DNA of 64,000 nt from Pseudomonadota bacterium (GTDB lineage Bacteria > Pseudomonadota > Alphaproteobacteria > Micavibrionales > UBA2020): contig JAJZTA010000007.1 of NCBI GenBank assembly GCA_021849295.1, forward strand, positions 64,007-128,006, written 5' to 3'. The notes beneath the pieces are model-generated. The model was not told where the DNA came from. It ran no database searches and worked only from the letters and a program-made list of their open reading frames with translations. The position numbers and the translations under genes were made by a program. Below, piece by piece: positions 1 through 64,000 of this stretch. Within the stretch, counting starts at the first letter, position 1. The number at the start of each line of letters is the position of its first letter.

Positions 1-4
1 AAGG

Positions 5-613
5 GTGACGGAGCATCTGATCGTCCCCAAAGTGAGGCTGGTGACCTCGCGGCGCGGCGTGTGGAGCAACAGCTGGGCGCCGGGGCGCGAGCATATCCTC
101 GTCCGTCTGGTCAACTTTCAGGGCGGGGATCTGGTTGACGTGGAGATCGCCTGCGTCGTCAGCGTCGAGGAAAAGAACGTCGGCAAGGACGGCGACGAAG
201 ACCAGTTCATCTGCTATTTCTCCGTGCCCGCCGAAGCGGTCACGCCCGCCAGGGCGCTGGTGCTCGAAGACCGCGCGCCGTGGTCCATCTCCATTCCGGC
301 GGACGTGAAGCTGGGCAATTCCCTCGCGCAGGATTACCGGCTCGAGCTGGGCAAGCCGATCGTGGACTCCTTCGCCAAGGCCAAGGGGCGCCAGCTGGTC
401 TCCTGCAAGCGCAAGCTGGAAATCCTGATCAAGGGCATGGACGTCGATTCATACGCCGGCTTCGTCGTCCTGCGCCGGATCAATCTGGACGAACAGAGCG
501 AAGGCGGCATCTATACCCTGCACCTGCACAAGGGCGCGTTCAAATCCCTGCCGCTGCGGGTCAGCTCCACCGCGGACGTGGAGCAATACGTTTCCGTCGC
601 GGGGTGGAGCTGA
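5..613 (+). CDS. hypothetical protein (true start may lie beyond the window edge)
   Basis: 202-aa ORF from the track with GC-rich third positions like its neighbours. Convergent with the GH15-like gene 4 nt away. No motif recognised. Confidence 0.45.
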   Translation: MTEHLIVPKVRLVTSRRGVWSNSWAPGREHILVRLVNFQGGDLVDVEIACVVSVEEKNVGKDGDEDQFICYFSVPAEAVTPARALVLEDRAPWSISIPADVKLGNSLAQDYRLELGKPIVDSFAKAKGRQLVSCKRKLEILIKGMDVDSYAGFVVLRRINLDEQSEGGIYTLHLHKGAFKSLPLRVSSTADVEQYVSVAGWS

Positions 614-617
614 AAAC

Positions 618-1997
618 TCAGCGCCGCGGCTTTTGCGGCGGCTTGGGGGACGTTTTGGCTTCGTTTGCGGCCTGCTTTTCCAGCGCGCGTTTCATGTAGT
701 CCAGCGCCGTGCCGAGGTTGGCCTGCGTCCAGGCCAGCGGCATGTTGTCGTTGGGGACGTATGCGCCGGTTTTGGAATCTTCCATGTAGTGGGCTTCGGC
801 GCATTTTCCGGGGCCGACGGGCGCGTTGTCTCCCGTCAGCTGCGTCAGGCTGCGGTTGAAGAAATAGGTCTGCTTTTCGAGGTCTTCCGCCTTGCCGCGC
901 GCAAGATAGCGCTGCCCGTAAACGACGGAGACTATGGGGTCGAAAAGATTCCACTGCGCTTCGGTATTAGGGATCAGCTTCTTGTCGCGCTCTTCCATGT
1001 TGTCGCTGAAGTCGGCCGTCCAGTCGGCTTCGGACATGAGCTTCTTGTAGTCCGCGCCCCAGTATGAATCGCCGAGATAGCGCTTGATGCCGTAGTCGCC
1101 CATGAGATCGGCGAGGACGGTATCAAGGATCGCGTCCGCCTGCTTTTCGCCGACGACGGCGAGCGGATAGATCAGGAACAGCGTCGCCGCGTCCGCCTTG
1201 CGCACGCCCGGCGTTTCCCACGGCAGAAAGGCGTCGAGCTGCCTGCGGCCTTGCGCGATCAGGTTGTCGAGTTGCGCCACGGTGGCGGGTTTGCCGTTGT
1301 AGCTGAATTCCTCATCGGGATGCTTTTGCATGTAGGTCTTCATCTGCTCGAGGCCGGCGACGACGGGGCCGATGCTGGAGCTTTCGACCTTGCGCGCCTC
1401 TTCCCAGTGGCCGCTGTCCGGATCGTTCCAGTATGCGATGGCCTCGAGGTAGGCCGGAAAGCGCGCCCAGAGGTCGCGGTTCGCGGAGGACAGTTGCAGA
1501 TGCCCTTCGTTGGCGAGCTTGAAGGTCAGCCACAGCGCGTAGCCGAGCGCGTCGTTTTCGGCGTGCGCCCATTTCTGCTTGACCTCGTCGAGCGTGTCGC
1601 CGTTGAAGCGGATGTGCGGGCGCTCCATCACGTCTTCCTTGCTCGCCTTGCCGCTGATGATGTTGTCGAAGCGGTTCTGGTGCTTCCCGAAAAACGTTTC
1701 AAGCGCCTGCATCGTCCTGACGGCGATGTCGGGATGTCCCGTCTCCAGCTGGTAGTGCGACACCATGACGCTGTCGCGCACCCAGGTGTAGGTGTAGCCG
1801 GAAACGGCGTCGATCTTGTCGGTGGTCAGCGCGGCGTAAAGGCCGTTCGGCTTGATCTTGAAGCCGAGGGTCTCGTGGCGGTCGAGAAGTTTCTCGATCT
1901 CGCCAAGGCTTTTCTGGTCGTAAGATTCCCTGATGAGCCCGGCGATGGCGTTGAACTTCGGCGTGATCAGTTTGCGGGAATGTTCGGGGGAGGGCAT
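618..1997 (-). CDS. glycoside hydrolase family 15-like protein (glucoamylase / phosphorylase-kinase-like fold)
   Basis: 459 aa. The 'YTWVRDS' segment and overall helical-repeat pattern are typical of GH15 as I recall the family. Lys/Pro-rich C-terminal tail. Confidence 0.7.
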   Translation of the reverse strand: MPSPEHSRKLITPKFNAIAGLIRESYDQKSLGEIEKLLDRHETLGFKIKPNGLYAALTTDKIDAVSGYTYTWVRDSVMVSHYQLETGHPDIAVRTMQALETFFGKHQNRFDNIISGKASKEDVMERPHIRFNGDTLDEVKQKWAHAENDALGYALWLTFKLANEGHLQLSSANRDLWARFPAYLEAIAYWNDPDSGHWEEARKVESSSIGPVVAGLEQMKTYMQKHPDEEFSYNGKPATVAQLDNLIAQGRRQLDAFLPWETPGVRKADAATLFLIYPLAVVGEKQADAILDTVLADLMGDYGIKRYLGDSYWGADYKKLMSEADWTADFSDNMEERDKKLIPNTEAQWNLFDPIVSVVYGQRYLARGKAEDLEKQTYFFNRSLTQLTGDNAPVGPGKCAEAHYMEDSKTGAYVPNDNMPLAWTQANLGTALDYMKRALEKQAANEAKTSPKPPQKPRR

Positions 1998-2017
1998 GTT
2001 TGCGCGTTCCTTAAATG

Positions 2018-2707
2018 TTATGCCGTGACCTTCAGCAATTTATAAAGCGTCTGCCGGTAAACGGAATAGACCTTGGGCAGGCGGTTCAATTGTGCCCGTT
2101 CGTCGTTGGCGTGCACGCCTTTGGCGGGAACGCCGTATCCGGCGGTGACTTCGATGCCGGATTTAGCCAGAAAATTGCCGATATTGGAAGGGCCGGCGAT
2201 GACTTCCGGCACCTTTTTTCCGGTGATTTCCTCGACGGATTCGCGCAGCGCCGTGCGCAGCGCGGAATTGGCGGGGGTGAGAAAGGGCGGTTCGGACGAA
2301 ATTTTTTCGACCGCCGTCGCGCGCGCCTGCGGGACATGATGCCGCTCGTCGTGCGCCGCGACGATCTTGTCGTCGCCCGCATAGCCGATCATGATGCCGT
2401 CGGGTTTGTAGCCCGCCTTGAGCGCGGCCTTGATGCCTTCGAACCTGCCCGTATGCTCGTCGGCGTCGAGGATCATCAGAAAATTGCCGTTGAGGTCCTG
2501 CTGCTTCGCCTGTCCGCCCTTGATCTCGGCGACGACGGCGACCGGCTCGCCTTTGTCGTCGAGCAGCTTGACGACGGGCAGGCCTTGCGCCCTGGCGAAT
2601 TCATAAGCCAGATCGACGACGGTCGCATAAGAATCGATGCCGCCCTGACTCGGCGTGCGGATCAACTCCTGCGCGAATTTTATAATGGACGCTGTGTCTG
2701 TTTTCAT
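2018..2707 (-). CDS. M20 (ArgE/DapE)-like peptidase homologue, shortened and probably non-canonical
   Basis: N-terminal 'FAQELIRTPSQGG' and C-terminal 'GPSNIGNF...GVHANDE' resemble M20 catalytic-domain ends. It is only 229 aa against about 380 typical. The usual HxD metal motif reads 'LDADEHTG' and no dimerisation/lid domain is visible. Confidence 0.5.
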   Translation of the reverse strand: MKTDTASIIKFAQELIRTPSQGGIDSYATVVDLAYEFARAQGLPVVKLLDDKGEPVAVVAEIKGGQAKQQDLNGNFLMILDADEHTGRFEGIKAALKAGYKPDGIMIGYAGDDKIVAAHDERHHVPQARATAVEKISSEPPFLTPANSALRTALRESVEEITGKKVPEVIAGPSNIGNFLAKSGIEVTAGYGVPAKGVHANDERAQLNRLPKVYSVYRQTLYKLLKVTA

Positions 2708-2844
2708 GGGGATAGATCATATCATTTTTCCATATAATATAAACCATCAAGATCAAAACAGGCCTTCAGGCGCGCGAAGGCGCGGAGGGTGATTTGAAAG
2801 GTATTGTTTATAAACAATTTTTCAGGCCGCGGCGGATTTTCGTC

Positions 2845-4068
2845 CTATTCGAATTCCGGATCGCCCGCATAGCGCGCGTTGACGATGTCGCGCAGCGCCG
2901 TCCCCACGGATCCCAGCGCCTGCCAGACCTGCTCCTCCTGTTCCGCGAAGGGGATGTCCGGTTCCGGTTCGGCGAAAATGAGCTGTGGCGGTATGCCGTC
3001 CGCGACAGCAGCAACGTATTTTTCTTTTGCGCCAGCGGGCAATATTGTGCCCTCTGCTTCGCACCACGCCTTGAATTTTTGCCAGTCCTTGATGTCTTCC
3101 GGGCCTATGGGGAGCTTCGCGTTGACTTTGTGCGCGGTGATGGCGGCGTGTTTTTCCTGCGCGCCTTCGGGCAGCGTCAGGCCGTTGGCCGCGCACAGGG
3201 CCTGAAATTTTTCCCAGTCCTTGAGGCCGTGCAGCGAGATTTCGGTCACGGGCAGGCCGCTCCTGCGGCATTCCTCCATATAAAGCGTTTTGCGCCGCTC
3301 GACTTCAAGGCAACACCAGAAGCAGAGCTGGTAGTCCGACATCTTTTCCCAGCCCTGCGGCGCGGTGACGCCGGCCTGCGCGGGGTCGAGCAGCCAGTCG
3401 AAACCGAATTTCGTGCGGTGCGGGATGGTTTTGAGCCGCCAGTAGCTTTTGGCCACGGCGCGCGGCGGACGGTCGAGGATAACGGTGCGGAACGGGATGC
3501 CGATCTGCAGAAATGCTTCGAAAAAACCCTTGCCGAACACGTGGTTCGTTTCGGCGTAGTTCTTTTGCGGCTGCGCCGCGATGAACGGCAGCTTATATTG
3601 CCGCACAAAGACAACCGCTAAGTCCGGGTCCTGCCGCACGGCGGGGAGGACGTTCTGGAAGCCCGGCTCCGGCTCGTGCAGGGCGCAGGTGTCGTCGGCG
3701 AGCGCGAACAGCTTTTCCAGCAGGTTGGTGCCGCTGCGGCCGGTCGTCACGCACATGATGATGTTCTTGCCGAATTTTTCCGGATCGAAGGCGGGCTTCG
3801 GCAATTGCGCCTGAATGTCCGCGAGCAGCTTGTGCGTGTCTTCGTTCGCAGGGTGAAGCCCCGCCGCCGCCTCGCAGCAGGAGAGCGCCTTGTCCAGCTC
3901 CGCGCGGGCCAGATAGATGTTGCCCATGCGGTTGTAAAGCGCCGCGAATTCCACCGCGGGCGGGCTGCCGGTCGCGATGCCGCCCGCGTTCTCCGCCTGC
4001 TTGTCGGCGGCGTCCAGTATCTCCATAATTTTCTTCTGGCAGTCTTCCAGTTCGCGGTCCTGTTCCAT
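2845..4068 (-). CDS. sulfotransferase-family protein with N-terminal TPR-like region and C-terminal tandem repeat
   Basis: 'TTGRSGTNLL' matches the PAPS 5'-phosphosulfate-binding loop of sulfotransferases. The N-terminal 100 aa are helical and TPR-like. Two ~29-aa repeats lie at aa 282-354. Confidence 0.7.
   Translation of the reverse strand: MEQDRELEDCQKKIMEILDAADKQAENAGGIATGSPPAVEFAALYNRMGNIYLARAELDKALSCCEAAAGLHPANEDTHKLLADIQAQLPKPAFDPEKFGKNIIMCVTTGRSGTNLLEKLFALADDTCALHEPEPGFQNVLPAVRQDPDLAVVFVRQYKLPFIAAQPQKNYAETNHVFGKGFFEAFLQIGIPFRTVILDRPPRAVAKSYWRLKTIPHRTKFGFDWLLDPAQAGVTAPQGWEKMSDYQLCFWCCLEVERRKTLYMEECRRSGLPVTEISLHGLKDWEKFQALCAANGLTLPEGAQEKHAAITAHKVNAKLPIGPEDIKDWQKFKAWCEAEGTILPAGAKEKYVAAVADGIPPQLIFAEPEPDIPFAEQEEQVWQALGSVGTALRDIVNARYAGDPEFE
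3007..3225 (-). repeat. in-frame tandem repeat inside the sulfotransferase gene (two copies of a KDW-x-KF-x-A-x-C...LP-x-GA-x-EK module)
   Basis: aa 282-310 'LKDWEKFQALCAANGLTLPEGAQEKHAAI' versus aa 326-354 'IKDWQKFKAWCEAEGTILPAGAKEKYVAA'. The similarity is also visible at DNA level. Confidence 0.8.
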
Positions 4069-4088
4069 CTTGCTCTCCTGCCTTCAGC

Positions 4089-4574
4089 TCATTTCGGGAT
4101 TTCGGCTGAAACGGCGGCCTCCGCTGCGGCCTGCGCGTGCTTCTTGAAGGCCATCGGGTCGCTGATGTTGGCGAGCGATTCCTGCCCGCCGCCGGTGCCC
4201 TCGACGATGATCGAGCCGTAGCCCAGAATGCGCCCCGTGATGCTCTGGTTTTCGCGGATGCTCTCGATGCGGTGGTGGCTGAGCTCCATGGTGCGGCGGC
4301 TGAAGAGGCCGGTCTTGAAAATCACGCGCTTGTTGGTGACGGCGAGCTCGGTCGAATATTTGGTGATCGCAGCGTTGATCAGCGAGAAGATCGACAGGAG
4401 CATGAAGACGGCGCCCAGCAGGTACCCCACGGGCATGTGCAGCCTCTTCGAGATCACGAACAGGACCACCGACAGAAACAGATGGAAATATCCCGCCAGA
4501 TAAATCCGCCAGTGCAGCTGGCCGCTGTAAAGAATGGTTTCGCCGTCGAGAAGGTCGTTTTCAATATAACTCAT
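4089..4574 (-). CDS. bacterial PH domain (bPH_2, YdbS/YdbT-like) membrane protein
   Basis: 161-aa C-terminal part of the 504-aa track ORF, starting at the in-frame ATG 4572-4574. Two TM helices, then 'TELAVTNKRVIFKTGLFSRRTMELSHHRIESI', typical of PF03703. The upstream part of the long ORF is an antisense shadow of the PAP2 gene. Confidence 0.7.
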   Translation of the reverse strand: MSYIENDLLDGETILYSGQLHWRIYLAGYFHLFLSVVLFVISKRLHMPVGYLLGAVFMLLSIFSLINAAITKYSTELAVTNKRVIFKTGLFSRRTMELSHHRIESIRENQSITGRILGYGSIIVEGTGGGQESLANISDPMAFKKHAQAAAEAAVSAEIPK

Positions 4575-4625
4575 TTTATGCCTTTCAGAAGAATATATGG
4601 TCACAACCGGCCATTTGACTGTAAC

Positions 4626-5633
4626 ATGTTTGCAGGAGATTGTGAAACGGCGGAGCCGCGGGGCGGCGCATGTCCGGCATATGGGAACGGGGAAATGTGG
4701 AAAAAGCTGAAGGCCTGGAAAGAGACGCGCATCGGCAAGATCGAGCCCTCGGCGAACACGCGCGCGATCTGGGGGACGATCGCCGCGCTGGCGCTGTGCG
4801 ACGCGATCGGGCTGCAGGTGCAGGGCATGCATCTTGTGCTCAAGGCGCTGCTGTCCAACGTTATTGCTATTTTGATCATCCTGTCCATGTCCTTCGCCTA
4901 CCATTATCTCCGCCCGCGCATGCGCATCTCCGAGATGACGCACATGACGGCGATCATCCTCGCCTTCAGCTGCACGGTCTCGATTCTCAGCTATATCGTG
5001 ACGACGCTGCCGCGCCCGCTGTTCGACGTGGAATTCGTGCGCGCCGACCGCGCGCTGGGGCTGCACTGGCTCGCGCAATACAACTGGGTGATGGCGCATC
5101 CTTACGTGCACGCGGCCCTGTATATGGCCTATGCCACGCTGATCCCGCAATTGCTGGCGGTGATTTTCGTGCTCAATTTCCACGGGCTCTGTTCGCGCGG
5201 CTGGGAGACGATGTGGCTGCTGGTGACGTCCTGCGTGGGCTGCATCATCATGTCGGGCATCTGGCCGGCGGAGGGCGCCTTCGGCTATTATCAGGTGGAG
5301 CTGAACCGCGCCTACGTGCAGGTTTTCATGGGGCTGCACAACGGCACGATCAAGACCATCGGCGACCAGTCGATACAGGGGGTGATCCAGTTTCCGTCGT
5401 TCCACGTCGCGCTGGCGCTGGTGCTGACCTACGCCGCGCGCGGCAGGAAATACCTGTTCCCGCTGCTGGTCGAGCTCAACATCCTGCTGTTTTTGTCCAC
5501 GCCGTCCATCGGCGGGCACCACTTCGCGGACTTGTGGGGCGGCGTCGCGCTCGCGCTTCTCTCGATCTGGTTCGTGCGCAAAGTCATCTCCCCGCGCCTG
5601 CATCCGGACATGGCGAAGGTGACGGAGGTTTAG
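4626..5633 (+). CDS. PAP2-family membrane phosphatase/phosphotransferase-like protein
   Basis: Multi-TM protein with 'FPSFHVA' and 'GGHHFADLWGG', which fit PAP2 motifs C2/C3. In-frame ATGs at 4626 and 4695 (alternative start). Divergent from the bPH gene. Confidence 0.7.
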   Translation: MFAGDCETAEPRGGACPAYGNGEMWKKLKAWKETRIGKIEPSANTRAIWGTIAALALCDAIGLQVQGMHLVLKALLSNVIAILIILSMSFAYHYLRPRMRISEMTHMTAIILAFSCTVSILSYIVTTLPRPLFDVEFVRADRALGLHWLAQYNWVMAHPYVHAALYMAYATLIPQLLAVIFVLNFHGLCSRGWETMWLLVTSCVGCIIMSGIWPAEGAFGYYQVELNRAYVQVFMGLHNGTIKTIGDQSIQGVIQFPSFHVALALVLTYAARGRKYLFPLLVELNILLFLSTPSIGGHHFADLWGGVALALLSIWFVRKVISPRLHPDMAKVTEV

Positions 5634-5653
5634 GGGTTTAGCGGTCTTCTACT

Positions 5654-6301
5654 TTACGCGACTTTTTTTTGGGGCATCATCTGGTAGATGTTGTCGAGCT
5701 GCGCGGGGTTGTCGACGCGGATCGAGAGGTCCTGCAGCAGGCCGTTGTGGATATCGTAGATGATGCCGTGGACGGAGAGATTTTGTCCCTTGGCCCAGGC
5801 GTTCTGCACGATGGTGGTGTGGCAGACGTTGCTGACCTGCTCGAGCACGTTGATCTCGCAGAGCTTGTCCATCTTGCCCTTGGGGTCTTCGATGGTCTCG
5901 AGCTCCTCGCTGTGGTCGTGATAGATGTCCTTGATGTGGCGCAGCCAATTGTCGAGCAGGCCGAGCTCCTTGTTCTCATAGGCGGCCTTGACGCCGCCGC
6001 AGCCGTAGTGGCCGCAGACGATGATATGCTCCACCTTGAGGTATTCCACCGCGAACTGGATGACCGAGAGGGCGTTGAGGTCGGTATGGACGACGAGGTT
6101 GGCGATGTTGCGGTGGACGAAGACCTCGCCCGGCATCAGCCCGATGATCTGGTTGGCGGGCACGCGGCTGTCCGAGCAACCGATCCACAGGTACTTCGGC
6201 GCTTGCAGTTCGGCAAGGCGCTTGAAGTAGTCGGGATCGTCGAGCAGACGCTCCATGACCCAGCGGCGGTTGTTTTCGAACAGGGGCTTCAAATCAGACA
6301 T
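5654..6301 (-). CDS. can: beta-class carbonic anhydrase
   Basis: 215 aa with 'CSDSR' and 'HYGCGG' zinc-ligand motifs and overall Can/CynT-like sequence. Confidence 0.92.
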   Translation of the reverse strand: MSDLKPLFENNRRWVMERLLDDPDYFKRLAELQAPKYLWIGCSDSRVPANQIIGLMPGEVFVHRNIANLVVHTDLNALSVIQFAVEYLKVEHIIVCGHYGCGGVKAAYENKELGLLDNWLRHIKDIYHDHSEELETIEDPKGKMDKLCEINVLEQVSNVCHTTIVQNAWAKGQNLSVHGIIYDIHNGLLQDLSIRVDNPAQLDNIYQMMPQKKVA

Positions 6302-6650
6302 CGTGACCTCCAGAATAGGGATAATGAATTGTACTGAATCAGCGTATCGTAGAATATTGCTTTATTTGCCTCCGGTTTGTAAATATATTCTGTAGATAAT
6401 ATAAAAAACGAAATAATATTTTGTTCTTATCAAAAATTATTTCCCGTTTCCGGCGCGCCGCGCCGCGCCGCTCAAGGCCTTTCCGGGAGAATCGGCAGGG
6501 GAATCCGAAAAATATGCCGCCCGCCTGATATTTTTTCTGGATTTCCAAAGGGGCTTGCGTTACAACACTGGTCATATCCCCTGACAGTTGAAAACCTTCC
6601 CAATCCGGCCTTTCGGAGACGGGGTTTGCTAAGGGGAGCAAGGCACTTAA

Positions 6651-6726
6651 AGGGGTGTAGCTCAATTGGTAGAGTACCGGTCTCCAAAACCGGATGTTGC
6701 GGGTTCGAGTCCCTCCGCCCCTGCCA
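6651..6726 (+). tRNA. trnW: tRNA-Trp (anticodon CCA)
   Basis: 76-nt cloverleaf AGGGGTGTAGCTCAATTGGTAGAGTACCGGTCTCCAAAACCGG...GGTTCGAGTCCCTCCGCCCCTGCCA, very close to E. coli tRNA-Trp. Classical position upstream of secE-nusG. Confidence 0.95.
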
Positions 6727-6757
6727 TGCCAAAGACAAGAGAAGGAACGGTGAAGAT

Positions 6758-6961
6758 ATGAGTTTTGTTGATTGGGCCGCGCGCTTCTCGCGCGAAACGA
6801 AACAGGAGGCCCGCAAGGTCACCTGGCCGTCGAAAAAGGAGACCACGGTAACGACGATCATCGTCTTCATCATGATCGCGATCGTGGCCTTGTTTTTGAT
6901 GCTGGCGGACGGCCTGATTTCCGAAGCTATAAAGTTGATTCTTGCATTAGGGGCTAAATAA
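6758..6961 (+). CDS. secE: preprotein translocase subunit SecE
   Basis: 67 aa from the in-frame ATG at 6758: 'FSRETKQEARKVTWPSKKET' followed by a single TM helix. Sits directly upstream of nusG. Confidence 0.9.
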   Translation: MSFVDWAARFSRETKQEARKVTWPSKKETTVTTIIVFIMIAIVALFLMLADGLISEAIKLILALGAK

Positions 6962-7495
6962 ATGAGCAAACGTTGGTATGTACTGCATGTCTATTCCGGT
7001 TTCGAGAAGAAGGTTGCGGCGAGCATAAAAGAAACCGCCGAAAAGCGCGGCCTCGACCAGTATATCGAGGAAGTGATGGTCCCGACGGAGGAAGTCGTCG
7101 AAGTGCGCCGCGGCCAGAAGGTCAACGCGGAGCGCAAGTTCTTCCCCGGCTATGTGCTGGTGAAGATGGAGATGAACGACGACGCGTGGCACCTCGTCAA
7201 GAACACGCCGAAAGTCACCGGCTTCCTCGGCGGCGGCGGCAACAAGCCGTCCCCGATCACCGAGGGCGAAGCCCAGCGCCTGATGCAGCAGGTCATCGAA
7301 GGTGCCGAGCGTCCGCGCCCGAGCATCACCTTCGACATCGGCGAGCAGGTGCGCGTCTGCGACGGCCCGTTCAACTCCTTCAACGGCACGGTCGAGGAAA
7401 TCGACGAAGGCAGGAGCCGCCTCAAGGTGCTGGTCTCGATCTTCGGCCGCTCCACGCCGGTCGAGCTGGAATTCACGCAGGTCGAGAAGGTTTAA
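6962..7495 (+). CDS. nusG: transcription termination/antitermination factor NusG
   Basis: 177 aa with 'WYVLHVYSGFEKKV' NGN domain and a C-terminal KOW domain ('VRVCDGPFNSFNGTVEEID'). Confidence 0.97.
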   Translation: MSKRWYVLHVYSGFEKKVAASIKETAEKRGLDQYIEEVMVPTEEVVEVRRGQKVNAERKFFPGYVLVKMEMNDDAWHLVKNTPKVTGFLGGGGNKPSPITEGEAQRLMQQVIEGAERPRPSITFDIGEQVRVCDGPFNSFNGTVEEIDEGRSRLKVLVSIFGRSTPVELEFTQVEKV

Positions 7496-7519
7496 TTCTC
7501 AATCAAGGCGCGCCGCCGT

Positions 7520-7957
7520 TCACATGCCGCCAGGCATGGCCTTCATGTTGTGTTCCATTTCCTCGTGGCTGACGTGCCGCGTGTCGCCGGGCAATGAGGC
7601 GTGGCCGACGATCAGAACGCCCTGCATGCCGAAGATCTCGTGCGGGTGGCAGTGAAAATGATAGCTTCCCGCCACGGTGAAGGTGTGCGACCAGCTTTCG
7701 CCCTTTTTCGTCAGCATGGGGCTTACGATGATTTTGTCCTTCAGTCCTTTGGGCACAGCGTCGAACATGATGTCATGTGCGTCGTTCTGCGCGTTGACGA
7801 ACGTGACGCTGTCGCCGGGCCGGATGGTCAGATGATCCGGGGAGAAATAATAAGGTTTCTCGCGCTTGGGATTGGTGACGGCGCGGATGGTATAGTCTTT
7901 GGCCATGGCCGGCGTCGCCGCCGACATCAGCATGATGACGAATAGAAGTTTTTTCAT
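7520..7957 (-). CDS. secreted cupredoxin (type-1 copper, plastocyanin/amicyanin-like) with His/Met-rich tail
   Basis: Signal peptide 'MKKLLFVIMLMSAATPAMA'. 'YHFHCHPHEIFGM' supplies the Cys/His/Met copper ligands, with an upstream His in 'NDAHDIMF'. C-terminal tail 'HVSHEEMEHNMKAMPGGM'. Confidence 0.75.
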   Translation of the reverse strand: MKKLLFVIMLMSAATPAMAKDYTIRAVTNPKREKPYYFSPDHLTIRPGDSVTFVNAQNDAHDIMFDAVPKGLKDKIIVSPMLTKKGESWSHTFTVAGSYHFHCHPHEIFGMQGVLIVGHASLPGDTRHVSHEEMEHNMKAMPGGM

Positions 7958-8838
7958 GTTTTCCTTTTCCTTTCAAAGAGCAGTGGCATTATTTCCGTCG
8001 TGACGATGGCCAGCGCGATCAGCGCGCAGCCGCCGTATTCCAGCGGCGTCAGGCGCTCGCCGAGCAGTGCCGCGCCCGCGATGGCGGCGAAGACGGATTC
8101 GCTGCCGAGAATGATGGCGGAATCGGAGGCGGGCGTATACTGCTGGCAGACGATTTGCAGCGTATAGGCGATCCCGCCCGACATGATGCCGCCGTAAAGG
8201 ATGGGCCAGACCGCCGCGCGGATGCCCGCGAGCGTCGGGTGTTCGAACACTATCGCGCCGGCGACGGCCGTGATCGTCACGGCGGCATATTGCAGGAAGG
8301 AGAGCGTGAAGGGGGCTTTGGTCTCGGCCATGATTTTTCCGGCGAGCGCCACCTGCAGGGCGAAGCCGATGGCGCAGGCGAATATGAGCGCATCGCCGGC
8401 GGAAAATCCGTCCAGCCGCCCGCCCGAGAGCATCCAGACGCCCGTGATCGAGAGCAGCGCGGCGGGAAAAATCCACTTCGAGAGTTTTTGCCGGTAAAAG
8501 ACCGCGCAGATCACCGGCACGAAGACCACGTAAAGCCCCGTCAGGAATCCGGCGTTGGTGACGGTCGTCATGCCGATGCCGATCTGCTGGACAATGACCG
8601 AGCCCGAAAAGGCGGCGCAGATCAGCCACAGGTCCTTTTTGTTCTCGAAGACCGGCGCCTTGGGGCGGGCGCGTTCCCTGAGGGCGAAGGGCAGCACCAG
8701 AAAAGCCGACATGCAAAACCGCACCGCGATGTAGGTGCAGGGGCCGAGGTTGTTCATCGCGTATTTTTGGGCGATGAAGGCCAGCCCCCAGATCAGGGCG
8801 GCGAGCAGCAACAGCAAATCTGCTTTGAGGCGGGACAT
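7954..8838 (-). CDS. EamA/DMT-family transporter
   Basis: 294 aa, about 10 TM helices, 'LLLAALIWGLAFIAQKYA' EamA-type start. Its stop overlaps the cupredoxin start as ATGA at 7954-7957. Confidence 0.85.
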   Translation of the reverse strand: MSRLKADLLLLLAALIWGLAFIAQKYAMNNLGPCTYIAVRFCMSAFLVLPFALRERARPKAPVFENKKDLWLICAAFSGSVIVQQIGIGMTTVTNAGFLTGLYVVFVPVICAVFYRQKLSKWIFPAALLSITGVWMLSGGRLDGFSAGDALIFACAIGFALQVALAGKIMAETKAPFTLSFLQYAAVTITAVAGAIVFEHPTLAGIRAAVWPILYGGIMSGGIAYTLQIVCQQYTPASDSAIILGSESVFAAIAGAALLGERLTPLEYGGCALIALAIVTTEIMPLLFERKRKT

Positions 8839-8844
8839 GAAAGG

Positions 8845-9825
8845 CTAGCCTCCGTACTTGTATTGTTTCACCGTCTGGTCGATCGCGCCGAAGACGGATT
8901 GTCCGTCCGTGCCGGACATTTCTATTTTGATGGTGTCGCCGAACTTCATGAACGGCGTTTTCGCCTTGCCGCCGTCGATCTGTTCGAGCAGGCGCCGCTC
9001 GACGATGCACGACGACCCCGCGCTGCGGTCGACGTTGGAGACCGTGCCTGAGCCGACGATCGTTCCGGCGCAAAGCGGGCGGGATTTTGCGGCGTGGGCG
9101 ACCAGTTGCGCGAAGTCGAACACCATGTCGACGCCCGCGTGCGGGTGGCCGAATTCCGCACCGTTCAGTGTCGAGACCAGGGGCAGGTGGACTTTGTTGC
9201 CGCGCCACGCGCCGCCCAGCTCGTCCTTTGTTACGGCGACGGGCGAAAAGGCGCTCGATGGCTTGGATTGCAGGAAGCCGAAGCCCTTGGCGAGTTCGTC
9301 CTTGGTGAGGCCGCGCAAGGAGACGTCGTTCACCAGCATGAGGAGCTGGATGTGCTTTCCGGCGTCGGCAACCGGCACGCCCATTGGCACGTCGTCGGTG
9401 ATCACGGCGACTTCGGCCTCGAAATCGATGCCCCAGTCTTCGCTTTCCAGCAAAATGTCGTCGCGGGGGCCGAGGAAGCTGTCCGAGCCGCCCTGATACA
9501 TCAAGGGGTCCGTCCAGAAGCTCGGTGGCATGTCCGCGCCGCGCGATTTGCGCACCAGCTCGACGTGGTTGACGTAAGAGCTGCCGTCCACCCACTGATA
9601 GGCGCGCGGCAGCGGGCTGGAGCATTTTGCGGGGTCGAAATCGAAGGACGCCGCCTTGCCCGCGTTGAGGTCGTTATAAAGCGCTTCGAGCTTCGGCCTG
9701 GCCGCCGCCCAGTCGTCGAGCGCCGCCTGCAGCGTGGGGATGGGCGCGTTTGCCGCTTTGGCGAGGTCTTTGCTGACGACGACGAGTTTGCCGTCGCGGC
9801 CGTGTTTGAGCGATGCGAGTTTCAT
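8845..9825 (-). CDS. fumarylacetoacetate hydrolase (FAH)-family protein, ~330-aa bacterial type
   Basis: 326 aa. N-terminal 'MKLASLKHGRDGKLVVVS' domain plus a C-terminal FAH fold ('GDTIKIEM', 'GTVSN'). Lies in an operon with hmgA and hppD. Confidence 0.85.
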   Translation of the reverse strand: MKLASLKHGRDGKLVVVSKDLAKAANAPIPTLQAALDDWAAARPKLEALYNDLNAGKAASFDFDPAKCSSPLPRAYQWVDGSSYVNHVELVRKSRGADMPPSFWTDPLMYQGGSDSFLGPRDDILLESEDWGIDFEAEVAVITDDVPMGVPVADAGKHIQLLMLVNDVSLRGLTKDELAKGFGFLQSKPSSAFSPVAVTKDELGGAWRGNKVHLPLVSTLNGAEFGHPHAGVDMVFDFAQLVAHAAKSRPLCAGTIVGSGTVSNVDRSAGSSCIVERRLLEQIDGGKAKTPFMKFGDTIKIEMSGTDGQSVFGAIDQTVKQYKYGG

Positions 9826-10826
9826 GCCGTTTCTCCTTGCGGTGGGGCGGTTGCGGTACCGCGTCCCGCCGGCGCGCGGCGCACGGCGCGGATGAGGCCG
9901 GTGAAGATGATGACGAAGATCACGGCGTCTATGCCGTGCTGCACGGGCAGGTTATGCGTCGCGACGGCGCCGATGCCGGCGAGCGCGCCGAAGGCGAGGT
10001 CGTCGCCGAGACCGAAGAGCAATATTTCCGGCATGGGCCGCCAGCCCGCGCGGGCGATGCGCCAGACGGCGAAGGCGATGAGGCCAAAGACGAGCAGCGC
10101 GAAGACGGGAAACGGGAACGGCCGCTTCGCCGCGAGGGCATAGTTGCCGATGTAGAAAAATACGGTTGCCGTGCCGAGCAGCACGGGTTTGAGAGAAGGT
10201 TTCTTGTCCGCCGCCGCGGGCTCCGCTTTCCGGCGGCAAAAGCGCACGGCGAGAAAGGCGAACAGTCCTTGCGCCAGAATATAGCCGGCAAAGGCCGCTG
10301 GCACGGGCGGGCGGTTTTTCATGACGAAATGCAGCGCATAGAGCGCGGCGAACGGCACCAGCGCGACGACCAGCCCGCGTTTGGAGAACCAGCGCTGTTT
10401 CGCCGCGGCGGGGAAGGTCCAGTGGGTGACGAGAACGGGATAAAGCACGCTGTGCAGCGCGTGCCAGAAGACGATGAAGAGCGCCCAGCCGCCCTCGAAC
10501 GCGCCCAGCTGCCCGTAGCCCGCGAACGGACCGACCGGCTGGCCGGAAAGCTGGGTCAGCGTCTTGGCGATGACGCCCTCGTTCAGCAGCCCGTAGCCGA
10601 GGCCGAGGAGGATGATGCCGAGGATGTTGAGATTTTTGGCGACCGCCAGCTCGCGGATCAGCAGGACGGGCAGGCCGTAGACCAGCGTCAGAAAGACGAA
10701 GGCCGGCGGGTGGATGAACTTCAAAACCGGCACGTTGCCGGACAAAATCTCCGCCAGCGGCGCGGCGACGAAGAGCAGCATCAGGAACGCTTTACGGATT
10801 GTTTTGCCGTCTGTGTCCGTCGTCAT
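9822..10826 (-). CDS. polytopic membrane protein of unknown family embedded in the homogentisate operon
   Basis: About 9-10 TM helices. The in-frame ATG at 10824-10826 forms ATGA with the hmgA stop, and its own TGA forms ATGA with the FAH start at 9822-9825. The track ORF extends to 10859. Confidence 0.7.
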   Translation of the reverse strand: MTTDTDGKTIRKAFLMLLFVAAPLAEILSGNVPVLKFIHPPAFVFLTLVYGLPVLLIRELAVAKNLNILGIILLGLGYGLLNEGVIAKTLTQLSGQPVGPFAGYGQLGAFEGGWALFIVFWHALHSVLYPVLVTHWTFPAAAKQRWFSKRGLVVALVPFAALYALHFVMKNRPPVPAAFAGYILAQGLFAFLAVRFCRRKAEPAAADKKPSLKPVLLGTATVFFYIGNYALAAKRPFPFPVFALLVFGLIAFAVWRIARAGWRPMPEILLFGLGDDLAFGALAGIGAVATHNLPVQHGIDAVIFVIIFTGLIRAVRRAPAGRGTATAPPQGETA

Positions 10827-12094
10827 TTTTTGTACATTTTTTGCAGACTCTGCCAGCACTGGTAATAGTCTTTTTGCAGCGTCGATTTCATCGCGTCCGC
10901 GGTCGGGCGCATGACGAAGCGGCTCTCGAACATGAAGGCGAGCGTGTCTTTCATCCGCACCGGCTCAAGCTTGACCGTCGAGGCGTGCTTGACCACGCCC
11001 GCGTCCGGCCCGTGCGCCGACATGCAGTTGTGCAGCGAGCAGCCGCCCGGCACAAAGCCGCCGCTTTCCTTCGCGTCGTAAACGCCGAGAATCAGCCCCA
11101 TGAACTCGCTCATGATGTTGCGGTGGAAGTAGGGCGGTCGGAAGGTATGCTCCGCCACCGACCAGCGCGGCGGGAAGATGACGAAATCGACATTTGCGAT
11201 TCCGGGGGATCCGCTCGGCGAGGTCAGCACGGTGAAGATCGACGGGTCGGCGTGGTCAAAGCTCACCGTGTTCATGACGTTGAACAGCGCAAGGTCGTAT
11301 TTGTAGGGCGCATAGTTGCCGTGCCACGCGACGACGTCGAGCGGGGAGTGGCCGATCTTCGCCGTCCACAGCGCGCCGTCGAACTTGGCGACCAGCTCGA
11401 AATTGCCCTTTTTGTCCTCGCAGGCGGCGACGGGATAGAGAAAATGCCGCGGATGGGCGAGGCCGTTGGCGCCGATGGGGCCGAGATCGGGCAACTGGAA
11501 CGGCGCGCCGTAGTTTTCGCAGATATAGCCGCGCGCGGTTTTCTCTGTCGGGTCGGCGGCGAACTTGATGCCGCGCGGGATGACGCAGATTTCCCCCGGA
11601 TTCACTTCCAGCACGCCCATTTCGGTGCGGAAGACCATCCCGCCCTGTTCGGGCAGAAAGAGCATCTCGCCGTCGGAATTGTAGAAATAGCGGTTCTTCA
11701 TCGGCGCGTTGACCGCGTAGCGGTGCGCGGCGAGTCCCGCCCAGCCGTGCAGGTCGCCGCCCTTGGCCATCGTCACCACGCCGTCGATCAGGTCGGTCTT
11801 TTGGGTCGGTGACTTCAGCGGGTCCCAGCGCAACTGGTTCGGCGTGGCGGGGGCGGGCGTCTCGTCAGGCTTTTGGTAAAGCGCGAACGGCAGATGCTTC
11901 ACCGACGGCAGAATGCGGTAGAGCCACGTGCGCTGGTTGCTTTTTTGCGGCACGGTGAAGGCGGTGCCGCTCAGCTGCTCGGCATAAAGGCCTTTGGGCG
12001 GCTGTTGCGGCGAGTTCTGGTTTTTGGGCAGCGCGCCGCGCACCGCTTCCGTCTCGAACGTGTTGCCGAAGCCGGATTGATATTTTAATTGCAC
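10823..12094 (-). CDS. hmgA: homogentisate 1,2-dioxygenase
   Basis: 423 aa. 'MQLKYQSGFGNTFETEA...ALP' N-terminus and overall HGO sequence. Confidence 0.95.
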   Translation of the reverse strand: MQLKYQSGFGNTFETEAVRGALPKNQNSPQQPPKGLYAEQLSGTAFTVPQKSNQRTWLYRILPSVKHLPFALYQKPDETPAPATPNQLRWDPLKSPTQKTDLIDGVVTMAKGGDLHGWAGLAAHRYAVNAPMKNRYFYNSDGEMLFLPEQGGMVFRTEMGVLEVNPGEICVIPRGIKFAADPTEKTARGYICENYGAPFQLPDLGPIGANGLAHPRHFLYPVAACEDKKGNFELVAKFDGALWTAKIGHSPLDVVAWHGNYAPYKYDLALFNVMNTVSFDHADPSIFTVLTSPSGSPGIANVDFVIFPPRWSVAEHTFRPPYFHRNIMSEFMGLILGVYDAKESGGFVPGGCSLHNCMSAHGPDAGVVKHASTVKLEPVRMKDTLAFMFESRFVMRPTADAMKSTLQKDYYQCWQSLQKMYKK

Positions 12095-12181
12095 TTTCTA
12101 TTCTCCATTTACGCCACGCCGGGTTCATTCCGGCGTCTATATGGATGCCGCAATAAATGCGGCATGGCGGGTTTGAGTGTA

Positions 12182-13240
12182 TTACGCCTGCAAAACGCCG
12201 CGGCGGATCTGGTCTTCCTCGAGGCTTTCGAACAAGGCCTGAAAGTTGCCCTCGCCGAAGCCCTCGTTGCCCTTGCGCTGGATGATTTCGTAGAAAACGG
12301 GGCCGATCGCGTCCTTGGTGAAGATTTGTAGCAGCAAACCTTGGCCTTTGGTCGGCGCGCCGTCGACGAGGATGTTGAGCTTCTGCATACGCGCGAGGTC
12401 TTCGCCGTGGCCGGGCACGCGGGTGTCGACCTTTTTGTAGTAGGTGTCGAGCGTGGTCTGGAAGTCGACGCCGGTCTTTTGCAGGCTCTCCACGGTTTCG
12501 TAGATATTGTCGGTGCCGAGCGCGATGTGCTGGATGCCTTCGCCGTTGAAGCGTTTGAGGAATTCCTCGATCTGCGACTTGTCGTCCGAGGATTCGTTCA
12601 GGGGAATGCGGATCTTGCCGCAGGGGCTGGTCATGGCCTTGGATTTGAGGCCGGTCAGCTTGCCCTCGATGTCGAAGTAGCGGATCTCGCGGAAGTTGAA
12701 GAGGTCTTCGTAGAACTTCGCCCATGTCTCCATGTTGCCGCGGCGGACGTTGTGGGTCAGGTGGTCGATGTAGGTGAGGCCGGCGCCCTTGTGCGGGGCT
12801 TTGTCGGTGAAGTTGAAATCCGCCTCGTAAATGCTGCCCTTGTCGCCGTATTTGTCGACGAGGAACAAAACGGTCTCGCCGATGCCCTCGATGGCGTAGA
12901 GCCTGTTCTCGCCAGGGCCCGTCGGCACCTCGACCGGCTTCGCGCCTTTTTCCAGCGCGTGGCGGTAGGCTTTTGGGGCGTGCTTGACGCGGAAGGCCAT
13001 GGCGCAGGCGCCGCCGCCGTGGATCTTGGCGAATTTGCCGGCGTAGGAATCCGGCTCCCTGTTGATGATGTAATTGATCTTGCCCTGCTGGTAGAGCGAG
13101 ACCCGCTTCGATTTATGCGTGGCGGTCTTTTTGAAGCCGAAATTGGTGAAGAGCTTCTCCAGCTCCTCGGGCTCGGGGTGGGCATACTCTATAAATTCAA
13201 AACCGTCCGTTCCCATCGGGTTGTTAAATAAATCAGCCAT
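12182..13240 (-). CDS. hppD: 4-hydroxyphenylpyruvate dioxygenase
   Basis: 352 aa. 'NPMGTDGFEFIEY' N-terminus and 'GIQHIAL', 'FYEIIQRKG...GFGEGNFQALFESIE'-type C-terminus. Confidence 0.95.
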   Translation of the reverse strand: MADLFNNPMGTDGFEFIEYAHPEPEELEKLFTNFGFKKTATHKSKRVSLYQQGKINYIINREPDSYAGKFAKIHGGGACAMAFRVKHAPKAYRHALEKGAKPVEVPTGPGENRLYAIEGIGETVLFLVDKYGDKGSIYEADFNFTDKAPHKGAGLTYIDHLTHNVRRGNMETWAKFYEDLFNFREIRYFDIEGKLTGLKSKAMTSPCGKIRIPLNESSDDKSQIEEFLKRFNGEGIQHIALGTDNIYETVESLQKTGVDFQTTLDTYYKKVDTRVPGHGEDLARMQKLNILVDGAPTKGQGLLLQIFTKDAIGPVFYEIIQRKGNEGFGEGNFQALFESLEEDQIRRGVLQA

Positions 13241-13434
13241 AAATTGCCTCTTTCTACTTTATAAATGGAATGGCGCCAAGCGTGGGACAGTATCGGGGTT
13301 TTCCGCCCCACTTTCAAGAAATCAGACGAAAAAGACTTGGTTTTATGAAATAAGCCGTTTATGATGCTCTGCACAATTTTTTTTGGAACGGACGGATATT
13401 TTTCAGAATGTGGCAACAGGAAGACAGAGCGCGT

Positions 13435-14343
13435 ATGTCGCTGCCTTTCATCTCCCCCAGACTGTGTGATCTGGAGGTGAGCTTCGAGTTCTTCCCGCCC
13501 AAGACGGAGAAGAGCGAGAACGTGCTGTGGGACTCGATCGACGTCCTCGCGCCGCTGAAGCCCAAGTTCGTTTCGGTGACCTACGGCGCCGGCGGCACGA
13601 CCCGCGCGCGCACCCACGAGATCGTCACCAACATCCATTCCAAGACCGGCATCCCCGCCGCCGCGCACCTGACCTGTATCGGCGCGACGAAGGAGGAAAT
13701 CGACGAGATCGCCCGCACCTACTGGGAGCACGGCATCAAGCATATCGTCGCCCTGCGCGGCGACCCGCCCAAGGGCGAGGCCTACGCGCCGGTCAAGGGC
13801 GGCTACAACTACGCCTCCGACCTCGTCGCGGGGCTGAAGAAGATCGCCCCGTTCGAGATCAGCGTCGCGGGCTATCCCGAAACGCACCCCGAGGCGGTCA
13901 ATGCGCTCGAGGACATGGCCAACCTCAAAAAGAAGGTCGATGCGGGCGCGGACCGCGTCGTCAGCCAGTTTTTCATGGAGCCGGAATCGTTCCTCAGCTT
14001 CCGCGACCGCGCCGCGGCCGCGGGCATCAAAGTGCCGATCGTGCCGGGCATCCTCTCCATCACCAATTACGCCAAGGCGGTCGAGTTCGCCGCCGTCTGC
14101 GGCACGAAAGTGCCGACATGGATGACCGAACTGTTCGAAGGACTGGACGACCAGCCCCAAACAAGACAATTGGTCGCCGCGACCGTGGCGGCGGAGCAAT
14201 GCCGCGTCCTGTACGCCAACGGCGTGCGCCATTTTCATTTTTATACGCTCAACCGCGCGGAACACACGCTGGCGATCTGCCACATGCTAGGCCTGCGCGC
14301 GGAACCGCAATCGTTGCGGGAAAAAGTTATGGTCCATATTTAA
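13435..14343 (+). CDS. metF: 5,10-methylenetetrahydrofolate reductase
   Basis: 'VSFEFFPPKT', 'VSVTYGAGG', 'HFHFYTLNRA' motifs. The track ORF starts at 13408; the internal ATG at 13435 gives a typical N-terminus. Confidence 0.9.
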   Translation: MSLPFISPRLCDLEVSFEFFPPKTEKSENVLWDSIDVLAPLKPKFVSVTYGAGGTTRARTHEIVTNIHSKTGIPAAAHLTCIGATKEEIDEIARTYWEHGIKHIVALRGDPPKGEAYAPVKGGYNYASDLVAGLKKIAPFEISVAGYPETHPEAVNALEDMANLKKKVDAGADRVVSQFFMEPESFLSFRDRAAAAGIKVPIVPGILSITNYAKAVEFAAVCGTKVPTWMTELFEGLDDQPQTRQLVAATVAAEQCRVLYANGVRHFHFYTLNRAEHTLAICHMLGLRAEPQSLREKVMVHI

Positions 14344-14362
14344 CACGAAGGAGAAAAAAACT

Positions 14363-16657
14363 ATGGCACTCTCGGCAAACCTCGGCTTCCCCCGCGTCGG
14401 CGCGAAGCGCGAACTGAAAAAAGCGCAGGAAGCCTACTGGGCGGGAAAGATTTCGCAGGAAGAGCTTTTCAAGGTCGGCGCGGAATTGCGCGCGCGGCAT
14501 TGGGAGCTGTGCAAGGCGGCGGGCATCGACCACATTCCTTCCAACGATTTCACCTACTATGACCATGTTCTCGATACGGCGACGACGGTCGGCGCGGTGC
14601 CGGAAAGATATGAATGGGACGGCAAGAAAGAGGTGGATCTCGACACCTTCTTCGCCATGGCGCGCGGCAACAAAAAAGTCGGCGCGATGGAAATGACCAA
14701 GTGGTTCGACACCAACTACCACTATCTCGTGCCCGAGCTGCATGCCGGCATGAAGTTCCGCCTTTCGGGCCACAAGCCTTTCCGCCACTACGAGGAAGCG
14801 AAGGCACTCGGCATCGAGACGCGCCCCGTGCTGCTCGGCCCCGTGTCGTTCCTGCTGCTGGGAAAAATGAAAGACGGCGGAGACGCGCTCTCGCTGCTCG
14901 ACGCGCTGCTGCCGGTTTACGAGGAAATTCTGGGCAAGCTCAAATCCCTCGGCGCGGAATGGGTGCAGATCGACGAGCCGTGCTTCGTGCTCGATCAGGG
15001 CGAACCCGCGCGCGCCGCGCTCAAAAAGGCCTATGACCGCCTCTCGAAAGTCGCGCCGAAAATCATGATCGCGACCTACTTCGACGCGCTGGAAGAAAAC
15101 ATGGACGCCGTGTTCGGTCTGCCGGTCGCGGGCGTGCATGTCGATCTGGTGCGCGCGCCGCAGCAGCTTGACGCCGCCCTCAAGGCCGCGGGCAAGGACA
15201 AAGTCCTCTCGCTCGGTGTGATCGACGGCCGCAACATCTGGCGCGCCAATCTCTCCGCAGCGCTGAAGCCGGTCGAAAAGGCCGTGGCCGCATTGGGCTC
15301 CGACCGCGTGATCGTCGCGCCGTCCTGCTCGCTGCTGCACACGCCGGTCGATCTCGACAACGAAACCGCGCTCGATGCGGAGCTGAAATCGTGGATGGCC
15401 TTCGCCAAGCAAAAGCTGGCCGAGGTTGCCGCGATCGCCTCCGCCGTCAACGGCAAAAAGGACGCCGCCGCGTTCGAAGCCAGCGACAAGGCTGCCGCCA
15501 CGCGCAAAACCTCACCGCGCATCAACAACAAGGCGGTGCAGGAGCGCTGGAGCAAGGTGACGCCCGACATGCTGAAACGCCAGCATCCGTTCGCAACGCG
15601 CGTCGCGGCGCAGCGCAAGGCGCTGGGCCTGCCGCTGTTCCCGACCACGACGATCGGCTCCTTCCCGCAAACGCCGGAAATCCGCCAGCACCGCGCCGAC
15701 TTCAAGAAGGGCGCCATCGACGAAGCCGCGTACAACGACTTCCTCAAGCAGGAAATCGCCGAATGCGTGAAGATTCAGGAAGACATCGGGCTTGACGTTT
15801 TTGTGCACGGCGAAGCCGAGCGCAACGACATGGTCGAATACTTCGGCGAGCAACTCGACGGCTACACCTTCACCAAGTTCGGCTGGGTGCAGTCCTACGG
15901 TTCGCGCTGCGTCAAGCCGCCGATCATCTTCGGCGACATTTCGCGCCCGAAGGCGATGACGGTGGACTGGTCGGTCTATGCGCAAAGCCTTACCGACAAG
16001 CCGATGAAAGGCATGCTCACGGGGCCGGTGACCATTCTGCAATGGTCGTTCGTCCGCGACGACCAGCCGCGCGCCACAACGGCGGGCCAGCTGGCGCTGG
16101 CGCTGCGCGACGAAGTGCAGGACCTTGAAAAGGCCGGCATCAAGGTCATCCAGATCGACGAGCCCGCCGTGCGCGAAGGCCTGCCGCTCCGCCGCAAGGA
16201 CTGGAAGTCGTACCTCCGCTGGGCGGTGGACGCGTTCCGCCTCTGCTCCGCGGGCGTGAAGGACGAAACGCAGATCCACACCCACATGTGCTATGCCGAG
16301 TTCAACGACATCATCGAGGCGGTCGCCGAAATGGACGCCGACGTGATCTCGATCGAGACCTCGCGCTCGCAGATGGAACTGCTCGGCGCGTTCGAGGACT
16401 TCAAGTACCCGAACGAGATCGGCCCCGGCGTCTACGACATCCACAGTCCGCGCGTCGTGCCGCAGGCCGAGATGGAAGCGCTCCTGAAAAAGGCCGTCGC
16501 CGTGCTGAAGCCCGAGCAGATCTGGGTCAACCCCGACTGCGGCCTCAAAACCCGCAAGTGGGAAGAAACCAGGATATGCCTCGCGAATCTCGTCGGCGCC
16601 GCCAGGACCATGCGCGCCGCCTATGCGGTTCCGGCGGGCAAACAGGCCAACGGGTAA
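14363..16657 (+). CDS. metE: cobalamin-independent methionine synthase
   Basis: 764 aa, full-length MetE two-domain sequence ('GFPRVGAKRELKKA', 'IQIDEPA', 'THMCY'). Starts 19 nt after metF. Confidence 0.97.
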   Translation: MALSANLGFPRVGAKRELKKAQEAYWAGKISQEELFKVGAELRARHWELCKAAGIDHIPSNDFTYYDHVLDTATTVGAVPERYEWDGKKEVDLDTFFAMARGNKKVGAMEMTKWFDTNYHYLVPELHAGMKFRLSGHKPFRHYEEAKALGIETRPVLLGPVSFLLLGKMKDGGDALSLLDALLPVYEEILGKLKSLGAEWVQIDEPCFVLDQGEPARAALKKAYDRLSKVAPKIMIATYFDALEENMDAVFGLPVAGVHVDLVRAPQQLDAALKAAGKDKVLSLGVIDGRNIWRANLSAALKPVEKAVAALGSDRVIVAPSCSLLHTPVDLDNETALDAELKSWMAFAKQKLAEVAAIASAVNGKKDAAAFEASDKAAATRKTSPRINNKAVQERWSKVTPDMLKRQHPFATRVAAQRKALGLPLFPTTTIGSFPQTPEIRQHRADFKKGAIDEAAYNDFLKQEIAECVKIQEDIGLDVFVHGEAERNDMVEYFGEQLDGYTFTKFGWVQSYGSRCVKPPIIFGDISRPKAMTVDWSVYAQSLTDKPMKGMLTGPVTILQWSFVRDDQPRATTAGQLALALRDEVQDLEKAGIKVIQIDEPAVREGLPLRRKDWKSYLRWAVDAFRLCSAGVKDETQIHTHMCYAEFNDIIEAVAEMDADVISIETSRSQMELLGAFEDFKYPNEIGPGVYDIHSPRVVPQAEMEALLKKAVAVLKPEQIWVNPDCGLKTRKWEETRICLANLVGAARTMRAAYAVPAGKQANG

Positions 16658-16702
16658 GCTTTCGGCGGCGGAACTGCGCCGCATATCAGGGCGTTAGGGC
16701 AG

Positions 16703-16730
16703 GCCGGACGAATGCGTCCGGTTCTGCTTG
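16703..16730 (+). terminator. candidate intrinsic terminator after metE
   Basis: 7-bp stem CCGGACG / CGTCCGG with loop AATG, followed by a weakly T-rich stretch. Confidence 0.35.
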
Positions 16731-16778
16731 TAAAGGCCGTGCCCGCATAATATACTAGCCTAAGTCAATTTATGACAA

Positions 16779-17996
16779 ATGGTTTATAAGATGGCGATCG
16801 GCATAATTCAGGCGGCAGGAAAGGCGCTCTCCAAGACGGCGCTGATTCTCGACGACATTCCCGTCGCCGCCGCGAACCTGATCGAAGTCGAGGTCAAAAA
16901 TCCCGGCGCGCCGCCGGAAAATCTTCCCAAGCCGCACAAAGGCCGCCCGATGTCGGAAGGCGAATTTTACCTGAAGGCCGCGGGCGCGTCGCTGGTGCCG
17001 AAAACCGCCATCGCGCTCGCGCTCGGCGGGGCGGCGGCGGGCTTGAGCTTCGTCGGCGGCGCCGCCGTGCTGACCTACGGCCTTGTGCCGCTGGCCTTCT
17101 GGCTCTGCGGCAAAAGCGCCGAGAGCGAAGCGGACGAGGAGAAAGACGATAAAAAAGAAGGCCGCCTGTGGACGGACGGCATGATGGGCGTCTTCCCCGG
17201 CGCGAAGAAATTCCTGGGCCGTCTGCCCGCCAAACACCGCTGCATCCTCGGGCGTACCATCCAGATGGACGTCGCGCTGGAGATGGAAATGATGACGCTG
17301 GCCGCGGTCGCGCTCGGCGCGAGCGGCCTTGCCATGGCGGGCGCGGCGGGGATCGCCGCCACGGTCGGGCTGGTGCCGGTGGTGGCGCTGGCGGCGACGG
17401 GGATCGTCTGGAGCACGGCCTACGGCGTGCGCAAGCTGCGCAACGTCATCGGCAAAAACCAGAAGAAAATCGACGCCGGCACGCGCAAGGAAACGCGCTT
17501 CGACCGCGTTTTGAAATTCATCGACAAAAAAATCGACCCGACCTTCGGCCTCGTCGGCAAGCTCGCGCTGATGTCCATCGGCGGCGCGCTGATCATCAGC
17601 CACGGCCTGCTGCCGCTGGTGCCGCTGGCCTTGCCGCATCTTTCCGCCGCCGCCGCGCCGCTGGTGCAGAGCGCGGCGCACATCTTCAACGCCCTGCCGG
17701 ACATGGCGCAGCTCGCCATCGCGACGCCCATCGGCTACGGCCTCGGCAAGTTCGTCTACAATCCGGTCATCGCGCCCATCCTGCGCGCGCCGGGGCATGT
17801 GGCGAAAAAGATTTTCGGCGGGAAGAAGAAGCAGATCGTTACATCTGCAGTTACACCGCCCGCCGCACCTGTTGTCACGCGCGTTCAGGCTTCCGGCACG
17901 CTCACGTCTTCCTTCACGGCGGACAAGGGCGCGCAGCAGGCCGCAAACACGCAGCCGCCCGCAGCGGCGCCGCGCGCTGTCAAATACGCATCCTGA
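16779..17996 (+). CDS. hypothetical membrane protein with long Gly/Ala-rich hydrophobic blocks
   Basis: 405 aa. Several ~40-aa hydrophobic segments such as 'MTLAAVALGASGLAMAGAAGIAATVGLVPVVALAATGIVW', Lys-rich linkers and a Pro/Ala-rich tail. No family recognised. Confidence 0.6.
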   Translation: MVYKMAIGIIQAAGKALSKTALILDDIPVAAANLIEVEVKNPGAPPENLPKPHKGRPMSEGEFYLKAAGASLVPKTAIALALGGAAAGLSFVGGAAVLTYGLVPLAFWLCGKSAESEADEEKDDKKEGRLWTDGMMGVFPGAKKFLGRLPAKHRCILGRTIQMDVALEMEMMTLAAVALGASGLAMAGAAGIAATVGLVPVVALAATGIVWSTAYGVRKLRNVIGKNQKKIDAGTRKETRFDRVLKFIDKKIDPTFGLVGKLALMSIGGALIISHGLLPLVPLALPHLSAAAAPLVQSAAHIFNALPDMAQLAIATPIGYGLGKFVYNPVIAPILRAPGHVAKKIFGGKKKQIVTSAVTPPAAPVVTRVQASGTLTSSFTADKGAQQAANTQPPAAAPRAVKYAS

Positions 17997-18000
17997 ATAA

Positions 18001-19803
18001 TTACGGCTTGGCTTTCAGCAGCTTGTCGCGCAGCGGCTGCTTGACGAGGCGGTAGAGCTTCGGCTTCAGCTTCATCTGCTCGTCGGCGGCGTACTGCAGC
18101 GCGTCGTTCCACGCGGCGTACTTCTTGACGAAGGCTTCGGCCTTCTTCGGGTCGCCGTCGAGCTGCAGCTGGATGACTTCCGTCAGCATCTCCCTTGCCG
18201 TGTCGGCCATTTTTCCCGGCACGATGGAGAGCTTGCCGCCTTTTTCAAACAGAATGGCGCCTTTTTCGCGGAAGTAGTTGAGCTGCATGATCGAGCGCGA
18301 GCGGTGCGCTTCTTCCGCCGAGGGCTGCTTGGTCGGCAGTTCGCGCGCGGCCCAGGTGAGGAATATCTTGTCGGCCTGTTCTTGCGTGAACTTGCCGATG
18401 TCGAGGAAATGCCCCGTCATCGCGATGGAGATCACGTCGGCCTTGTTTTCCTCCAGCATGCTGCCCCACTGGCCGAGCGCGGCGTTTTTGTCGCGTCCGT
18501 CGCTGGTGGAACGGGGCCCGAGGGAGTGGCCGAGCTCGTGCCCGACGGTGAAGAGGAAGTCGGCGTTGGTGTCGTAGAGTTTGTGTTGCGAAGGATCGAC
18601 CAGCGCGTCGAGGAACTTCTGCTGCTGGGCGGGATCGCCGCTCTGGCGCACCTGACGGTGGAAGACGAGGCGGCTGCCTTCCTTCATTTGCACGGAGAGC
18701 TTGTCGCTGTTGGGCAGGTTCTGCGCGATGGTGATGCCGCCGCGCACCGCCGCGTAATCGCCCGCGATGCAGACGAGATCGACGTCGGCGAAGGTCATCT
18801 TCGCTTGCCGGCCGCCGGTCTGGTCCTGATACTGGTCTTTGAGCGGCATGATGGCGTTGAGGCCGTCGAGATGCTTGCGGTAGTCGGCGATCTCGGCGTA
18901 GGACTCCTGATTGACGATGCCGACGCGGATGCCGATGCTGTCCTTGGATTTGGCCTTGATGCCGTTGGCGTCGAGCACCGCCTTGACCTTCGGGTCGGCG
19001 GAGACGGCGCTGCTCATGCGGTCGTCGTAGCATTCGCGGCCGATGGTGAATTCCAGCGGCGAATCCTCGAGATTGGCCCAGGTTTTGTCGGCATTGAAGG
19101 TCATTTCCGCGTCGCTGTCGTTGACCAGCGCCTGCGCCTGCCAGCGCAGATATTTGGCAAGGCCCGCGTGGTCGGTTTCCCTGGCGGCGGCGAGCAGTTC
19201 TTTCGCCGCGCCCTGCATTTCCTCGCGGAAGGCGACGGAGTAGGGCAGGGCGACGAGGTTCTTGCCCTCGCGTTTGACGATGGTGTTGTTGCTGAAGATC
19301 GCTGAGGCCTGCTCCGGATGCTTGACGATGTATTGCGCGAGTTCCTTTTTGGTCAGGTCCTGCGGATAGAAGCCTTTGCCGACGGAGAGCTTCTTGTCCT
19401 TGAAAATATCGAGCGGCTTGGTTTTGGGCGCGTAAAGGTCCTTGCCTTCGAGGCCGTTGTGCAGGGTGAACAGGGTCAGCGCCTCTTCGGCCACCTTGTC
19501 GCCTTTGGCGGCGGCCTTTTTGAGCAGCTTTTCGGCGCGGATGTTGTCCGGATGGTCTTGGCGGAGGAAGGCGCTGTCCAAAATCGCGGCGGCCTTGACG
19601 AGGTGGCTGAGCGCGCGCTGGTTGGCGGGGGTGAGCTTGCCGTAGGCGTCGTCGAGCGTGCCGAAGTCCATCACCCGCATCTTGTTGGTGACGATGTCGT
19701 CGAGCTTTTTGGGGGAAATGCCGAGCGTAAATTCGCCCTTTTTGCCGAGGCCGCGCTTCGCGAAACTGGAATTGGCGACGGGGGAAAGCTTCTTCTGTGC
19801 CAT
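18001..19803 (-). CDS. M49 (dipeptidyl-peptidase III)-like zinc metallopeptidase
   Basis: 600 aa. 'FTVGHELGHSLG' (HExxH) followed about 40 aa later by 'LEENKAD', which matches the second M49 zinc motif EExxAE/D. Confidence 0.65.
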   Translation of the reverse strand: MAQKKLSPVANSSFAKRGLGKKGEFTLGISPKKLDDIVTNKMRVMDFGTLDDAYGKLTPANQRALSHLVKAAAILDSAFLRQDHPDNIRAEKLLKKAAAKGDKVAEEALTLFTLHNGLEGKDLYAPKTKPLDIFKDKKLSVGKGFYPQDLTKKELAQYIVKHPEQASAIFSNNTIVKREGKNLVALPYSVAFREEMQGAAKELLAAARETDHAGLAKYLRWQAQALVNDSDAEMTFNADKTWANLEDSPLEFTIGRECYDDRMSSAVSADPKVKAVLDANGIKAKSKDSIGIRVGIVNQESYAEIADYRKHLDGLNAIMPLKDQYQDQTGGRQAKMTFADVDLVCIAGDYAAVRGGITIAQNLPNSDKLSVQMKEGSRLVFHRQVRQSGDPAQQQKFLDALVDPSQHKLYDTNADFLFTVGHELGHSLGPRSTSDGRDKNAALGQWGSMLEENKADVISIAMTGHFLDIGKFTQEQADKIFLTWAARELPTKQPSAEEAHRSRSIMQLNYFREKGAILFEKGGKLSIVPGKMADTAREMLTEVIQLQLDGDPKKAEAFVKKYAAWNDALQYAADEQMKLKPKLYRLVKQPLRDKLLKAKP

Positions 19804-19966
19804 GCGGCGTACTCCTTTTTTAGGGCCGGTGCGGGACTATATATACATAAATATTATCTAATAATATGTCAATAGGTAATTTTATTGCTTTCCACACGTT
19901 TTTTAACTATTTGATTCGTATATGGAATTAAAAAACCTTTGACAAGGCTTGAAAAAAGGCGCATTG

Positions 19967-19991
19967 TGCAGTGCAACAATGATGCAGTGCA
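19967..19991 (+). promoter_or_regulatory. two direct TGCAGTGCA boxes upstream of the phasin gene (candidate PhaR-type operator)
   Basis: TGCAGTGCA at 19967-19975 and 19983-19991, 16-bp period, flanked by CATTG/CAATG pentamers. A TTGACA hexamer lies at 19938-19943. Confidence 0.35.
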
Positions 19992-20026
19992 GCATTGATT
20001 CTTTAAAACCTATTAGGAGACTGAAA

Positions 20027-20404
20027 ATGCAAAAAGACATCCTCGACAACTTCCAGAAAATGACCGCGCTTTCCCTTGAAAACTTCAAGAAGCTCGGCGA
20101 AACCAACCTGCAAATCGGCGAAAAGCTGCTGCAGGAGCAAATCGAACTGACCAACGCCCTGCTCGAAGCCGCTTCGGAAAAAGCCGAAGACGTGACCGAA
20201 GCGAAAGACCTCAAGGACGTCGCTGCGTGGCAGGCTGAACTCGCTCAAGAGTACACCAAGAAAATCGTCGAAAGCGGCCGCGCCTGCGCGGACATCGTCG
20301 CCGAAGCCGGCAAGGTTTACACCAGCCTCTTCGAAAACGCTCTGAAGTCCGCTAACGGCGCCGCGAACAAATCGGCCGCTGCCAAGGCGCGTAAAACCGC
20401 CTAA
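20027..20404 (+). CDS. phaP: phasin-family PHA granule-associated protein
   Basis: 125 aa from the ATG at 20027, preceded by AGGAGA. 'LSLENFKKLGETNLQIGEKLLQEQIELTNALLEAA' is a typical phasin_2 helical sequence. Next to phaB. Confidence 0.85.
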   Translation: MQKDILDNFQKMTALSLENFKKLGETNLQIGEKLLQEQIELTNALLEAASEKAEDVTEAKDLKDVAAWQAELAQEYTKKIVESGRACADIVAEAGKVYTSLFENALKSANGAANKSAAAKARKTA

Positions 20405-20434
20405 TAGCACTTCGGCTATTTTGTAATAGGGCAT

Positions 20435-20487
20435 GTCACTCCGGGTATGGTAGATCTCGATCTTTCCGTATCCGGAGTGACTTTTTT
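20435..20487 (+). terminator. intrinsic terminator after the phasin gene
   Basis: Perfect 10-bp stem GTCACTCCGG / CCGGAGTGAC, partly paired interior, then T6. Confidence 0.75.
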
Positions 20488-20534
20488 CGAAGACGAAGAA
20501 TACAAAAGACTAAGGAAGATAAAGGAGCAACAAA

Positions 20535-21284
20535 ATGACAACAAAAACACTCGCTCTCGTGACAGGCGGCGTCGGCGGCATCGGGTCCGCCATCTGCGAG
20601 GAACTGGTGCAACGGGGCTATCAGGTCATCGCCAACTACCACCCCTCGGAAGAGGCTCACGCCAAGGACAAGCAGAAAGCATGGAAGGACGCCGGCCTCG
20701 ACATCGGCATCGTTTCGGGCGACGTGTCGTCGTTCGCCTCCTGCACCGACATGGCAAAAACCGTCAAGGACAAGTTCGGCACCGTGCAGGTGCTGGTCAA
20801 CTGCGCGGGCATCACGCGCGACAAGACCCTCAAGAAGATGGAAGAGGCGGACTGGGCGGCGGTGCTGCACGTCAACCTCGACAGCGTCTTCAACGTCACC
20901 AAGCAATTCATCGACGGCATGACGGAGGCGGGCTTCGGCCGCGTGGTCAACATCTCGTCGATCAACGGCAAGAAGGGCCAGTTCGGCCAGACCAACTATT
21001 CCGCCGCCAAGGCAGGCATGCACGGCTTCGCCATGGCGCTGGCGCAGGAAGTCGCGCGCAAGGGCGTGACGGTCAACTGCGTTTCGCCGGGCTACACCAA
21101 CACGGCGATGATGCAGGCCATCCCCGAGGACGTGCTGAAGCAGATCGTCGCGCAAGTGCCGATGCAGCGCCTCGCCGAGCCGAGCGAGATCGCCTACGTG
21201 GTCGGTTTCCTCGCCGACAAGCGCGCGGGCTACATCACCGGCGCGAACATCTCGACCAACGGCGGGCTGTTTATTTCGTTTTAA
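20535..21284 (+). CDS. phaB: acetoacetyl-CoA reductase (SDR)
   Basis: 249 aa with 'VTGGVGGIG', 'NYSAAKAG', 'GYITGANISTNGG'. PhaB-like throughout. Confidence 0.9.
   Translation: MTTKTLALVTGGVGGIGSAICEELVQRGYQVIANYHPSEEAHAKDKQKAWKDAGLDIGIVSGDVSSFASCTDMAKTVKDKFGTVQVLVNCAGITRDKTLKKMEEADWAAVLHVNLDSVFNVTKQFIDGMTEAGFGRVVNISSINGKKGQFGQTNYSAAKAGMHGFAMALAQEVARKGVTVNCVSPGYTNTAMMQAIPEDVLKQIVAQVPMQRLAEPSEIAYVVGFLADKRAGYITGANISTNGGLFISF
21228..21284 (+). repeat. direct repeat copy A (3' end of phaB)
   Basis: 50 of 57 nt identical to 21968-22024. Confidence 0.85.
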
Positions 21285-21438
21285 AACGGCTCTTCCTCTC
21301 CCTCCGGGGGATTGAGACGAGGGTACTATCTATCGCGAAGCTCCCCTCTCCTGAAGGGAGCGGAATAGTCTTGGAGTCCGTCCATAAAGGTCACGCAGGA
21401 GGCGGCGTCAGATTTTGAGCTTGCTTTCGACGGGCTTT

Positions 21439-21897
21439 TTAGATGTCGGCGGAGATGAAGCTTTTTTTTGCCAATTCCTGGGTTAGCAGCGAGGCTATCG
21501 GTTCAGTCGATTTCAGATCCTCTTTTTCGTGAAAGGCGCGCCGGTCCCCTCGCACATGAAATGAATGCTCTTTTCCATCGAGACGGATCACAACGAGAAC
21601 CGGATGTTCCCCTGTTCTGCTGACAAGGTTCCCGGCGTTGGCCAATATTCCTTTTGCATGTTCAAACCGAATCGGAAAGTCATGGGTAATCCCGTCCCGC
21701 TCGAGAGATAAAAACTGTATTTGTTTCATCTTGTCTAAATTATCCAGTAAATCCCGGTTGGTCTCGGCTATTTCAGAGCTTGCCCGATTGCCGCGGCGAT
21801 CCTCTGCCTTGATTTTATACTGAGGAAGGAACTCGCTATCCGGCCGTTCGCTCGATGCTCCAAGATTGATTGAAAGGCTTATCAACGCACTCCGCAC
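21439..21897 (-). CDS. hypothetical protein in lower-GC insert
   Basis: 152-aa ORF with GTG start in a region of visibly lower GC than the flanks. No motif recognised. Confidence 0.4.
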   Translation of the reverse strand: MRSALISLSINLGASSERPDSEFLPQYKIKAEDRRGNRASSEIAETNRDLLDNLDKMKQIQFLSLERDGITHDFPIRFEHAKGILANAGNLVSRTGEHPVLVVIRLDGKEHSFHVRGDRRAFHEKEDLKSTEPIASLLTQELAKKSFISADI

Positions 21898-21967
21898 ATT
21901 GGCTTCAAAGTCGTTGGCTCTGTCGCTCTTAACTGAGCCGGCAGTCGCCAGGCAACCATCGAAAGGA

Positions 21968-22024
21968 GGCTATATCACCGGAGCGAATATCTCGACCAAC
22001 GGCGGGATGCTTATTTCGTTCTGA
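21968..22024 (+). pseudogene. orphan 3' fragment of a phaB-like SDR gene (direct repeat copy B)
   Basis: Encodes 'GYITGANISTNGGMLISF*' against the phaB end 'GYITGANISTNGGLFISF*'. No upstream SDR sequence. Confidence 0.8.
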
Positions 22025-22080
22025 TTTTTTCGTTTGTTATCAAATAGATAATAAATATCCTTGGCCGCCTCTTTCATATT

Positions 22081-22763
22081 ATGTATAATAATGCCATGGG
22101 AACAAGGCAGAAAAATATAGTGACCTCCTTCAACAAGCTCTCGGCGTTCGATTTTTACGATCTGGCGCATATGAAGCCGACCCAGATGCTTGTCGGCATG
22201 CGCGAAGTCGAGGAAAAGCAAAGCCGCCTGCGCAAGGCGATGAAGTCTCCCGACGATTTGAAGAAATACCTGAAGGCGCGCCCGATCCTCGTGGTGATGG
22301 GGCCGGACGACGAAGCCTATATCGTCGACCACCACCATCTGGCGCTGGCCCTGCAGCGCGAAGGCTTCACCGAGGCGCCCATCGAAGTGCTGGGCGATTA
22401 CTCGAAACTCGATCACGACGCGTTCCAGAAAAAGATGCTGGAGAAGCATTACTTCTATCCCTACGACGAGAAAGAAAACACGACCTGAAAGACCTGCCGC
22501 AAACGCTCGACGGCCTGCGCGACGACCCCTACCGCAGCCTCGCGTGGTTCGTGCGTCAGGAGGGCGGGTTCCAGAAGGTGAAGATCCCCTTTGTGGAATT
22601 CCGCTGGGCGAATTATTTCCGCAAGCGCATTCCTTCAGGGGAACTCAAACGTTCATTCGCGGACGCCTGCGTCAAAGCCTACGACATGGCGCAAGACAAG
22701 CGCGCCGCGCATCTGCCCGGCTATATCGGCGCGAAAGTGCCTGCGGGGGCGCCGGAGCTCTAA
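22081..22763 (+). pseudogene. ParB-like nuclease domain protein (PF08857-like), frameshifted
   Basis: ORF 22081-22488 ('MKPTQMLVGMREV', 'YIVDHHHLALAL') continues in another frame as 'KDLPQTLDGLRDDPYRSLAWFVRQEGGFQKVKIPFVEFRWANYF' (22488-22763). The shift lies in GAGAAAGAAAACA around 22470-22488. Confidence 0.7.
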
Positions 22764-22846
22764 TCCTTTAACATTGCGGTATTAAAACGAGTGGAGGCAA
22801 CATAATAGCTATGGTGCTTAAAAGATTTGCAACTATCAGGCGGCGA

Positions 22847-23328
22847 TTAAAATTTATATTGTTGTCGGGATTTTTGTTCAGCAAAACGGCTCTCTCTCTC
22901 TCTTGAATAAAACAAGCCGAAGATAAGGATCGGAAGCAAGAGTATATACGACTGCTTAAAGATTGAGGCCGTAAAAAACGCAATATACAGGATTACTGTT
23001 CCTAAAATCGGCCATATATTCGCACGCGCTATATCCTTATACAGCCATTGTTTGGTTATATGACGATAATACATCCCTTTCAGAACATATAGTGGCGAAT
23101 ACGCTATTAAAGCGAGTAAAGAACTTTCTATAAAATCCTCAGGAAAATTGCGTATGAACGCTGTTAAAAGGTCTTGTATTGAATTGACAGGATAAACACC
23201 GCCGCACACGCATGCATAAGCCGTGATTGGAAAAAATATAACCATTCCGATCAAAGCAGCAAAAAAGAACGTTCTCTGCTTGCCGCAATCTGTCGTTATC
23301 GGACAGCGGTATTGTGAACGATAAAACA

Positions 23329-23329
<1 letters not shown>
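22847..23329 (-). CDS. hypothetical small membrane protein (AT-rich)
   Basis: 160-aa ORF, about 4 hydrophobic helices, markedly AT-rich, GTG start abutting the hemB stop. Weak support. Confidence 0.35.
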
Positions 23330-24757
<1,428 letters not shown>

Positions 24758-24938
24758 GGCCCTTATTCCATAAATAAAAGTTTATTCAGTTTAACATAAC
24801 ATTACAATGTAATATGTCGAGTAAATTTTCAAGGTATTGATTTTAATAAATAATTTTTTAAAAAGCGGTGCGGGACACTATTGCAGCAAATGGGGACATG
24901 GGCTAAAGAGAGGCCTCAACAACAGCAGGAGAGCCCCC

Positions 24939-25241
24939 ATGAAAAAGCAAACTTTTAGAGGCGTCGTCAAGCGCATGCGCGTCGCCGTCGGTTCGAAGAG
25001 CGAGCACGAGGCCGTCGTGCTCGATCAGGGCTATGGCGGTTGTCTGGAACTGCGCCTCAAAAACGGCAATCCGTTTCACGAGCCGGCGCTCGACGCGCTG
25101 GTCGGCAAGACCGTTCAGCTGGAGGGCATCCCCCTCTCGGGCCTGCCGCATATCCTGATAGAAAAATTGACGGACATCAAAATCCTGCCGCCGCCGAAAA
25201 ATGGTGCGGCGCACAAGCCTGCCAGCCCGCCGCGCATGTAA
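24939..25241 (+). CDS. hypothetical protein
   Basis: 100 aa from the in-frame ATG at 24939, preceded by AGGAGAG. No family recognised. Confidence 0.5.
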   Translation: MKKQTFRGVVKRMRVAVGSKSEHEAVVLDQGYGGCLELRLKNGNPFHEPALDALVGKTVQLEGIPLSGLPHILIEKLTDIKILPPPKNGAAHKPASPPRM

Positions 25242-25459
25242 GGTATAAAAAGATATAAAACCGCCAAGCTATTTATAGCACTTGAATTTTATCCACAATA
25301 CCTATATGGTAAGGAGGTTCGAGATCTATCGGTTCTGACTTGTGTGCGGCTCTATACAAGGCTTTCTCCCAAGACAAACGGTTATTCGGATATTGGCTTA
25401 CACAATGGTTGTGTAGGCCTTTTGCACGAAGAGTGCGTTTTCTAAAGGAGGCCAAAAGT

Positions 25460-25663
25460 ATGGCACAAGGTACAGTTAAGTGGTTCAACGCTCAAAAAGG
25501 CTATGGTTTTATCCAGCCTGAAGCCGGTGGTCCGGATGTGTTCGTTCACATCTCCGCCGTCGAGCGCGCCGGTTTGCGCAGCCTGAACGAAGGTCAAAAA
25601 ATCAGCTACGACATCGTATCTGAAAAAGGCCGTAATTCAGCCGCCAACCTGCAAGCTGCTTAA
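25460..25663 (+). CDS. cspA: cold-shock protein (CspA family)
   Basis: 67 aa. '[17 protein letters not shown]' and 'VFVHISA' are the RNP1/RNP2 motifs. AGGAGG RBS and a long leader. Confidence 0.93.
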
Positions 25664-25685
25664 GCCTTTCAGGATACTGACAATC

Positions 25686-25717
25686 AAGCCCGATGCTGCA
25701 CAGCATCGGGCTTTTTT
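25686..25717 (+). terminator. intrinsic terminator after cspA
   Basis: 13-bp stem AAGCCCGATGCTG / CAGCATCGGGCTT followed by a T run. Confidence 0.8.
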
Positions 25718-25746
25718 GCGGCCGGATTTTTTGATAGGGTGGATTC

Positions 25747-26229
25747 ATGTCGTTTAAAGCCTTCATGGGCGCGCTGTGCGCCGCCGTTCTGTTCTCGCTG
25801 CCCGCGCCCGCGTCCGCCATGACCCTTGGCGCGAAGGCGCCGCCGCTGGTGGCGAAAAGCATGGGCGGCGCCGAGGTCGATATCAACAAGCTGAAAGGCA
25901 AGACGGTCGTCCTCTTCCTGTGGACGACCCAGTGCAAAAGCTGCGTGCAGGACCTCTATGACCTGCGCGACTTCTACAACAAATATCAGGACAAGGGCCT
26001 CGCGGTCATCGCGCTCTCCGCCGATCCGCCGCAGCTGAAGTATATGGTGGAGAACGTCGACGCGCTGGTGGATTATCCGGTCGTCATGGCCGCGGAGGCG
26101 CAGGAAAACGGCTACACCATGCCCGGCCGCTTCCCGCTCATGTACATCATCACCAAGGACGGCAAGCTGCATAGCTTCTACGCCACGATCCCGAAGGGCA
26201 AGGCGCTGTACAAAGCCGTGTTCCCTTGA
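25747..26229 (+). CDS. TlpA-like periplasmic thiol:disulfide oxidoreductase
   Basis: Signal peptide, 'VVLFLWTTQCKSCVQ' CxxC redoxin motif, 160 aa. Confidence 0.8.
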   Translation: MSFKAFMGALCAAVLFSLPAPASAMTLGAKAPPLVAKSMGGAEVDINKLKGKTVVLFLWTTQCKSCVQDLYDLRDFYNKYQDKGLAVIALSADPPQLKYMVENVDALVDYPVVMAAEAQENGYTMPGRFPLMYIITKDGKLHSFYATIPKGKALYKAVFP

Positions 26230-26232
26230 AAG

Positions 26233-27073
26233 ATGGCCCATTTCCCGTTCATCCCCTTTCTCATCGTCGCGATTCCGCTCTGCTGGGCGGCCATAAAAAT
26301 AACCCGCTCCATGGGCCGCGTCGACGCGCCCGTCAAAACGCGGGAGGTCGACGGGTTTGTTTACTATAAAGGCAATTTCCCGCTCGACGATCTGAAGGCG
26401 TCCAAAATCGTTCCGTATCTCGGCGCCATATCCGAAGGTTTTTTTTGAAGGCAGCTACAAGGGCGCGGAGCTCCGTTTCGGCGAAGTCATCTTCTTCGAA
26501 AAGGATCTGGGCAGCCCGTCACGGCTTCAGGCGGCGGCCAACATCGGCCGCGTTTTCTGGGACATGACGCAGTCCGAAAGGAAGCGGCAGAGATACAGGC
26601 TCGACGCCTTTGCCGTCCTCGTGAAGCTGCCCCGGACCAAATTTTACGGCCACACCCTGCTGGAAGAAAACAGGCTGCCCGCCATGAAACGGCTGCAGGA
26701 GCTGGCCCTCGGCCTCAAGCGCGCCAACCTCGAGGACCCGCAATTCGAAAAGGAATACGACGTTTACACGGACGATCAGGTCGAGGCGCGCTATCTGCTC
26801 GATCCCGCCATGATGGAGCGCATCAGGGCGCTGTCGCAGCTTTATCCCGCGGGGCCGCTGTCGATGTCCTACTATCAAAACCATGTTTTGATTCTGATTC
26901 CCGTCGGGTCGAAAAACGAGGATGCCGATCTGGCCAAATTCGCCGCCCGTGCCGGAGACTACGTGAGCAGTGAAGACCTGCGCCGGCAGTGCGATGAGGT
27001 CTTCAAGCTGGTCGATGGTCTGGAGCTGTACCAGCCGCCCGCGCAAGACGATAGGGCCGTTCAGGCGTCCTGA
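26233..27073 (+). pseudogene. DUF3137-like membrane protein, frameshifted at a T8 tract
   Basis: ORF 26233-26448 (TM N-terminus) stops just after T8 (26439-26446). The +1 frame continues as 'EGSYKGAELRFGEVIFFEKD...FEKEYDVYTDDQVEARYLLDPAMMERIRAL' to 27073. T7 would restore a single frame. Confidence 0.65.
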
Positions 27074-27134
27074 TATTAACCCTTAAGTTACCATTTGCCG
27101 CTATACTCGATTATGGTTTTAGGGGGGCAAACCC

Positions 27135-27347
27135 ATGATGGAAGATACGGGGTCGGGAGCGTCTGTGCAGGATCATATTCGCGAACTGGAAAAATACGCC
27201 ACGTGCGGCGACCGCGACAGCATGGCGGCGCCGATGGCCCTGCTGCGGCGCGAGTGGGACAGCCTCTCCGAAGACGAGCAAAAGGACGTCGTGAAACTGG
27301 AATCCATCTTTCTCTCCCTCTCGCACCTGAAGACGGGCTCAGCCTGA
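27135..27347 (+). CDS. small hypothetical protein
   Basis: 70-aa ORF with an AGGGGG RBS-like element upstream and GC3-rich codons. No family recognised. Confidence 0.35.
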   Translation: MMEDTGSGASVQDHIRELEKYATCGDRDSMAAPMALLRREWDSLSEDEQKDVVKLESIFLSLSHLKTGSA

Positions 27348-27446
27348 CGGCGCAAAATGTCGCAAAAGTAAAAACGTCGATCGCCATAAGGCTTCAGGGA
27401 CGGTAATGCGTTTCCAGCATGCTGAAGACCGGCTTCGGCGGTCGTT

Positions 27447-28121
27447 TCAATGGTTGCCGTGGCTCAGGGCTTTCAGCAGCTGGAGCAGGAGGTTGATGAT
27501 GTCGAGGTATATTTTGATGGCGATGTTCATCGCCGCGGGTCAGCCGTTCACGCCGGCGGCGCTCTTTTTCTCCAGCCCGTTGAAGTCCATCACCAGATAG
27601 AGCGTGAAGATGACGACGCCGCCAAAGGCGATGATCCTTTGCTTGGCGGAGGAGAGAGCCTTGAACAGCTGGATGAAGTTGAAAACGATCAGCGCGGAAA
27701 GGGCGATGAACAGCGGCACCGCCAGAAAGTTGAAATCGATCTTCGAATAAATCCCGATCAGCGCGGCGCCGAAGGTGATGCTGGCCGTCAGCGCCAGAGC
27801 CTTTCTGCCCACGCCGTGGTCGACGGCGAGAAAGACATATTCCAGCTCCTAGCCCGTGATGAAGGACCAGATGGAAAACAGCGTGAAGGACGTCGACAGC
27901 GGCTGATGGATGCCCCAGAACAGCAGAAGCAGAAAGACGAGAATATCCGAGATGATCAATCCGTAAAAAACGGGCATGCCGAGCAGCCACCTGTATTGCG
28001 GGTTGAGGTCGCGCAGCTCCCACAGCGCGCCCTGCGGATGCGTCGTCAGTTAGGTGATGGAAAGCTGCGCGCCGAGAATAAAAAACGTCCTGGAAAAGAG
28101 GGTGGGGAACATATGATCCAT
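27447..28121 (-). pseudogene. BAX inhibitor-1/YccA-family membrane protein with three in-frame stop codons
   Basis: One continuous frame (first codon bases all congruent mod 3) from ATG 28119-28121 to TGA 27447-27449. Internal TAA at 28050-28052, TAG at 27849-27851 and TGA at 27540-27542. The C-terminus 'NIAIKIYLDIINLLLQLLKAL' is the BI-1 family hallmark. Confidence 0.8.
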
Positions 28122-28156
28122 GCGGAGCCTTTCCGGCGTTTAAAAAGCGCGGGAAA

Positions 28157-29758
28157 TCACGTCCCCGGCTTTTTGGTCTTGTGGTGCTTGTTGGCGTTGG
28201 CGGCGGCTTGCGGGGCGTAGGGCTTGCCCGTATATCTCCGGCTCAGGTGGTCGAGATAGTATTTGGCGTTCAGCTTCTCGCCCGTGGCGGCGATCAGCAG
28301 CGCGTCGGTGGTCAGCTCCGAGCCCTTGGAGTGGATGTTCTTCTTCAGCCACTCGCGCAGCGGCTTGAAGTTTCCGGTGGCGAGCTCCTTGGGAATCTCC
28401 GGATGCGCCTTGGTGGCGGCGGCGTAAAGCTGCGCCGCGATCATGTTGCCGAGCGCGTAGGCGGGGAAGTAGCCGACGGCGCCGGTCGGCCAGTGGACGT
28501 CCTGCATGCAGCCCTTGGAATTGTCGGGCGGGGCGATGCCGAGCAGCTTTTGCATGCCGTCGTTCCACGCCTTGGGCAGGTCGTCGATGGCAAGCTTGTT
28601 CTCGATCAGCTCTTTTTCGAGCTTGTAGCGCAAGAGGATGTGCGCGGGATAGGTCAGCTCGTCCGCCTCGATGCGGATGAAGGAGGGGTTGACCTGATTG
28701 GCCAGCAGCTGCAGGTTTTCGGCCGAGAGCGCGGGGTCGTTGGGGCGGTTGAACACCTCGCGCGCCTGTTTTTCGAGATACCGGAAGAATTCCGGCTCGT
28801 GCGCGGCGTTGCGCTCCATGATGCCGGACTGGCTTTCATGCACCGCCATGCCCATCGAGGCGCCGACCGGCTCGTAGCGGTGTTTCAAAGGCGTGCCCTG
28901 CTCGTAGAGCGCGTGACCCGCCTCGTGCACGGTGGAATAGACGGCGGAGAGGAAGGAGTTTTCGTCCGAAGCGTCGGTGGTGAAGCGCACGTCCGAGGCG
29001 CTGCCGCCGGTCGAGGGGTGCGCGTCGATGGCGAACATCTTGCCGCGGGTGAAGTCGAACCCCATGGCCTCCGTCAGGCGGCGGCTGAGCTCGGCCTGCT
29101 GCTCCTGCGGGAAGGGGCCTTTGAGCGGCAGAGGCTGCGGGCCTTTCTTTTGCAGGTCGACCGCCTCGCGGATCAGCCCCGGCAGGGCCTTTTCAAGCGC
29201 CGCGAACTCGTGCGCCACGGTGGCGTCGGCGATGTCGGGCGAGAAGCTGTCGAGCAGCGCCTCGTAAACCGAGGCCATGCCGAGCTTCTCCTTGCGAATC
29301 TCCCCGACGGTGCGCATGACGTCGAAGGAATGCTTGTACCAGTCCTTCATTTTCGACCAGTCGCCGGTCTTGCGGAGTTCGGTGTGCAGCTTTTCGCCCT
29401 CGTTGCCGATGCGGGCGATCTCGGTCGCCAGCTCGTCGGAGAGGCCGGCCTGCGCAACCCAGGCGCGGCGCATCAGGGTGAGGTTGCGCTGGTCGATTTT
29501 GGAGAGGTTTTTCTTGTCCTGCTCCGCGTCGTCGAGCCATTCCTCCACTTTCGGGTCTTTAATCAGGTTGTGAGCAACCTCCGCCAAGGCCATGATTTGT
29601 CTGGAGCGGTCTTCCGCGCTGTTTTTCGGCATCACGGTTTCCGCATCCTTGTTGAGGATCGCGGCGGCGTTGTTGATGTCGATGATTTTCGCGAAGCGGT
29701 CTTGCAGTCTTTGATAGGCGCTCTTCGGTGCGGCGGGCATGTCCTGTTTCCTTTTCAT
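28157..29758 (-). CDS. M32 carboxypeptidase (Taq-type)
   Basis: 'HEAGHALYE', 'HESQS', 'IRIEADELTY' motifs. 533 aa from the ATG at 29756-29758 (alternative start 29740). Confidence 0.9.
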   Translation of the reverse strand: MKRKQDMPAAPKSAYQRLQDRFAKIIDINNAAAILNKDAETVMPKNSAEDRSRQIMALAEVAHNLIKDPKVEEWLDDAEQDKKNLSKIDQRNLTLMRRAWVAQAGLSDELATEIARIGNEGEKLHTELRKTGDWSKMKDWYKHSFDVMRTVGEIRKEKLGMASVYEALLDSFSPDIADATVAHEFAALEKALPGLIREAVDLQKKGPQPLPLKGPFPQEQQAELSRRLTEAMGFDFTRGKMFAIDAHPSTGGSASDVRFTTDASDENSFLSAVYSTVHEAGHALYEQGTPLKHRYEPVGASMGMAVHESQSGIMERNAAHEPEFFRYLEKQAREVFNRPNDPALSAENLQLLANQVNPSFIRIEADELTYPAHILLRYKLEKELIENKLAIDDLPKAWNDGMQKLLGIAPPDNSKGCMQDVHWPTGAVGYFPAYALGNMIAAQLYAAATKAHPEIPKELATGNFKPLREWLKKNIHSKGSELTTDALLIAATGEKLNAKYYLDHLSRRYTGKPYAPQAAANANKHHKTKKPGT

Positions 29759-29921
29759 GGGTGAATTTCGCAACTCAAAGTCTAGCAAACAGTTTACAAA
29801 AAAACAATTAACGCCCCCGCCGTCCGCGCCGCGCCGATTTGATAAATAGCCCCTTGAAAACATTATAGAAAAATCATTAAATTGAAGACATATAAAACGC
29901 AATCAGGAGGCACCCTCGATT

Positions 29922-31508
29922 ATGCTACCGGTCATGCAAGCGAACCCCGCGGACGTCATCGCCCATTTCATGCAGGTCATGAACCAGTCGACGGGAACGC
30001 TCTTTTCGAGCCTGAACCCCTACATCCTCGCGCCGGTTTTCGTCTCCGTCCTTTTGTTGCTGATCGGCTACTACAGAAATTACCAGTTTCCCGCCAACGC
30101 CATCGCCCGCGCGCTGGAGAAGGTGTCCTACGCGGTCTATCTCGCGCGGCAAACGCACAAGGGCGCGCCCGACAAGCTGGCGAGCGTACTCGACGGCATT
30201 TTCGCCCTGTCGCCGTTCAAGGATTTGTGGGCGGAATATTGCAGCTCGCTGCACACCATCGAGGGCGCCGGCGGCGAAACCGCCGTGCTGGCGACCGCGC
30301 CGGCGGAGGCGTTCTTCCCGCGCGAGGCGGTGGTCGACCAGCACATCAACGCCGATTTTTACCGCCACCTGCCTGGCATTCTTACCGGCATCGGCATCAT
30401 CGGCACGTTCAGCGGCCTCGTCTGGGGCCTGCACCAGTTCAACCCCGCCGCCAAGGACGCCGTCGCGTCGCTGCCGCTGCTGCTGCAGGAGGTGGCCTCG
30501 GCCTTCGTCGGCTCGGGCTTCGCCATTCTCGCCGCGATCTTCGTGACCTATAAGGAGAAATCCGCGCTCAACCGCTGCTACCGCGCCGCCGCCGAACTCA
30601 ACCGCGAGATCGACGGGCTTTACGCCACGGGCGTGGGCGAGGAATATCTCGCCCGCCTCGTCGCCGCGGTGGAAAACAACAACGCCGTGCAGCAAAAACA
30701 AACGCAAGTGCTGGCGGAGCATATCGCCGTCGCCGTGCGCGAGGCTTTGGCCGAGCCGATGCAAAAGCTCACCGCCGTGGTCGAGCGCGCCACCGCCAAT
30801 CAGGAGGAAGCCGTCGGCGACATTCTCCAACAAGTTTTAACGTCCTTCTCCGCGCAGCTCGACGAGATGTTCGGCAACCAGATCGAGCGGGTGAAGGCCT
30901 CCTTCGCCGACGCGACGGAAGCGATGGCGCAGGTGCGCGATTCCATGACCGCGCTGCTCGGCGACATGGCCTCGGTCGGCGTCAGCGCCGTCGACCAGAT
31001 GTCGGGCACGCTGAGCAAAGCCGCGGAGAACGCCTCGGCCGCGCAGGAAAAGCTCAACGACCAGACGCGCGTCTTTATCGACGATATCCGCGACCTTCTC
31101 ATCCGCAACCAGAACCAGACCGCGCAGGCGATGGACGTGACGATGCGCGCCGTGCTGGTGAAACTGCAGGGCGCCTTGACGCGTTTGGCCTCCGACCGCG
31201 CCGCGCAGATCGCCGATGACAAAAAGCGCATCGCCGAGCTGACCGGCGCGGTCGCCAAGCTGATCGCCAGCGTCGACGCCTCGGCGGAGCGCACGGCGCA
31301 CAGCATTAACACGCTGCACAGCGCCACTGGCGAGGTGATCTCGGGCATGAACGACGGCGCGGCCGTCATGCGTCAGGCGGCGGACAGGTTCGCGCTCGCG
31401 GGCCACACGCTCTCCGTCGCGCTGGAAAAATCCGGGGCGCTGACCGAAACCGTCGAACAGATGCAGGAACTGCTGGCCTCGGCCGTGCAGCTGCGGCAGG
31501 CGGTGTAA
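29922..31508 (+). CDS. ZorA-like MotA/ExbB-family proton-channel protein with long helical C-terminal tail
   Basis: 528 aa. TM1 around aa 34-51, a ~100-aa soluble segment, then the MotA/ExbB-type hairpin 'LPGILTGIGIIGTFSGLVWGL' and 'ASAFVGSGFAILAAIFVTY'. About 300 aa of Ala/Gln/Glu-rich helical sequence follow. AGGAGG RBS. Confidence 0.7.
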   Translation: MLPVMQANPADVIAHFMQVMNQSTGTLFSSLNPYILAPVFVSVLLLLIGYYRNYQFPANAIARALEKVSYAVYLARQTHKGAPDKLASVLDGIFALSPFKDLWAEYCSSLHTIEGAGGETAVLATAPAEAFFPREAVVDQHINADFYRHLPGILTGIGIIGTFSGLVWGLHQFNPAAKDAVASLPLLLQEVASAFVGSGFAILAAIFVTYKEKSALNRCYRAAAELNREIDGLYATGVGEEYLARLVAAVENNNAVQQKQTQVLAEHIAVAVREALAEPMQKLTAVVERATANQEEAVGDILQQVLTSFSAQLDEMFGNQIERVKASFADATEAMAQVRDSMTALLGDMASVGVSAVDQMSGTLSKAAENASAAQEKLNDQTRVFIDDIRDLLIRNQNQTAQAMDVTMRAVLVKLQGALTRLASDRAAQIADDKKRIAELTGAVAKLIASVDASAERTAHSINTLHSATGEVISGMNDGAAVMRQAADRFALAGHTLSVALEKSGALTETVEQMQELLASAVQLRQAV

Positions 31509-31514
31509 CAAGGC

Positions 31515-32285
31515 ATGTTCGCACGCACGCTCATCCGCAGACGCCCCCGCGACGAGGGCGAAAAACCCTTCTGGATCTCGTTCACCGACCTGATGACCGC
31601 CTGCATGACGGTCTTTCTCATCGTCATGGCGGTGACGGTCGTGACGCTGAAGGACGAGATCGCCCGCCTCGAGCGCATCAGCGCCGCCACGCACCGGCGG
31701 CAGGTGGAAATCGGGCGGTTCGCCGACGCGCTGCGGCTCGCCTCGGAGCGCAAATATCCCGACGTGCAGGTGAGCATCATCAAGGACAAGGTGGATATCG
31801 ACTTCGGCACGGACGTCAACTTTCTTTCCGGCTCGTCGGAGATCTCGGACGCGGGCGCGCGCTTTTTGCGCGGCTATCTGCCGATCGTCCTCTCCGCCGC
31901 CGAAACGCCGCTCGGAGAAAAATGGCTGAAGCGCGTAGTGGTCGAGGGCTATACCGACATCGACGGCAGCTATCTTTACAACCTCAACCTCAGCCTCGCG
32001 CGCAGCCGCGCCGTCGTCTGCACGCTCTTTACGCCGGGCGCTTCGCGCCCTGAATCCATATCAGACGCCTTCGCGTCGGGCGAACAGACCATGACGCGCC
32101 ACCAGCTCGAGCAGATGCGCGACCTTTTCCTCGTTGGCGGCTATTCGTTCAATTCCATGATGCCCTCGAAGGCGCAGAGCCGCCGCATCGAGCTGAAACT
32201 CGATTTCTGGCAGCTGGGCGAAAAGGCCGAGGACGCAAAACGCCCGCATCCCGATCTATCCGGCAAGCCTTTCGGGCATTGCTAG
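31515..32285 (+). CDS. ZorB-like MotB/OmpA-family protein
   Basis: 256 aa. 'FWISFTDLMTACMTVFLIVMAV' is a MotB-type TM helix with the conserved Asp. The OmpA-like peptidoglycan-binding motif is 'VVEGYTDIDGSYLYNLNLSLARSRAV'. Starts 6 nt after the ZorA-like stop. Confidence 0.75.
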   Translation: MFARTLIRRRPRDEGEKPFWISFTDLMTACMTVFLIVMAVTVVTLKDEIARLERISAATHRRQVEIGRFADALRLASERKYPDVQVSIIKDKVDIDFGTDVNFLSGSSEISDAGARFLRGYLPIVLSAAETPLGEKWLKRVVVEGYTDIDGSYLYNLNLSLARSRAVVCTLFTPGASRPESISDAFASGEQTMTRHQLEQMRDLFLVGGYSFNSMMPSKAQSRRIELKLDFWQLGEKAEDAKRPHPDLSGKPFGHC

Positions 32286-32878
32286 AGCTGATATTCTTTC
32301 AACACATCCTCGATCGCATCTCCGCCGCAGCCAAGGCCGACGGCGAGGAACAGCGTCTGGTTGCTGGCGCGGTCCTGAAACTGTTCCAGTAAAATCTGCA
32401 GGCCGTATTCCTGCGCCGCGGCGGCGGAGGCGAGGGCGGCCTTGGAAACGTCGCCCGCCGCCGCGATCTGTTTCGCCGCGCCCGCCGTGTCGCCCGCCTC
32501 GACGGACTTGAAGTTGTATTTGGCGATGTTCTTGCGGCACTGGTCGAGCGCCTGCCAGTGGCTGTAGACGGTGCGGATGTCCTCCAGCTTCGCGGCCGGC
32601 AGCCCGAGCAGACAGTGGTGGACCGGCAGCCACAGCGACTTTTCAACCTTATACCCGCCCGCGCGCAACGGCGGCAGCGCGTTGGTCACGGGGCCGGCGA
32701 TCTCGTTGGTGACGGGGATGACGGCGCGGTCGGCGTTGCCCGCATCCACCTCCTGCAGCGCCTCGGCGAAGGTGGCGCAGTGCAGCTTGTCGCAGGCGGG
32801 ATAAAGCGTTTCCGCGGCAAGGCCGGAATAGGCGCCCGCAAGTCCCTGAAAGGCGATGCGCGGTGTTGGCTGAGACAT
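32282..32878 (-). CDS. prephenate dehydratase catalytic domain protein lacking an ACT domain
   Basis: 198 aa with 'RIAFQGLAGAYS' and 'VYSHWQALDQC'. 'NQTLF' replaces the N-x-TRF motif, and the protein ends about 15 aa later. Confidence 0.75.
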   Translation of the reverse strand: MSQPTPRIAFQGLAGAYSGLAAETLYPACDKLHCATFAEALQEVDAGNADRAVIPVTNEIAGPVTNALPPLRAGGYKVEKSLWLPVHHCLLGLPAAKLEDIRTVYSHWQALDQCRKNIAKYNFKSVEAGDTAGAAKQIAAAGDVSKAALASAAAAQEYGLQILLEQFQDRASNQTLFLAVGLGCGGDAIEDVLKEYQL

Positions 32879-32880
32879 AG

Positions 32881-33576
32881 TTAGATGTGCGGCTTCGGGG
32901 TTTTCGGCTTTTGGGGCGCGGCGGGCTTCGGCGCGATCTGGCTAAAGGCGGCCTTTTTCGGGTCGTATTCGTGCAGCGCGCCTTTCTCCATGTCGAAATA
33001 CCAGCCGCTGACGGCGAGGCGGCCCTCGGCGACGGCCTTTTTGACCATCGGATATTCCATCACGTTTTTAAAGCTCATGATGACGGTCTGGCGCTCGGTC
33101 TCGCGCAGGAGCGCTTCCTTGTCGGTCAGGCCGACTTTCTTTTCGGCGAGGGTTTTGGCGTCCGCCGCCATTTGCACCCAGTCGTTGATCAGCGGATCGG
33201 TCGTGCCTTCGACCAGCGCGCCGACGGCGCCGCACTGCGAGTGGCCCATGATCACGAGCTGCTTGATCTTCTTCGTGTCGATGGCGTAGCTGAGCGCGGC
33301 GGCGAGTTCCGCCTGCTTGGCGGCGTCATAGGGCGGGATGATCGCGCCCATCTGCTGGCGCAGGAACTGCTGGCCCGGAGGCGCGTCGAAGACCACGTCC
33401 GCCCCGTTGCGCGGGTCGATGCAGTTGATGATGAAAAAATCCGGATGCGCGCCGTTCCGGACGAGCTTTTTCATGAGGCCTGCGCCGTTTTCGTAGTGCT
33501 TGCAGCGAAAGCGGTTGAAGCCCTCGGTCAGGGTTTCCTCAGTGGTTTTCGGGGGGTGCTGCATATCTCTCGGCAC
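32881..33576 (-). CDS. beta-class carbonic anhydrase (second copy, divergent)
   Basis: 'NCIDPR' fits CxDxR and 'GHSQCGA' fits HxxC. 231 aa with a Pro/Lys-rich tail. Confidence 0.8.
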   Translation of the reverse strand: MPRDMQHPPKTTEETLTEGFNRFRCKHYENGAGLMKKLVRNGAHPDFFIINCIDPRNGADVVFDAPPGQQFLRQQMGAIIPPYDAAKQAELAAALSYAIDTKKIKQLVIMGHSQCGAVGALVEGTTDPLINDWVQMAADAKTLAEKKVGLTDKEALLRETERQTVIMSFKNVMEYPMVKKAVAEGRLAVSGWYFDMEKGALHEYDPKKAAFSQIAPKPAAPQKPKTPKPHI

Positions 33577-33705
33577 GGCGAATCTCCATAGTTAAAATAC
33601 GGCTGGCATTAGAACATAGTATCCTTATTCTGTAAAGTGTTAAGTGCCGCTGTTTAAAAGGCTTCATCTTCGCCTGTCACCTGCGTACTATGTGCGGCGG
33701 CATCC

Positions 33706-34779
33706 GTGCCGGAAACCCCTATTTTTCAAGAGAGAACCAAGTTGAGCTATACGATCCTAAAGAAACTGCCGCCTATCGACGACATCATCCGCGAATTCCC
33801 CCTGTCCGACGCGGCGCGGGAACGCGCCCTGCACGACCGCCGCGAGGTGAAGAACATTCTGAACGGCGAGGACGACCGCCTGCTGCTGATCGTCGGCCCG
33901 TGCTCCGCCTGGCCGCAGGAAGCCGTGTTCGAATATGCCGAGAAGCTCGCGGCCCTGAACAAAAAAGTCTCCGGCCGGCTGAAGCTGGTGATGCGCTGCT
34001 ACATCCAGAAGCCGCGCACGACCAAGGGCTGGACCGGCCCCGTCAACCAGCCCGACCCCTGCGCCCCCGCGGACATCGAGGCGGGCATCCGCTACGCGCG
34101 CGGCATGATGGTGCGCGTGATCGAGGAAGGCCTGCCGATCGCCGACGAGGCGCTCTTCACCCACAACGCGCGCGGCTTCATCGAGCTGCTGTCGTGGGTC
34201 GCCATCGGCGCGCGCAGCGCGGAAGATCAGGAGCACCGCATCTTCGCCTCCGCGCTCGATTGCGCCGTGGGCATGAAAAACCCGACCCACGGCAATATCG
34301 GCATCGGCATCAACGGCATTGTCGCGGCGCAAAACCCGCACGTCGCCGTGTTCGAGGGCCACGAAGTGAAGACCGACGGCAATCCTTACGCCCACCTCGT
34401 GCTGCGCGGCGGCAACGGTCTGCCGAACTATTCCGTGGAACATATCGAAGAGGTTTTGCGCGGCATGGAGAAAAGCAAGATCAACAACCCCGCCGTGGTC
34501 ATCGACGTCAGCCACGACAACTGCCTCGTCGACGGCAAGAAGGACACCTCGCGCCAGCCGGACATCGCGGGCGAAATCCTCGACAGCCTGCAAGGGCGGG
34601 AAGATCTCCGCGCCATCGTCAAGGGCTTCATGATCGAGAGCTTCCTGAAACGCGGCAGCCAGAAGGTGGACGAAAGAAAACCCGAAGCCATCGACCGCGG
34701 CGGCCTCTCCATCACCGACCCGTGCCTCGGCTGGGAGGAGACGGAAGATTTGCTGCTCAGCCTCGCGAAAAGGGTATAA
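33706..34779 (+). CDS. aroG: class I 3-deoxy-7-phosphoheptulonate (DAHP) synthase
   Basis: 357 aa with 'IVGPCS', 'KPRTTKGWTG', 'IGARSAEDQEHR', 'VIDVSHDN'. Confidence 0.92.
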   Translation: MPETPIFQERTKLSYTILKKLPPIDDIIREFPLSDAARERALHDRREVKNILNGEDDRLLLIVGPCSAWPQEAVFEYAEKLAALNKKVSGRLKLVMRCYIQKPRTTKGWTGPVNQPDPCAPADIEAGIRYARGMMVRVIEEGLPIADEALFTHNARGFIELLSWVAIGARSAEDQEHRIFASALDCAVGMKNPTHGNIGIGINGIVAAQNPHVAVFEGHEVKTDGNPYAHLVLRGGNGLPNYSVEHIEEVLRGMEKSKINNPAVVIDVSHDNCLVDGKKDTSRQPDIAGEILDSLQGREDLRAIVKGFMIESFLKRGSQKVDERKPEAIDRGGLSITDPCLGWEETEDLLLSLAKRV

Positions 34780-34788
34780 ACACGCGCC

Positions 34789-35007
34789 TTACCCCGCCTT
34801 GTCTTGTATGTCGAACGCGATGGTGACGTTTGCGGCGGGGTCGGGCTGATATTCGCCGATCATGTCATGGGCGAAATGCCGCGCGAGGGCGCAGCAGTTT
34901 TGCAGCGACGTTTCCTCGACGATCAGGCCGGCAAGATCCTCCGAGGTCGCGAGGTAGACGCCTTCCTCTTCCTGCCATTCCACCTTGATGACGATTGTCT
35001 TTTTCAT
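34789..35007 (-). CDS. DUF1902 / HicB-like small protein
   Basis: 72 aa. 'VIKVEWQEEEGVYLATSEDLAGLIVEETSLQ' resembles the DUF1902 (HicB-fold) pattern. No HicA-like partner is seen. Confidence 0.55.
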   Translation of the reverse strand: MKKTIVIKVEWQEEEGVYLATSEDLAGLIVEETSLQNCCALARHFAHDMIGEYQPDPAANVTIAFDIQDKAG

Positions 35008-35091
35008 GATTCGGCCTCTGCATAGCTCTTAAGCAATAATATTACACCATTTACCCTAGCCCTGAAGTATTCTTTCCGCTAGAATTTTCAC

Positions 35092-35853
35092 ATGTCAAAT
35101 TCTGGTCACAAAGTGATTATCGCCGTCGACGGCCCCGCCGCGAGCGGCAAGGGCACCTTCGCCAAAGGTCTGGCGGCGCGGCTCGGCTATGCCTATCTCG
35201 ATACCGGCTCGATCTACCGCATGATCGCGCATGAAGTGCTGGAGCGCGGCGGCGATCCCGCCAGCGTCGCCGACGTCATGCCGGTTTTGAAGACCCTCAA
35301 ATACCCGCTGCCCGAAACCCTGCTGAAAAATCCCGATCTGCGCACGCCGCTGGTCGAGGACGCGACGCCGCGCGTCGGCGCGATGCCGGAAGCGCAGGCC
35401 GCCGTGCGCGCCTATCAGGAAGAATTCGTCAAGAACCCGCCCAATAACGCCGCGGGCGCGGTGCTGGACGGGCGCGACGTCGGCACCTCGGTGTTCCCGA
35501 ACGCGGACGTCAAGTTTTACATCACCGCCACGGCGGAAGAGCGCGCGCGCCGCCGCTTCGCGCAGCAGAAGGACGACAATCCGGGCCTGACGCTCGACAT
35601 GGTCCTGAAAGACATCAACCTCCGCGACCAGCGCGACATGAACCGCAAGTCCTCGCCGCTGCGCAAGGCCGACGACGCCTATCTGCTCGACACCACCAAC
35701 GACACGCCCGCCGAAGCGCTGGAGCGCGGCGTCGCCGTGGTGAAGCAGAAGCTCGCCGCGCAAAAGCCCCAGACAACCATCCAGAAAAAGCCCAAGCCGC
35801 AGCAAATGCCGAAACCGCATTTCGGCGCGCCGCAGTTCAAATTCGGTTTCTAG
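35092..35853 (+). CDS. cmk: (d)CMP kinase
   Basis: 'IAVDGPAASGKGT' P-loop, Cmk-like throughout, with a C-terminal Lys/Pro/Gln-rich extension. Confidence 0.92.
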   Translation: MSNSGHKVIIAVDGPAASGKGTFAKGLAARLGYAYLDTGSIYRMIAHEVLERGGDPASVADVMPVLKTLKYPLPETLLKNPDLRTPLVEDATPRVGAMPEAQAAVRAYQEEFVKNPPNNAAGAVLDGRDVGTSVFPNADVKFYITATAEERARRRFAQQKDDNPGLTLDMVLKDINLRDQRDMNRKSSPLRKADDAYLLDTTNDTPAEALERGVAVVKQKLAAQKPQTTIQKKPKPQQMPKPHFGAPQFKFGF

Positions 35854-35903
35854 AGCAAAGCCCGAGCGCGTGGAATCGCGCGCGATGACGGTTTGCTATT
35901 AAA

Positions 35904-36473
35904 CTATATATCTTTTTCGAAGCGTTTGTCCGGTACCAGCCACATCATGGCGACGGCGACGTAGAGCGCGAGCGCGATCCAGACGCTGACGAACGAGAGC
36001 GGCACCGCCGCCGCGTAAATCAGCGACGAGCCGATGCCCTTGTGGTCCTTGCCGATGGCGATGCCGAGCGGCGAGCCGGGGCCGTGCAGGTGGATCAGCG
36101 CGTGGGCGAGGATGTAATAGGCCACCGACGCCATGAACAGGATGAAGCCGTAGAGCGCGACCGGCACCGGCGCAAGATGGTTCTGCCCCATCCAGTGGGT
36201 GGTGAAGGGGATCAGCGTCAGCCAGAACAGCAGGTGCAGGTTCGCCCACAGAACGGCGCCGTTGACCTTGTTGGTCGCGTGCAGCATGTGGTGATGGTTG
36301 CTCCAGTAGATGCCGACGTAGATATAGCTCAGCACGTAGCTCATGAAGACGGGCAGTACGGGCACCAGCGAATGCAGCGACGCGCCCGCCGGCGCGTACA
36401 TCTGCAGAACCATAATGGTGATGATGATGGCGATCACGCCGTCGCTGAAGGCTTCCATGCGGTTTTTGGTCAT
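35904..36473 (-). CDS. TMEM175-family (DUF1211) potassium channel
   Basis: 'RMEAFSDGVIAIIITIMVL' hallmark motif. 189 aa, 6 TM helices. Confidence 0.85.
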   Translation of the reverse strand: MTKNRMEAFSDGVIAIIITIMVLQMYAPAGASLHSLVPVLPVFMSYVLSYIYVGIYWSNHHHMLHATNKVNGAVLWANLHLLFWLTLIPFTTHWMGQNHLAPVPVALYGFILFMASVAYYILAHALIHLHGPGSPLGIAIGKDHKGIGSSLIYAAAVPLSFVSVWIALALYVAVAMMWLVPDKRFEKDI

Positions 36474-36486
36474 CGCCTGTCTCCTG

Positions 36487-37490
36487 TTACGGCAGATGGC
36501 AGCGCTTGAGGAAGTCCCAGATAAACGCGCTGCCGTTGATGTCGTCGTTTTCCGGCCCGACGACGCTGTCGTAGCGTTTGCAAATCCAGCGCGTCGGGTG
36601 CGTCTTGCATGTTTTCGGGCCGGTTTGGACCGCGCCCGGCCAGCGGTGGCCCTCGCCCTTGATAGAGCAAAGCTCGACCGGCGCGTCCGCGGGGCAGCCT
36701 TCGTAGCGCACGCAGGTGACGGCGCCCTTGGTGAAGACGGTTTTGGTTTTCAAGGAACAGCCGTTGATCTTCGCCTCGGCGTCGAGCGCGTCGTGCACCG
36801 ACGGACACTGCCATGTGTTGCCGGGGATGCTGAAGCCGACGATCTTCGACCAGCAGCCGCCGCACGCTTTCCCGCCGTTGTAAGGAGCGCAGGGGTCGGC
36901 CGTTCCGTGGATGTGCAAAACGGCGACCGGACGTTTCGGGTGGCAGTCGTCGAAGACGCGCTGGCCGGAGACGGGAGCGACGGCGGCGATTTTGTCAGAC
37001 AACTGGCAGGCGAGGCGGTAGGCCATCATCGATCCGTTGGAATGGCCGGTGGCGTAGACGCGCTTGGTGTCGATGGCGTATTTTGCGCGAGAGTGTCGAT
37101 CATCTGAGAGATGAAGGCGACGTCGTCGACGTGGTTCTCTTCGGCATAGCCGCAGCAGCGTCCCGCGTTCCATGTGTACCTGCTGCTCCAGCCTTTGCCC
37201 GTGCCGTCGGGATAGACGGCGATGAAGCCGTTTTTGTCCGCCACCGCGTCCATGCCGGTTTGCCGCTCGAACTGCAGGGCGTTGCCGCCGCCGCCGTGCA
37301 GCATGATGACGACGGGAAGATTTTTACGGCGCAGGCCGTCGGGGATATGCACCACAAAGGTGCGCTTGCGCCCGCCGACTTTTATATGGCCGGTGTAATC
37401 CGCCGCCTGCGCGAAAGACGTAGCGCACAGGCAAAAAATCGTCATGAACAGAAGCAGCTTTTTCATGGGCGCGAGCATAGCATTTTCCAT
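36487..37490 (-). pseudogene. PHB-depolymerase-family esterase (LpqC-like), frameshifted
   Basis: ORF 37026-37490 (signal peptide, 'LPVVIMLHGGGGN', 'DDVAFISQMIDTL') continues in another frame as 'AKYAIDTKRVYATGHSNGSMMAYRLAC...' (36487-37086). The junction is at about 37086-37090 (GCGCAAAA) and is consistent with a 1-nt deletion. Confidence 0.75.
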
Positions 37491-37573
37491 GTCCGCCGTC
37501 TTGCGGATTTTTAAACGATTTAAAATCCGCCGTTTCCTGTTATCATGGCGGCACCAACCGGCGGAGGACGGAG

Positions 37574-38814
37574 ATGAATCCGATACACGCGCATGTCCTG
37601 CATTTTCACCCGAACGTCATCATGGTCTTCGGCACGCTGTTGCTGTTCGGCGTCGCGGGCGGGATGATCGCCAACCGCATCAAGTGGATGCCGACCATCA
37701 CGGCCTTCATGCTGCTCGGCGTGGCGATCGGGCCGGACGGCCTGGGGCTGATCACGCGCGGCGTGCTGTCGGAATCCTCCGCGCTGGTCGACGTCGCGCT
37801 GGGGCTGATCCTCTACAGCCTCGGCAACATGCTGCATCCGCGCGCGATGCTGCGCTCGAAAAAGCTGCTGGTCACCTAGGCGCTCTCGACGGCGCTCACT
37901 TTTCTGGCGGGTTTCCTGCTGATGCGCTTCTCCGGACACGCGTCCGCGCCGGCGGCGCTGATCGGCGGAATCGTCGTGTCGTCGTCGCCCGCGGTGCTGG
38001 TGCATGTCTCGGAAGAACTGCACGCCGAAGGGCCGGTGAGCGAGCGCGCCAAATCGCTCGTCGCGCTCAACAACCTTTTTTCGTTCCTGATCTTCTCCGT
38101 CGCGCTGCCCTTCGCCATGCTGACGCACGAAAATTCCCTCGGCGACGTGGTTCTGCTGCCGCTTTACAGGCTGGCTGGCGCGGCGGCGGTCGGCATCGCC
38201 GTCGCGTGGCTGGCGGTGCGCATCGCCCATCTGCTCGGGCCGGACGACGAGCACTACCGCTTCGCCATCGTCATCGGCGCGGTGATGCTGACCTTGGGCC
38301 TCGCCGGTTCGCTCGGCGCGTCGGCGCTGCTCGGGCCGCTGGTGCTGGGCATCACGACGCGCGGGCTGGAAACGCGGCATGTGATTTTGTCGCGCGTGGG
38401 GCTGGGCGAGGGCGGCGATTTGTTCTACATCATCCTCTTCGTCATGGCGGGCGCGGAAATCCATCTGCAGGGTCTGGGCGACATGGGGCTGGCGCCGCTG
38501 CTGCTCGCGCTGGCGCGCTGCGCCGGCATTTTCGCCGGCATCTTTCTCGCCGCGAGCCTCATGGGCATCGACGAAAAGCAGACCCTGCCGACCACGCTGC
38601 TGCTGGTGCCGATGGCGGGCATGGCGATCGGCCTCGTCGCCACCACCAACAACCTCGTGCCGAGATGGGCGTGAAGATCGCCGACACGGTTTACGCGATG
38701 GTCGCGTTTTTCGAGACCATCGGCCCCTTCGCGGTGACGGCCGCTTTCCGTATGGCCGGCGAGGCGCACAAACACGCCGCCTGCGCTGCGGACTGCGACG
38801 ACGCATGGCACTGA
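37574..38814 (+). pseudogene. cation:proton antiporter-family paralogue with an in-frame TAG and a frameshift
   Basis: Collinear with the intact paralogue at 41079-42302. TAG at 37877-37879 is in frame between ORFs 37574-37879 and 37922-38674. Near 38655-38665, 'CCGAGATGGGCG' shifts frame, so 'MGVKIADTVYAMVAFFETIGPF...' continues in the frame of ORF 37444-38814. Confidence 0.8.
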
Positions 38815-38838
38815 TTCCAGCGGATTTTATTGATTAAT

Positions 38839-38867
38839 TTGCATTCTGCGGCGCAGCAATGTACAAT
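38839..38867 (+). promoter_or_regulatory. sigma70-like promoter TTGCAT-17 nt-TACAAT with an 11-bp palindrome in the spacer
   Basis: TTGCAT at 38839-38844 and TACAAT at 38862-38867. The spacer holds CTGCGGCGCAG (38846-38856). About 60 nt upstream of the Cys-rich ORF. Confidence 0.5.
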
Positions 38868-38927
38868 GTGAATCTTCAAGACATATTGAGGACTTTCTAA
38901 AACCTTAACTCCAAAAGGAGACCAACC

Positions 38928-39080
38928 ATGACCGAAGAAAACAAAGAAGGCTGCTGCAACGCCGAAGAGAAAAAAGAAGAAGGCTGCTGCGGCACCGAGA
39001 AAAAAGAATGCACTTGCTTTTCCGAAGAGAAGAAAGAAGGCGAAGCCGGTTCCTGCTCGACGGGTTCCTGCGGCTCCTAA
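38928..39080 (+). CDS. 50-aa Cys-rich acidic/lysine-rich small protein (metallothionein-like candidate)
   Basis: Not in the track (under 60 aa). ATG preceded by AAAAGGAGA. Translation MTEENKEGCCNAEEKKEEGCCGTEKKECTCFSEEKKEGEAGSCSTGSCGS, with 8 Cys. Flanked by a promoter and a terminator. Confidence 0.55.
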   Translation: MTEENKEGCCNAEEKKEEGCCGTEKKECTCFSEEKKEGEAGSCSTGSCGS

Positions 39081-39111
39081 TTATCTCTCTATTCGTGATA
39101 CAAAAGAAAAG

Positions 39112-39137
39112 GTCGGCCTTCGGGTCGGCTTTTTTTT
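39112..39137 (+). terminator. intrinsic terminator after the Cys-rich ORF
   Basis: 7-bp GC-rich stem closing a C(UUCG)G tetraloop, followed by T8. Confidence 0.6.
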
Positions 39138-39271
39138 GTGCGTGTTCAAAATCCCTTCTGCTTGCTGCAAATGCGTCTTTTCTGCGCTCCGCCGCTCACG
39201 TGCTTCAAGCACGCTGCGCTGCGGTGCTCGAAAAGCCGCATTTTCGCTAGCGCATAAGTGATTTTGAGGTT

Positions 39272-40135
39272 TCAGGGCCTGGGCTTGCCGTCCGGCGCGG
39301 GCTTTTGCTTGTGGTGCGGCGCGAAAGCGACATGGGGCGGCACGCGGAGGTCGTCGTCTTTGTAGATAACGGGATTGCCGTCCAGCGTTTCCACCTTGCC
39401 GCCCGCGGCCTCGATGATGGCGTGGCCGGGCGCGACGTCCCACCAGCAGGTGCGGCCTTCGTGCTTGCTGCTTTCGTAGACGGACATGTCGGCCAATCCC
39501 TCCGCCACCTGACAGGCGCGCAGGATGCCGCTTTTGGGGTCGATGCGCGCCGCCCTGCCGAATTGTTCGGAGAGCCAGCCCTTGATATGCCGCACGTTGG
39601 CGTGCTTCTCGTTGACCAGCACGCGCAGGTCTGCGCCGTCGCTGTCTTTTTCCGTTTTGCCGATCGGCGTGCGCTTGCCGGTCTTGTCGACCTTGGTCGC
39701 CGTGCCCGCGCCCGCGGCGGAATACATCAGCCCCATCGCCGGATGATAGATCACGCCGAGCACGGGCTTGTTGTCCACGACCAGCGAGATGGCGACGACG
39801 AAGGCGCCGGTGCGGTTGATAAATTCCTTGGTGCCGTCGAGCGGGTCGACCGTCCAGAAGGTGCCGCCGCTGACGTCGGGCGTTTCGCCGTTGGCGACGC
39901 GCTCTTCCGAGACGATGGGGATGCCGGGGGCGAGTTTTTTCAGCGCGGGCAGAATAATGCGCTCCGCCGCGAGGTCCGCCGCCGTCACTTCGCTGCCGTC
40001 GTTCTTGATGGTGATGTCGGCGTCCGCTTCGCCGTTGTAATAGCGCATGATCGCCGCGCCCGCCTGACGGGCGATGTCTTCGACGGGGTCGAGCAGTGCT
40101 TTGGCATCAGGCCTTTGCGGAGCGGAGTCTTTCAT
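39272..40135 (-). CDS. cysQ: 3'(2'),5'-bisphosphate nucleotidase CysQ / inositol monophosphatase family
   Basis: 'FWTVDPLDGTKEF' and 'WWDVAPGHAI' motifs. 287 aa with a Lys/Pro tail. Confidence 0.85.
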   Translation of the reverse strand: MKDSAPQRPDAKALLDPVEDIARQAGAAIMRYYNGEADADITIKNDGSEVTAADLAAERIILPALKKLAPGIPIVSEERVANGETPDVSGGTFWTVDPLDGTKEFINRTGAFVVAISLVVDNKPVLGVIYHPAMGLMYSAAGAGTATKVDKTGKRTPIGKTEKDSDGADLRVLVNEKHANVRHIKGWLSEQFGRAARIDPKSGILRACQVAEGLADMSVYESSKHEGRTCWWDVAPGHAIIEAAGGKVETLDGNPVIYKDDDLRVPPHVAFAPHHKQKPAPDGKPRP

Positions 40136-40186
40136 GCTGCGAGTATAGCAGGAATATGGCTAATTATTTGTTAACGCCCTGTAATA

Positions 40187-40825
40187 TCAAAACTTATCCA
40201 GCCGCAAATCCAGCACGGTGATCTCCGGCGCGACGTGGGCTACCTGCAGCCCCGCGAGGCCGGCGGAGCGCAGATTGTCCGGCATGTCGTCGACGAACAG
40301 GGTCTCTTTGGCGTTCAGCCCCGCGTCCTTGATCACGTGGACGAAAATCGCGGGGTCGGGCTTGCGCCGCCCGACGAGGTGCGAGTAATAGGCCTTCTCG
40401 AAATGGTCGTCAAGCCTGCCGCCGTGCAGGCCGGTGTAGAGCTCCTGCACGTAGGCGTGATGGGTGGCGTTGATGTTGCTGAGGAGAAACAGGCGGAACT
40501 TCGGCTTCAGCGCGTTCAAGAGCGCGACGCGCTCTGCGGGAAAGCCGGTGATCATGGCGTTCATCGCGGCGGCGAGCTCGGCGTCCGTCGGCGCCTTGGA
40601 GGAAAGAGAGCGGATATGCGCGAAGACCTCCGCCGTTTCGGCCTTGCCGGTTTCGTATTTGCGGAAGAGCTGCTTGTCCTCGTCGTGGCCCATGGTGGTC
40701 TTCGGGTCGGGAATGCCGAGCGCTTCGAAGGCGGCGCGCCCCTTGTCGAAGTCGAGATCGACCAGAACCCCGCCGAGGTCGAAGATGATGTTTTTGATTG
40801 GGAGTGGTTTTTTGTCTTTGGTCAT
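40187..40825 (-). CDS. HAD-IA family hydrolase (YihX-like)
   Basis: 'IIFDLGGVLV' motif I, 'LLSNIN', 'GRRKPD', 'FVDD'. The start at ATG 40823-40825 forms ATGA with the stop of an upstream small ORF. The track ORF extends to 40906. Confidence 0.8.
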   Translation of the reverse strand: MTKDKKPLPIKNIIFDLGGVLVDLDFDKGRAAFEALGIPDPKTTMGHDEDKQLFRKYETGKAETAEVFAHIRSLSSKAPTDAELAAAMNAMITGFPAERVALLNALKPKFRLFLLSNINATHHAYVQELYTGLHGGRLDDHFEKAYYSHLVGRRKPDPAIFVHVIKDAGLNAKETLFVDDMPDNLRSAGLAGLQVAHVAPEITVLDLRLDKF

Positions 40826-41061
40826 GAGGGGGATGATAGCGGAAGCCGCGCATCCTCTGCAACGGTGAACGCCGGCGGGCTTTCCTTTTCCCGACATATC
40901 CGCCACTTGGGCCGATAGGCGCTTTCGATATTTTCGCTGAAGCAGGCGATGTCGAAAAGGGGCGTTTGCAGGCGCGGTTTTTCAGGGTTGCCCCGTATCG
41001 CTGACAAATGATCCGGATTTTGCGCCAGTTTCAGCATCAGCGCGGCCCTCCGGCTTGCCAT
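40822..41061 (-). CDS. possible 79-aa protein translationally coupled to the HAD gene
   Basis: In-frame tail of track ORF 40822-41661, starting 'MASRRAALMLKLAQNPDHL'. GGGAAAG lies 3 nt upstream, codons are GC3-rich, and there is an ATGA overlap with the HAD start. No family recognised. Confidence 0.35.
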   Translation of the reverse strand: MASRRAALMLKLAQNPDHLSAIRGNPEKPRLQTPLFDIACFSENIESAYRPKWRICREKESPPAFTVAEDARLPLSSPS

Positions 41062-41078
41062 GAGCTTTCCCGCGGCCG

Positions 41079-42302
41079 TCAATCCTCTTTGTCTTGATCG
41101 GCTTCCCCCGCAATCAGGAAGGCTTCCTTTGCGGCGATCGGGCCCAAGGTCTCCAATATAGCGACCATCGACAGGATAATCGCCGTTATGCCCCTTGCCA
41201 TTTCCGGAAGAAGCTGGGATGCGGTCAGAACAAGGCCGATAGCCAGGCTGGCCATCGGCATCAGCAGCAGGGAGATGGGGCCCGCCTGCCGCATGTCGGC
41301 TTTCATCAGGCGTGACGCGCCGTAGACTCCGGCGGATTTGCCGACGAGGCGGGCAAACACGAGCATGACCGGCAACAGGCCCATCTTTGCCACAAGGCCG
41401 ATGTTTATCTTTGCGCCCGCAAAGACGAAGAGGATGATGAAGAAGAGGTCGCCGCCTTCCCCCATCGTCACGCGGGAAAGGTTGTGGCGGGACGTCTCGA
41501 ACCATCTGGTCGCGATCCCGAGGACAAGCGGGGCCAGCAGGGCCGAAATGCCAAGCATGTTGCAGATGCCGAGAACGAGCGCGATGGAGCCGATCACGAT
41601 CGAGAAGCGGTAATGTTCGTCGTTGGGCTTGAGCATTCTGGCCAGCCTGACGGAAACCCACGCCACGAGAGTGCCGACGGTGACCGCGCCTATAAACCTG
41701 TAGGCCGTGTACATCACGGCGCTGACGACGTTTATGGTGCCGTATCTGCCCATGGCAAAAGGCAGCGCCAGGCTGAACAGGATATATGATATCAGGTTAT
41801 TGAGGGCGATGAGCGATTTCGTCCGGTCGGTGACGGGACCCTTTGCCCGCATTTCCCCGGCGACGTGCACGAGGACGGCGGGGGACGATGATATCGAGAT
41901 GGCGGCCACCACCCAGGCGTGAGCCGTGCCGAAACCAAGGGCGGCGATAAGGGCGAAGACCAGCAGAAACGAGAAGAGGTTTTCCGCAAGCGACATCCAC
42001 TGCAATGACCTGGAGCGGAGCATCTCCTTGGGATGCAGGGCGTTGCCGAGTTTGTAGAGTATCAGGCCCATCGCGATGGTTGTCAGGACAGAGGATTCCG
42101 CCAGCATGTCCTGCGTCACGAGCGACAGCCCGTGAGGGCCGATTATAAATCCGAGCGCCATAAAAGATGAGATCGTCGGCAGCCAGCTGATGCGGTTGGC
42201 GATAATTCCGCCAAGGACGCCGAACAGCAAAAATATGCCGAATACAAGCATCGGGCCCGGATGCATGTCCATCTTCATGATGTAGTTTTCGGCCCAATCC
42301 AC
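41079..42302 (-). CDS. cation:proton antiporter-family membrane protein (intact paralogue)
   Basis: 407 aa, about 11-12 TM helices. 'IANRISWLPTISSFMALGFIIGPHGLSLV' is a Na_H_Exchanger-type N-terminus. GTG start, with internal ATGs possible. Confidence 0.85.
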   Translation of the reverse strand: MDWAENYIMKMDMHPGPMLVFGIFLLFGVLGGIIANRISWLPTISSFMALGFIIGPHGLSLVTQDMLAESSVLTTIAMGLILYKLGNALHPKEMLRSRSLQWMSLAENLFSFLLVFALIAALGFGTAHAWVVAAISISSSPAVLVHVAGEMRAKGPVTDRTKSLIALNNLISYILFSLALPFAMGRYGTINVVSAVMYTAYRFIGAVTVGTLVAWVSVRLARMLKPNDEHYRFSIVIGSIALVLGICNMLGISALLAPLVLGIATRWFETSRHNLSRVTMGEGGDLFFIILFVFAGAKINIGLVAKMGLLPVMLVFARLVGKSAGVYGASRLMKADMRQAGPISLLLMPMASLAIGLVLTASQLLPEMARGITAIILSMVAILETLGPIAAKEAFLIAGEADQDKED

Positions 42303-42443
42303 CCTCTCTCCTTACGTAAATTTTCTACTGCCTTATTTTAGTCCATCAGCGTCAGGCGGTCAAGGATTGATGCATGCTATCCCTTTATTATTCCTTTCAT
42401 AAAACCGTTTTCGCGGTTCGGGAGATGGGGTGAAAGCGGTAAC

Positions 42444-42520
42444 TGGTGGGCCCGGCAGGACTTGAACCTGCGACCAGACCGTTATGAGCGGCCTGCTCTA
42501 ACCAACTGAGCTACAGGCCC
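42444..42520 (-). tRNA. tRNA with CAU anticodon, most similar to tRNA-Ile2 (lysidine type); elongator Met not excluded
   Basis: 77 nt: GGGCCTGTAGCTCAGTTGGTTAGAGCAGGCCGCTCATAACGGTCTGGTCGCAGGTTCAAGTCCTGCCGGGCCCACCA. The anticodon arm and T arm resemble E. coli ileX more than metT. Confidence 0.9.
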
Positions 42521-42546
42521 CCGGTTTTTCCCGAGGGGAAAAACAA

Positions 42547-44607
<2,061 letters not shown>

Positions 44608-44670
44608 TCGCGGATTGTCTCCTGATAAAATCCTGCGATCCTGAACGATCTCAGGACCGCTTTTGTTCCT

Positions 44671-46464
44671 TTATGCCGTCTTCGCGCCTCTGAAGCCGAT
44701 ATTCCACACGTCCTGCCATGCCTGACGGGCGAGCTCTAGCGTCTGCCCCGGCTTGATGAAGCCTGCATGAAGATACAATGCGTCGTTGAATATATTCTCC
44801 AAAATTTTGCCATACCCTGATTCACTAAGATGTTGTTTAACAGCCTGATAGTCAAGGTTGTTGTGCGTGTCGAGCAGATTAATCAGCGCCTGTCTTATAT
44901 TGTCATATTCCGTGTCCGCCATCGGCAGCATGCCGAGGCTCTCGCCGAATTCGTCGTAAAGCGCGGGATAGCTGATCATCAGGCCGAGCAAAACGCGCAT
45001 CCGGTCGATCTGGCGGCTCTTGCGGGACTTGACCGGCTGGGCCTTGACGCTGTCCGGACGGTAGGGCGTGTTCAGCCCCGGCGTGACGGGTTTTCCCCGC
45101 GCATAGGCCTTTTTCGCGGGCGCTCCGGTTGATGTTTTGCGGGCGAGAAAAGCCCCATCAATCCTTTGATTAATCTCGTTAATGAAGAATTTCTGCACCG
45201 AAAGATCGGAGATGTTGCGCGCGCGCCTGGTGAGTGCGGCGCGAAAGCCCGCCTTGACTTCCGGCTGCGCCATGTCGCGCCCGCGCGCGCATTCCTGCCA
45301 GATCATGTCGAAGAGCGGGATGGCGTTTTTGAGCACGCGCTCCATCGCGCCGCGGCCCTCGGCCTTGATCAGGCTGTCGGGGTCGTGCTCCTCGGGCAGG
45401 AAGGCGAATTTAACAGAATGATCGGGTTTGAGGATCGGCAGCACGCGCTCCATCGCGCGGGCGGCGGCGCGCTGCCCCGCGGCGTCGCCGTCGAAGCAGA
45501 GGATCGGCGTGCGGTTGTCTTCCGGCATGGCTTTCCAGAGAGCCTCGATCTGCTCCTCGGTCAGCGCCGTGCCGAGCGGGGCGACGGGCGCCTTGAAGCC
45601 GGCCTGCGCGAGGGCGATCACGTCCATGTAGCCTTCGACCACCACGGCGACCTTGCCGCCGCCGAGCGCCTTGCGCGCGCGGGAGAGGCCGTAAAGCCCG
45701 CGGCCTTTGTGGAAGATGACGCTCTCCGGCGAGTTGATATATTTCGGCGCATCCTTGCCAGATGTTCCATTCTTTGGGGGCCCGCCGTATGCAGCGGGCA
45801 GCACGCGCCCGCCGAAAGCGACGACGCGCCCCTGAACGTCGAGCACCGGAAAGATGACGCGGTTTCTGAAGAAGGGGTAAATATCCCCCTGTTTTCGCGA
45901 CGAGTTTTTGAACAATCCGGCATCGAGCAGATCGCCGGTTTTGAAGCCCGCCCCGAGCAGGGATTTTTGCAAATCGTCCGCATCTCCATCTGGCGCGTAG
46001 CCGAGGCGGAAACTTTTGATGACGTCTGAAGACAATCCGCGTTCTTTCAGATATTGCAGGATTTTTTTATTCTTCTGGTCGTGAAGCTGCTGCTCGAAGT
46101 ATTTCGCGGCGGCTTCCATCAGATCGTAGAGGCCGGACTGCTTTTTGTAGCGCTGTTCGTCGGCGGGGCTGGACTTGGGCACCTGCATCCCCGCGAGGCT
46201 CGCGAGCTGCTCGACAGCGTCCATAAAGCTCATGTTGTCGTGGTTCATCAGGAAGCCGATGGAATCGCCGTGCGCGCCGCAGCCGAAGCAGTGGTAGAAG
46301 CCCTTCTGGTCGTTGACGGTGAAGGAGGGGGTTTTTTCCTTATGGAAGGGGCAGCAGCCCTTGTATTCGTGTCCGGCGCGGACGAGCTTCATCCGCTTGC
46401 CGATGATATCGGACAAGGGAACGCGCGCGCGCAGTTCATCCTTAAAGGCTTCGGGCAGGGACAT
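44671..46464 (-). CDS. dnaG: DNA primase
   Basis: 597 aa with the zinc finger 'CPFHKEKTPSFTVNDQKGFYHCFGCGAHGD' and a TOPRIM region ('VVEGYMDVIAL'). Confidence 0.97.
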   Translation of the reverse strand: MSLPEAFKDELRARVPLSDIIGKRMKLVRAGHEYKGCCPFHKEKTPSFTVNDQKGFYHCFGCGAHGDSIGFLMNHDNMSFMDAVEQLASLAGMQVPKSSPADEQRYKKQSGLYDLMEAAAKYFEQQLHDQKNKKILQYLKERGLSSDVIKSFRLGYAPDGDADDLQKSLLGAGFKTGDLLDAGLFKNSSRKQGDIYPFFRNRVIFPVLDVQGRVVAFGGRVLPAAYGGPPKNGTSGKDAPKYINSPESVIFHKGRGLYGLSRARKALGGGKVAVVVEGYMDVIALAQAGFKAPVAPLGTALTEEQIEALWKAMPEDNRTPILCFDGDAAGQRAAARAMERVLPILKPDHSVKFAFLPEEHDPDSLIKAEGRGAMERVLKNAIPLFDMIWQECARGRDMAQPEVKAGFRAALTRRARNISDLSVQKFFINEINQRIDGAFLARKTSTGAPAKKAYARGKPVTPGLNTPYRPDSVKAQPVKSRKSRQIDRMRVLLGLMISYPALYDEFGESLGMLPMADTEYDNIRQALINLLDTHNNLDYQAVKQHLSESGYGKILENIFNDALYLHAGFIKPGQTLELARQAWQDVWNIGFRGAKTA

Positions 46465-46505
46465 GGGCGGAAAATAGTATAGTTTACCGCTTAAAACAAG
46501 GCATT

Positions 46506-46817
46506 TTAGAGCGGTTTCGGCCTGTTTTGCGGCGGATTCGCCTGCGTTTCCGGCGGCGGATGGCCGCCCAGTTCCACAAGCTTGGCGCGCATGACGGCGA
46601 CGGTTTTCGCGTCGATAAAGTCAAAGGGCGTGACGGACGTCGCGGCCAGGCCGTCGCAGCCGAAATTGACCGTCGTGCGCTCTCTTGCCTGAAAGTCGTA
46701 CATGTCGCACATGTTGACGAACCAGCCCGTCGTATGATGCGCGAGGGTCGTGTCGTTTATTTTCTCGAACGTGCTGCGGTTGAGGCCGAGCCTGTTGAAA
46801 AACTCTTTAAAACGCAT
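46506..46817 (-). CDS. hypothetical protein
   Basis: 103 aa from the in-frame ATG at 46815-46817, 8 nt downstream of the DUF1566 gene stop. No family recognised. Confidence 0.45.
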   Translation of the reverse strand: MRFKEFFNRLGLNRSTFEKINDTTLAHHTTGWFVNMCDMYDFQARERTTVNFGCDGLAATSVTPFDFIDAKTVAVMRAKLVELGGHPPPETQANPPQNRPKPL

Positions 46818-46824
46818 CTCCGTA

Positions 46825-47643
46825 TCAGTTGCGGACGAAGAGCGCCGTATGGCCTTTGCCGCTCGTCTTCTCTTTCTGGACATACACATGGTGGCTGTCG
46901 AGGCTCCGGAACGAGGTGTTTTTGTAGATCGCGCCGGTTTTGACGCGGCCGAAGCTGGCGCGGGTCGAAGACCAGTAGCTGACGTTCTCCACCTGGGGAA
47001 GTTTTTGAACGTTGTTGAAGATTTGCGTCAGTTCGCCGATGGTCGGGATGCGGCAGTTGTCCTTGCCGGCGGTCTTGAGTTTGTCCGCGGCTTCCTCGGC
47101 GTCCCTGAAGTCCATGCAGCCGGAGTGGGCGGGGGCGACGTAGAGCGGCTTGCCGTCTTCCACCGAGCGGCCGACATAGAACCAGCCGTCTTCCGCGGGC
47201 GAGCCGATCGTCAGGGCGTTGAGGATGTTGTCTTCTTCCGAAACCGCGGCCTTTTCGGCGGCGGGCGCTTCGGCCGTTGCGGCGGGGGTGGCCGCTTCGA
47301 CGGCCGCAGCCAGCGCCGCTTCGTTGAGCGGGGCGGGGGCGGCGGGCTTGTTGTAAACCTTGTGGCCGTCGGCGGAAATGACGAGGTGGCCGTCTTCGGC
47401 CTGACCCACGGACACGCCCTTCAGGACGACCGTGTTGAAATTCTCGCTGATGCTGACAGCAGCGCCGTCGCCGGCGGCGGTGGCGGTGGCGGCGGTGGTC
47501 ATTTCGATGCCCTTGTCGGTATAGGCGGTGACCGTCTTCGCGGCGTCGTCGATTTCGACCTTGTGCGCGCCGAACGTCACGGTGGTGACGTCGCCCTTGC
47601 GGGTCAGTTGAACTTCTTTCTGTTGCATGCCGTATTGGGTCAT
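46825..47643 (-). CDS. DUF1566 (Lcl C-terminal)-domain protein
   Basis: The C-terminal 'CRIPTIGELTQIF...YWSST' fits the DUF1566 pattern. Ala/Pro-rich linker and no signal peptide. Confidence 0.65.
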   Translation of the reverse strand: MTQYGMQQKEVQLTRKGDVTTVTFGAHKVEIDDAAKTVTAYTDKGIEMTTAATATAAGDGAAVSISENFNTVVLKGVSVGQAEDGHLVISADGHKVYNKPAAPAPLNEAALAAAVEAATPAATAEAPAAEKAAVSEEDNILNALTIGSPAEDGWFYVGRSVEDGKPLYVAPAHSGCMDFRDAEEAADKLKTAGKDNCRIPTIGELTQIFNNVQKLPQVENVSYWSSTRASFGRVKTGAIYKNTSFRSLDSHHVYVQKEKTSGKGHTALFVRN

Positions 47644-47844
47644 GGGTCGCCCCTTTCTTTGCCGTATTCTGAATAAGTATTATGTTTAAGAAGATACGGT
47701 GTGGAGACTAGCCGTTTTTTATCTTATGTCAACACATATTTGCGATTCCCCGCGCGCCGCCGCGCCGGCCAAAAGCCCGAAAACCCCCTGCCAAATCCAT
47801 TGTTTTCATATGGTTACAGGAATTAACTTTTTTTTAATAAATGC

Positions 47845-47873
47845 TTGAATTTTTGTAATATTTCAATTATAGT
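47845..47873 (+). promoter_or_regulatory. sigma70-like promoter TTGAAT-17 nt-TATAGT upstream of cdnL
   Basis: Hexamers at 47845-47850 and 47868-47873 in an AT-rich region. Confidence 0.45.
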
Positions 47874-47953
47874 CATGACAGGTATAAGTTTGCCCGCCAA
47901 AGAGCGGGATATCCCCGGCACTATGGGAGAAATAGCTTTTATCTAAATGAAAT

Positions 47954-47969
47954 TGCAGAAATTTCTGCA
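47954..47969 (+). promoter_or_regulatory. perfect 16-bp palindrome TGCAGAAATTTCTGCA in the cdnL leader
   Basis: Lies directly upstream of the AGGAAAGAGG RBS and the ATG at 47986. Confidence 0.6.
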
Positions 47970-47985
47970 CAGGAAAGAGGTTACG

Positions 47986-48726
47986 ATGGCAAAAGCAGCA
48001 AAGGCAAAAGCAGTCAAGAAAATAAGCAAGGCTGCTTCGGTTAAAGCTTCGTCTTCAAAGAAGGCGGCAACGTCCGTGAAAGGCACTGTCAAAAGTGGCA
48101 AATCGGCCGTCACCCTCGGTGCCGAAAATAAAAAGGCGGTGAAGACGCCCGCCAAGGCGGAAAAAGCTCCCCGCCAGAAAACGGCTCCGAAAGCCGTAGA
48201 GACGATGGAGGTCGTTGTGGAAAAGAAAGTTGAGAAGCTCGACTTCGTCGCGGGGGATTTTGTCGTTTATCCGGCGCACGGCGTCGGTCAGGTCGAGGGC
48301 GTCGAAGAGCAGACGATCGCCGGCCTGTCCATTACCCTTTACACCATTTGTTTCGAAAAAGACCGCATGCGCCTCAAGCTGCCGGTCACCAAGGTCAAGG
48401 CCTCGGGTTTGCGCAAATTGTCCTCCAAGGACCGCCTGAAAGACGCGCTGTCCACGCTGCAGGGCCGCTCGCAGGTGCGCCGCATTATGTGGAGCCGCCG
48501 CGCGCAGGAATATGAAGCAAAAATCAACTCCGGCGATCCGGTCTCCATCGCGGAAGTCCTCCGCGATCTGAAAAAGGCCGACGATCAGGGCGAGCAGTCC
48601 TACAGCGAACGCCAGATTTATCAGGCCGCGCTGGCCCGTCTGGCCCGCGAAGTCGCCGCGATCGAGAAGATCGACGAGAAAAAGGCCGCCGAAAAGCTCG
48701 AAGCCGTCCTCGGCAACGTCGCCTAA
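47986..48726 (+). CDS. cdnL: CarD/CdnL-family transcription regulator with Lys/Ala-rich N-terminal extension
   Basis: 'FVAGDFVVYPAHGVGQVEGVEE' CarD_CdnL_TRCF domain. The first ~85 aa are Lys/Ala/Ser-rich. Confidence 0.85.
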   Translation: MAKAAKAKAVKKISKAASVKASSSKKAATSVKGTVKSGKSAVTLGAENKKAVKTPAKAEKAPRQKTAPKAVETMEVVVEKKVEKLDFVAGDFVVYPAHGVGQVEGVEEQTIAGLSITLYTICFEKDRMRLKLPVTKVKASGLRKLSSKDRLKDALSTLQGRSQVRRIMWSRRAQEYEAKINSGDPVSIAEVLRDLKKADDQGEQSYSERQIYQAALARLAREVAAIEKIDEKKAAEKLEAVLGNVA

Positions 48727-48768
48727 ACCCGTTTTCACTTTCCCCTGAAATGTGCTAAAACCGTCTTT

Positions 48769-49614
48769 ATGAGACGGTTCGGTCGATCTTTTTGTTTTTT
48801 GCTGACGATAACGGCGCTGGCGGAGGTTCTGCCGGCGGCGGCACTGGCTGCACCGGCGAAGCCGAAAGCCGCGGACAGTACGGTCGTGCTCGGCAACGGC
48901 ACGGTGGCCAGTGTCCCGAACGGCAATCTGATCGTGATGGACAACGACTGGCGCTACCGGCTGGATAACATCCTCGTTCCTTCCTATGAACAGCAGAAAG
49001 CCGCCGCGCTGCTGAAAAAGGAGTTCCTCGGCCAACACGTGACGCTCTACGGCTATGCGCAGCCGCCGGGCCAGACGCCCGTGACCACGGACAAAAGCGG
49101 CGCGACCTACGCGCAGGTCGTCGCGGACAACGGCGTTTGGGCGCAGGCGCTTCTGGTGACGAAGGGCCTTGCGCAGGCCTACGTCTCTCCGTCCGGCAAC
49201 GACCGGCTGCCCGACCTGTTGCGTCTGGAGGCGAAGGCGCGCGCGGCGAAACTGGGGCTCTGGGCGTTCAACAACAACGCGGTCAGGTCGCCCGTCGAGG
49301 CCGGAAGCTATCTCGGCACCTACCAGATCGTGCAGGGCAAGATCGTCGCCGTTGTCCCCGCCAAGGGCGTGGACAACGGCATATACTTCAATTTCAGCAA
49401 GGACTGGAAGCACGGTTTCTCCGTCTTTCTGCCGTCCAATTTCACGGGCTGGTACAAGCCGCCCGATCCCCGCGCCGTCAGGTACGGGAACGCCATGCTG
49501 TGGCAGGGCCGCACGGTGATGGTGCGCGGCTGGATCGACGAGGCAAACGGCAAGCCGATCATCAAAGTAACACAAAAAGAACAAATGGATGTTGTCCCGC
49601 AAAGCGAACAATAG
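48769..49614 (+). CDS. secreted staphylococcal-nuclease (SNase)-like protein, paralogue 1
   Basis: Signal peptide. SNase-like pattern 'YRLDNILVPSYE', 'ALLVTKGLAQAY', 'EAKARAAKLGLWA', plus a ~110-aa C-terminal domain. Confidence 0.65.
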   Translation: MRRFGRSFCFLLTITALAEVLPAAALAAPAKPKAADSTVVLGNGTVASVPNGNLIVMDNDWRYRLDNILVPSYEQQKAAALLKKEFLGQHVTLYGYAQPPGQTPVTTDKSGATYAQVVADNGVWAQALLVTKGLAQAYVSPSGNDRLPDLLRLEAKARAAKLGLWAFNNNAVRSPVEAGSYLGTYQIVQGKIVAVVPAKGVDNGIYFNFSKDWKHGFSVFLPSNFTGWYKPPDPRAVRYGNAMLWQGRTVMVRGWIDEANGKPIIKVTQKEQMDVVPQSEQ

Positions 49615-49709
49615 CACGGTGTTTTATCCGTGCGTCCGGACGGCGTTGGGCGTAGATCCGCAGTGGATTTACGGCGCGTTTGTATGCGGAATAAGGGAGT
49701 GATGAGGGT

Positions 49710-50549
49710 ATGACGCGTTTCGTTCAGGTCGTTTGTCTGTTGGTTTGTCTTTCTCTGGCGATGTCGGCGCCTGCCTTCGCCCTGGCGAAGCGGCAGGCAG
49801 CGGCGGCAGGCGGGCCTCCGTCCAGGCATGACTGGAAAAAAATGACCATCGTCGATCAGGGCAAGGTCAAGGCGTTTTTGCGCGGCGACCTGATCATGCT
49901 GGACAACTACAGGCGCTACCGTCTGGTCAACATCCTCATTCCGCCTTATGAGGATCCGCGCGCCGCCGAAGCGCTGCGCGAGAAGTTTCTCGGCGACTAC
50001 GTGACGGTCTACGCCTATCCGCAGGACAACGGGGCGTGGGCGACGGACAAACAGGGCCTTCCGCTCGTCCATGTGGTGACGCAGCAAGGCGCCTGGCTTC
50101 AGCAGTTCCTCGTCAGGAACGGCCTTGCCCACGCATACAATTCCTATGCGGGCAACGCGCTGCTGCCGCAGCTCATGTACGCGGAAAACCAGGCGGCCGA
50201 GGCGCACGCGGGGCTTTGGCAAGGCACCGCCAACGGGATCAAGGCGCCCGATCAGGCGGGGGACTACGTCGGCAGCTACGAGATTGTGGAAGGCAGGATC
50301 ATGAGCGTGCGCTACTCCAATTCGGGCGGCGGCATCTTCTTCAATTTCGGCACAAACGTCCTGACATGCTTTTCCGCCATTCTGCCGGATGAATTCCTGA
50401 TGTGGTACACGGAAGGCGACCGGCGCTATGCGGTGCGCACCTCGGACTGGACGGGCCGCAACGTGCAGCTGCGCGGCTGGATCGTGGAAGAAAACCACAA
50501 GCCCGTCATGCACATTACAAACAAAGACCAGATCAATGTTCTCCCGTAA
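49710..50549 (+). CDS. secreted SNase-like protein, paralogue 2
   Basis: Collinear with paralogue 1: 'YRLVNILIPPYE', 'FLVRNGLAHAY', 'AAEAHAGLWQ'. Confidence 0.65.
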   Translation: MTRFVQVVCLLVCLSLAMSAPAFALAKRQAAAAGGPPSRHDWKKMTIVDQGKVKAFLRGDLIMLDNYRRYRLVNILIPPYEDPRAAEALREKFLGDYVTVYAYPQDNGAWATDKQGLPLVHVVTQQGAWLQQFLVRNGLAHAYNSYAGNALLPQLMYAENQAAEAHAGLWQGTANGIKAPDQAGDYVGSYEIVEGRIMSVRYSNSGGGIFFNFGTNVLTCFSAILPDEFLMWYTEGDRRYAVRTSDWTGRNVQLRGWIVEENHKPVMHITNKDQINVLP

Positions 50550-51534
50550 GGCGGACAGCGAATCCGCGCCTGCGGCCGCGCCGCTCTATCCGCCGGTCGT
50601 CGCGTTCGACACGGGCCGCCTGAAGGTGGACGGTCTGCACACGCTCTATTACGAACAGTCCGGCAATCCCGAAGGCGCGCCCGTCGTCTTTCTGCACGGC
50701 GGGCCGGGCGCGGGCGCGCAGGACAAGCACCGACAGTTTTTCGATCCCAAGCATTACCGCATCGTCATCTTCGACCAGCGCGGCGCGGGACGCTCGAAGC
50801 CGCACGGCGAACTTAAAAACAACACGACGGCGCATCTGGTCGCCGACATGGAGCGCTTGCGCGAACATCTCGGCATCGCGCGCTGGCATCTGTTCGGCGG
50901 CTCGTGGGGGTCGACGCTCGCGCTCGCCTATGCCATCGCGCATCCGGAGCGCGTGCTGAGCATGACCCTGCGCGGCATCTTCCTGATGCGGCAGAGGGAG
51001 ATCGATTACTTCCTCCACGGCATGCGCAACATCTTCCCCGAAGCGTGGGAGGCGTTCGTCTCGCCGCTCGACGATTCCGAGCGCGAGGACCTTCTGTCGT
51101 CCTACTACAAACGGCTGACGCACGCGGATGAAAAAATCCGTCTGGCCGCGGCGGAGAAATGGAGCGGCTATGAAAGCGCCTGCCTGCGCCTGATTCCGGA
51201 ACCTTACGATCCCGCGCTGGCGGTGCAGACGCCCGAGGCCGCGGCCTACACGCTTTCGATCGCGCGGCTGGAATGCCACTATTTTATCCACAGCCGCTTC
51301 GAGCCCGATGATTATTTATTGAAGAATATCGAGCGCATCCGTCATATTCCTTGCGTGATCGTTCAGGGGCGTTATGACATCGTATGCCCGCCCGTGACGG
51401 CCTACGACCTGCACAAGGCGTGGCCGGAGGCGAAGTTCGTTATCGTGCCCGACGCCGGACATTCCTCCTCCGAGCCGGGAACGGTGCGCGAACTTGTGGC
51501 GGCGACCGACGGTTTCCGTACAATAAAGTCGTAA
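50536..51534 (+). CDS. pip: prolyl aminopeptidase (proline iminopeptidase, S33)
   Basis: 'VVFLHGGPGAG', 'GGSWGSTLAL', 'DAGHS'. Starts at the in-frame ATG 50536, overlapping the previous gene by 14 nt. Confidence 0.9.
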   Translation: MFSRKADSESAPAAAPLYPPVVAFDTGRLKVDGLHTLYYEQSGNPEGAPVVFLHGGPGAGAQDKHRQFFDPKHYRIVIFDQRGAGRSKPHGELKNNTTAHLVADMERLREHLGIARWHLFGGSWGSTLALAYAIAHPERVLSMTLRGIFLMRQREIDYFLHGMRNIFPEAWEAFVSPLDDSEREDLLSSYYKRLTHADEKIRLAAAEKWSGYESACLRLIPEPYDPALAVQTPEAAAYTLSIARLECHYFIHSRFEPDDYLLKNIERIRHIPCVIVQGRYDIVCPPVTAYDLHKAWPEAKFVIVPDAGHSSSEPGTVRELVAATDGFRTIKS

Positions 51535-51637
51535 TGGCAAAGCATAACTTAAACTCATAATTTTCCTTGCCTCGAGAGAGGTCAGGCTCCATAGTAATCA
51601 TTAAGATATCCCTAATTTTTTCTGGAGCCCGTTTCCC

Positions 51638-52612
51638 GTGAACACCAGGATCAAGTCATTCGCCGCCGGAGCTTCGCTATTGTTGTTATGTACAGCAAGC
51701 ACAGTCGCGCTGGCAGACGGCATGCCGTACGGTTTCATCCAGCCGCCCGCGCCGCACATCATTCCCGACACGCCGGACAACACCGGCGCCGTCAACACCA
51801 CCGACACGGTGAGAGAACGGGTCTCGGGCACCGCGCAAGCGCAAACGCAATTGCCCAAGCCGCTGCCGCCGCAACCGCGCGGGAGCGTCATCGAGGTGCA
51901 GCCCAACACGTCGTTCTTCGGCCTCAGCGTCGGCGAATACGATCCGTTCCGCCACGGTGACCGCGCGACGTCCTTCAATGCGGAGCTGCAGCCGGGCCTC
52001 AGGGTGCTCGGCGTGCTGCAGCCGCTGTTCGGCGCGATGGCGACGACCAAGGGCTCGGCGATGGCCTATGCCGGCCTCGGCGTTCCGTTCCACATCACCC
52101 GCCACGTGTTCCTGATGCCGTCGGTCGGTCTCGGCATCTACAGGGCGGGCGGCGGCTATGACCTGAACCGCACGTTCGTCGGGCGTTTCGGCGCGGAGCT
52201 GGCCTACCAGTTCGACAACAAGAGCCGCCTCGGCCTGAACTTCGACGTCATCACCAACGGCCGCTCGACGGCCGCGCGTGACCGCACGGAAATGCTGGCG
52301 CTGACCTACACGCAGCCTTTCAACCTTTTCTCCGGCGAAAGCCGCAACGACATGGCCGCGCCGCAAACCTATAATGCGCCCGTACAACAGGCCGCGCCCG
52401 CGCAAGCGGAGCCGACCGCGCCCGTGACGACGCAGACGATCACCCCCGCCGATCTCGCGCCCGCGCAGGCGTCTGCGCCGACCGCGCTTGCGCCCGCACC
52501 GGCACCCGCCGCCGCGCCCGCAAAGACTTCACCTTCCAACTCATCGGCGTTCCCCGATGCGGTGCCGTCGTCTTTAACTCCTGCAGAAGAGAACACAAAT
52601 GCCTTCCCCTAA
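51638..52612 (+). CDS. PagL/acyloxyacyl-hydrolase-like outer-membrane protein with Pro/Ala-rich tail
   Basis: Signal peptide. '[13 protein letters not shown]...[27 protein letters not shown]...LALTYTQPF' resembles the PagL beta-barrel, but 'VITN' sits where H-x-S-N is expected. Confidence 0.45.
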
Positions 52613-53810
52613 AACACTCGACAGCCTGTCCTGCAAGGACAAGGTCGTTTTGCTGCGCGCCGATCTCAACGTGCCGATGCAAGACGGCGCGGTCACCGAC
52701 ATGACGCGCATCACCCGCCTTGTTCCCACCATCCGCGAGCTTTCAGGCAAGGGCGCGAAGATCGTCCTGCTCTCGCACTTCGGCCGCCCGAGGGGCAAGA
52801 AGGACCCGGCCTTTTCGCTCGCGCCCGTCGGCGCGGCGGTCAGCGACGCGCTGGAAAAGCCGGTGGCCTTCGCCGAAGACTGCGTCGGCGACGTTCCCAA
52901 GGCCGCCATCGCCAAGATGAAGGCGGGCGACGTGCTGCTGCTCGAAAACGTGCGTTTTTATCCTGAAGAGGAAAAGGACGACCTCGGCTTCGCCAAACAA
53001 ATCGCCGCGCTCGGCGACGTGTATGTCAACGACGCGTTCTCCGCCGCGCACCGCGCCCACGCGACGACGCACGCGCTGGCGAAACTGCTGCCCGCCTACG
53101 CGGGGCGGCTGATGGAAGCCGAGCTGTCCGCGCTCTCCAAGGCGCTTGAAAATCCGGAGCGTCCGGTCGTGGCGCTGGTCGGCGGCGCGAAGATTTCCAC
53201 CAAGCTCGATCTGCTGAACAACCTCGTCACCAAAATCGACGTGCTGGTGCTGGGCGGCGGCATGGCCAACACCTTTTTGAACGCGCTCGGCACGAGCGTC
53301 GGCAAATCGCTGTGCGAGAAGGACATGGCGGTACAGGCGCTCGACATCGTGCTGGCGGCGCGGGAACACGATTGCAAAATCTGCCTGCCGATCGACGGCG
53401 TGGTGGCGAAGGAATTCAAGGCGGGCGCTTCATCAGAAACCGTCGGCCTCGACGGCATCCCCGCCGACGGCATGATGCTCGACATCGGCAAAGGCTCGGT
53501 CGCGGTGATCGCCGACCAGCTGCGCATGGCGAAAACGGTGCTGTGGAACGGCCCGCTCGGCGCGTTCGAAATCGCGCCGTTCGATGCGGGCACGACCGCG
53601 CTGGCGAAAATCGTCGCCGAGCTGACGGCGCAAGGCAAGCTCGTCAGCGTCGCGGGCGGGGGCGATACCGTCGCCGCGCTGGCCCACGCGGGCGTGGAGG
53701 ACAAGCTGACCTACGTTTCGACGGCGGGCGGCGCGTTCCTCGAATGGCTCGAAGGCAAAGACCTGCCGGGCGTGCGCGCGCTCAAAGAGAGCGTCGCCAA
53801 GTGCGCCTGA
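52599..53810 (+). CDS. pgk: phosphoglycerate kinase
   Basis: 403 aa with '[10 protein letters not shown]', 'SHFGRP', 'GGGDT'. Confidence 0.97.
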
Positions 53811-53845
53811 AAGGCGCCTCAGCTATCAAGTGCGCCTAAGAGCGG

Positions 53846-54181
53846 TTACGGCTTAACATTGCCGTAGCGGCCGTAGAAATATCCCAAAGCCCTGACGGTT
53901 TCCGCGGCGGTTGCCGGCTGCGATATGCCGCGGTTGTCTTGCTTGATATAGAACTCGCCGCGCTCGTGGGCGAGGTAGAGGCTGCGGTTTTTGTCCTTCA
54001 CGCTGATGATGGTGATTTCGAGTGCGTCGCCGTGCTGGGCGTCGCAGACGTTGAAGGCTTCCTTGTCCGCGAATTTGTCGGCGACATCGTTCCAGATCTC
54101 GCGCAGCGAGGGAAACTTCGGCTTGTCGGCGCAGTCCTGTTCGGCGGCCTGATCGAAAATGGCGGTGAATTTCTCATCCAT
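53846..54181 (-). CDS. hypothetical protein
   Basis: 111 aa from the in-frame ATG at 54179-54181. No family recognised. Confidence 0.45.
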   Translation of the reverse strand: MDEKFTAIFDQAAEQDCADKPKFPSLREIWNDVADKFADKEAFNVCDAQHGDALEITIISVKDKNRSLYLAHERGEFYIKQDNRGISQPATAAETVRALGYFYGRYGNVKP

Positions 54182-54289
54182 GAACGGACTCCGTTTGTTA
54201 AATTCATTTTGCGGAAACATACTACGAATAATGTATTCCGGAAAATAAAGCCTGCGGAAATGCACATAAAATATTGATATATATTGTTT

Positions 54290-54922
54290 TTATTTTTGCG
54301 CGATATGCGCAGCAGACTGTGTCGACGGCCGGTTCCACCACAGGGCGAGGGCGATCCAGACGAGGCCCGTGCCGAGCTCCAGCGCGGCGCAGGCGATCAC
54401 GCCGGTCATGAATATCTCCGGCCATTCGCCCAGCGGCTGCACCGGCCAGTGGTACAGCGTGAAGAGCGTCGCGGCGAACAGCATGGCGCGCCGCGCGCCG
54501 AATCTCTGCCGCAGGGAAAGATAGACCAGCCCGCGAAAACAGGTCTCCTCGGAGAGCGCGACCGCCACGGTCGTCGCCCAGCCGATAAACAGCTCCGCGT
54601 TTGAAAAATCGAAAACGCGCGGGCGGGCGGCGTAATAGGCGCTCCATCCGGCGATGGCCAGCGCCAGAAGCGCGAGCCCGCGCCGCGTATAGCCCTTGTG
54701 CCATCCCCACCGCCGAAAGCCGCCGTTGCGCCGGATCACCGCGACTCAGGCCAGAAAACTCAAAGCCCGCGGCAAGGTCATCCAGAGGTCGTATTTCTGC
54801 CACACTCAGCCCAGACTGTCGGAGAGAAGCAGCATAAGGCTGCGCGCCAGCATGTAGGCAATAGCAATGCCGATCGCGAGCCAGAAGGTGTTTTTACAGG
54901 GCGGGGCTTCCGGTGTGTTCAT
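54290..54922 (-). pseudogene. CPBP-family intramembrane protease (CAAX/Abi-like) with two in-frame TGA codons
   Basis: A single frame from ATG 54920-54922 ('MNTPEAPPCKNTFWLAIGIAIAYML...') passes TGA at 54806-54808 and TGA at 54746-54748, then enters track ORF 54290-54739, which carries 'SEETCFRG' and 'FTLYH' CPBP motifs. Confidence 0.7.
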
Positions 54923-54941
54923 GGGAAAACGCCGCCGTTCC

Positions 54942-55673
54942 TCAGGATTTGTCGAACTTCTTCGCCATCGCGATGACCAGTTCCGTCGCGGCGGCGAGTT
55001 TTTCCCCGTCGGTGGAGCGCAGGACGATGTTGACATGCGGGTTGGCCCTGCCCATCGCGGGGTAGCTGCCGATTTCGACGTCGGGATAGCGGTCTTGAAT
55101 GTCGCCGAGCGCGTCGGCGATCTCGCTTTCCAGCAGCCGGCCGCCGACGGTGCGGCTGAGCACCGGTTTGCCTTTGGCCAGTTCCGGCTCGAGCGAGAGG
55201 AACATCGCCTGCATGATGTCCGGTATGCCCGCCATCACGTAGACGTTTTTGATTTTGAAGCCGGGCGCGGCGGAGACGGAATTTTCGATCAGCGCCGCGC
55301 CTTGGGGGATGCGCGCCATGCGCAGGCGGCCCTCGGTCATCTCCGCGCCCTTGGCGTCGTAGTAGGCCTGCATCAGGGCTTTGGCTTCCGCGTTGATCTC
55401 GAGCTTCGCGTCGAAGGCCTTGGCCATGCAGGCGGCGGTGATGTCGTCGTGCGTCGGGCCGATGCCGCCGGTGGTGAAGACATAGGTATAGGCGGAGGCG
55501 AGCGCGCGCACGGCGGCAACGACGGCGGCCTCGTCGTCCGGCACGACGCGCACCTCGCGCAGCTTGATGCCGCGCGCCGACAAACGCTCCGCGATGAACT
55601 GCGTGTTCACGTCCTGCGTGCGTCCGGAGAGGATCTCGTTGCCGATGATCAGGATGGCGGCGGTGACACTCAT
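54942..55673 (-). CDS. CinA-like molybdopterin-binding domain protein
   Basis: 'AILIIGNEILSGRTQDVN' and 'TTGGIGPTHDDIT' motifs. 243 aa. Confidence 0.85.
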   Translation of the reverse strand: MSVTAAILIIGNEILSGRTQDVNTQFIAERLSARGIKLREVRVVPDDEAAVVAAVRALASAYTYVFTTGGIGPTHDDITAACMAKAFDAKLEINAEAKALMQAYYDAKGAEMTEGRLRMARIPQGAALIENSVSAAPGFKIKNVYVMAGIPDIMQAMFLSLEPELAKGKPVLSRTVGGRLLESEIADALGDIQDRYPDVEIGSYPAMGRANPHVNIVLRSTDGEKLAAATELVIAMAKKFDKS

Positions 55674-55683
55674 TCCGCGGCGC

Positions 55684-56415
55684 TCATTTGCGGGCGGCGA
55701 CGAAGCGCAGGTACGGCGACCAGGAAAGGAATTTTTTCACGACCTTCAGCCCGTGGCGGGCGAGCAGCGCCTCCATGCCCTTTTTGGAGGGATAGCAGAA
55801 ATTCAGCGGCGGCTCGACGAAGCTCCAGCGCGGGAAGTGGGCGGGCAGGCGCATGTGGTTGCCGTCCGGCTCCTGAATGTAGATCCTGCCGCCGGGCTTG
55901 AGCATTTTGACCAGCGCCGCCGTGAAGCCCTCGAGGTCGGGCTGCTCGCAAAAGCCCTCGGTGACGTAAATCATGTCCGCCTGATCGCCTCTGGCGGCGG
56001 CGTTTTGCGCGGTGATATGCTCGACGAGATGCGGCTCGTACTTGTCGCGCGCGAAGACGGCGAAGAATTCGTGCGCGTCGATGCCCTTGGCCTGAAAGCC
56101 GAGATTGCGCGCCGCGAGAACGGCGTAGCCCTGCCGCGCGCAGGCGTCGATAAAGGTTTTGCCCGTGCCGTCGGGGATGGCTTTTTTGATCGCCTGCTGG
56201 TGGCTGTAGATGCGGCCCTGCGGGTTGGGCACGTGGACGATCTCCGGCTGGATCTCGCCGAAGAAATTGTCGAGGTCCTCTTCGGTCGGCCACGGGTTCG
56301 CGATGATCGAGCCGCAGGGCTTGCAGGCGAACAGGCTATAGCCGTTCTTGCTCCCCATCGATAGGCTGTCGAAGGGTTCATGGCAGAACGGGCATTTTCC
56401 GGGCAGATCCGTCAT
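55684..56415 (-). CDS. class I SAM-dependent methyltransferase with N-terminal zinc-ribbon-like Cys pairs
   Basis: 'CPFCHEPF...CKPCGS' followed by a Rossmann-like core ('FIDACARQGY', 'LKPGGRIYI'). Confidence 0.7.
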   Translation of the reverse strand: MTDLPGKCPFCHEPFDSLSMGSKNGYSLFACKPCGSIIANPWPTEEDLDNFFGEIQPEIVHVPNPQGRIYSHQQAIKKAIPDGTGKTFIDACARQGYAVLAARNLGFQAKGIDAHEFFAVFARDKYEPHLVEHITAQNAAARGDQADMIYVTEGFCEQPDLEGFTAALVKMLKPGGRIYIQEPDGNHMRLPAHFPRWSFVEPPLNFCYPSKKGMEALLARHGLKVVKKFLSWSPYLRFVAARK

Positions 56416-59051
56416 TTCAGGCTTTTGGATACAATTTCATACACATCGTTGGAAATATCCTTCTCTGACAGGATGCGTTTTAATTCATTTTCCATCAAGA
56501 GCTTTCTTTCGGCGTCGTATTTCCGCCACTGGCGCAGCGGCGTGAGCAGACGCGCCGCGGTGGAGGGGTTGATGGCGTTGAGCTTGATCACGGTTTCGGC
56601 GAGGATTCTGTAGCCCGCGCCGTCGTCGCGATGGAACCACTTGTGGTTGGCGGCGGAGAAGTTGCCGATCAGCGCGCGCAGGCGGTTGGGGTTTTTATAG
56701 GTAAAATCATGATGTTGCAGCAGACGGGTGACGACTTCCGGCGCGTCGGCGCGGTCGGCGAGGGCTTGCAGGCCGAACCATTTGTCGATCACCAGCGGGT
56801 CTTGCTTCCATGTTTTGTAGAAGTCGTCGAAGGCGTAGAGCGCGGCCTGCGTCTTCGTGTCGCCGAGGATGGCGAGCGCGGCGGTTTTGTCGGTCATGTT
56901 GTGCGCGGATTTATATTGCGCGAGCGCCAGCTCTGCGCCGAGGCTCGTATCCGCTGCGAGGATGTAGCGGAGCGCGATGTTCTTCAGCCTGCGCCTGCCG
57001 ACGGCTTGCGGCGAAACGGAGTAAGCGCCGGCATCGGCGTTTTCCGCGTAGAGACTTTGCAGCTCGGCGAGATATCTCTTGCCGATGCTTGAAACGATCA
57101 ATTTTCGTGCCGCGTGGATGCCGTCGACGTCGATCACGTCTTGCAATTGCGCGAGATAATTCTCCGACGGCAGGGTCAGCGCCTTGGCGATCAGCGCCTT
57201 GTCGGCGGTTTTGTCGGCGATCAGCTTGCCGAAAGCGTCATAGAGCGCCTCGGGCAGGCGGTGCGGCTTGGCGAGGATCAGCCGCTGCAAATAGGTCTGG
57301 CCCGCGTCCCAGCGGTTGAAGCCGTCGGAATCGTGTGCCATGAGGAACAGAAGGTCGCCGTCGGTGAGGGGCGTTTTGATCTTCACCGGCGCCGAGAATT
57401 GCCGCAGGATCGACGGCACGGGCTTTTCCGCTACGTTTTCGAAGAAGAACGTCTCTTGCTTGGCGCGCAGCTCGAGCAGGCGCGTCTTTTCCGGCAGAAT
57501 GTCCTTCCCGTCGTTGCCGAGCAGCCCGACGAGGATCGGCATGTGCATCGGCTGCTTGTTCGTCTGGCCGGCGGTATCGGGAATGTGTTGCGAGAGCGTC
57601 AGCGTGTAGATTTTCTTCTTCCCGTCGTAGCTGTCCTTGGCGGCGATCTCCGGCGTGCCGGCTTGTGAATACCAGAGCTTGAACTGCGAAAGATCGATGC
57701 CTGAGGCGTCCTGCATGCACTGCACGAAGTCGTCGCAGGTGACCGCCTGCCCGTCGAAGCGCTTGAAATACAAATCCGTGCCCTTGCGGTAGTTCTCCGG
57801 CCCCAGCAGCGTGTGCATCATGCGGATGACTTCCGCGCCCTTTTCGTAGACGGTCGGCGTGTAGAAATTGTTGATCTCGATGTAATTGTCGGGACGGATG
57901 GGGTGCGCCATCGGCCCCGCGTCCTCGGCGAACTGCGCGGCGCGCAGGTGATCCACGTCGTCGATGCGGCTGACGCCGGAGGCGTCGGTATGTTTTGCGC
58001 CGGAGGCGTCGGTGTGCCTTTCGTCGGCGGCGTTCATGTCGGCGGAGAAGCTCTGGTCGCGGAAGACGGTCAGGCCTTCCTTCAGCGAGAGCTGAAACCA
58101 GTCGCGGCAGGTGATGCGGTTGCCCGTCCAGTTGTGGAAGTATTCGTGCGCGACGACACCTTCGATGGAGAGAAAGTCGCCGTCGGTCGCGGTCTCGGGC
58201 TTGGCCAGCACGAGGCGGGCGTTGAAGATGTTGAGGCTCTTGTTCTCCATCGCGCCGAAGTTGAAATCGTTGACGGCGACGATGTTGAACAGGTCGAGGT
58301 CGTATTCGCGGCCGTATTTTTCCTCGTCCCATTTCATCGCTTTTTTGAGCGATTCCATCGCGTGGCCGCATTTGTCCTCGTTGCCGCGGTTGACGTGGAT
58401 GTAAAGGTCGACCTTTTTGCCGTTCATGGTTTTGAAGGTGTCGTGCACGGTGGCGAGGTCGCCCGCGACGAGCGCGAAGAGATAGCACGGCTTGGGGAAC
58501 GGGTCGCGCCACACGGCGAAGTGCCGCCCGCCCGCAAGCTCGCCCTTGTCGGTGCAGTTGCCGTTGGAGAGCAGCACGGGGCAGGTTTTCTTGTCCGCCG
58601 CGATGCGCGTGGTGAAGGTCGTCATCACGTCGGGGCGGTCGAGGTAATAGGTGATCTTGCGAAAGCCTTCGGGCTCGCACTGCGTGCAATAGTTGCCGCC
58701 CGAGCTGTAGAGCCCTTCGAGCGCGGTGTTTTTCTCCGGATGGATTTCGGTCACGACTTCGAGCGTGAAGCGGTCGGGCACGTCGGAGATCGTGAGCGTG
58801 TCTTCGTCCGCGGTGAAGCGGTTGGCGGAGAGCTTCTCGCCGTCGAGCGCGACGGATTTCAGCGTCATGTTCTGCCCGTCGAGGATGAGGTCTTTCGCCT
58901 CCGGATTGGCGCGCTTGAATTTTGTTTTGGCGGTGACGGTGGTCACGCCGTCGCGGATGTCGAAATCGAGCGCGATGCTGTCGATCTTGAAATCGGGCTT
59001 TTTGTAATCTTTGAGGAATTTCGGCTGCGGGGCGTTGTCTGAGCGGAACAT
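56412..59051 (-). CDS. pepN: aminopeptidase N (M1)
   Basis: 879 aa with 'GAMEN' and 'HEYFHNWTGNR'. PepN-like throughout. Confidence 0.97.
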   Translation of the reverse strand: MFRSDNAPQPKFLKDYKKPDFKIDSIALDFDIRDGVTTVTAKTKFKRANPEAKDLILDGQNMTLKSVALDGEKLSANRFTADEDTLTISDVPDRFTLEVVTEIHPEKNTALEGLYSSGGNYCTQCEPEGFRKITYYLDRPDVMTTFTTRIAADKKTCPVLLSNGNCTDKGELAGGRHFAVWRDPFPKPCYLFALVAGDLATVHDTFKTMNGKKVDLYIHVNRGNEDKCGHAMESLKKAMKWDEEKYGREYDLDLFNIVAVNDFNFGAMENKSLNIFNARLVLAKPETATDGDFLSIEGVVAHEYFHNWTGNRITCRDWFQLSLKEGLTVFRDQSFSADMNAADERHTDASGAKHTDASGVSRIDDVDHLRAAQFAEDAGPMAHPIRPDNYIEINNFYTPTVYEKGAEVIRMMHTLLGPENYRKGTDLYFKRFDGQAVTCDDFVQCMQDASGIDLSQFKLWYSQAGTPEIAAKDSYDGKKKIYTLTLSQHIPDTAGQTNKQPMHMPILVGLLGNDGKDILPEKTRLLELRAKQETFFFENVAEKPVPSILRQFSAPVKIKTPLTDGDLLFLMAHDSDGFNRWDAGQTYLQRLILAKPHRLPEALYDAFGKLIADKTADKALIAKALTLPSENYLAQLQDVIDVDGIHAARKLIVSSIGKRYLAELQSLYAENADAGAYSVSPQAVGRRRLKNIALRYILAADTSLGAELALAQYKSAHNMTDKTAALAILGDTKTQAALYAFDDFYKTWKQDPLVIDKWFGLQALADRADAPEVVTRLLQHHDFTYKNPNRLRALIGNFSAANHKWFHRDDGAGYRILAETVIKLNAINPSTAARLLTPLRQWRKYDAERKLLMENELKRILSEKDISNDVYEIVSKSLK
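57969..58022 (-). repeat. in-frame 24-bp tandem duplication inside pepN
   Basis: DNA units 57975-57998 and 57999-58022 match at 20 of 24 positions and encode 'HTDASGAK' and 'HTDASGVS'. Confidence 0.8.
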
Positions 59052-59200
59052 ATTTATCTCCGGGGGCTGTCTCCGTTATTCATAAGGGCGGGAATGCGCG
59101 CGTTTGCCCAATCTAGCATAAAACCGGAGTGCTTTAAATCGGGGTTTTGAGGGTAGAATGGGCGGATTCGCGGTGATTTTTAAACCGTAAAGGCATAGGT

Positions 59201-59756
59201 ATGACAGAAAACATAGAACCTCTTTCAAAAGATGAAGAGAACGAACTATTTAGGCTCTACAAATTTTTTATTCAGGAAGCTGGTAGATGTAAGGAAGCAA
59301 AAGCGTATCATGCAGGCTGTATAATGCTTGGAAGTGCTTTGGAAGCAATATTGATTTTGTTTGTCGATCTGTACCGTGAAAAAGTACTGGCAACAGGGAA
59401 ATGTCACAAAAAAAAAGAAGAAAATACTCCCATTATTAGAGTGGGATTTATATCATTTGTTGGGTGTTGCGAAGGCTGCAGGATGGTTGCCCAATGCTCT
59501 TGATCATAATGAGGACGAATGGGATGAAGAAAAGGCAAAGATTGGTGACTATGCACAACTCATTCACGACGTAAGAAATTACGTGCATCCGGGAAGGCAT
59601 ACGAAGGAATATTATAACCTAGAGATAACAGAAGATTTTTATTCTGAGTTGTCAAAGGTGTTGGAATATTGTCAAAAATGGCTCGAGGCATATAATGCAA
59701 AGGCTCTGCTAAAAGCGCTTGAGGAAGGGAAAAGGGACCAGCCTGTGACAGAATAA
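59201..59756 (+). pseudogene. AT-rich hypothetical gene interrupted at an A9 tract
   Basis: ORF 59201-59503 and ORF 59361-59756 overlap in different frames around A9 (59408-59416). An A8 tract would give one ~184-aa protein ('...ATGKCHKKKKKILPLLEWDLYHLLG...LIHDVRNYVHPGR...'). Confidence 0.55.
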
Positions 59757-59763
59757 TTTTTTC

Positions 59764-59828
59764 CGGTCAAATACGGACAAATGCGGGTGGTTCGCAGACA
59801 AATGCAGGTCATTTGCGGACAAATGCGG
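59764..59828 (+). repeat. phased array of four CGGACAAATGCGG-like direct repeats
   Basis: cggtcaaatacgg at 59764, cggacaaatgcgg at 59774, cagacaaatgcag at 59795, cggacaaatgcgg at 59816. Spacings are 10, 21 and 21 bp. A partial inverted copy (catttgc) lies at 59810-59816. Confidence 0.8.
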
Positions 59829-59933
59829 ACAGCATGAGAAGCACGAAAAACCCTTTATTTACTTGACTTTTTACGCGTCATATGATCAAATGGTGGTGCT
59901 TTTGCGGTGGTGAAAACCATCCCTGTGCAACAT

Positions 59934-59972
59934 AAAAAGACCCGCTTGGCGCTTGCCCTTGCGGGTCTTTTT
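59934..59972. terminator. bidirectional intrinsic terminator
   Basis: A-run, 8-bp stem AGACCCGC / GCGGGTCT with a 15-nt loop, then a T-run. Lies 34 nt beyond the stop of the minus-strand gene ending at 60006. Confidence 0.6.
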
Positions 59973-60005
59973 GCTATTGGAGATGAAAAGATTTTGAGAG
60001 AAAAC

Positions 60006-60509
60006 TCAGCGCTCGCAGGAACAGAAATCCACGAACTGCCCGAACAATCCGAGCCGCTTGTCGAGCGCCGCCATCGTTTTGGCGTGGTCGCGGGTGTCGT
60101 CTTTCAAAAACGTGTCGATGATGCTGGCGTAGAGCACGCCGAACGCCGCGACATGCCGTTTGCGCGCGGGCGCGTCGGCCAGCTGCAAAATCCGCTTCAT
60201 CGTCCCCCAGTAGCGGCGGGCGAGCTGCGGCACGGCGGCGGGGTCGGCGCGCACGAATTCCGGCAGGCGGGCGAGCCGCTTTTTATGCGGCGCGGCGAGG
60301 TCCACGCGCGTCATGACGATCTCGAACAGGTTTTCCCGCCAGTCGTCGGCGAGGTTGCCTTTGAGGATGCGGGCGGTCTCTTTTTCGATCCCGTCCAGCA
60401 AATCGAGCATGGAATCGAGATTGTCCGCCGGCTTTTTGCGGCCGGACGCCTTGGCTCCCGCCTTTTTGGAGGCGGATTTCTTATGGTTTATTTTGCGTTT
60501 TTGTGCCAT
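60006..60509 (-). CDS. hypothetical helical protein with Lys-rich N-terminus
   Basis: 167 aa from the in-frame ATG at 60507-60509. There is a vague COQ9/TetR_C-like helical pattern, but I cannot assign it. Confidence 0.5.
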   Translation of the reverse strand: MAQKRKINHKKSASKKAGAKASGRKKPADNLDSMLDLLDGIEKETARILKGNLADDWRENLFEIVMTRVDLAAPHKKRLARLPEFVRADPAAVPQLARRYWGTMKRILQLADAPARKRHVAAFGVLYASIIDTFLKDDTRDHAKTMAALDKRLGLFGQFVDFCSCER

Positions 60510-60549
60510 TGTTCTGTCTCTTGTCCATTCAATAACAGGGATTTCGCGC

Positions 60550-61545
60550 ATGAGCAAAGGTAATCTGGATGTCGTCGGCATCGGCAACGCAATCGTAGAC
60601 GTTTTATCAAAAACGGACGACGATTTCCTGCACAATAACGGCATCCGCAAGGGCACGATGACGCTGGTAGAGGCGGCGCAGGCCGAGGCGCTTTACGCCA
60701 AAATCGGCCCCGGCATGGAGGTCTCCGGCGGCTCTGCGGCGAACACCGCGGCGGCCTTGGCCTCGCTCGGCAGCAAGGCGGGCTTCATTGGCAAGGTGGC
60801 GCACGACCAGCTCGGCTCCGTCTTCCGCCACGACATTCAGGCCGCGGGCGTGACGTTCGAGACCGCGCCGCTCGTCAAGGGCGTGCCGACCGCGCGCTGC
60901 ATGGTGCTGATCACGCCCGACGCGCAGCGCACCATGAACACCTATCTCGGCGCCTGCGTCTACCTTTCGCCGGAGGATCTCGACGAGGAAATGATCTCGG
61001 GTGCGCAGGTGACCTATCTCGAAGGCTACCTCTTCGACCGCGACAACGCCAAGCGCGCGTTCTACAAAGCCGCGCAGATGGCGCACAAGGCGAAACGCAA
61101 AGTCGCGCTGTCGCTCTCCGATCCGTTCTGCGTCGACCGCCACCGCGAGGAGTTTATCGAGCTCGTCAACGACCATGTCGATATCCTCTTCGCCAACGAG
61201 GCGGAGATCATGTCGCTCTACAAGGCCAACGATTTCGAGGCCGCCATCTCCGCCGCGCGGGTGCAGAGCGAACTTTGCGCCATCACGCGCAGCGAGAAAG
61301 GTTCCGTCATCGTCAAGGACGGCGAGACCATCGAGATCAAGGCCGAACCCGTCGCCAAGGTCGTCGATACGACGGGCGCGGGCGATCTTTACGCCGCGGG
61401 CTTTCTGCATGGCTACACCAGCAACCGCGATTTGAAGACCTGCGGGCGCATGGCCTCCGTCGCCGCGGGCGAGATCATCGCGCAGGTCGGTGCAAGGCCG
61501 CAGCGCAGCCTCGCCGATCTTCTGAAGGCGAAGGACGCCGCATGA
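60550..61545 (+). CDS. adenosine kinase (PfkB family)
   Basis: 331 aa from the ATG at 60550, with 'GGSAANTA' and the 'DTTGAGDLYAAGFL' PfkB signature. Confidence 0.88.
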   Translation: MSKGNLDVVGIGNAIVDVLSKTDDDFLHNNGIRKGTMTLVEAAQAEALYAKIGPGMEVSGGSAANTAAALASLGSKAGFIGKVAHDQLGSVFRHDIQAAGVTFETAPLVKGVPTARCMVLITPDAQRTMNTYLGACVYLSPEDLDEEMISGAQVTYLEGYLFDRDNAKRAFYKAAQMAHKAKRKVALSLSDPFCVDRHREEFIELVNDHVDILFANEAEIMSLYKANDFEAAISAARVQSELCAITRSEKGSVIVKDGETIEIKAEPVAKVVDTTGAGDLYAAGFLHGYTSNRDLKTCGRMASVAAGEIIAQVGARPQRSLADLLKAKDAA

Positions 61546-63380
61546 TGTTTCGGGCGGGGAGGTTCTGTCTGGCGCTTGCGGTGCTGACGGTCTTCATTCC
61601 CTCGACCGCCCGCGCCGAGCATACCTACGCGCTGGCCATGAACGGCAAGCCACTCTATCCCGCGGACTTCAAGCACGTTGACTACGTCAATCCAAACGCG
61701 CCCAAGGGCGGCGCGCTGAAAATGGCGGTGGACGGCACGTTCGACAACCTCAACGGCAACATCATCTTCGGCAAGGACGCGGAGGGGCTCGGCTATATCA
61801 ACGACAAGCTGATGCAGCGGACGTGGAACGAGCCGTTTACCTTGTACGGGCTGGTGGCCGAGAGCGTCGACGTCGCGCCCGACAGATCGTGGATCGAATT
61901 CCACCTCAATCCCAAGGCGCGTTTTCACGACGGCGTTCCGATGACGGCGGAAGACGTGAAATGGAGCTTCGAGGCCTTGCGCAAATACGGCCTGCCGGTG
62001 CGCCGCCGCGTTTACGGGCTGGTGAAAAGCGTGAAAATCATTTCTCCGCACGATATCAAGTTCACCTTCGGCAAAGGCTATGACCGCGAAGACGTGATGA
62101 TCCTCGCCCTGATGCCGGTGCTGCCCGAGCATTACTGGGTCAAGCACGATATTTCGAAGACGACGCTGGTCCCGCCGCTGGGCAGCGGGCCTTATAAAAT
62201 CGCGTCCGTCGATCCGGGGCGGAAAATCGTTTATCAGCGCGTCAAAAACTACTGGGCGAAGGATCTGCCGGTCAATGTCGGGCTTTATAACTTCGATACG
62301 CTCGCCTACACCTATTACCGCGACGATTCCGCCGCGCTGATGGCCTTCAAGGCGGGGGATGAAAACCTGCGCATCGAGCAGAACATCAGCGACTGGATGA
62401 CGCGCTATGATTGCAGCCGTCTGCGCGACGGAGAAATGATCAAGGAGGAAATCCCGCATCACAGCCCGCCGCTGTTCCGCGCCATGATCTTCAACACCCG
62501 CCGCGCGATGTTCCACGACCGCCGCGTGCGCGAGGCGCTGGGGCTGGTGTTCAATTTCAACTGGATCAACCGCGTTTATTTTTACGGCAAGATGAAGCGC
62601 CTCACCAGCACCTTCGCCAATTCCGTTCTGGAGCCGAAAGGCAAGCCGCAAGGGCTGGAACTGTCGCTGCTGGAGAAATACAAAAAGAACCTGCCGCCGG
62701 AGGTGTTCGGCGATCCGTGGCAGCCGCCCGGCGCGAAGGCGCCTGATAAAAATTTAGGACGCGGAGCGTCCGGCGGCAACATGCGCGCGCGCGAGGCCAA
62801 GGCCATGGCGCTGCTGCAGCAGGCGGGGTGGGTTTATAGAGACGAGCGGCTCGTCAATGCCAAGACGGGACAGCCGTTCGGCTTCCAGATCATGATCCAC
62901 AATAGGCGGGACCAGAAAATCGCGCTCGCCTACGTGCGAGACCTTGCCCATATCGGCATCACGGCGCAGGTCCGCAAGGTGGATTCGGCGCAGTTCACCA
63001 GCCGCCTGAACGACTATGATTACGATATGGTTATCTGGCGCTGGTACAACTCTCTTTCTCCCGGCAACGAGCAGGTCGCCTACTGGGGCACCGCATCGGC
63101 GAAAATGCGCGGCGGACGCAATTATCCGGGCATCGAAAACCCTGCCATCGACGCGCTGGCGGAGAGCATCGGCTCTTCCAAAACCTACGCAGCCCTGACG
63201 GCAAGGGCGCAGGCGCTGGATCGCGCCCTGATGTGGGGGGATTACATGATTCCGCTCTACTATATGGGATACAACATGGTGGCGCACGACGCGGATATCC
63301 ACAGGCCGCAAAAAACACCAGCTTATGGAATTGTTTTGGAGGCGTTGTGGTCACAACCGCATAAAGGTAACGAACATTAA
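61542..63380 (+). CDS. ABC transporter substrate-binding protein, family 5 (YejA-like)
   Basis: 612 aa from the ATG at 61542, which forms ATGA with the upstream stop. Signal peptide and SBP_bac_5-like sequence. No permease gene follows in the window. Confidence 0.85.
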   Translation: MMFRAGRFCLALAVLTVFIPSTARAEHTYALAMNGKPLYPADFKHVDYVNPNAPKGGALKMAVDGTFDNLNGNIIFGKDAEGLGYINDKLMQRTWNEPFTLYGLVAESVDVAPDRSWIEFHLNPKARFHDGVPMTAEDVKWSFEALRKYGLPVRRRVYGLVKSVKIISPHDIKFTFGKGYDREDVMILALMPVLPEHYWVKHDISKTTLVPPLGSGPYKIASVDPGRKIVYQRVKNYWAKDLPVNVGLYNFDTLAYTYYRDDSAALMAFKAGDENLRIEQNISDWMTRYDCSRLRDGEMIKEEIPHHSPPLFRAMIFNTRRAMFHDRRVREALGLVFNFNWINRVYFYGKMKRLTSTFANSVLEPKGKPQGLELSLLEKYKKNLPPEVFGDPWQPPGAKAPDKNLGRGASGGNMRAREAKAMALLQQAGWVYRDERLVNAKTGQPFGFQIMIHNRRDQKIALAYVRDLAHIGITAQVRKVDSAQFTSRLNDYDYDMVIWRWYNSLSPGNEQVAYWGTASAKMRGGRNYPGIENPAIDALAESIGSSKTYAALTARAQALDRALMWGDYMIPLYYMGYNMVAHDADIHRPQKTPAYGIVLEALWSQPHKGNEH

Positions 63381-63444
63381 CCAATTGCTATTTTTTTTCT
63401 TGATAGAATAGGCTAACCTATCATTTCGGAGGGTTAACAAAGGG

Positions 63445-63990
63445 ATGGCTTCGATGAGATTCAAAACAGCTTCGGTTCTGGCGCTTGGCGGCGTGGCTTT
63501 GATGACGGCTTGCGCGCAGCTACCGCCGGTGGGTCAGGCATACTGGCAACGTGTTAACTCCGACTCCGCGCTCTATATGACGGGCCCGAAAGCGCAGCAA
63601 CGGCTCGACGACGATATCGCGTCCTGCGTGAATCAGGTGGACGAGCTGGTCCGTCTTGACGCCGTGCGCGAAGCCCTGCCGGCCGACACCTACAGCGACT
63701 ACCGCAACGCGCTGAAGGCCTCCGGCGATCTCTCCTATTACGATACGCCGACCCGCATGGGTGACAAAAAAGTGGCTGACGTGAACTTCCATGATTACGA
63801 AGGCTGCATGCGTTACAAGGGCTGGGAGCGTGTGCGCTATGTCCGCTACACGACGCTGGCCAAGGCGAACGGCGTCTATCAGGAGACGCATCAATACTGG
63901 AAGACAGGTTTGATGGGCCCCGCCGCCGAAACCGCCGATCAGAAGAAGATCGACGAGATGAACAGCAACTACGGCACGCTGAACAAGTAG
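63445..63990 (+). CDS. hypothetical lipoprotein
   Basis: Lipobox 'ALMTAC' after a signal sequence. 181 aa, no family recognised. Confidence 0.6.
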   Translation: MASMRFKTASVLALGGVALMTACAQLPPVGQAYWQRVNSDSALYMTGPKAQQRLDDDIASCVNQVDELVRLDAVREALPADTYSDYRNALKASGDLSYYDTPTRMGDKKVADVNFHDYEGCMRYKGWERVRYVRYTTLAKANGVYQETHQYWKTGLMGPAAETADQKKIDEMNSNYGTLNK

Positions 63991-64000
63991 TCTTCGGCCT

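Follow-up and report, generated by a model that had tools for sequence, protein, structure and literature searches.

The finding of eight interrupted genes within 38 kb of a bacterial genome raises the question of whether the lesions are real and, if so, what kind of gene loss they represent. The DNA considered here, hereafter the window, is a stretch of 64,000 nucleotides from a MAG (2.2 Mb, 58% GC) of an uncultured alphaproteobacterium. The lesions are very probably those of genuine, mostly recent pseudogenes in a dispensable part of the genome, with the pseudogene load of the genome as a whole being ordinary.

Interrupted genes in the window

Each of the eight interrupted loci claimed in a preliminary description of the window was found where it had been placed, and all 12 lesions, comprising six frameshifts and six in-frame stops, were located in the sequence. 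These loci, together with the islet that contains two of them, are as follows:

22081-22763, plus strand: ParB-like nuclease (PF08857) pseudogene; one GAAA unit (4 nt) lost at about 22470-22482
24435-24757, minus strand: small secreted protein pseudogene; 1-nt loss in an A6 run (T6 on the plus strand, 24611-24616)
26222-28162, unstranded: accessory islet in the blastn synteny map, comprising the DUF3137 gene, a 70-aa ORF and the BI-1 gene
26233-27073, plus strand: DUF3137 (PF11335) membrane protein pseudogene; +1 insertion in a T8 run, 26439-26446
27447-28121, minus strand: Bax-inhibitor-1/YccA (BI-1; PF01027) pseudogene; three in-frame stops and a missing internal segment
36487-37490, minus strand: LpqC-like esterase (Esterase_PHB / Abhydrolase_2) pseudogene; 1-nt loss in a short A run near 37085
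37574-38814, plus strand: cation:proton antiporter (PF00999) pseudogene; TAG at 37877-37879 and a 1-nt loss at about 38661
54290-54922, minus strand: CPBP/Rce1-like intramembrane protease (PF02517) pseudogene; TGA at 54806-54808 and TGA at 54746-54748
59201-59756, plus strand: low-GC (39%) AT-rich gene; +1 insertion in an A9 run, 59408-59416

The minus-strand assignment of the BI-1 and CPBP genes corrects the earlier description. As had been noted there, the functions affected are accessory, membrane and secreted ones, while housekeeping genes, such as rpoD, dnaG, metE, pepN and pgk, are intact. In each of the eight loci, intact homologues that span the break could be aligned, with homology continuing past the frameshift or stop. 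These were orthologues in the case of the ParB-like, small secreted, antiporter and LpqC-like proteins, database homologues in the case of BI-1, CPBP and the AT-rich gene, and paralogues together with homologues in the case of DUF3137. Comparison with related genomes, as had been proposed as a check, revealed open frames across the breaks in the first four of these genes.

The ParB-like gene is 88% identical at the DNA level to an intact orthologue of 229 residues in the sister genome G008, and both of its halves match the Pfam family. Relative to this reference, the lost GAAA unit belongs to GAAAGAAAA, following which frame 0 terminates at 22486-22488. The frameshift reported earlier is real, yet corresponds to the loss of four nucleotides and not to a single-base change. 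For the small secreted protein, which at 50% GC lies under the first percentile of genes, an intact orthologue of 103 residues that reads AAGCAAA at the site of the lesion is found in sister genome G006, with only 33 bp being retained at this position in G008. Both pieces of the LpqC-like gene match Pfam; intact orthologues are present in G011 (63%, with an open frame of 341 residues) and in G004 (78%), and 42 bp are left at the corresponding site in G006. Comparison of the antiporter gene with its intact 417-residue G006 orthologue revealed a TCG to TAG change and the replacement of GCCGGAG by GCCGAG, lesions that were found again independently by tblastn. An intact paralogue of this gene lies at 41079-42302.

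For the remaining four genes, the sisters have no such counterpart in the syntenic position. A Pfam match was obtained for the C-terminal piece of DUF3137, and paralogues and homologues align in a single frame over the break (query residues 45-274); neither G006 nor G008 carries an orthologue in the syntenic position. In BI-1, the stops are TAA at 28050-28052, TAG at 27849-27851 and TGA at 27540-27542, with the TAA and TGA each standing in place of a near-invariant Trp among 80 homologues of at most 56-60% identity. An internal gap of 16-25 residues, absent from the earlier description, was also detected. Although no BI-1 orthologue was found among 20 relatives, a distant, intact paralogue is encoded elsewhere in the genome (C15:72775). 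Only six of 61 otherwise invariant BI-1 sites are changed, two of these being stops, and there are no frameshifts; three stops accompanied by so few other changes make for a pattern that is slightly unusual for an old relic. The second stop of the CPBP gene (54746-54748) occupies the position of a Cys that is conserved in homologues, and the segment bearing the third catalytic His motif, a loss likewise not described before, is missing. Only three CPBP homologues were identified among 5.8 billion proteins, and none among the 20 relatives. Finally, no Pfam family was matched by the AT-rich gene or by five other small accessory ORFs, although homologues of the former extend across the A9 tract (P0086, 171 residues, 41% identity; P0085, 80%). 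The corresponding site in G006 contains unrelated DNA.

Considered together, seven of the 12 lesions fall in the BI-1, CPBP and antiporter genes, which bear two or three each. Half of the frameshifts, namely, those of the ParB-like, antiporter and LpqC-like genes, lie outside homopolymers of at least six bases, with the other three lying within such runs (A6, T8 and A9). Whereas the T8 and A9 changes are best read as +1 insertions, single nucleotides were lost from the small secreted protein gene (A6), the LpqC-like gene (about A5 to A4) and the antiporter gene (GCCGGAG to GCCGAG). The window yielded no further broken genes. At about 61.5 kb, what had looked like a ninth frameshift proved to be two genes, encoding a PfkB kinase and then an SBP_bac_5 binding protein, with the ORF of the latter having been over-extended, while an apparent double frameshift in secE-nusG arose from a G006 ORF that had been called too long.

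Agreement between assemblies

The preliminary description had considered homopolymer indel errors in the assembly to be a possible cause of several frameshifts. Each lesion was, however, recovered in identical sequence in one to four other assemblies. The ENA assembly ERZ27237442 contains a MEGAHIT contig (k141_832871; 126,895 bp) that exactly matches positions 12081-48674 and 51290-62051, a range that includes all 12 lesions, with a single SNP relative to the window at 18861. Seven lesions, i.e., the A6 loss of the small secreted protein, the DUF3137 T8 insertion, the three BI-1 stops and the two CPBP stops, recur at 99.95-100% identity across ERZ27237461, the NCBI assembly GCA_027362615.1 and Logan SRR13221995. 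Specifically, contigs from GCA_027362615.1 and Logan SRR13221995 are 100% identical at the small secreted protein gene, the same T8 run is present in ERZ27237442, ERZ27237461 and Logan SRR13221995, the BI-1 sequence is identical in three other data sets and the CPBP gene is 99.95-100% identical in four other assemblies. The ParB-like, LpqC-like, AT-rich and both antiporter lesions are each seen, again in identical sequence, in only one other assembly (ERZ27237442 for the AT-rich gene), which may share its source reads with the MAG. Moreover, 1,806 homopolymers of at least six bases lie in open predicted ORFs across the genome, 32 of them in intact genes of the window, such that the assembly is not error-prone at homopolymers. 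Judging from these sequence comparisons, assembler artefacts can be excluded for all 12 lesions. The lesions, those in homopolymers included, are genuine, as the earlier description had favored for the nonsense codons, and seven of them recur in separate data sets.

It is accordingly most improbable that the indels, and perhaps the stops as well, are consensus errors originating in assembly or sequencing chemistry. The position of three of the six frameshifts in A6, T8 and A9 runs would suit such errors, as would the normal dN/dS values of four genes with a single lesion, but the same sequence emerged from four other assemblies and different pipelines (MEGAHIT k141, Logan and a third-party MAG), some 1,800 runs of at least six bases within ORFs keep their frame, and the lesions, from which conserved genes are spared (P = 0.014), include the loss of a 4-nt unit, a TCG to TAG change and genes hit several times. 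A further reading, according to which the A6, T8 and A9 frameshifts represent phase-variable tracts or alleles rescued in part of their transcripts by RNA polymerase slippage and not dead genes, is also unlikely. Both mechanisms are known, namely, phase variation through SSRs and slippage during transcription of runs of about nine A or T, and repeat tracts are found inside four of the ORFs (A6, T8, A9 and the GAAA repeat). As is typical of contingency loci, the ORFs that hold the tracts belong to secreted, membrane or foreign genes, and three lesions alter an A or T run of six to nine by a single base, with a change of one base being enough to bring each back into frame. Nonetheless, tract lengths were the same in every assembly and data set compared, with no variation seen, albeit in contigs that hide minority variants; the A6 and T8 runs are, moreover, short for efficient slippage, and the other nine lesions are incompatible with such a mechanism. 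Given that five clearly dead genes lie in the same window, it is more economical to assume plain decay.

Distribution and age of the interrupted genes

All eight broken loci are genes of patchy distribution. Five of the seven loci for which the span could be compared with G006 fall within the 25.5% of the DNA that is without a G006 counterpart (binomial P = 0.014). In the blastn synteny map, the accessory islet at 26222-28162 is reduced to 17 bp in G006, and most of the segment is missing from G008. The dN/dS ratios of the broken genes, including those of the ParB-like (0.23), LpqC-like (0.20) and antiporter (0.26) genes, range from 0.17 to 0.26, whereas the background has its median at 0.156 and its 75th percentile at 0.23. 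Hence, these genes were constrained until recently, and the estimate, another of the checks first proposed, supports recent inactivation.

Two histories can be distinguished. In the ParB-like, LpqC-like, small secreted protein and duplicated antiporter genes, loss is under way across the genus. On the other hand, the BI-1 paralogue, the CPBP protease, the DUF3137 copy and the AT-rich gene were probably foreign acquisitions that were never useful; a BI-1 or CPBP homologue is found in none of the 20 relatives searched, and the DUF3137 copy and the AT-rich gene are missing from the syntenic site in the sisters. Both amount to ordinary decay of genes that are accessory and were probably acquired horizontally, with loss of function being predicted from the broken frames. 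Inactivation proceeded by ordinary mutation, with strand slippage at short repeats (the A6, T8 and A9 runs, the A run of about 5 nt and the GAAA tandem unit) giving rise to most of the frameshifts and single-base substitutions giving rise to the stop codons. A gene once broken would then gather additional lesions, as could be the case for BI-1, CPBP and the antiporter, which hold two or three each, before presumably being deleted, with 0-42 bp being retained at the corresponding sites of sister species. The flexible islets would thus display the textbook order of gene loss, from inactivation through further hits to deletion.

In free-living bacteria, pseudogenes are enriched in accessory genes and in failed horizontally transferred genes that are later deleted. 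The genes considered here resemble these in the few percent of genes affected, in the combination of short-repeat frameshifts and nonsense substitutions, in their patchy or lineage-specific distribution, in the clean deletions seen at matching sites in sisters and in the low dN/dS values indicative of young age. They differ in nothing substantial, apart from the local clustering of eight loci in 38 kb. Accessory-gene pseudogenization of this sort is already known, bacterial pseudogenes reportedly having been addressed by Liu, Harrison, Kunin and Gerstein in 2004 and by Kuo and Ochman in 2010, and the present case raises no new question. In practical terms, the interrupted genes of the MAG can be annotated as pseudogenes without being "corrected," and, as this case shows, exact-protein look-ups in independent assemblies can replace read mapping as a means of excluding assembly error.

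Genome-wide load and stop codons

The preliminary description had favored relaxed selection, as in recent host restriction or small population size, and had proposed a genome-wide pseudogene count, with an ordinary fraction speaking against this view. When the testable genes common to this genome (G000) and G006 were subjected to a homology-based test in both directions, nine of 554 (about 1.6%) were broken here and five of 553 (about 0.9%) in G006 (Fisher P = 0.42), i.e., an ordinary load. The overall share of pseudogenes in the genome is estimated at roughly 2-4%. A reference-free scan for frameshifts and stops, relying on a dicodon Viterbi model, was used for relative comparison only, since its precision is about 50% where checkable; four of 12 of its stop calls were plain gene junctions. 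Five stringent events were observed in the window. The expected number is 1.4 when all 47 calls made across the genome are counted (P = 0.013), or 0.75 on the assumption that about half of them are false (P = 0.001). Multiplication by 35, the number of windows in the genome, raises these values to P = 0.45 and 0.04, respectively, such that the local excess is modest and at best marginal.

That the window samples a genome-wide wave of inactivation under relaxed selection, following host restriction, a bottleneck or small population size, is thus improbable. The scan did return 21 candidate lesions per Mb in this genome versus 12.5 per Mb in G006, and inspection left six to eight plausible nonsense-bearing genes versus none in 1.2 Mb of G006 (P = 0.01-0.04), with a TAG appearing even in a ClC channel sharing 92% identity with its orthologue, and the population looks clonal across data sets (one SNP in more than 40 kb). 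The lesion counts are, however, derived from a scan that is right about half of the time, whereas the homology-based rates are low and alike, the coding fraction in the scan is the same in both genomes (0.822), and housekeeping genes are intact. Nor was any IS expansion visible in the assembly, where repeats of at least 300 bp amount to 12.5 kb (0.56%), an undercount because repeats are collapsed or left out when MAGs are assembled. Massive pseudogenization has taken place in bacteria that became host-restricted recently, such as Mycobacterium leprae, Sodalis glossinidius and Shigella. The window resembles these in its several independent lesions, repeatedly hit genes and affected membrane and accessory functions, yet differs in that about 2-4% of genes are affected here rather than tens of percent, in a coding density equal to that of the sister and in offering no indication of IS expansion or host association. 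Indeed, no sign of host restriction was seen, with the relatives being environmental MAGs labeled Alphaproteobacteria or Rhodospirillales. It is doubtful that this species, unlike G006, has recently entered accelerated inactivation, for example through a clonal bottleneck, with some homopolymer frameshifts being partly expressed by slippage. Were this so, the window would show a free-living environmental alphaproteobacterium early in the course of genome reduction.

Recoding is an unlikely explanation for the in-frame stops. No suppressor tRNA was found among the 35 tRNAs identified in the MAG (88% complete), and the lesions include TAA, TAG and TGA, all of which also serve as normal gene ends (622, 224 and 524 cases, respectively). 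Amber suppression or reassignment, considered because TAG dominates among in-frame stops elsewhere in the genome, was rejected given the same lack of a suppressor tRNA, the fact that TAG is predicted from codon usage to account for 52-54% of nonsense mutations and the non-uniform nature of the residues replaced (Q, E, W and S).

No motif is common to the six stops other than a preceding C, a base expected there because the third codon position is GC-rich. TGA accounts for three of the six stops, as compared to about 14% expected (P = 0.04), an observation that weighs against the pseudogene reading.

Interrupted loci in the window

All eight loci that the preliminary description had listed as broken, through six frameshifts and six in-frame stops, were seen when six-frame translation was followed by comparison of each locus with an intact homologue. 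The window corresponds to C8:64007-128006 of a MAG of 2.21 Mb in 34 contigs (58% GC, 88% complete, 0.45% contaminated), here termed G000, in which ARAGORN detected a permuted tmRNA and 35 tRNAs. Environmental MAGs carrying the labels Alphaproteobacteria, Rhodospirillales or Proteobacteria are the nearest relatives of G000. Two sister genomes present synteny to the window, namely, G006 (~80% nucleotide identity; record SKS4.bin7 NODE_332 is its contig C14) and G008 (~88-90% identity). G004 and G011, used below, are genomes of further relatives.

Lesions of the eight loci and the basis on which each was confirmed
ParB-like gene (PF08857): 4 nt lost, equal to one GAAA unit; intact G008 orthologue
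Small secreted protein: lesion at A6; G006 has AAGCAAA there and encodes 103 aa
DUF3137 gene: lesion at T8; alignments with paralogues and with a G008 homologue continue through the break in one frame
BI-1 (PF01027), minus strand: TAA, TAG and TGA in frame; TAA and TGA at near-invariant Trp
LpqC-like esterase: loss of a single base within a short A tract; G011 (63%) and G004 (78%) carry intact orthologues
Antiporter (PF00999): TCG changed to TAG, plus GCCGGAG shortened to GCCGAG; intact 417-aa G006 orthologue
CPBP (PF02517), minus strand: two TGA codons, one at a conserved Cys; homologue comparison
AT-rich gene (39% GC): lesion at A9; alignment with a 171-aa homologue runs through the tract

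Comparison with homologues also revealed that BI-1 lacks a variable internal segment and that CPBP, for which only three homologues were found among 5.8 billion proteins, is without the segment bearing the third His motif. The AT-rich gene matched no Pfam family. Seven of the 12 lesions are concentrated in three genes, and runs of at least six bases are absent at three of the six frameshifts. No further broken genes were found in the window beyond the eight loci; two apparent extra cases were rejected as artefacts of ORF calls.

Assembly error, recoding and rescue

Homopolymer errors in the assembly had been offered as one source of the frameshifts, three of which lie at the A6, T8 and A9 tracts. 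Exact protein fragments were looked up in other public assemblies. Contig k141_832871 (126,895 bp) of ENA ERZ27237442 proved identical to the window across 12081-48674 and 51290-62051 except for one SNP, and contains all 12 lesions. Seven of these (the A6 of the small protein, the T8 of DUF3137, the three BI-1 stops and the two CPBP stops) are repeated at 99.95-100% identity in contigs of ERZ27237461, NCBI GCA_027362615.1 and Logan SRR13221995. The remaining five, in the ParB-like, LpqC-like and AT-rich genes and, twice, in the antiporter gene, have support from one other assembly only, and that assembly may have reads in common with the MAG. The k141_ contig names suggest short-read MEGAHIT assemblies. 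Genome-wide, 1,806 homopolymers of at least six bases lie within open ORFs, so runs are not, as a rule, miscounted in the assembly. Moreover, five of the seven loci in the span comparable with G006 fall in the 25.5% of the DNA without an equivalent in G006 (P = 0.014). Given the recurrence of the lesions, the frameshifts outside runs of at least six bases, the genes hit more than once and this placement, the lesions are unlike random consensus errors. Homopolymer miscounting is very unlikely as the cause of the frameshifts; the original observation holds, and the lesions are genuine. The SNP, at window position 18861 (G against A), is the sole difference from the second assembly over >50 kb, which suggests that the population is nearly clonal across data sets.

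The stops in the lesions include all three codons, TAA, TAG and TGA, and no suppressor tRNA was found among the 35 tRNAs detected by ARAGORN in this 88% complete MAG. Genes in the genome end in TAA (622), TGA (524) or TAG (224). TAG is over-represented among the in-frame stops found in the rest of the genome; this agrees with codon usage, which predicts TAG for 52-54% of nonsense mutations. The T8 and A9 frameshifts may be partly rescued through transcriptional slippage or variation in tract length; tract lengths are, however, the same in all assemblies examined.

Genes affected and age of the lesions

None of the eight broken genes is conserved across the genus, and the same sites in sister genomes are clean gaps. 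The region spanning 26222-28162 (DUF3137 and BI-1) is represented by 17 bp in G006 and the LpqC-like gene by 42 bp, while in G008 the DUF3137 site measures 0 bp and that of the small secreted protein 33 bp. No orthologues of BI-1 or CPBP were found in 20 relatives; the closest BI-1 homologues (56-60% identical) come from unrelated environmental bacteria. The GC content of the AT-rich gene and of the small protein gene is below the first percentile of genes. BI-1, CPBP, DUF3137 and the AT-rich gene look like acquisitions that decayed. The LpqC-like and ParB-like genes, being intact in some sisters, are ancestral genes under loss. Since intact paralogues of BI-1 (on contig C15) and of the antiporter (at 41079-42302) are retained, redundancy is plausible. 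As previously described, housekeeping genes are intact, with rpoD, dnaG, metE, pepN and pgk being full length and encoding complete domain sets.

Relative to intact orthologues, dN/dS values of 0.23 (ParB-like), 0.26 (antiporter), 0.17 (small secreted protein) and 0.20 (LpqC-like esterase) were obtained, as compared to a background of 482 G000-G006 gene pairs whose median, 75th percentile and 90th percentile were 0.156, 0.23 and 0.35, respectively. These low values indicate that purifying selection acted on the four genes during most of the period that followed the species split, and that their inactivation is recent. BI-1 differs at six of 61 otherwise invariant positions, two of the six being stops.

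Other features noted in the window and in DUF3137 copies were:
29922-32285 (+): 528-aa ZorA-like protein (PF28082), then one of 256 aa that gives a faint OmpA-like match; both intact, with 68-72% amino acid identity in G006; the pair looks like Zorya-type defence genes
38928-39080 (+): 50-aa Cys-rich, Glu/Lys-rich ORF (MTEENKEGCCNAEEKKEEGCC...) directly downstream of the broken antiporter gene; G006 carries a comparable ORF at this position; may be metallothionein-like
21285-23340: low-GC patches (39-49%) between phaB and hemB, where G008 content differs
21439-21897 (-), 152 aa, and 22847-23329 (-), 160 aa: ORFs in these patches without a Pfam family, the latter product resembling a membrane protein
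C23:64037-66456 (-): three tandem DUF3137 copies, one with an in-frame TAG
C27:151193-151810 (+): another DUF3137 copy, the family having several members in this genome

Genome-wide load

Reciprocal tblastn of predicted proteins was performed against 1.2 Mb of G006, with loci deemed credible being those left after removal of N-terminal extension artefacts. G006 proteins flagged 18 of 554 testable loci in G000 (~9 credible; 1.6%) and G000 proteins flagged 12 of 553 in G006 (~5 credible; 0.9%), with no difference between the two rates (Fisher P = 0.42). A dicodon Viterbi scan that uses no reference, about half of whose calls are false where checkable, returned 47 stringent events in G000 (21 per Mb) and 15 in G006 (12.5 per Mb), each at a coding fraction of 0.822. 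As the scan finds five of the eight window loci and ~55% of the credible loci from the G006 comparison, these recovery and false-call rates translate into roughly 35-60 broken loci in the genome, or ~2-4% of genes. Five stringent events fall in the window itself, where 0.75-1.4 would be expected (P = 0.001-0.013), an excess that falls to P 0.04-0.45 once the 35 windows of the genome are allowed for. Repeated DNA, which MAGs under-represent, makes up only 0.56% of the assembly. Plausible nonsense cases in the scan numbered 6-8 in G000 versus 0 in 1.2 Mb of G006 (P = 0.01-0.04); because the homology test gave five loci versus three, this is only a weak hint that nonsense mutations are somewhat more numerous in G000.

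The genome-wide pseudogene load is thus a few percent, which is ordinary. Of the earlier proposal, genuine inactivation is supported; lineage-wide relaxed selection or host restriction is not, given this load and rates that are not distinguishable from those of the sister genome, and nothing points to host restriction. In these flexible islets, accessory and probably foreign genes have undergone recent decay of an ordinary kind.

Three interrupted genes were also noted outside the window. A ClC-type chloride channel gene at C13:83894-85696 (-) (~600 aa, 92% identical to the G006 orthologue) carries one in-frame TAG at Gln174, the flanks of which are 100% conserved, and was therefore inactivated very recently. 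In a chemotaxis-receptor-like protein on C13, a TAG at 16465 stands where the protein's own second repeat has Gln, and in an autotransporter on C26, a TAG at 22269 takes the position of a conserved Trp where the beta-domain begins.

What the first reader, a model, noticed from the sequence alone, without database searches (positions are those of the whole stretch)
29922..32285. Orphan ZorA/ZorB-like proton-channel pair with no recognisable Zorya effector genes
Seen in the sequence:
- Two co-oriented genes are separated by 6 nt.
- Gene 1 (528 aa) has an N-terminal TM helix and a ~100-aa soluble segment. A MotA/ExbB-type TM hairpin follows (LPGILTGIGIIGTFSGLVWGL and ASAFVGSGFAILAAIFVTY). The last ~300 aa (about 30585-31505) are Ala/Gln/Glu-rich and look like a long helical tail.
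- Gene 2 (256 aa) has a MotB-type TM helix with the conserved Asp (FWISFTDLMT) and an OmpA-like peptidoglycan-binding domain (EGYTDIDGSYLYNLNLSLARSRAV).

Established knowledge: this is the architecture of ZorA/ZorB, the membrane motor of Zorya anti-phage systems. Those systems normally also carry ZorC/ZorD (type I), ZorE (type II) or ZorF/ZorG.

Inference:
- Here the flanks are an M32 carboxypeptidase (divergent) and an ACT-less prephenate dehydratase (convergent, stops overlapping). No nuclease, helicase or other effector gene is adjacent.
- Base composition matches the surrounding core genes, so it does not look recently acquired.
- The pair could be a minimal Zorya variant with an effector encoded elsewhere, a decayed system, or a stator-like complex used for a non-defence function.
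Basis: partly seen in the sequence, partly recalled or inferred. Interest (0 to 1): 0.7.

Follow-up and report, generated by a model that had tools for sequence, protein, structure and literature searches.

The report
Effector-less, short-tailed ZorAB motor pair
These two genes encode a genuine Zorya-type membrane motor (ZorA/ZorB) that has lost its usual DNA-cutting partner genes and the tip of its long tail, yet has been kept intact over a long period in a group of uncultured Alphaproteobacteria, so it probably still does something useful on its own or with an unknown partner.

Summary
zorA (29922-31508, 528 aa) and zorB (31515-32285, 256 aa) are type I Zorya homologues by HMM, sequence and fold; flagellar, Tol and Exb families score far worse. 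The proton-path and peptidoglycan-binding residues essential in E. coli ZorAB are conserved.

No ZorC/D/E/F/G gene lies in the 64-kb window, which is otherwise housekeeping genes.

New findings:
- The pair belongs to a monophyletic "AB-only" clade, with at least 9 distinct lineages at 55-90 % identity, all uncultured Alphaproteobacteria.
- Its sister clade has ZorAB plus a truncated ZorC and no ZorD. Both nest among complete ZorABCD systems.
- AB-only ZorA lacks the C-terminal 117-190 aa found in longer ZorAs. In E. coli, all tail truncations abolish defence and a tail-tip deletion abolishes ZorD co-localisation.
- The pair sits at a conserved chromosomal site next to an M32 carboxypeptidase. 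dN/dS (0.16-0.20) and dS match the housekeeping neighbours, so it is not decaying.
- An invariant 19-nt element lies upstream of zorA in all 17 AB-only loci and nowhere else.

Verdict: a stably inherited, reduced variant of type I Zorya. Its output, and whether that is antiviral, are unknown, and the rest of the genome could not be searched.

The parts
29839..29866 (+). Sigma-70-like promoter candidate for zorAB (-35 TTGATA, 16-nt spacer, -10 CATTAT)
   Evidence: Consensus scan. The -10 'nATTAT' is invariant and the -35 'GAcA' is semi-conserved in 7 aligned orthologous upstream regions. Function is inferred, not shown.
29853..29871 (+). Invariant 19-nt element CTTGnnAAnATTATAGAAA, 51 nt upstream of the zorA ATG; probable operator or promoter core
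   Evidence: Identical in all 17 AB-only loci and absent from the other 90 loci. There is a single hit in the window even with 2 mismatches allowed (0.01 expected). It travels with zorA whether the upstream gene is M32 or the PDE-like gene.
29905..29910 (+). Shine-Dalgarno AGGAGG, 11 nt before the zorA start codon
   Evidence: Read directly from the sequence; AGGAG is invariant in the alignment.
29922..30626 (+). zorA, motor part (aa 1-235): TM1, membrane-proximal cytoplasmic domain with beta-hairpin, TM2 and TM3
   Evidence: PADLOC ZorA1 PDLC00598 gives 405 bits overall, best stretch aa 32-255. PDB 8qyd_A aligns at aa 28-275, whole-sequence E 2.7e-50. AF2 pLDDT is about 70-89 over aa 30-230; Foldseek to E. 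coli ZorA gives E 4.5e-16. P151, I159, T162 and S198 match Ec P136, I144, T147 and S184. dN/dS 0.23.
30627..31508 (+). zorA, cytoplasmic helical tail (aa 236-528 plus stop), lacking the distal 117-190 aa found in longer ZorAs
   Evidence: aa 239-527 is predicted as helix with a 3.65-residue hydrophobic period. The protein is colinear with the first 488-581 aa of ZorAs of 619-729 aa, which then continue for 117-190 aa. dN/dS 0.18. The GMNDGAxVMRxAADRFxxAG motif (aa 475-494) is conserved across ZorA1 proteins.
31515..32285 (+). zorB: TM helix with the proton-carrying Asp25, and a peptidoglycan-binding domain
   Evidence: PADLOC ZorB1 PDLC00611 gives 257 bits over the full length. PDB 8qyd_F, E 9.5e-43. 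M1-F2, D25 and YNLNLSLAR (Ec Y151, N152, L155, R159) are conserved, as are C169 and C256, which are invariant even against Enterobacter ZorB. dN/dS 0.16. The 6-nt gap to zorA suggests translational coupling.
28157..29758 (-). M32 (Taq-type) carboxypeptidase gene; a conserved divergent neighbour, not shown to be a functional part
   Evidence: Pfam Peptidase_M32, E 4e-137. It lies within one gene of zorA in every AB-only locus that has upstream sequence. M32 relatives outside the lineage lack ZorAB, and the L007 copy is frameshifted.

Best explanation
The pair encodes a functional ZorA5-ZorB2-type motor, anchored to peptidoglycan and driven by proton flow. It descends from a complete type I Zorya system (ZorABCD).

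In the ancestor of a small lineage of uncultured Alphaproteobacteria, the effector genes zorC and zorD and the last 117-190 residues of the ZorA tail were lost. The remaining zorAB pair became fixed next to an M32 peptidase gene, acquired or kept its own conserved promoter/operator, and has since been inherited vertically under purifying selection.

Mechanism, inferred from E. coli ZorAB: ZorB binds the cell wall through its YNLxLSLxR motif. Protons pass via ZorB Asp25 and ZorA Thr162/Ser198. This turns the ZorA pentamer and its helical tail of roughly 290 residues (about 43 nm if fully extended).

The canonical output cannot apply here, because it depends on ZorC and ZorD and, in E. coli, on an intact tail tip. 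The signal must therefore go to a non-canonical partner that docks on the shortened tail, or the ion flux itself is the output. Whether the result is antiviral or a general envelope-stress response is unresolved.

Shown: identity, conserved residues, loss of effectors locally, tail truncation, selection and synteny. Inferred: 5:2 assembly, rotation, sensing and output.
For: Identity:
- PADLOC ZorA1 405 bits and ZorB1 257 bits.
- NCBIfam ZorA_3 subfamily scores 272.7, above its cutoff of 250.
- PDB E. coli ZorA E 2.7e-50 and ZorB E 9.5e-43.
- Foldseek top hits are 8qyh, 8qyd, 8qyk and 8qyy (E about 5e-16, target TM 0.70-0.79), against E >= 0.02 for TolQ, ExbB and MotA.

Functional residues essential in E. 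coli (PMC11946911) are conserved:
- ZorB D25, Y/N/L/R of the PG site, and M1-F2.
- ZorA P151, I159, T162, S198, E105, H111, E241 and Y242.

No effectors:
- phmmer with ZorC and ZorD queries finds nothing in the window or in any AB-only locus. Essentially every canonical locus with enough downstream sequence has ZorB-ZorC-ZorD.
- PADLOC on 149 window ORFs gives only ZorA/B plus three other models, MzaA, RT_UG29 and RTasDnaG-like; all three are false positives on RpoD and DnaG.
- tblastn with the short ZorC gives E >= 1.8.

Tail truncation: the protein is colinear up to residues 488-581 of the longer ZorAs, which carry 117-190 further residues.

Derived state: in an NJ tree the AB-only clade has 92 % bootstrap. 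It is sister to the ZorAB+short-ZorC clade (joint support 100 %) and nests among ABCD systems.

Vertical inheritance and selection:
- dN/dS is 0.20 for ZorA (tail 0.18) and 0.16 for ZorB, against 0.17 for M32, 0.17 for DAHPS and 0.24 for PDT. dS is uniform at 0.24-0.31.
- ZorA/B identities track those of neighbouring housekeeping genes across loci.
- GC3 equals that of the neighbours, and no flanking repeats are present.

Own regulation: the 19-nt element is invariant in 17 of 17 AB-only loci and absent from 90 others.
Against: - Only the 64-kb window and flanks of up to 10 kb in relatives were searched, so an effector elsewhere in the genome is not excluded.
- Loci were found by searching for ZorA, so related genomes that have lost the pair would not have been seen. 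'Core gene' status is therefore not demonstrated.
- In E. coli, ZorAB without ZorC/D gives no defence and all tail truncations are inactive (PMC11946911). By that precedent, this pair should be inactive as a Zorya system.
- Several E. coli contacts differ: Arg108 is Leu, and the second Ca2+ ligand Glu89 is Ser/Thr/Ala. There is also an apparent deletion at the tail base, around Ec Leu250-261.
- The 5:2 stoichiometry was not modelled, and AF2 confidence in the tail is low (pLDDT about 42-74).
- dS from the Nei-Gojobori method is approximate in a genome with 85 % GC3.
Confidence: 0.65

Rival explanations
1. This is a minimal or split Zorya. The pair still works as an anti-phage sensor with canonical ZorC/ZorD-like, or other Zorya-type, effectors encoded elsewhere in the genome.
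For: - The motor and PG-binding residues are intact.
- The most conserved tail motif (aa 475-494) is retained.
- The rest of the genome could not be searched.
Against: - In about 50 canonical loci, zorC and zorD are always immediately downstream of zorB.
- The tail tip is missing. In E. coli a tail-tip deletion abolishes ZorD co-localisation and all tail truncations abolish defence.
- None of at least 9 AB-only lineages has an effector within 10 kb.
- The sister clade shows stepwise effector reduction, with no ZorD and a truncated ZorC.
Confidence: 0.12
2. The conserved neighbours are the new partners. The M32 carboxypeptidase, or in half of the clade the HD/PDEase-like protein, is recruited or regulated by the ZorAB tail, giving a new effector module.
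For: - M32 lies within one gene of zorA in all AB-only loci with upstream sequence, although the outer flanks differ between two configurations and the PDE-like gene changes sides.
- The PDE-like gene is co-oriented directly upstream of zorA in L007, L008/L009 and L014.
- That gene has no characterised relatives.
Against: - The adjacency is confined to this single lineage. M32 relatives at 59 % identity and at 32-42 % have no ZorAB, and 80 other ZorA loci have no M32.
- M32 is more conserved than ZorAB and behaves like a housekeeping enzyme.
- The M32 copy in L007 is frameshifted while zorAB is intact.
- The PDE-like gene is absent from the window and from L001 and L010.
- The 19-nt element shows that zorAB has its own promoter regardless of the upstream gene.
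- Neither protein hits any PADLOC model.
Confidence: 0.1
3. This is a decaying remnant of a type I Zorya system that is no longer functional.
For: - The effectors and the tail tip have been lost.
- A truly decayed relative exists. L021 is a 362-aa ZorA fragment with no ZorB, in which Thr147 is Ala and Ser184 is Phe.
Against: - dN/dS of 0.16-0.20 equals that of housekeeping neighbours, and this includes the tail.
- The ORFs are intact in at least 9 lineages down to 55 % identity.
- All essential motor residues are kept.
- A strong RBS and an invariant upstream element are present.
Confidence: 0.03
4. This is not Zorya at all, but a flagellar MotAB stator or a TolQR/ExbBD-type energiser.
For: - General 5:2 motor architecture.
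- A weak MotB_plug hit (18.4 bits, below the cutoff of 24) and a borderline OmpA domain (27.3 bits against a cutoff of 27.2).
Against: - There is no Pfam MotA_ExbB hit.
- MotB, MotD and Pal models score E >= 6e-4, against 1e-58 for ZorB1.
- Foldseek gives E >= 0.02 for TolQ, ExbB and MotA, against about 5e-16 for ZorA.
- No flagellar, Tol or TonB genes lie in any neighbourhood.
Confidence: 0.01

Closest known systems
Type I Zorya ZorAB of E. coli NCTC 9026 (PDB 8QYD; Hu et al. 2024, PMC11946911)
   Same: - Same protein families by HMM, sequence and fold.
- Same topology: three TM helices, a cytoplasmic domain and a helical tail in ZorA; one TM helix and a PG-binding domain in ZorB.
- Conserved ZorB Asp, ZorA Thr/Ser ion filter, Pro136 and Ile144 equivalents, PG-binding Tyr/Asn/Leu/Arg, and ZorB Met1-Phe2.
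   Different: - There is no zorC or zorD.
- ZorA is 528 aa rather than 729 aa. About 148 aa beyond Ec residue 581 are missing, and there is an apparent deletion at the tail base.
- Arg108 is Leu, and Glu89 (a Ca2+ ligand) is Ser.
- Only one of the two ZorB disulfide pairs can be conserved.
- It is chromosomal, syntenic and vertically inherited rather than carried on a defence island.
- It scores below the NCBIfam ZorA1 and ZorB1 equivalog cutoffs.
ZorAB plus short ZorC ('ABc') systems of other Alphaproteobacteria (L011, L015, L018, L019); apparently undescribed
   Same: - It is the nearest sister clade (41-47 % ZorA identity, 62-64 % ZorB identity; joint bootstrap 100 %).
- It shares the Arg108-to-Leu change and the non-acidic residue at Glu89.
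- It also lacks ZorD.
   Different: - The ABc systems keep the tail tip (ZorA 619-852 aa).
- They keep a ZorC1 homologue of 388-392 aa, which covers profile positions 28-405 of 575.
- They lack the 19-nt element and the M32 neighbour.
Type II and type III Zorya ZorAB (with ZorE, or with ZorF/ZorG)
   Same: The same ZorAB core, paired with alternative partners. This shows that the core can work with different effectors (PMC11890865, PMC8565338).
   Different: - Scores are much weaker: ZorA2 55.9 bits, ZorB2 54 bits and ZorB3 31 bits.
- No ZorE, ZorF or ZorG is present in the window.
MotAB, PomAB, ExbBD and TolQR 5:2 ion-driven motors
   Same: The general 5:2 rotary architecture, the TM Asp on the B subunit and, for MotB, an OmpA-like PG-binding domain.
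   Different: - There is no significant sequence match to the A subunits.
- Fold matches are about 14 orders of magnitude weaker than to ZorA.
- These motors have no long helical tail.
- The genomic context is different.

Membership tests
ZorA/ZorB protein families (Zorya membrane motor) | Significant match to curated ZorA and ZorB profile HMMs, better than to MotA/ExbB/TolQ and MotB | tested here: met
   PADLOC ZorA1 405 bits and ZorB1 257 bits. NCBIfam ZorA_3 subfamily 272.7, above its cutoff of 250. Precomputed Pfam PF28082 ZorA-like_t1. No MotA_ExbB hit.
ZorA/ZorB protein families (Zorya membrane motor) | Conserved proton-carrying Asp in the ZorB TM helix and Thr/Ser ion filter in ZorA TM2/TM3 | tested here: met
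   ZorB D25 matches Ec D26. ZorA T162 and S198 match Ec T147 and S184, and are invariant in the clade.
ZorA/ZorB protein families (Zorya membrane motor) | ZorB peptidoglycan-binding residues (Ec Tyr151, Asn152, Leu155, Arg159) | tested here: met
   The YNLNLSLAR motif is present. Tyr, Leu and Arg are invariant and Asn nearly invariant across 11 ZorBs.
ZorA/ZorB protein families (Zorya membrane motor) | Long cytoplasmic helical tail on ZorA | tested here: met
   aa 239-527 is predicted as helix with a 3.65-residue amphipathic period. The tail is shorter than in type I relatives.
ZorA/ZorB protein families (Zorya membrane motor) | ZorA5:ZorB2 assembly | not testable with these tools
   No multimer prediction is available. 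The monomer fold matches chains of the solved 5:2 complexes.
Type I Zorya anti-phage system (ZorABCD) | zorC (EH-signature protein) adjacent to zorB | tested here: not met
   No ZorC hit in the window or in any AB-only locus. zorB's stop codon overlaps the convergent PDT gene.
Type I Zorya anti-phage system (ZorABCD) | zorD (Snf2-like helicase/nuclease) in the operon | tested here: not met
   No ZorD hit in the window or in any AB-only locus. It is present in essentially all canonical loci with enough downstream sequence.
Type I Zorya anti-phage system (ZorABCD) | Full-length ZorA tail including the tip, which E. coli needs for defence and for ZorD co-localisation | tested here: not met
   The C-terminal 117-190 aa of longer ZorAs have no counterpart here. 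For the E. coli truncation phenotypes see PMC11946911.
Type I Zorya anti-phage system (ZorABCD) | NCBIfam equivalog cutoffs for ZorA1 and ZorB1 | tested here: not met
   ZorA1 scores 237.8 against a cutoff of 750. ZorB1 scores 198.4 against a cutoff of 400.
Type I Zorya anti-phage system (ZorABCD) | Protection against phage infection | not testable with these tools
   This needs an experiment. The organism is uncultured.
Type II / type III Zorya | ZorE (HNH nuclease), or ZorF and ZorG, next to zorAB | tested here: not met
   PADLOC scan of 149 window ORFs finds no ZorE, ZorF or ZorG. ZorA2, ZorB2 and ZorB3 give only weak scores.
Flagellar stator MotAB / PomAB | MotA_ExbB domain, MotB plug, and a flagellar gene neighbourhood | tested here: not met
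   No MotA_ExbB hit. MotB_plug scores 18.4, below its cutoff of 24. MotB and MotD NCBIfam models give E >= 6e-4. No flagellar genes in the window or in relatives.
ExbBD / TolQR | Best sequence or fold match to ExbB/TolQ, with TonB or TolA/Pal neighbours | tested here: not met
   Foldseek gives E >= 0.02, against about 5e-16 for ZorA. No such neighbours are present.

The most novel reading that the evidence does not exclude
The ZorAB motor has been domesticated. After losing its nuclease effectors and tail tip, it was retained for a long period as a chromosomal, separately regulated envelope-integrity sensor. It either serves a non-defence (housekeeping or stress) role, or acts as a self-sufficient minimal defence whose output is ion flux or an entirely new tail-binding partner. 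Either way, it would be the first case of a Zorya motor working without any Zorya effector.
Probability: 0.3. Interest if true: 0.8.

Novelty: new variant of a known kind. Interest (0 to 1): 0.55.

Why it matters
Current models rest on E. coli and related systems. They hold that ZorAB is only a sensor and transducer, that it is useless without ZorC/D (or ZorE, or ZorF/G), and that the full tail is indispensable.

A lineage in which selection has maintained ZorAB alone, with a naturally truncated tail, contradicts the simplest form of that view. It offers a natural experiment with three questions:
- What can the motor do by itself?
- Which part of the tail is the minimal functional unit?
- Can defence-system cores be exapted for cellular functions?

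The graded series ABCD, then AB plus truncated C, then AB, also gives a concrete evolutionary pathway for the reduction of a defence system. In practice, such pairs would presumably be reported only as incomplete Zorya by defence-system annotators such as PADLOC, whose relaxed classifications need only two co-located genes (PMC8565338). This analysis shows that at least one such class is not junk.

Tried and rejected
- **M32 as functional partner.** I scanned metagenomes with an M32 alignment. Only 12 loci came back. The nearest outgroup (59 % identity) and the relatives at 32-42 % lack ZorAB. This supports lineage-specific synteny but is too sparse to be decisive.
- **PDE/HD-like neighbour.** It has no hits in PADLOC, NCBIfam or PDB, and only a short N-terminal PDEase_I match in Pfam. 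It is absent from the window, so its role remains unknown.
- **Other defence genes in the window.** The PADLOC hits to MzaA, RT_UG29 and RTasDnaG-like looked promising, but they fall on RpoD and DnaG. They are false positives.
- **Alternative sigma-factor reading of the 19-nt element.** Read by eye against my recalled sigma-32, sigma-54 and EcfG consensus sequences, the spacing fits none of them. Only a sigma-70-like -35/-10 arrangement fits.
- **Tail-base hydrophobic rings (Ec Leu250/254/258/261).** MAFFT places gaps there, while HMMER aligns the region in two overlapping ways. I make no claim about these residues.
- **Mobile-element signatures.** No flanking repeats, no tRNA nearby and no compositional deviation were found.
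- **Rfam.** Only two tRNAs are present in the window.
- **Literature.** No paper in the held library describes a conserved effector-less ZorAB lineage.


Full report
**1.
- The window contains two co-oriented ORFs, 29922-31508 (528 aa) and 31515-32285 (256 aa).
- They are separated by 6 nt.
- zorA is preceded by an AGGAGG ribosome-binding site 11 nt upstream of its ATG.
- Upstream, divergent, lies an M32 carboxypeptidase gene (Pfam E 4e-137).
- Downstream, convergent and with overlapping stop codons, lies a 198-aa prephenate dehydratase that has only the PDT domain.
- The M32 gene most likely starts at 29758 rather than at the upstream TTG. This leaves a 163-bp, 42 % GC divergent intergenic region.

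**2. The proteins are ZorA and ZorB, not MotAB, Tol or Exb.**
- PADLOC gives ZorA1 at 405 bits (E 1e-121) and ZorB1 at 257 bits (E 4e-77).
- NCBIfam's ZorA_3 subfamily model passes its cutoff (272.7 against 250). The type I equivalogs match strongly but fall below their cutoffs.
- Pfam finds no MotA_ExbB domain. It finds only a borderline OmpA domain and a sub-threshold MotB_plug hit.
- The best solved-structure relatives are E. coli ZorA (8qyd_A, E 2.7e-50) and ZorB (8qyd_F, E 9.5e-43).
- An AlphaFold2 model has pLDDT of about 70-89 in the motor domain and is lower in the tail.
- That model matches the E. coli ZorA chains at E about 5e-16 and target TM 0.70-0.79. TolQ, ExbB and MotA appear only at E >= 0.02.

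**3. The motor looks functional.** Hu et al. (PMC11946911) identified residues whose mutation abolishes E. coli Zorya defence.
- Conserved in ZorB: Asp26 (D25 here), the PG-binding Tyr151/Asn152/Leu155/Arg159 (YNLNLSLAR here), and the Met1-Phe2 plug.
- Conserved in ZorA: Pro136, Ile144, Thr147 and Ser184 (P151, I159, T162 and S198 here), plus Glu86, His92, Glu227 and Tyr228.
- Different from E. coli: Arg108 is Leu and Glu89 is Ser/Thr/Ala. Both changes are shared with the sister clade. There is also an uncertain short deletion at the tail base.
- The tail (aa 239-527) is predicted as helix throughout, with three short breaks.
- Its dominant hydrophobic period is 3.65 residues, well above shuffled controls (0 of 200), as expected for a helical bundle.

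**4. No effector is nearby, and the window is not a defence island.**
- phmmer with ZorC and ZorD from Enterobacter and Polynucleobacter systems, and with the short ZorC of the sister clade, finds nothing in the window.
- tblastn with the short ZorC also finds nothing.
- A PADLOC scan of the 149 longest window ORFs returns only ZorA/ZorB models plus MzaA, RT_UG29 and RTasDnaG-like.
- Those three hits fall on RpoD and DnaG and are false positives.
- The rest of the window is housekeeping: metE, pgk, hemB, hmgA, MTHFR, DAHP synthase, cmk, dnaG, rpoD and pepN.

**5. The pair belongs to a coherent 'AB-only' clade.**
- A database search found short ZorA proteins of 521-538 aa at 55-100 % identity. 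The next hits were ZorAs of 612-896 aa at 47 % identity or less.
- Contigs for at least 9 distinct lineages were retrieved: the window, L104-107, L001-3/L013, L012, L004-6, L007, L008-9, L010 and L014.
- All of these are uncultured Alphaproteobacteria or Rhodospirillales-like MAGs, or metagenome contigs.
- Every one has zorA-zorB only.
- By contrast, essentially every canonical ZorA1 locus with enough downstream sequence has zorB-zorC-zorD.
- The nearest outgroup (L011, L015, L018, L019) has zorA-zorB plus a 388-392-aa ZorC1. That ZorC covers only positions 28-405 of the 575-position profile. There is no ZorD.
- An NJ tree (270 columns, 100 bootstraps) gives the AB-only clade 92 % support.
- Its sister is a lone decayed fragment, L021 (94 %). 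Both together are sister to the ABc clade (100 %).
- The whole group nests within ABCD systems.
- The parsimonious reading is stepwise reduction from ZorABCD.

**6. The tail is truncated at its tip.**
- Residues about 26-520 of the window ZorA align colinearly with the first 488-581 residues of ZorAs of 619-729 aa. Each of those then continues for 117-190 more residues.
- The most conserved tail motif of all ZorA1 proteins, GMNDGAxVMRxAADRFxxAG at aa 475-494, is retained. It now lies about 35 residues from the C-terminus.
- In E. coli every tail truncation abolishes defence, and a tail-tip deletion abolishes ZorD co-localisation.
- The joint loss of the tail tip and of ZorC/ZorD is therefore coherent.

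**7. The pair is vertically inherited and under purifying selection.**
- Against a roughly 90 %-identical relative (L104/L106), dN/dS is 0.20 for ZorA (motor 0.23, tail 0.18) and 0.16 for ZorB.
- The neighbours give 0.17 (M32), 0.17 (DAHPS), 0.24 (PDT), 0.46 (carbonic anhydrase) and 0.44 (AhpC).
- dS is uniform across the locus at 0.24-0.31.
- Across more distant relatives, ZorA and ZorB identities track those of the flanking housekeeping genes.
- GC3 matches the neighbours, and no repeats bracket the pair.
- The 'decayed system' option is therefore excluded.
- A real example of decay does exist in L021: no ZorB, Thr147 changed to Ala and Ser184 to Phe.

**8. Conserved context.**
- The M32 gene lies within one gene of zorA in every AB-only locus with upstream sequence. 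This holds across two different outer-flank configurations.
- In half of the clade an HD/PDEase-like gene of 360-392 aa with no characterised relatives sits beside it, on either side of M32.
- The adjacency is limited to this lineage. M32 relatives at 59 % and at 32-42 % identity have no ZorAB.
- One M32 copy (L007) is frameshifted next to an intact zorAB.
- The PDE-like gene is absent from the window.
- I therefore treat M32 as an inherited neighbour rather than as a demonstrated partner.

**9. zorAB has its own conserved cis-element.**
- The 19-nt sequence CTTGnnAAnATTATAGAAA (window 29853-29871) is invariant in all 17 AB-only loci.
- It always lies 50-70 nt upstream of zorA, whatever the upstream gene is.
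- It is absent from the other 90 loci, and it is unique in the window even with 2 mismatches allowed.
- It overlaps a sigma-70-like -35/-10 pair.
- This level of conservation exceeds that of the coding sequence. It suggests an operator or a specialised promoter, so zorAB is probably a regulated, autonomous transcription unit (inference).

**10. Interpretation.**
- Shown: a bona fide ZorAB motor pair with intact key residues, without local effectors, with a tip-less tail, and maintained by selection in a conserved chromosomal position.
- Inferred: it assembles as a 5:2 PG-anchored proton-driven rotor that senses envelope perturbation. Lacking ZorC/D and their docking region, it signals to an unknown partner or acts through ion flux.
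- Whether the outcome is antiviral is open.

**11. Main caveats.**
- The rest of the genome could not be searched.
- The sampling is ascertainment-biased towards genomes that have the pair.
- The tree is NJ with a midpoint root.
- The multimer was not modelled.

**12. Comparison with the literature.**
- Published work treats ZorAB as insufficient on its own (PMC8565338; PMC11946911).
- It describes three subtypes, each defined by its effectors (PMC11890865).
- I found no description of a conserved effector-less lineage.

**13. Classification.** I classify this as a new variant of a known kind, of moderate interest.

Noticed in passing
L011:2010-5778; L015:5583-9480; L018:9953-13997; L019:1165-5632: A sister clade of alphaproteobacterial Zorya I systems has zorA (619-852 aa), zorB and a C-terminally truncated ZorC1 (388-392 aa, covering profile positions 28-405 of 575). 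No zorD is present, although L011, L015 and L018 have room for one downstream. This looks like an undescribed three-gene Zorya variant.
   Followed up: partly
L021:9902-10990: A lone 362-aa ZorA fragment (51 % identity, sister to the AB-only clade) has no zorB, and its ion-filter residues are changed (Thr147 to Ala, Ser184 to Phe). It is flanked by an M48/PDZ peptidase, an EamA transporter and SMC. This is a genuinely decayed copy.
   Followed up: partly
L008:7807-8985; L004:7141-8235; L007:2424-3506; L014:3295-4400; L092:2-1033: A 360-392-aa protein with an HD/PDEase_I-like N-terminal motif (HNKFHY...GHDLDHDG) recurs next to zorA or M32 in about half of the AB-only clade. It sometimes lies directly upstream of zorA and co-oriented with it. 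It has no hits in PDB, NCBIfam or PADLOC, and it is absent from the window.
   Followed up: partly
window 42547-44607 (-) and 44671-46464 (-): Housekeeping RpoD and DnaG give strong false-positive PADLOC hits: MzaA at E 2.6e-75, RT_UG29 at E 2.9e-52 and RTasDnaG-like at E 5e-34. This is a caution for automated defence annotation.
   Followed up: yes
window 32282-32878 (-): The prephenate dehydratase is only 198 aa, with a PDT domain and no ACT regulatory domain. The same short form (197-211 aa) is conserved in relatives, next to a beta-carbonic anhydrase and a DAHP synthase.
   Followed up: no
window 32040-32072 (ZorB aa about 176-186): The window's ZorB carries an 11-residue insertion (ASRPESISDAF) in a loop of the peptidoglycan-binding domain. 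None of the 10 other ZorBs in the alignment has it. ZorB in the roughly 90 %-identical relatives L104 and L106 is also 256 aa, so they probably share the insertion.
   Followed up: no
L007:462-2073: The M32 carboxypeptidase gene is split by a frameshift at residue 365/366 while the adjacent zorAB is intact. This could be either a pseudogene or a metagenome assembly error.
   Followed up: no
window 18001-19803 (-): A 600-aa ORF, also called as a 600-aa gene in the corresponding position of the close relative L104, has no PADLOC hit and none reported in the window-wide Pfam scan. Its only match is a weak one to an NF038122 metalloprotease domain (E 1e-3).
   Followed up: no
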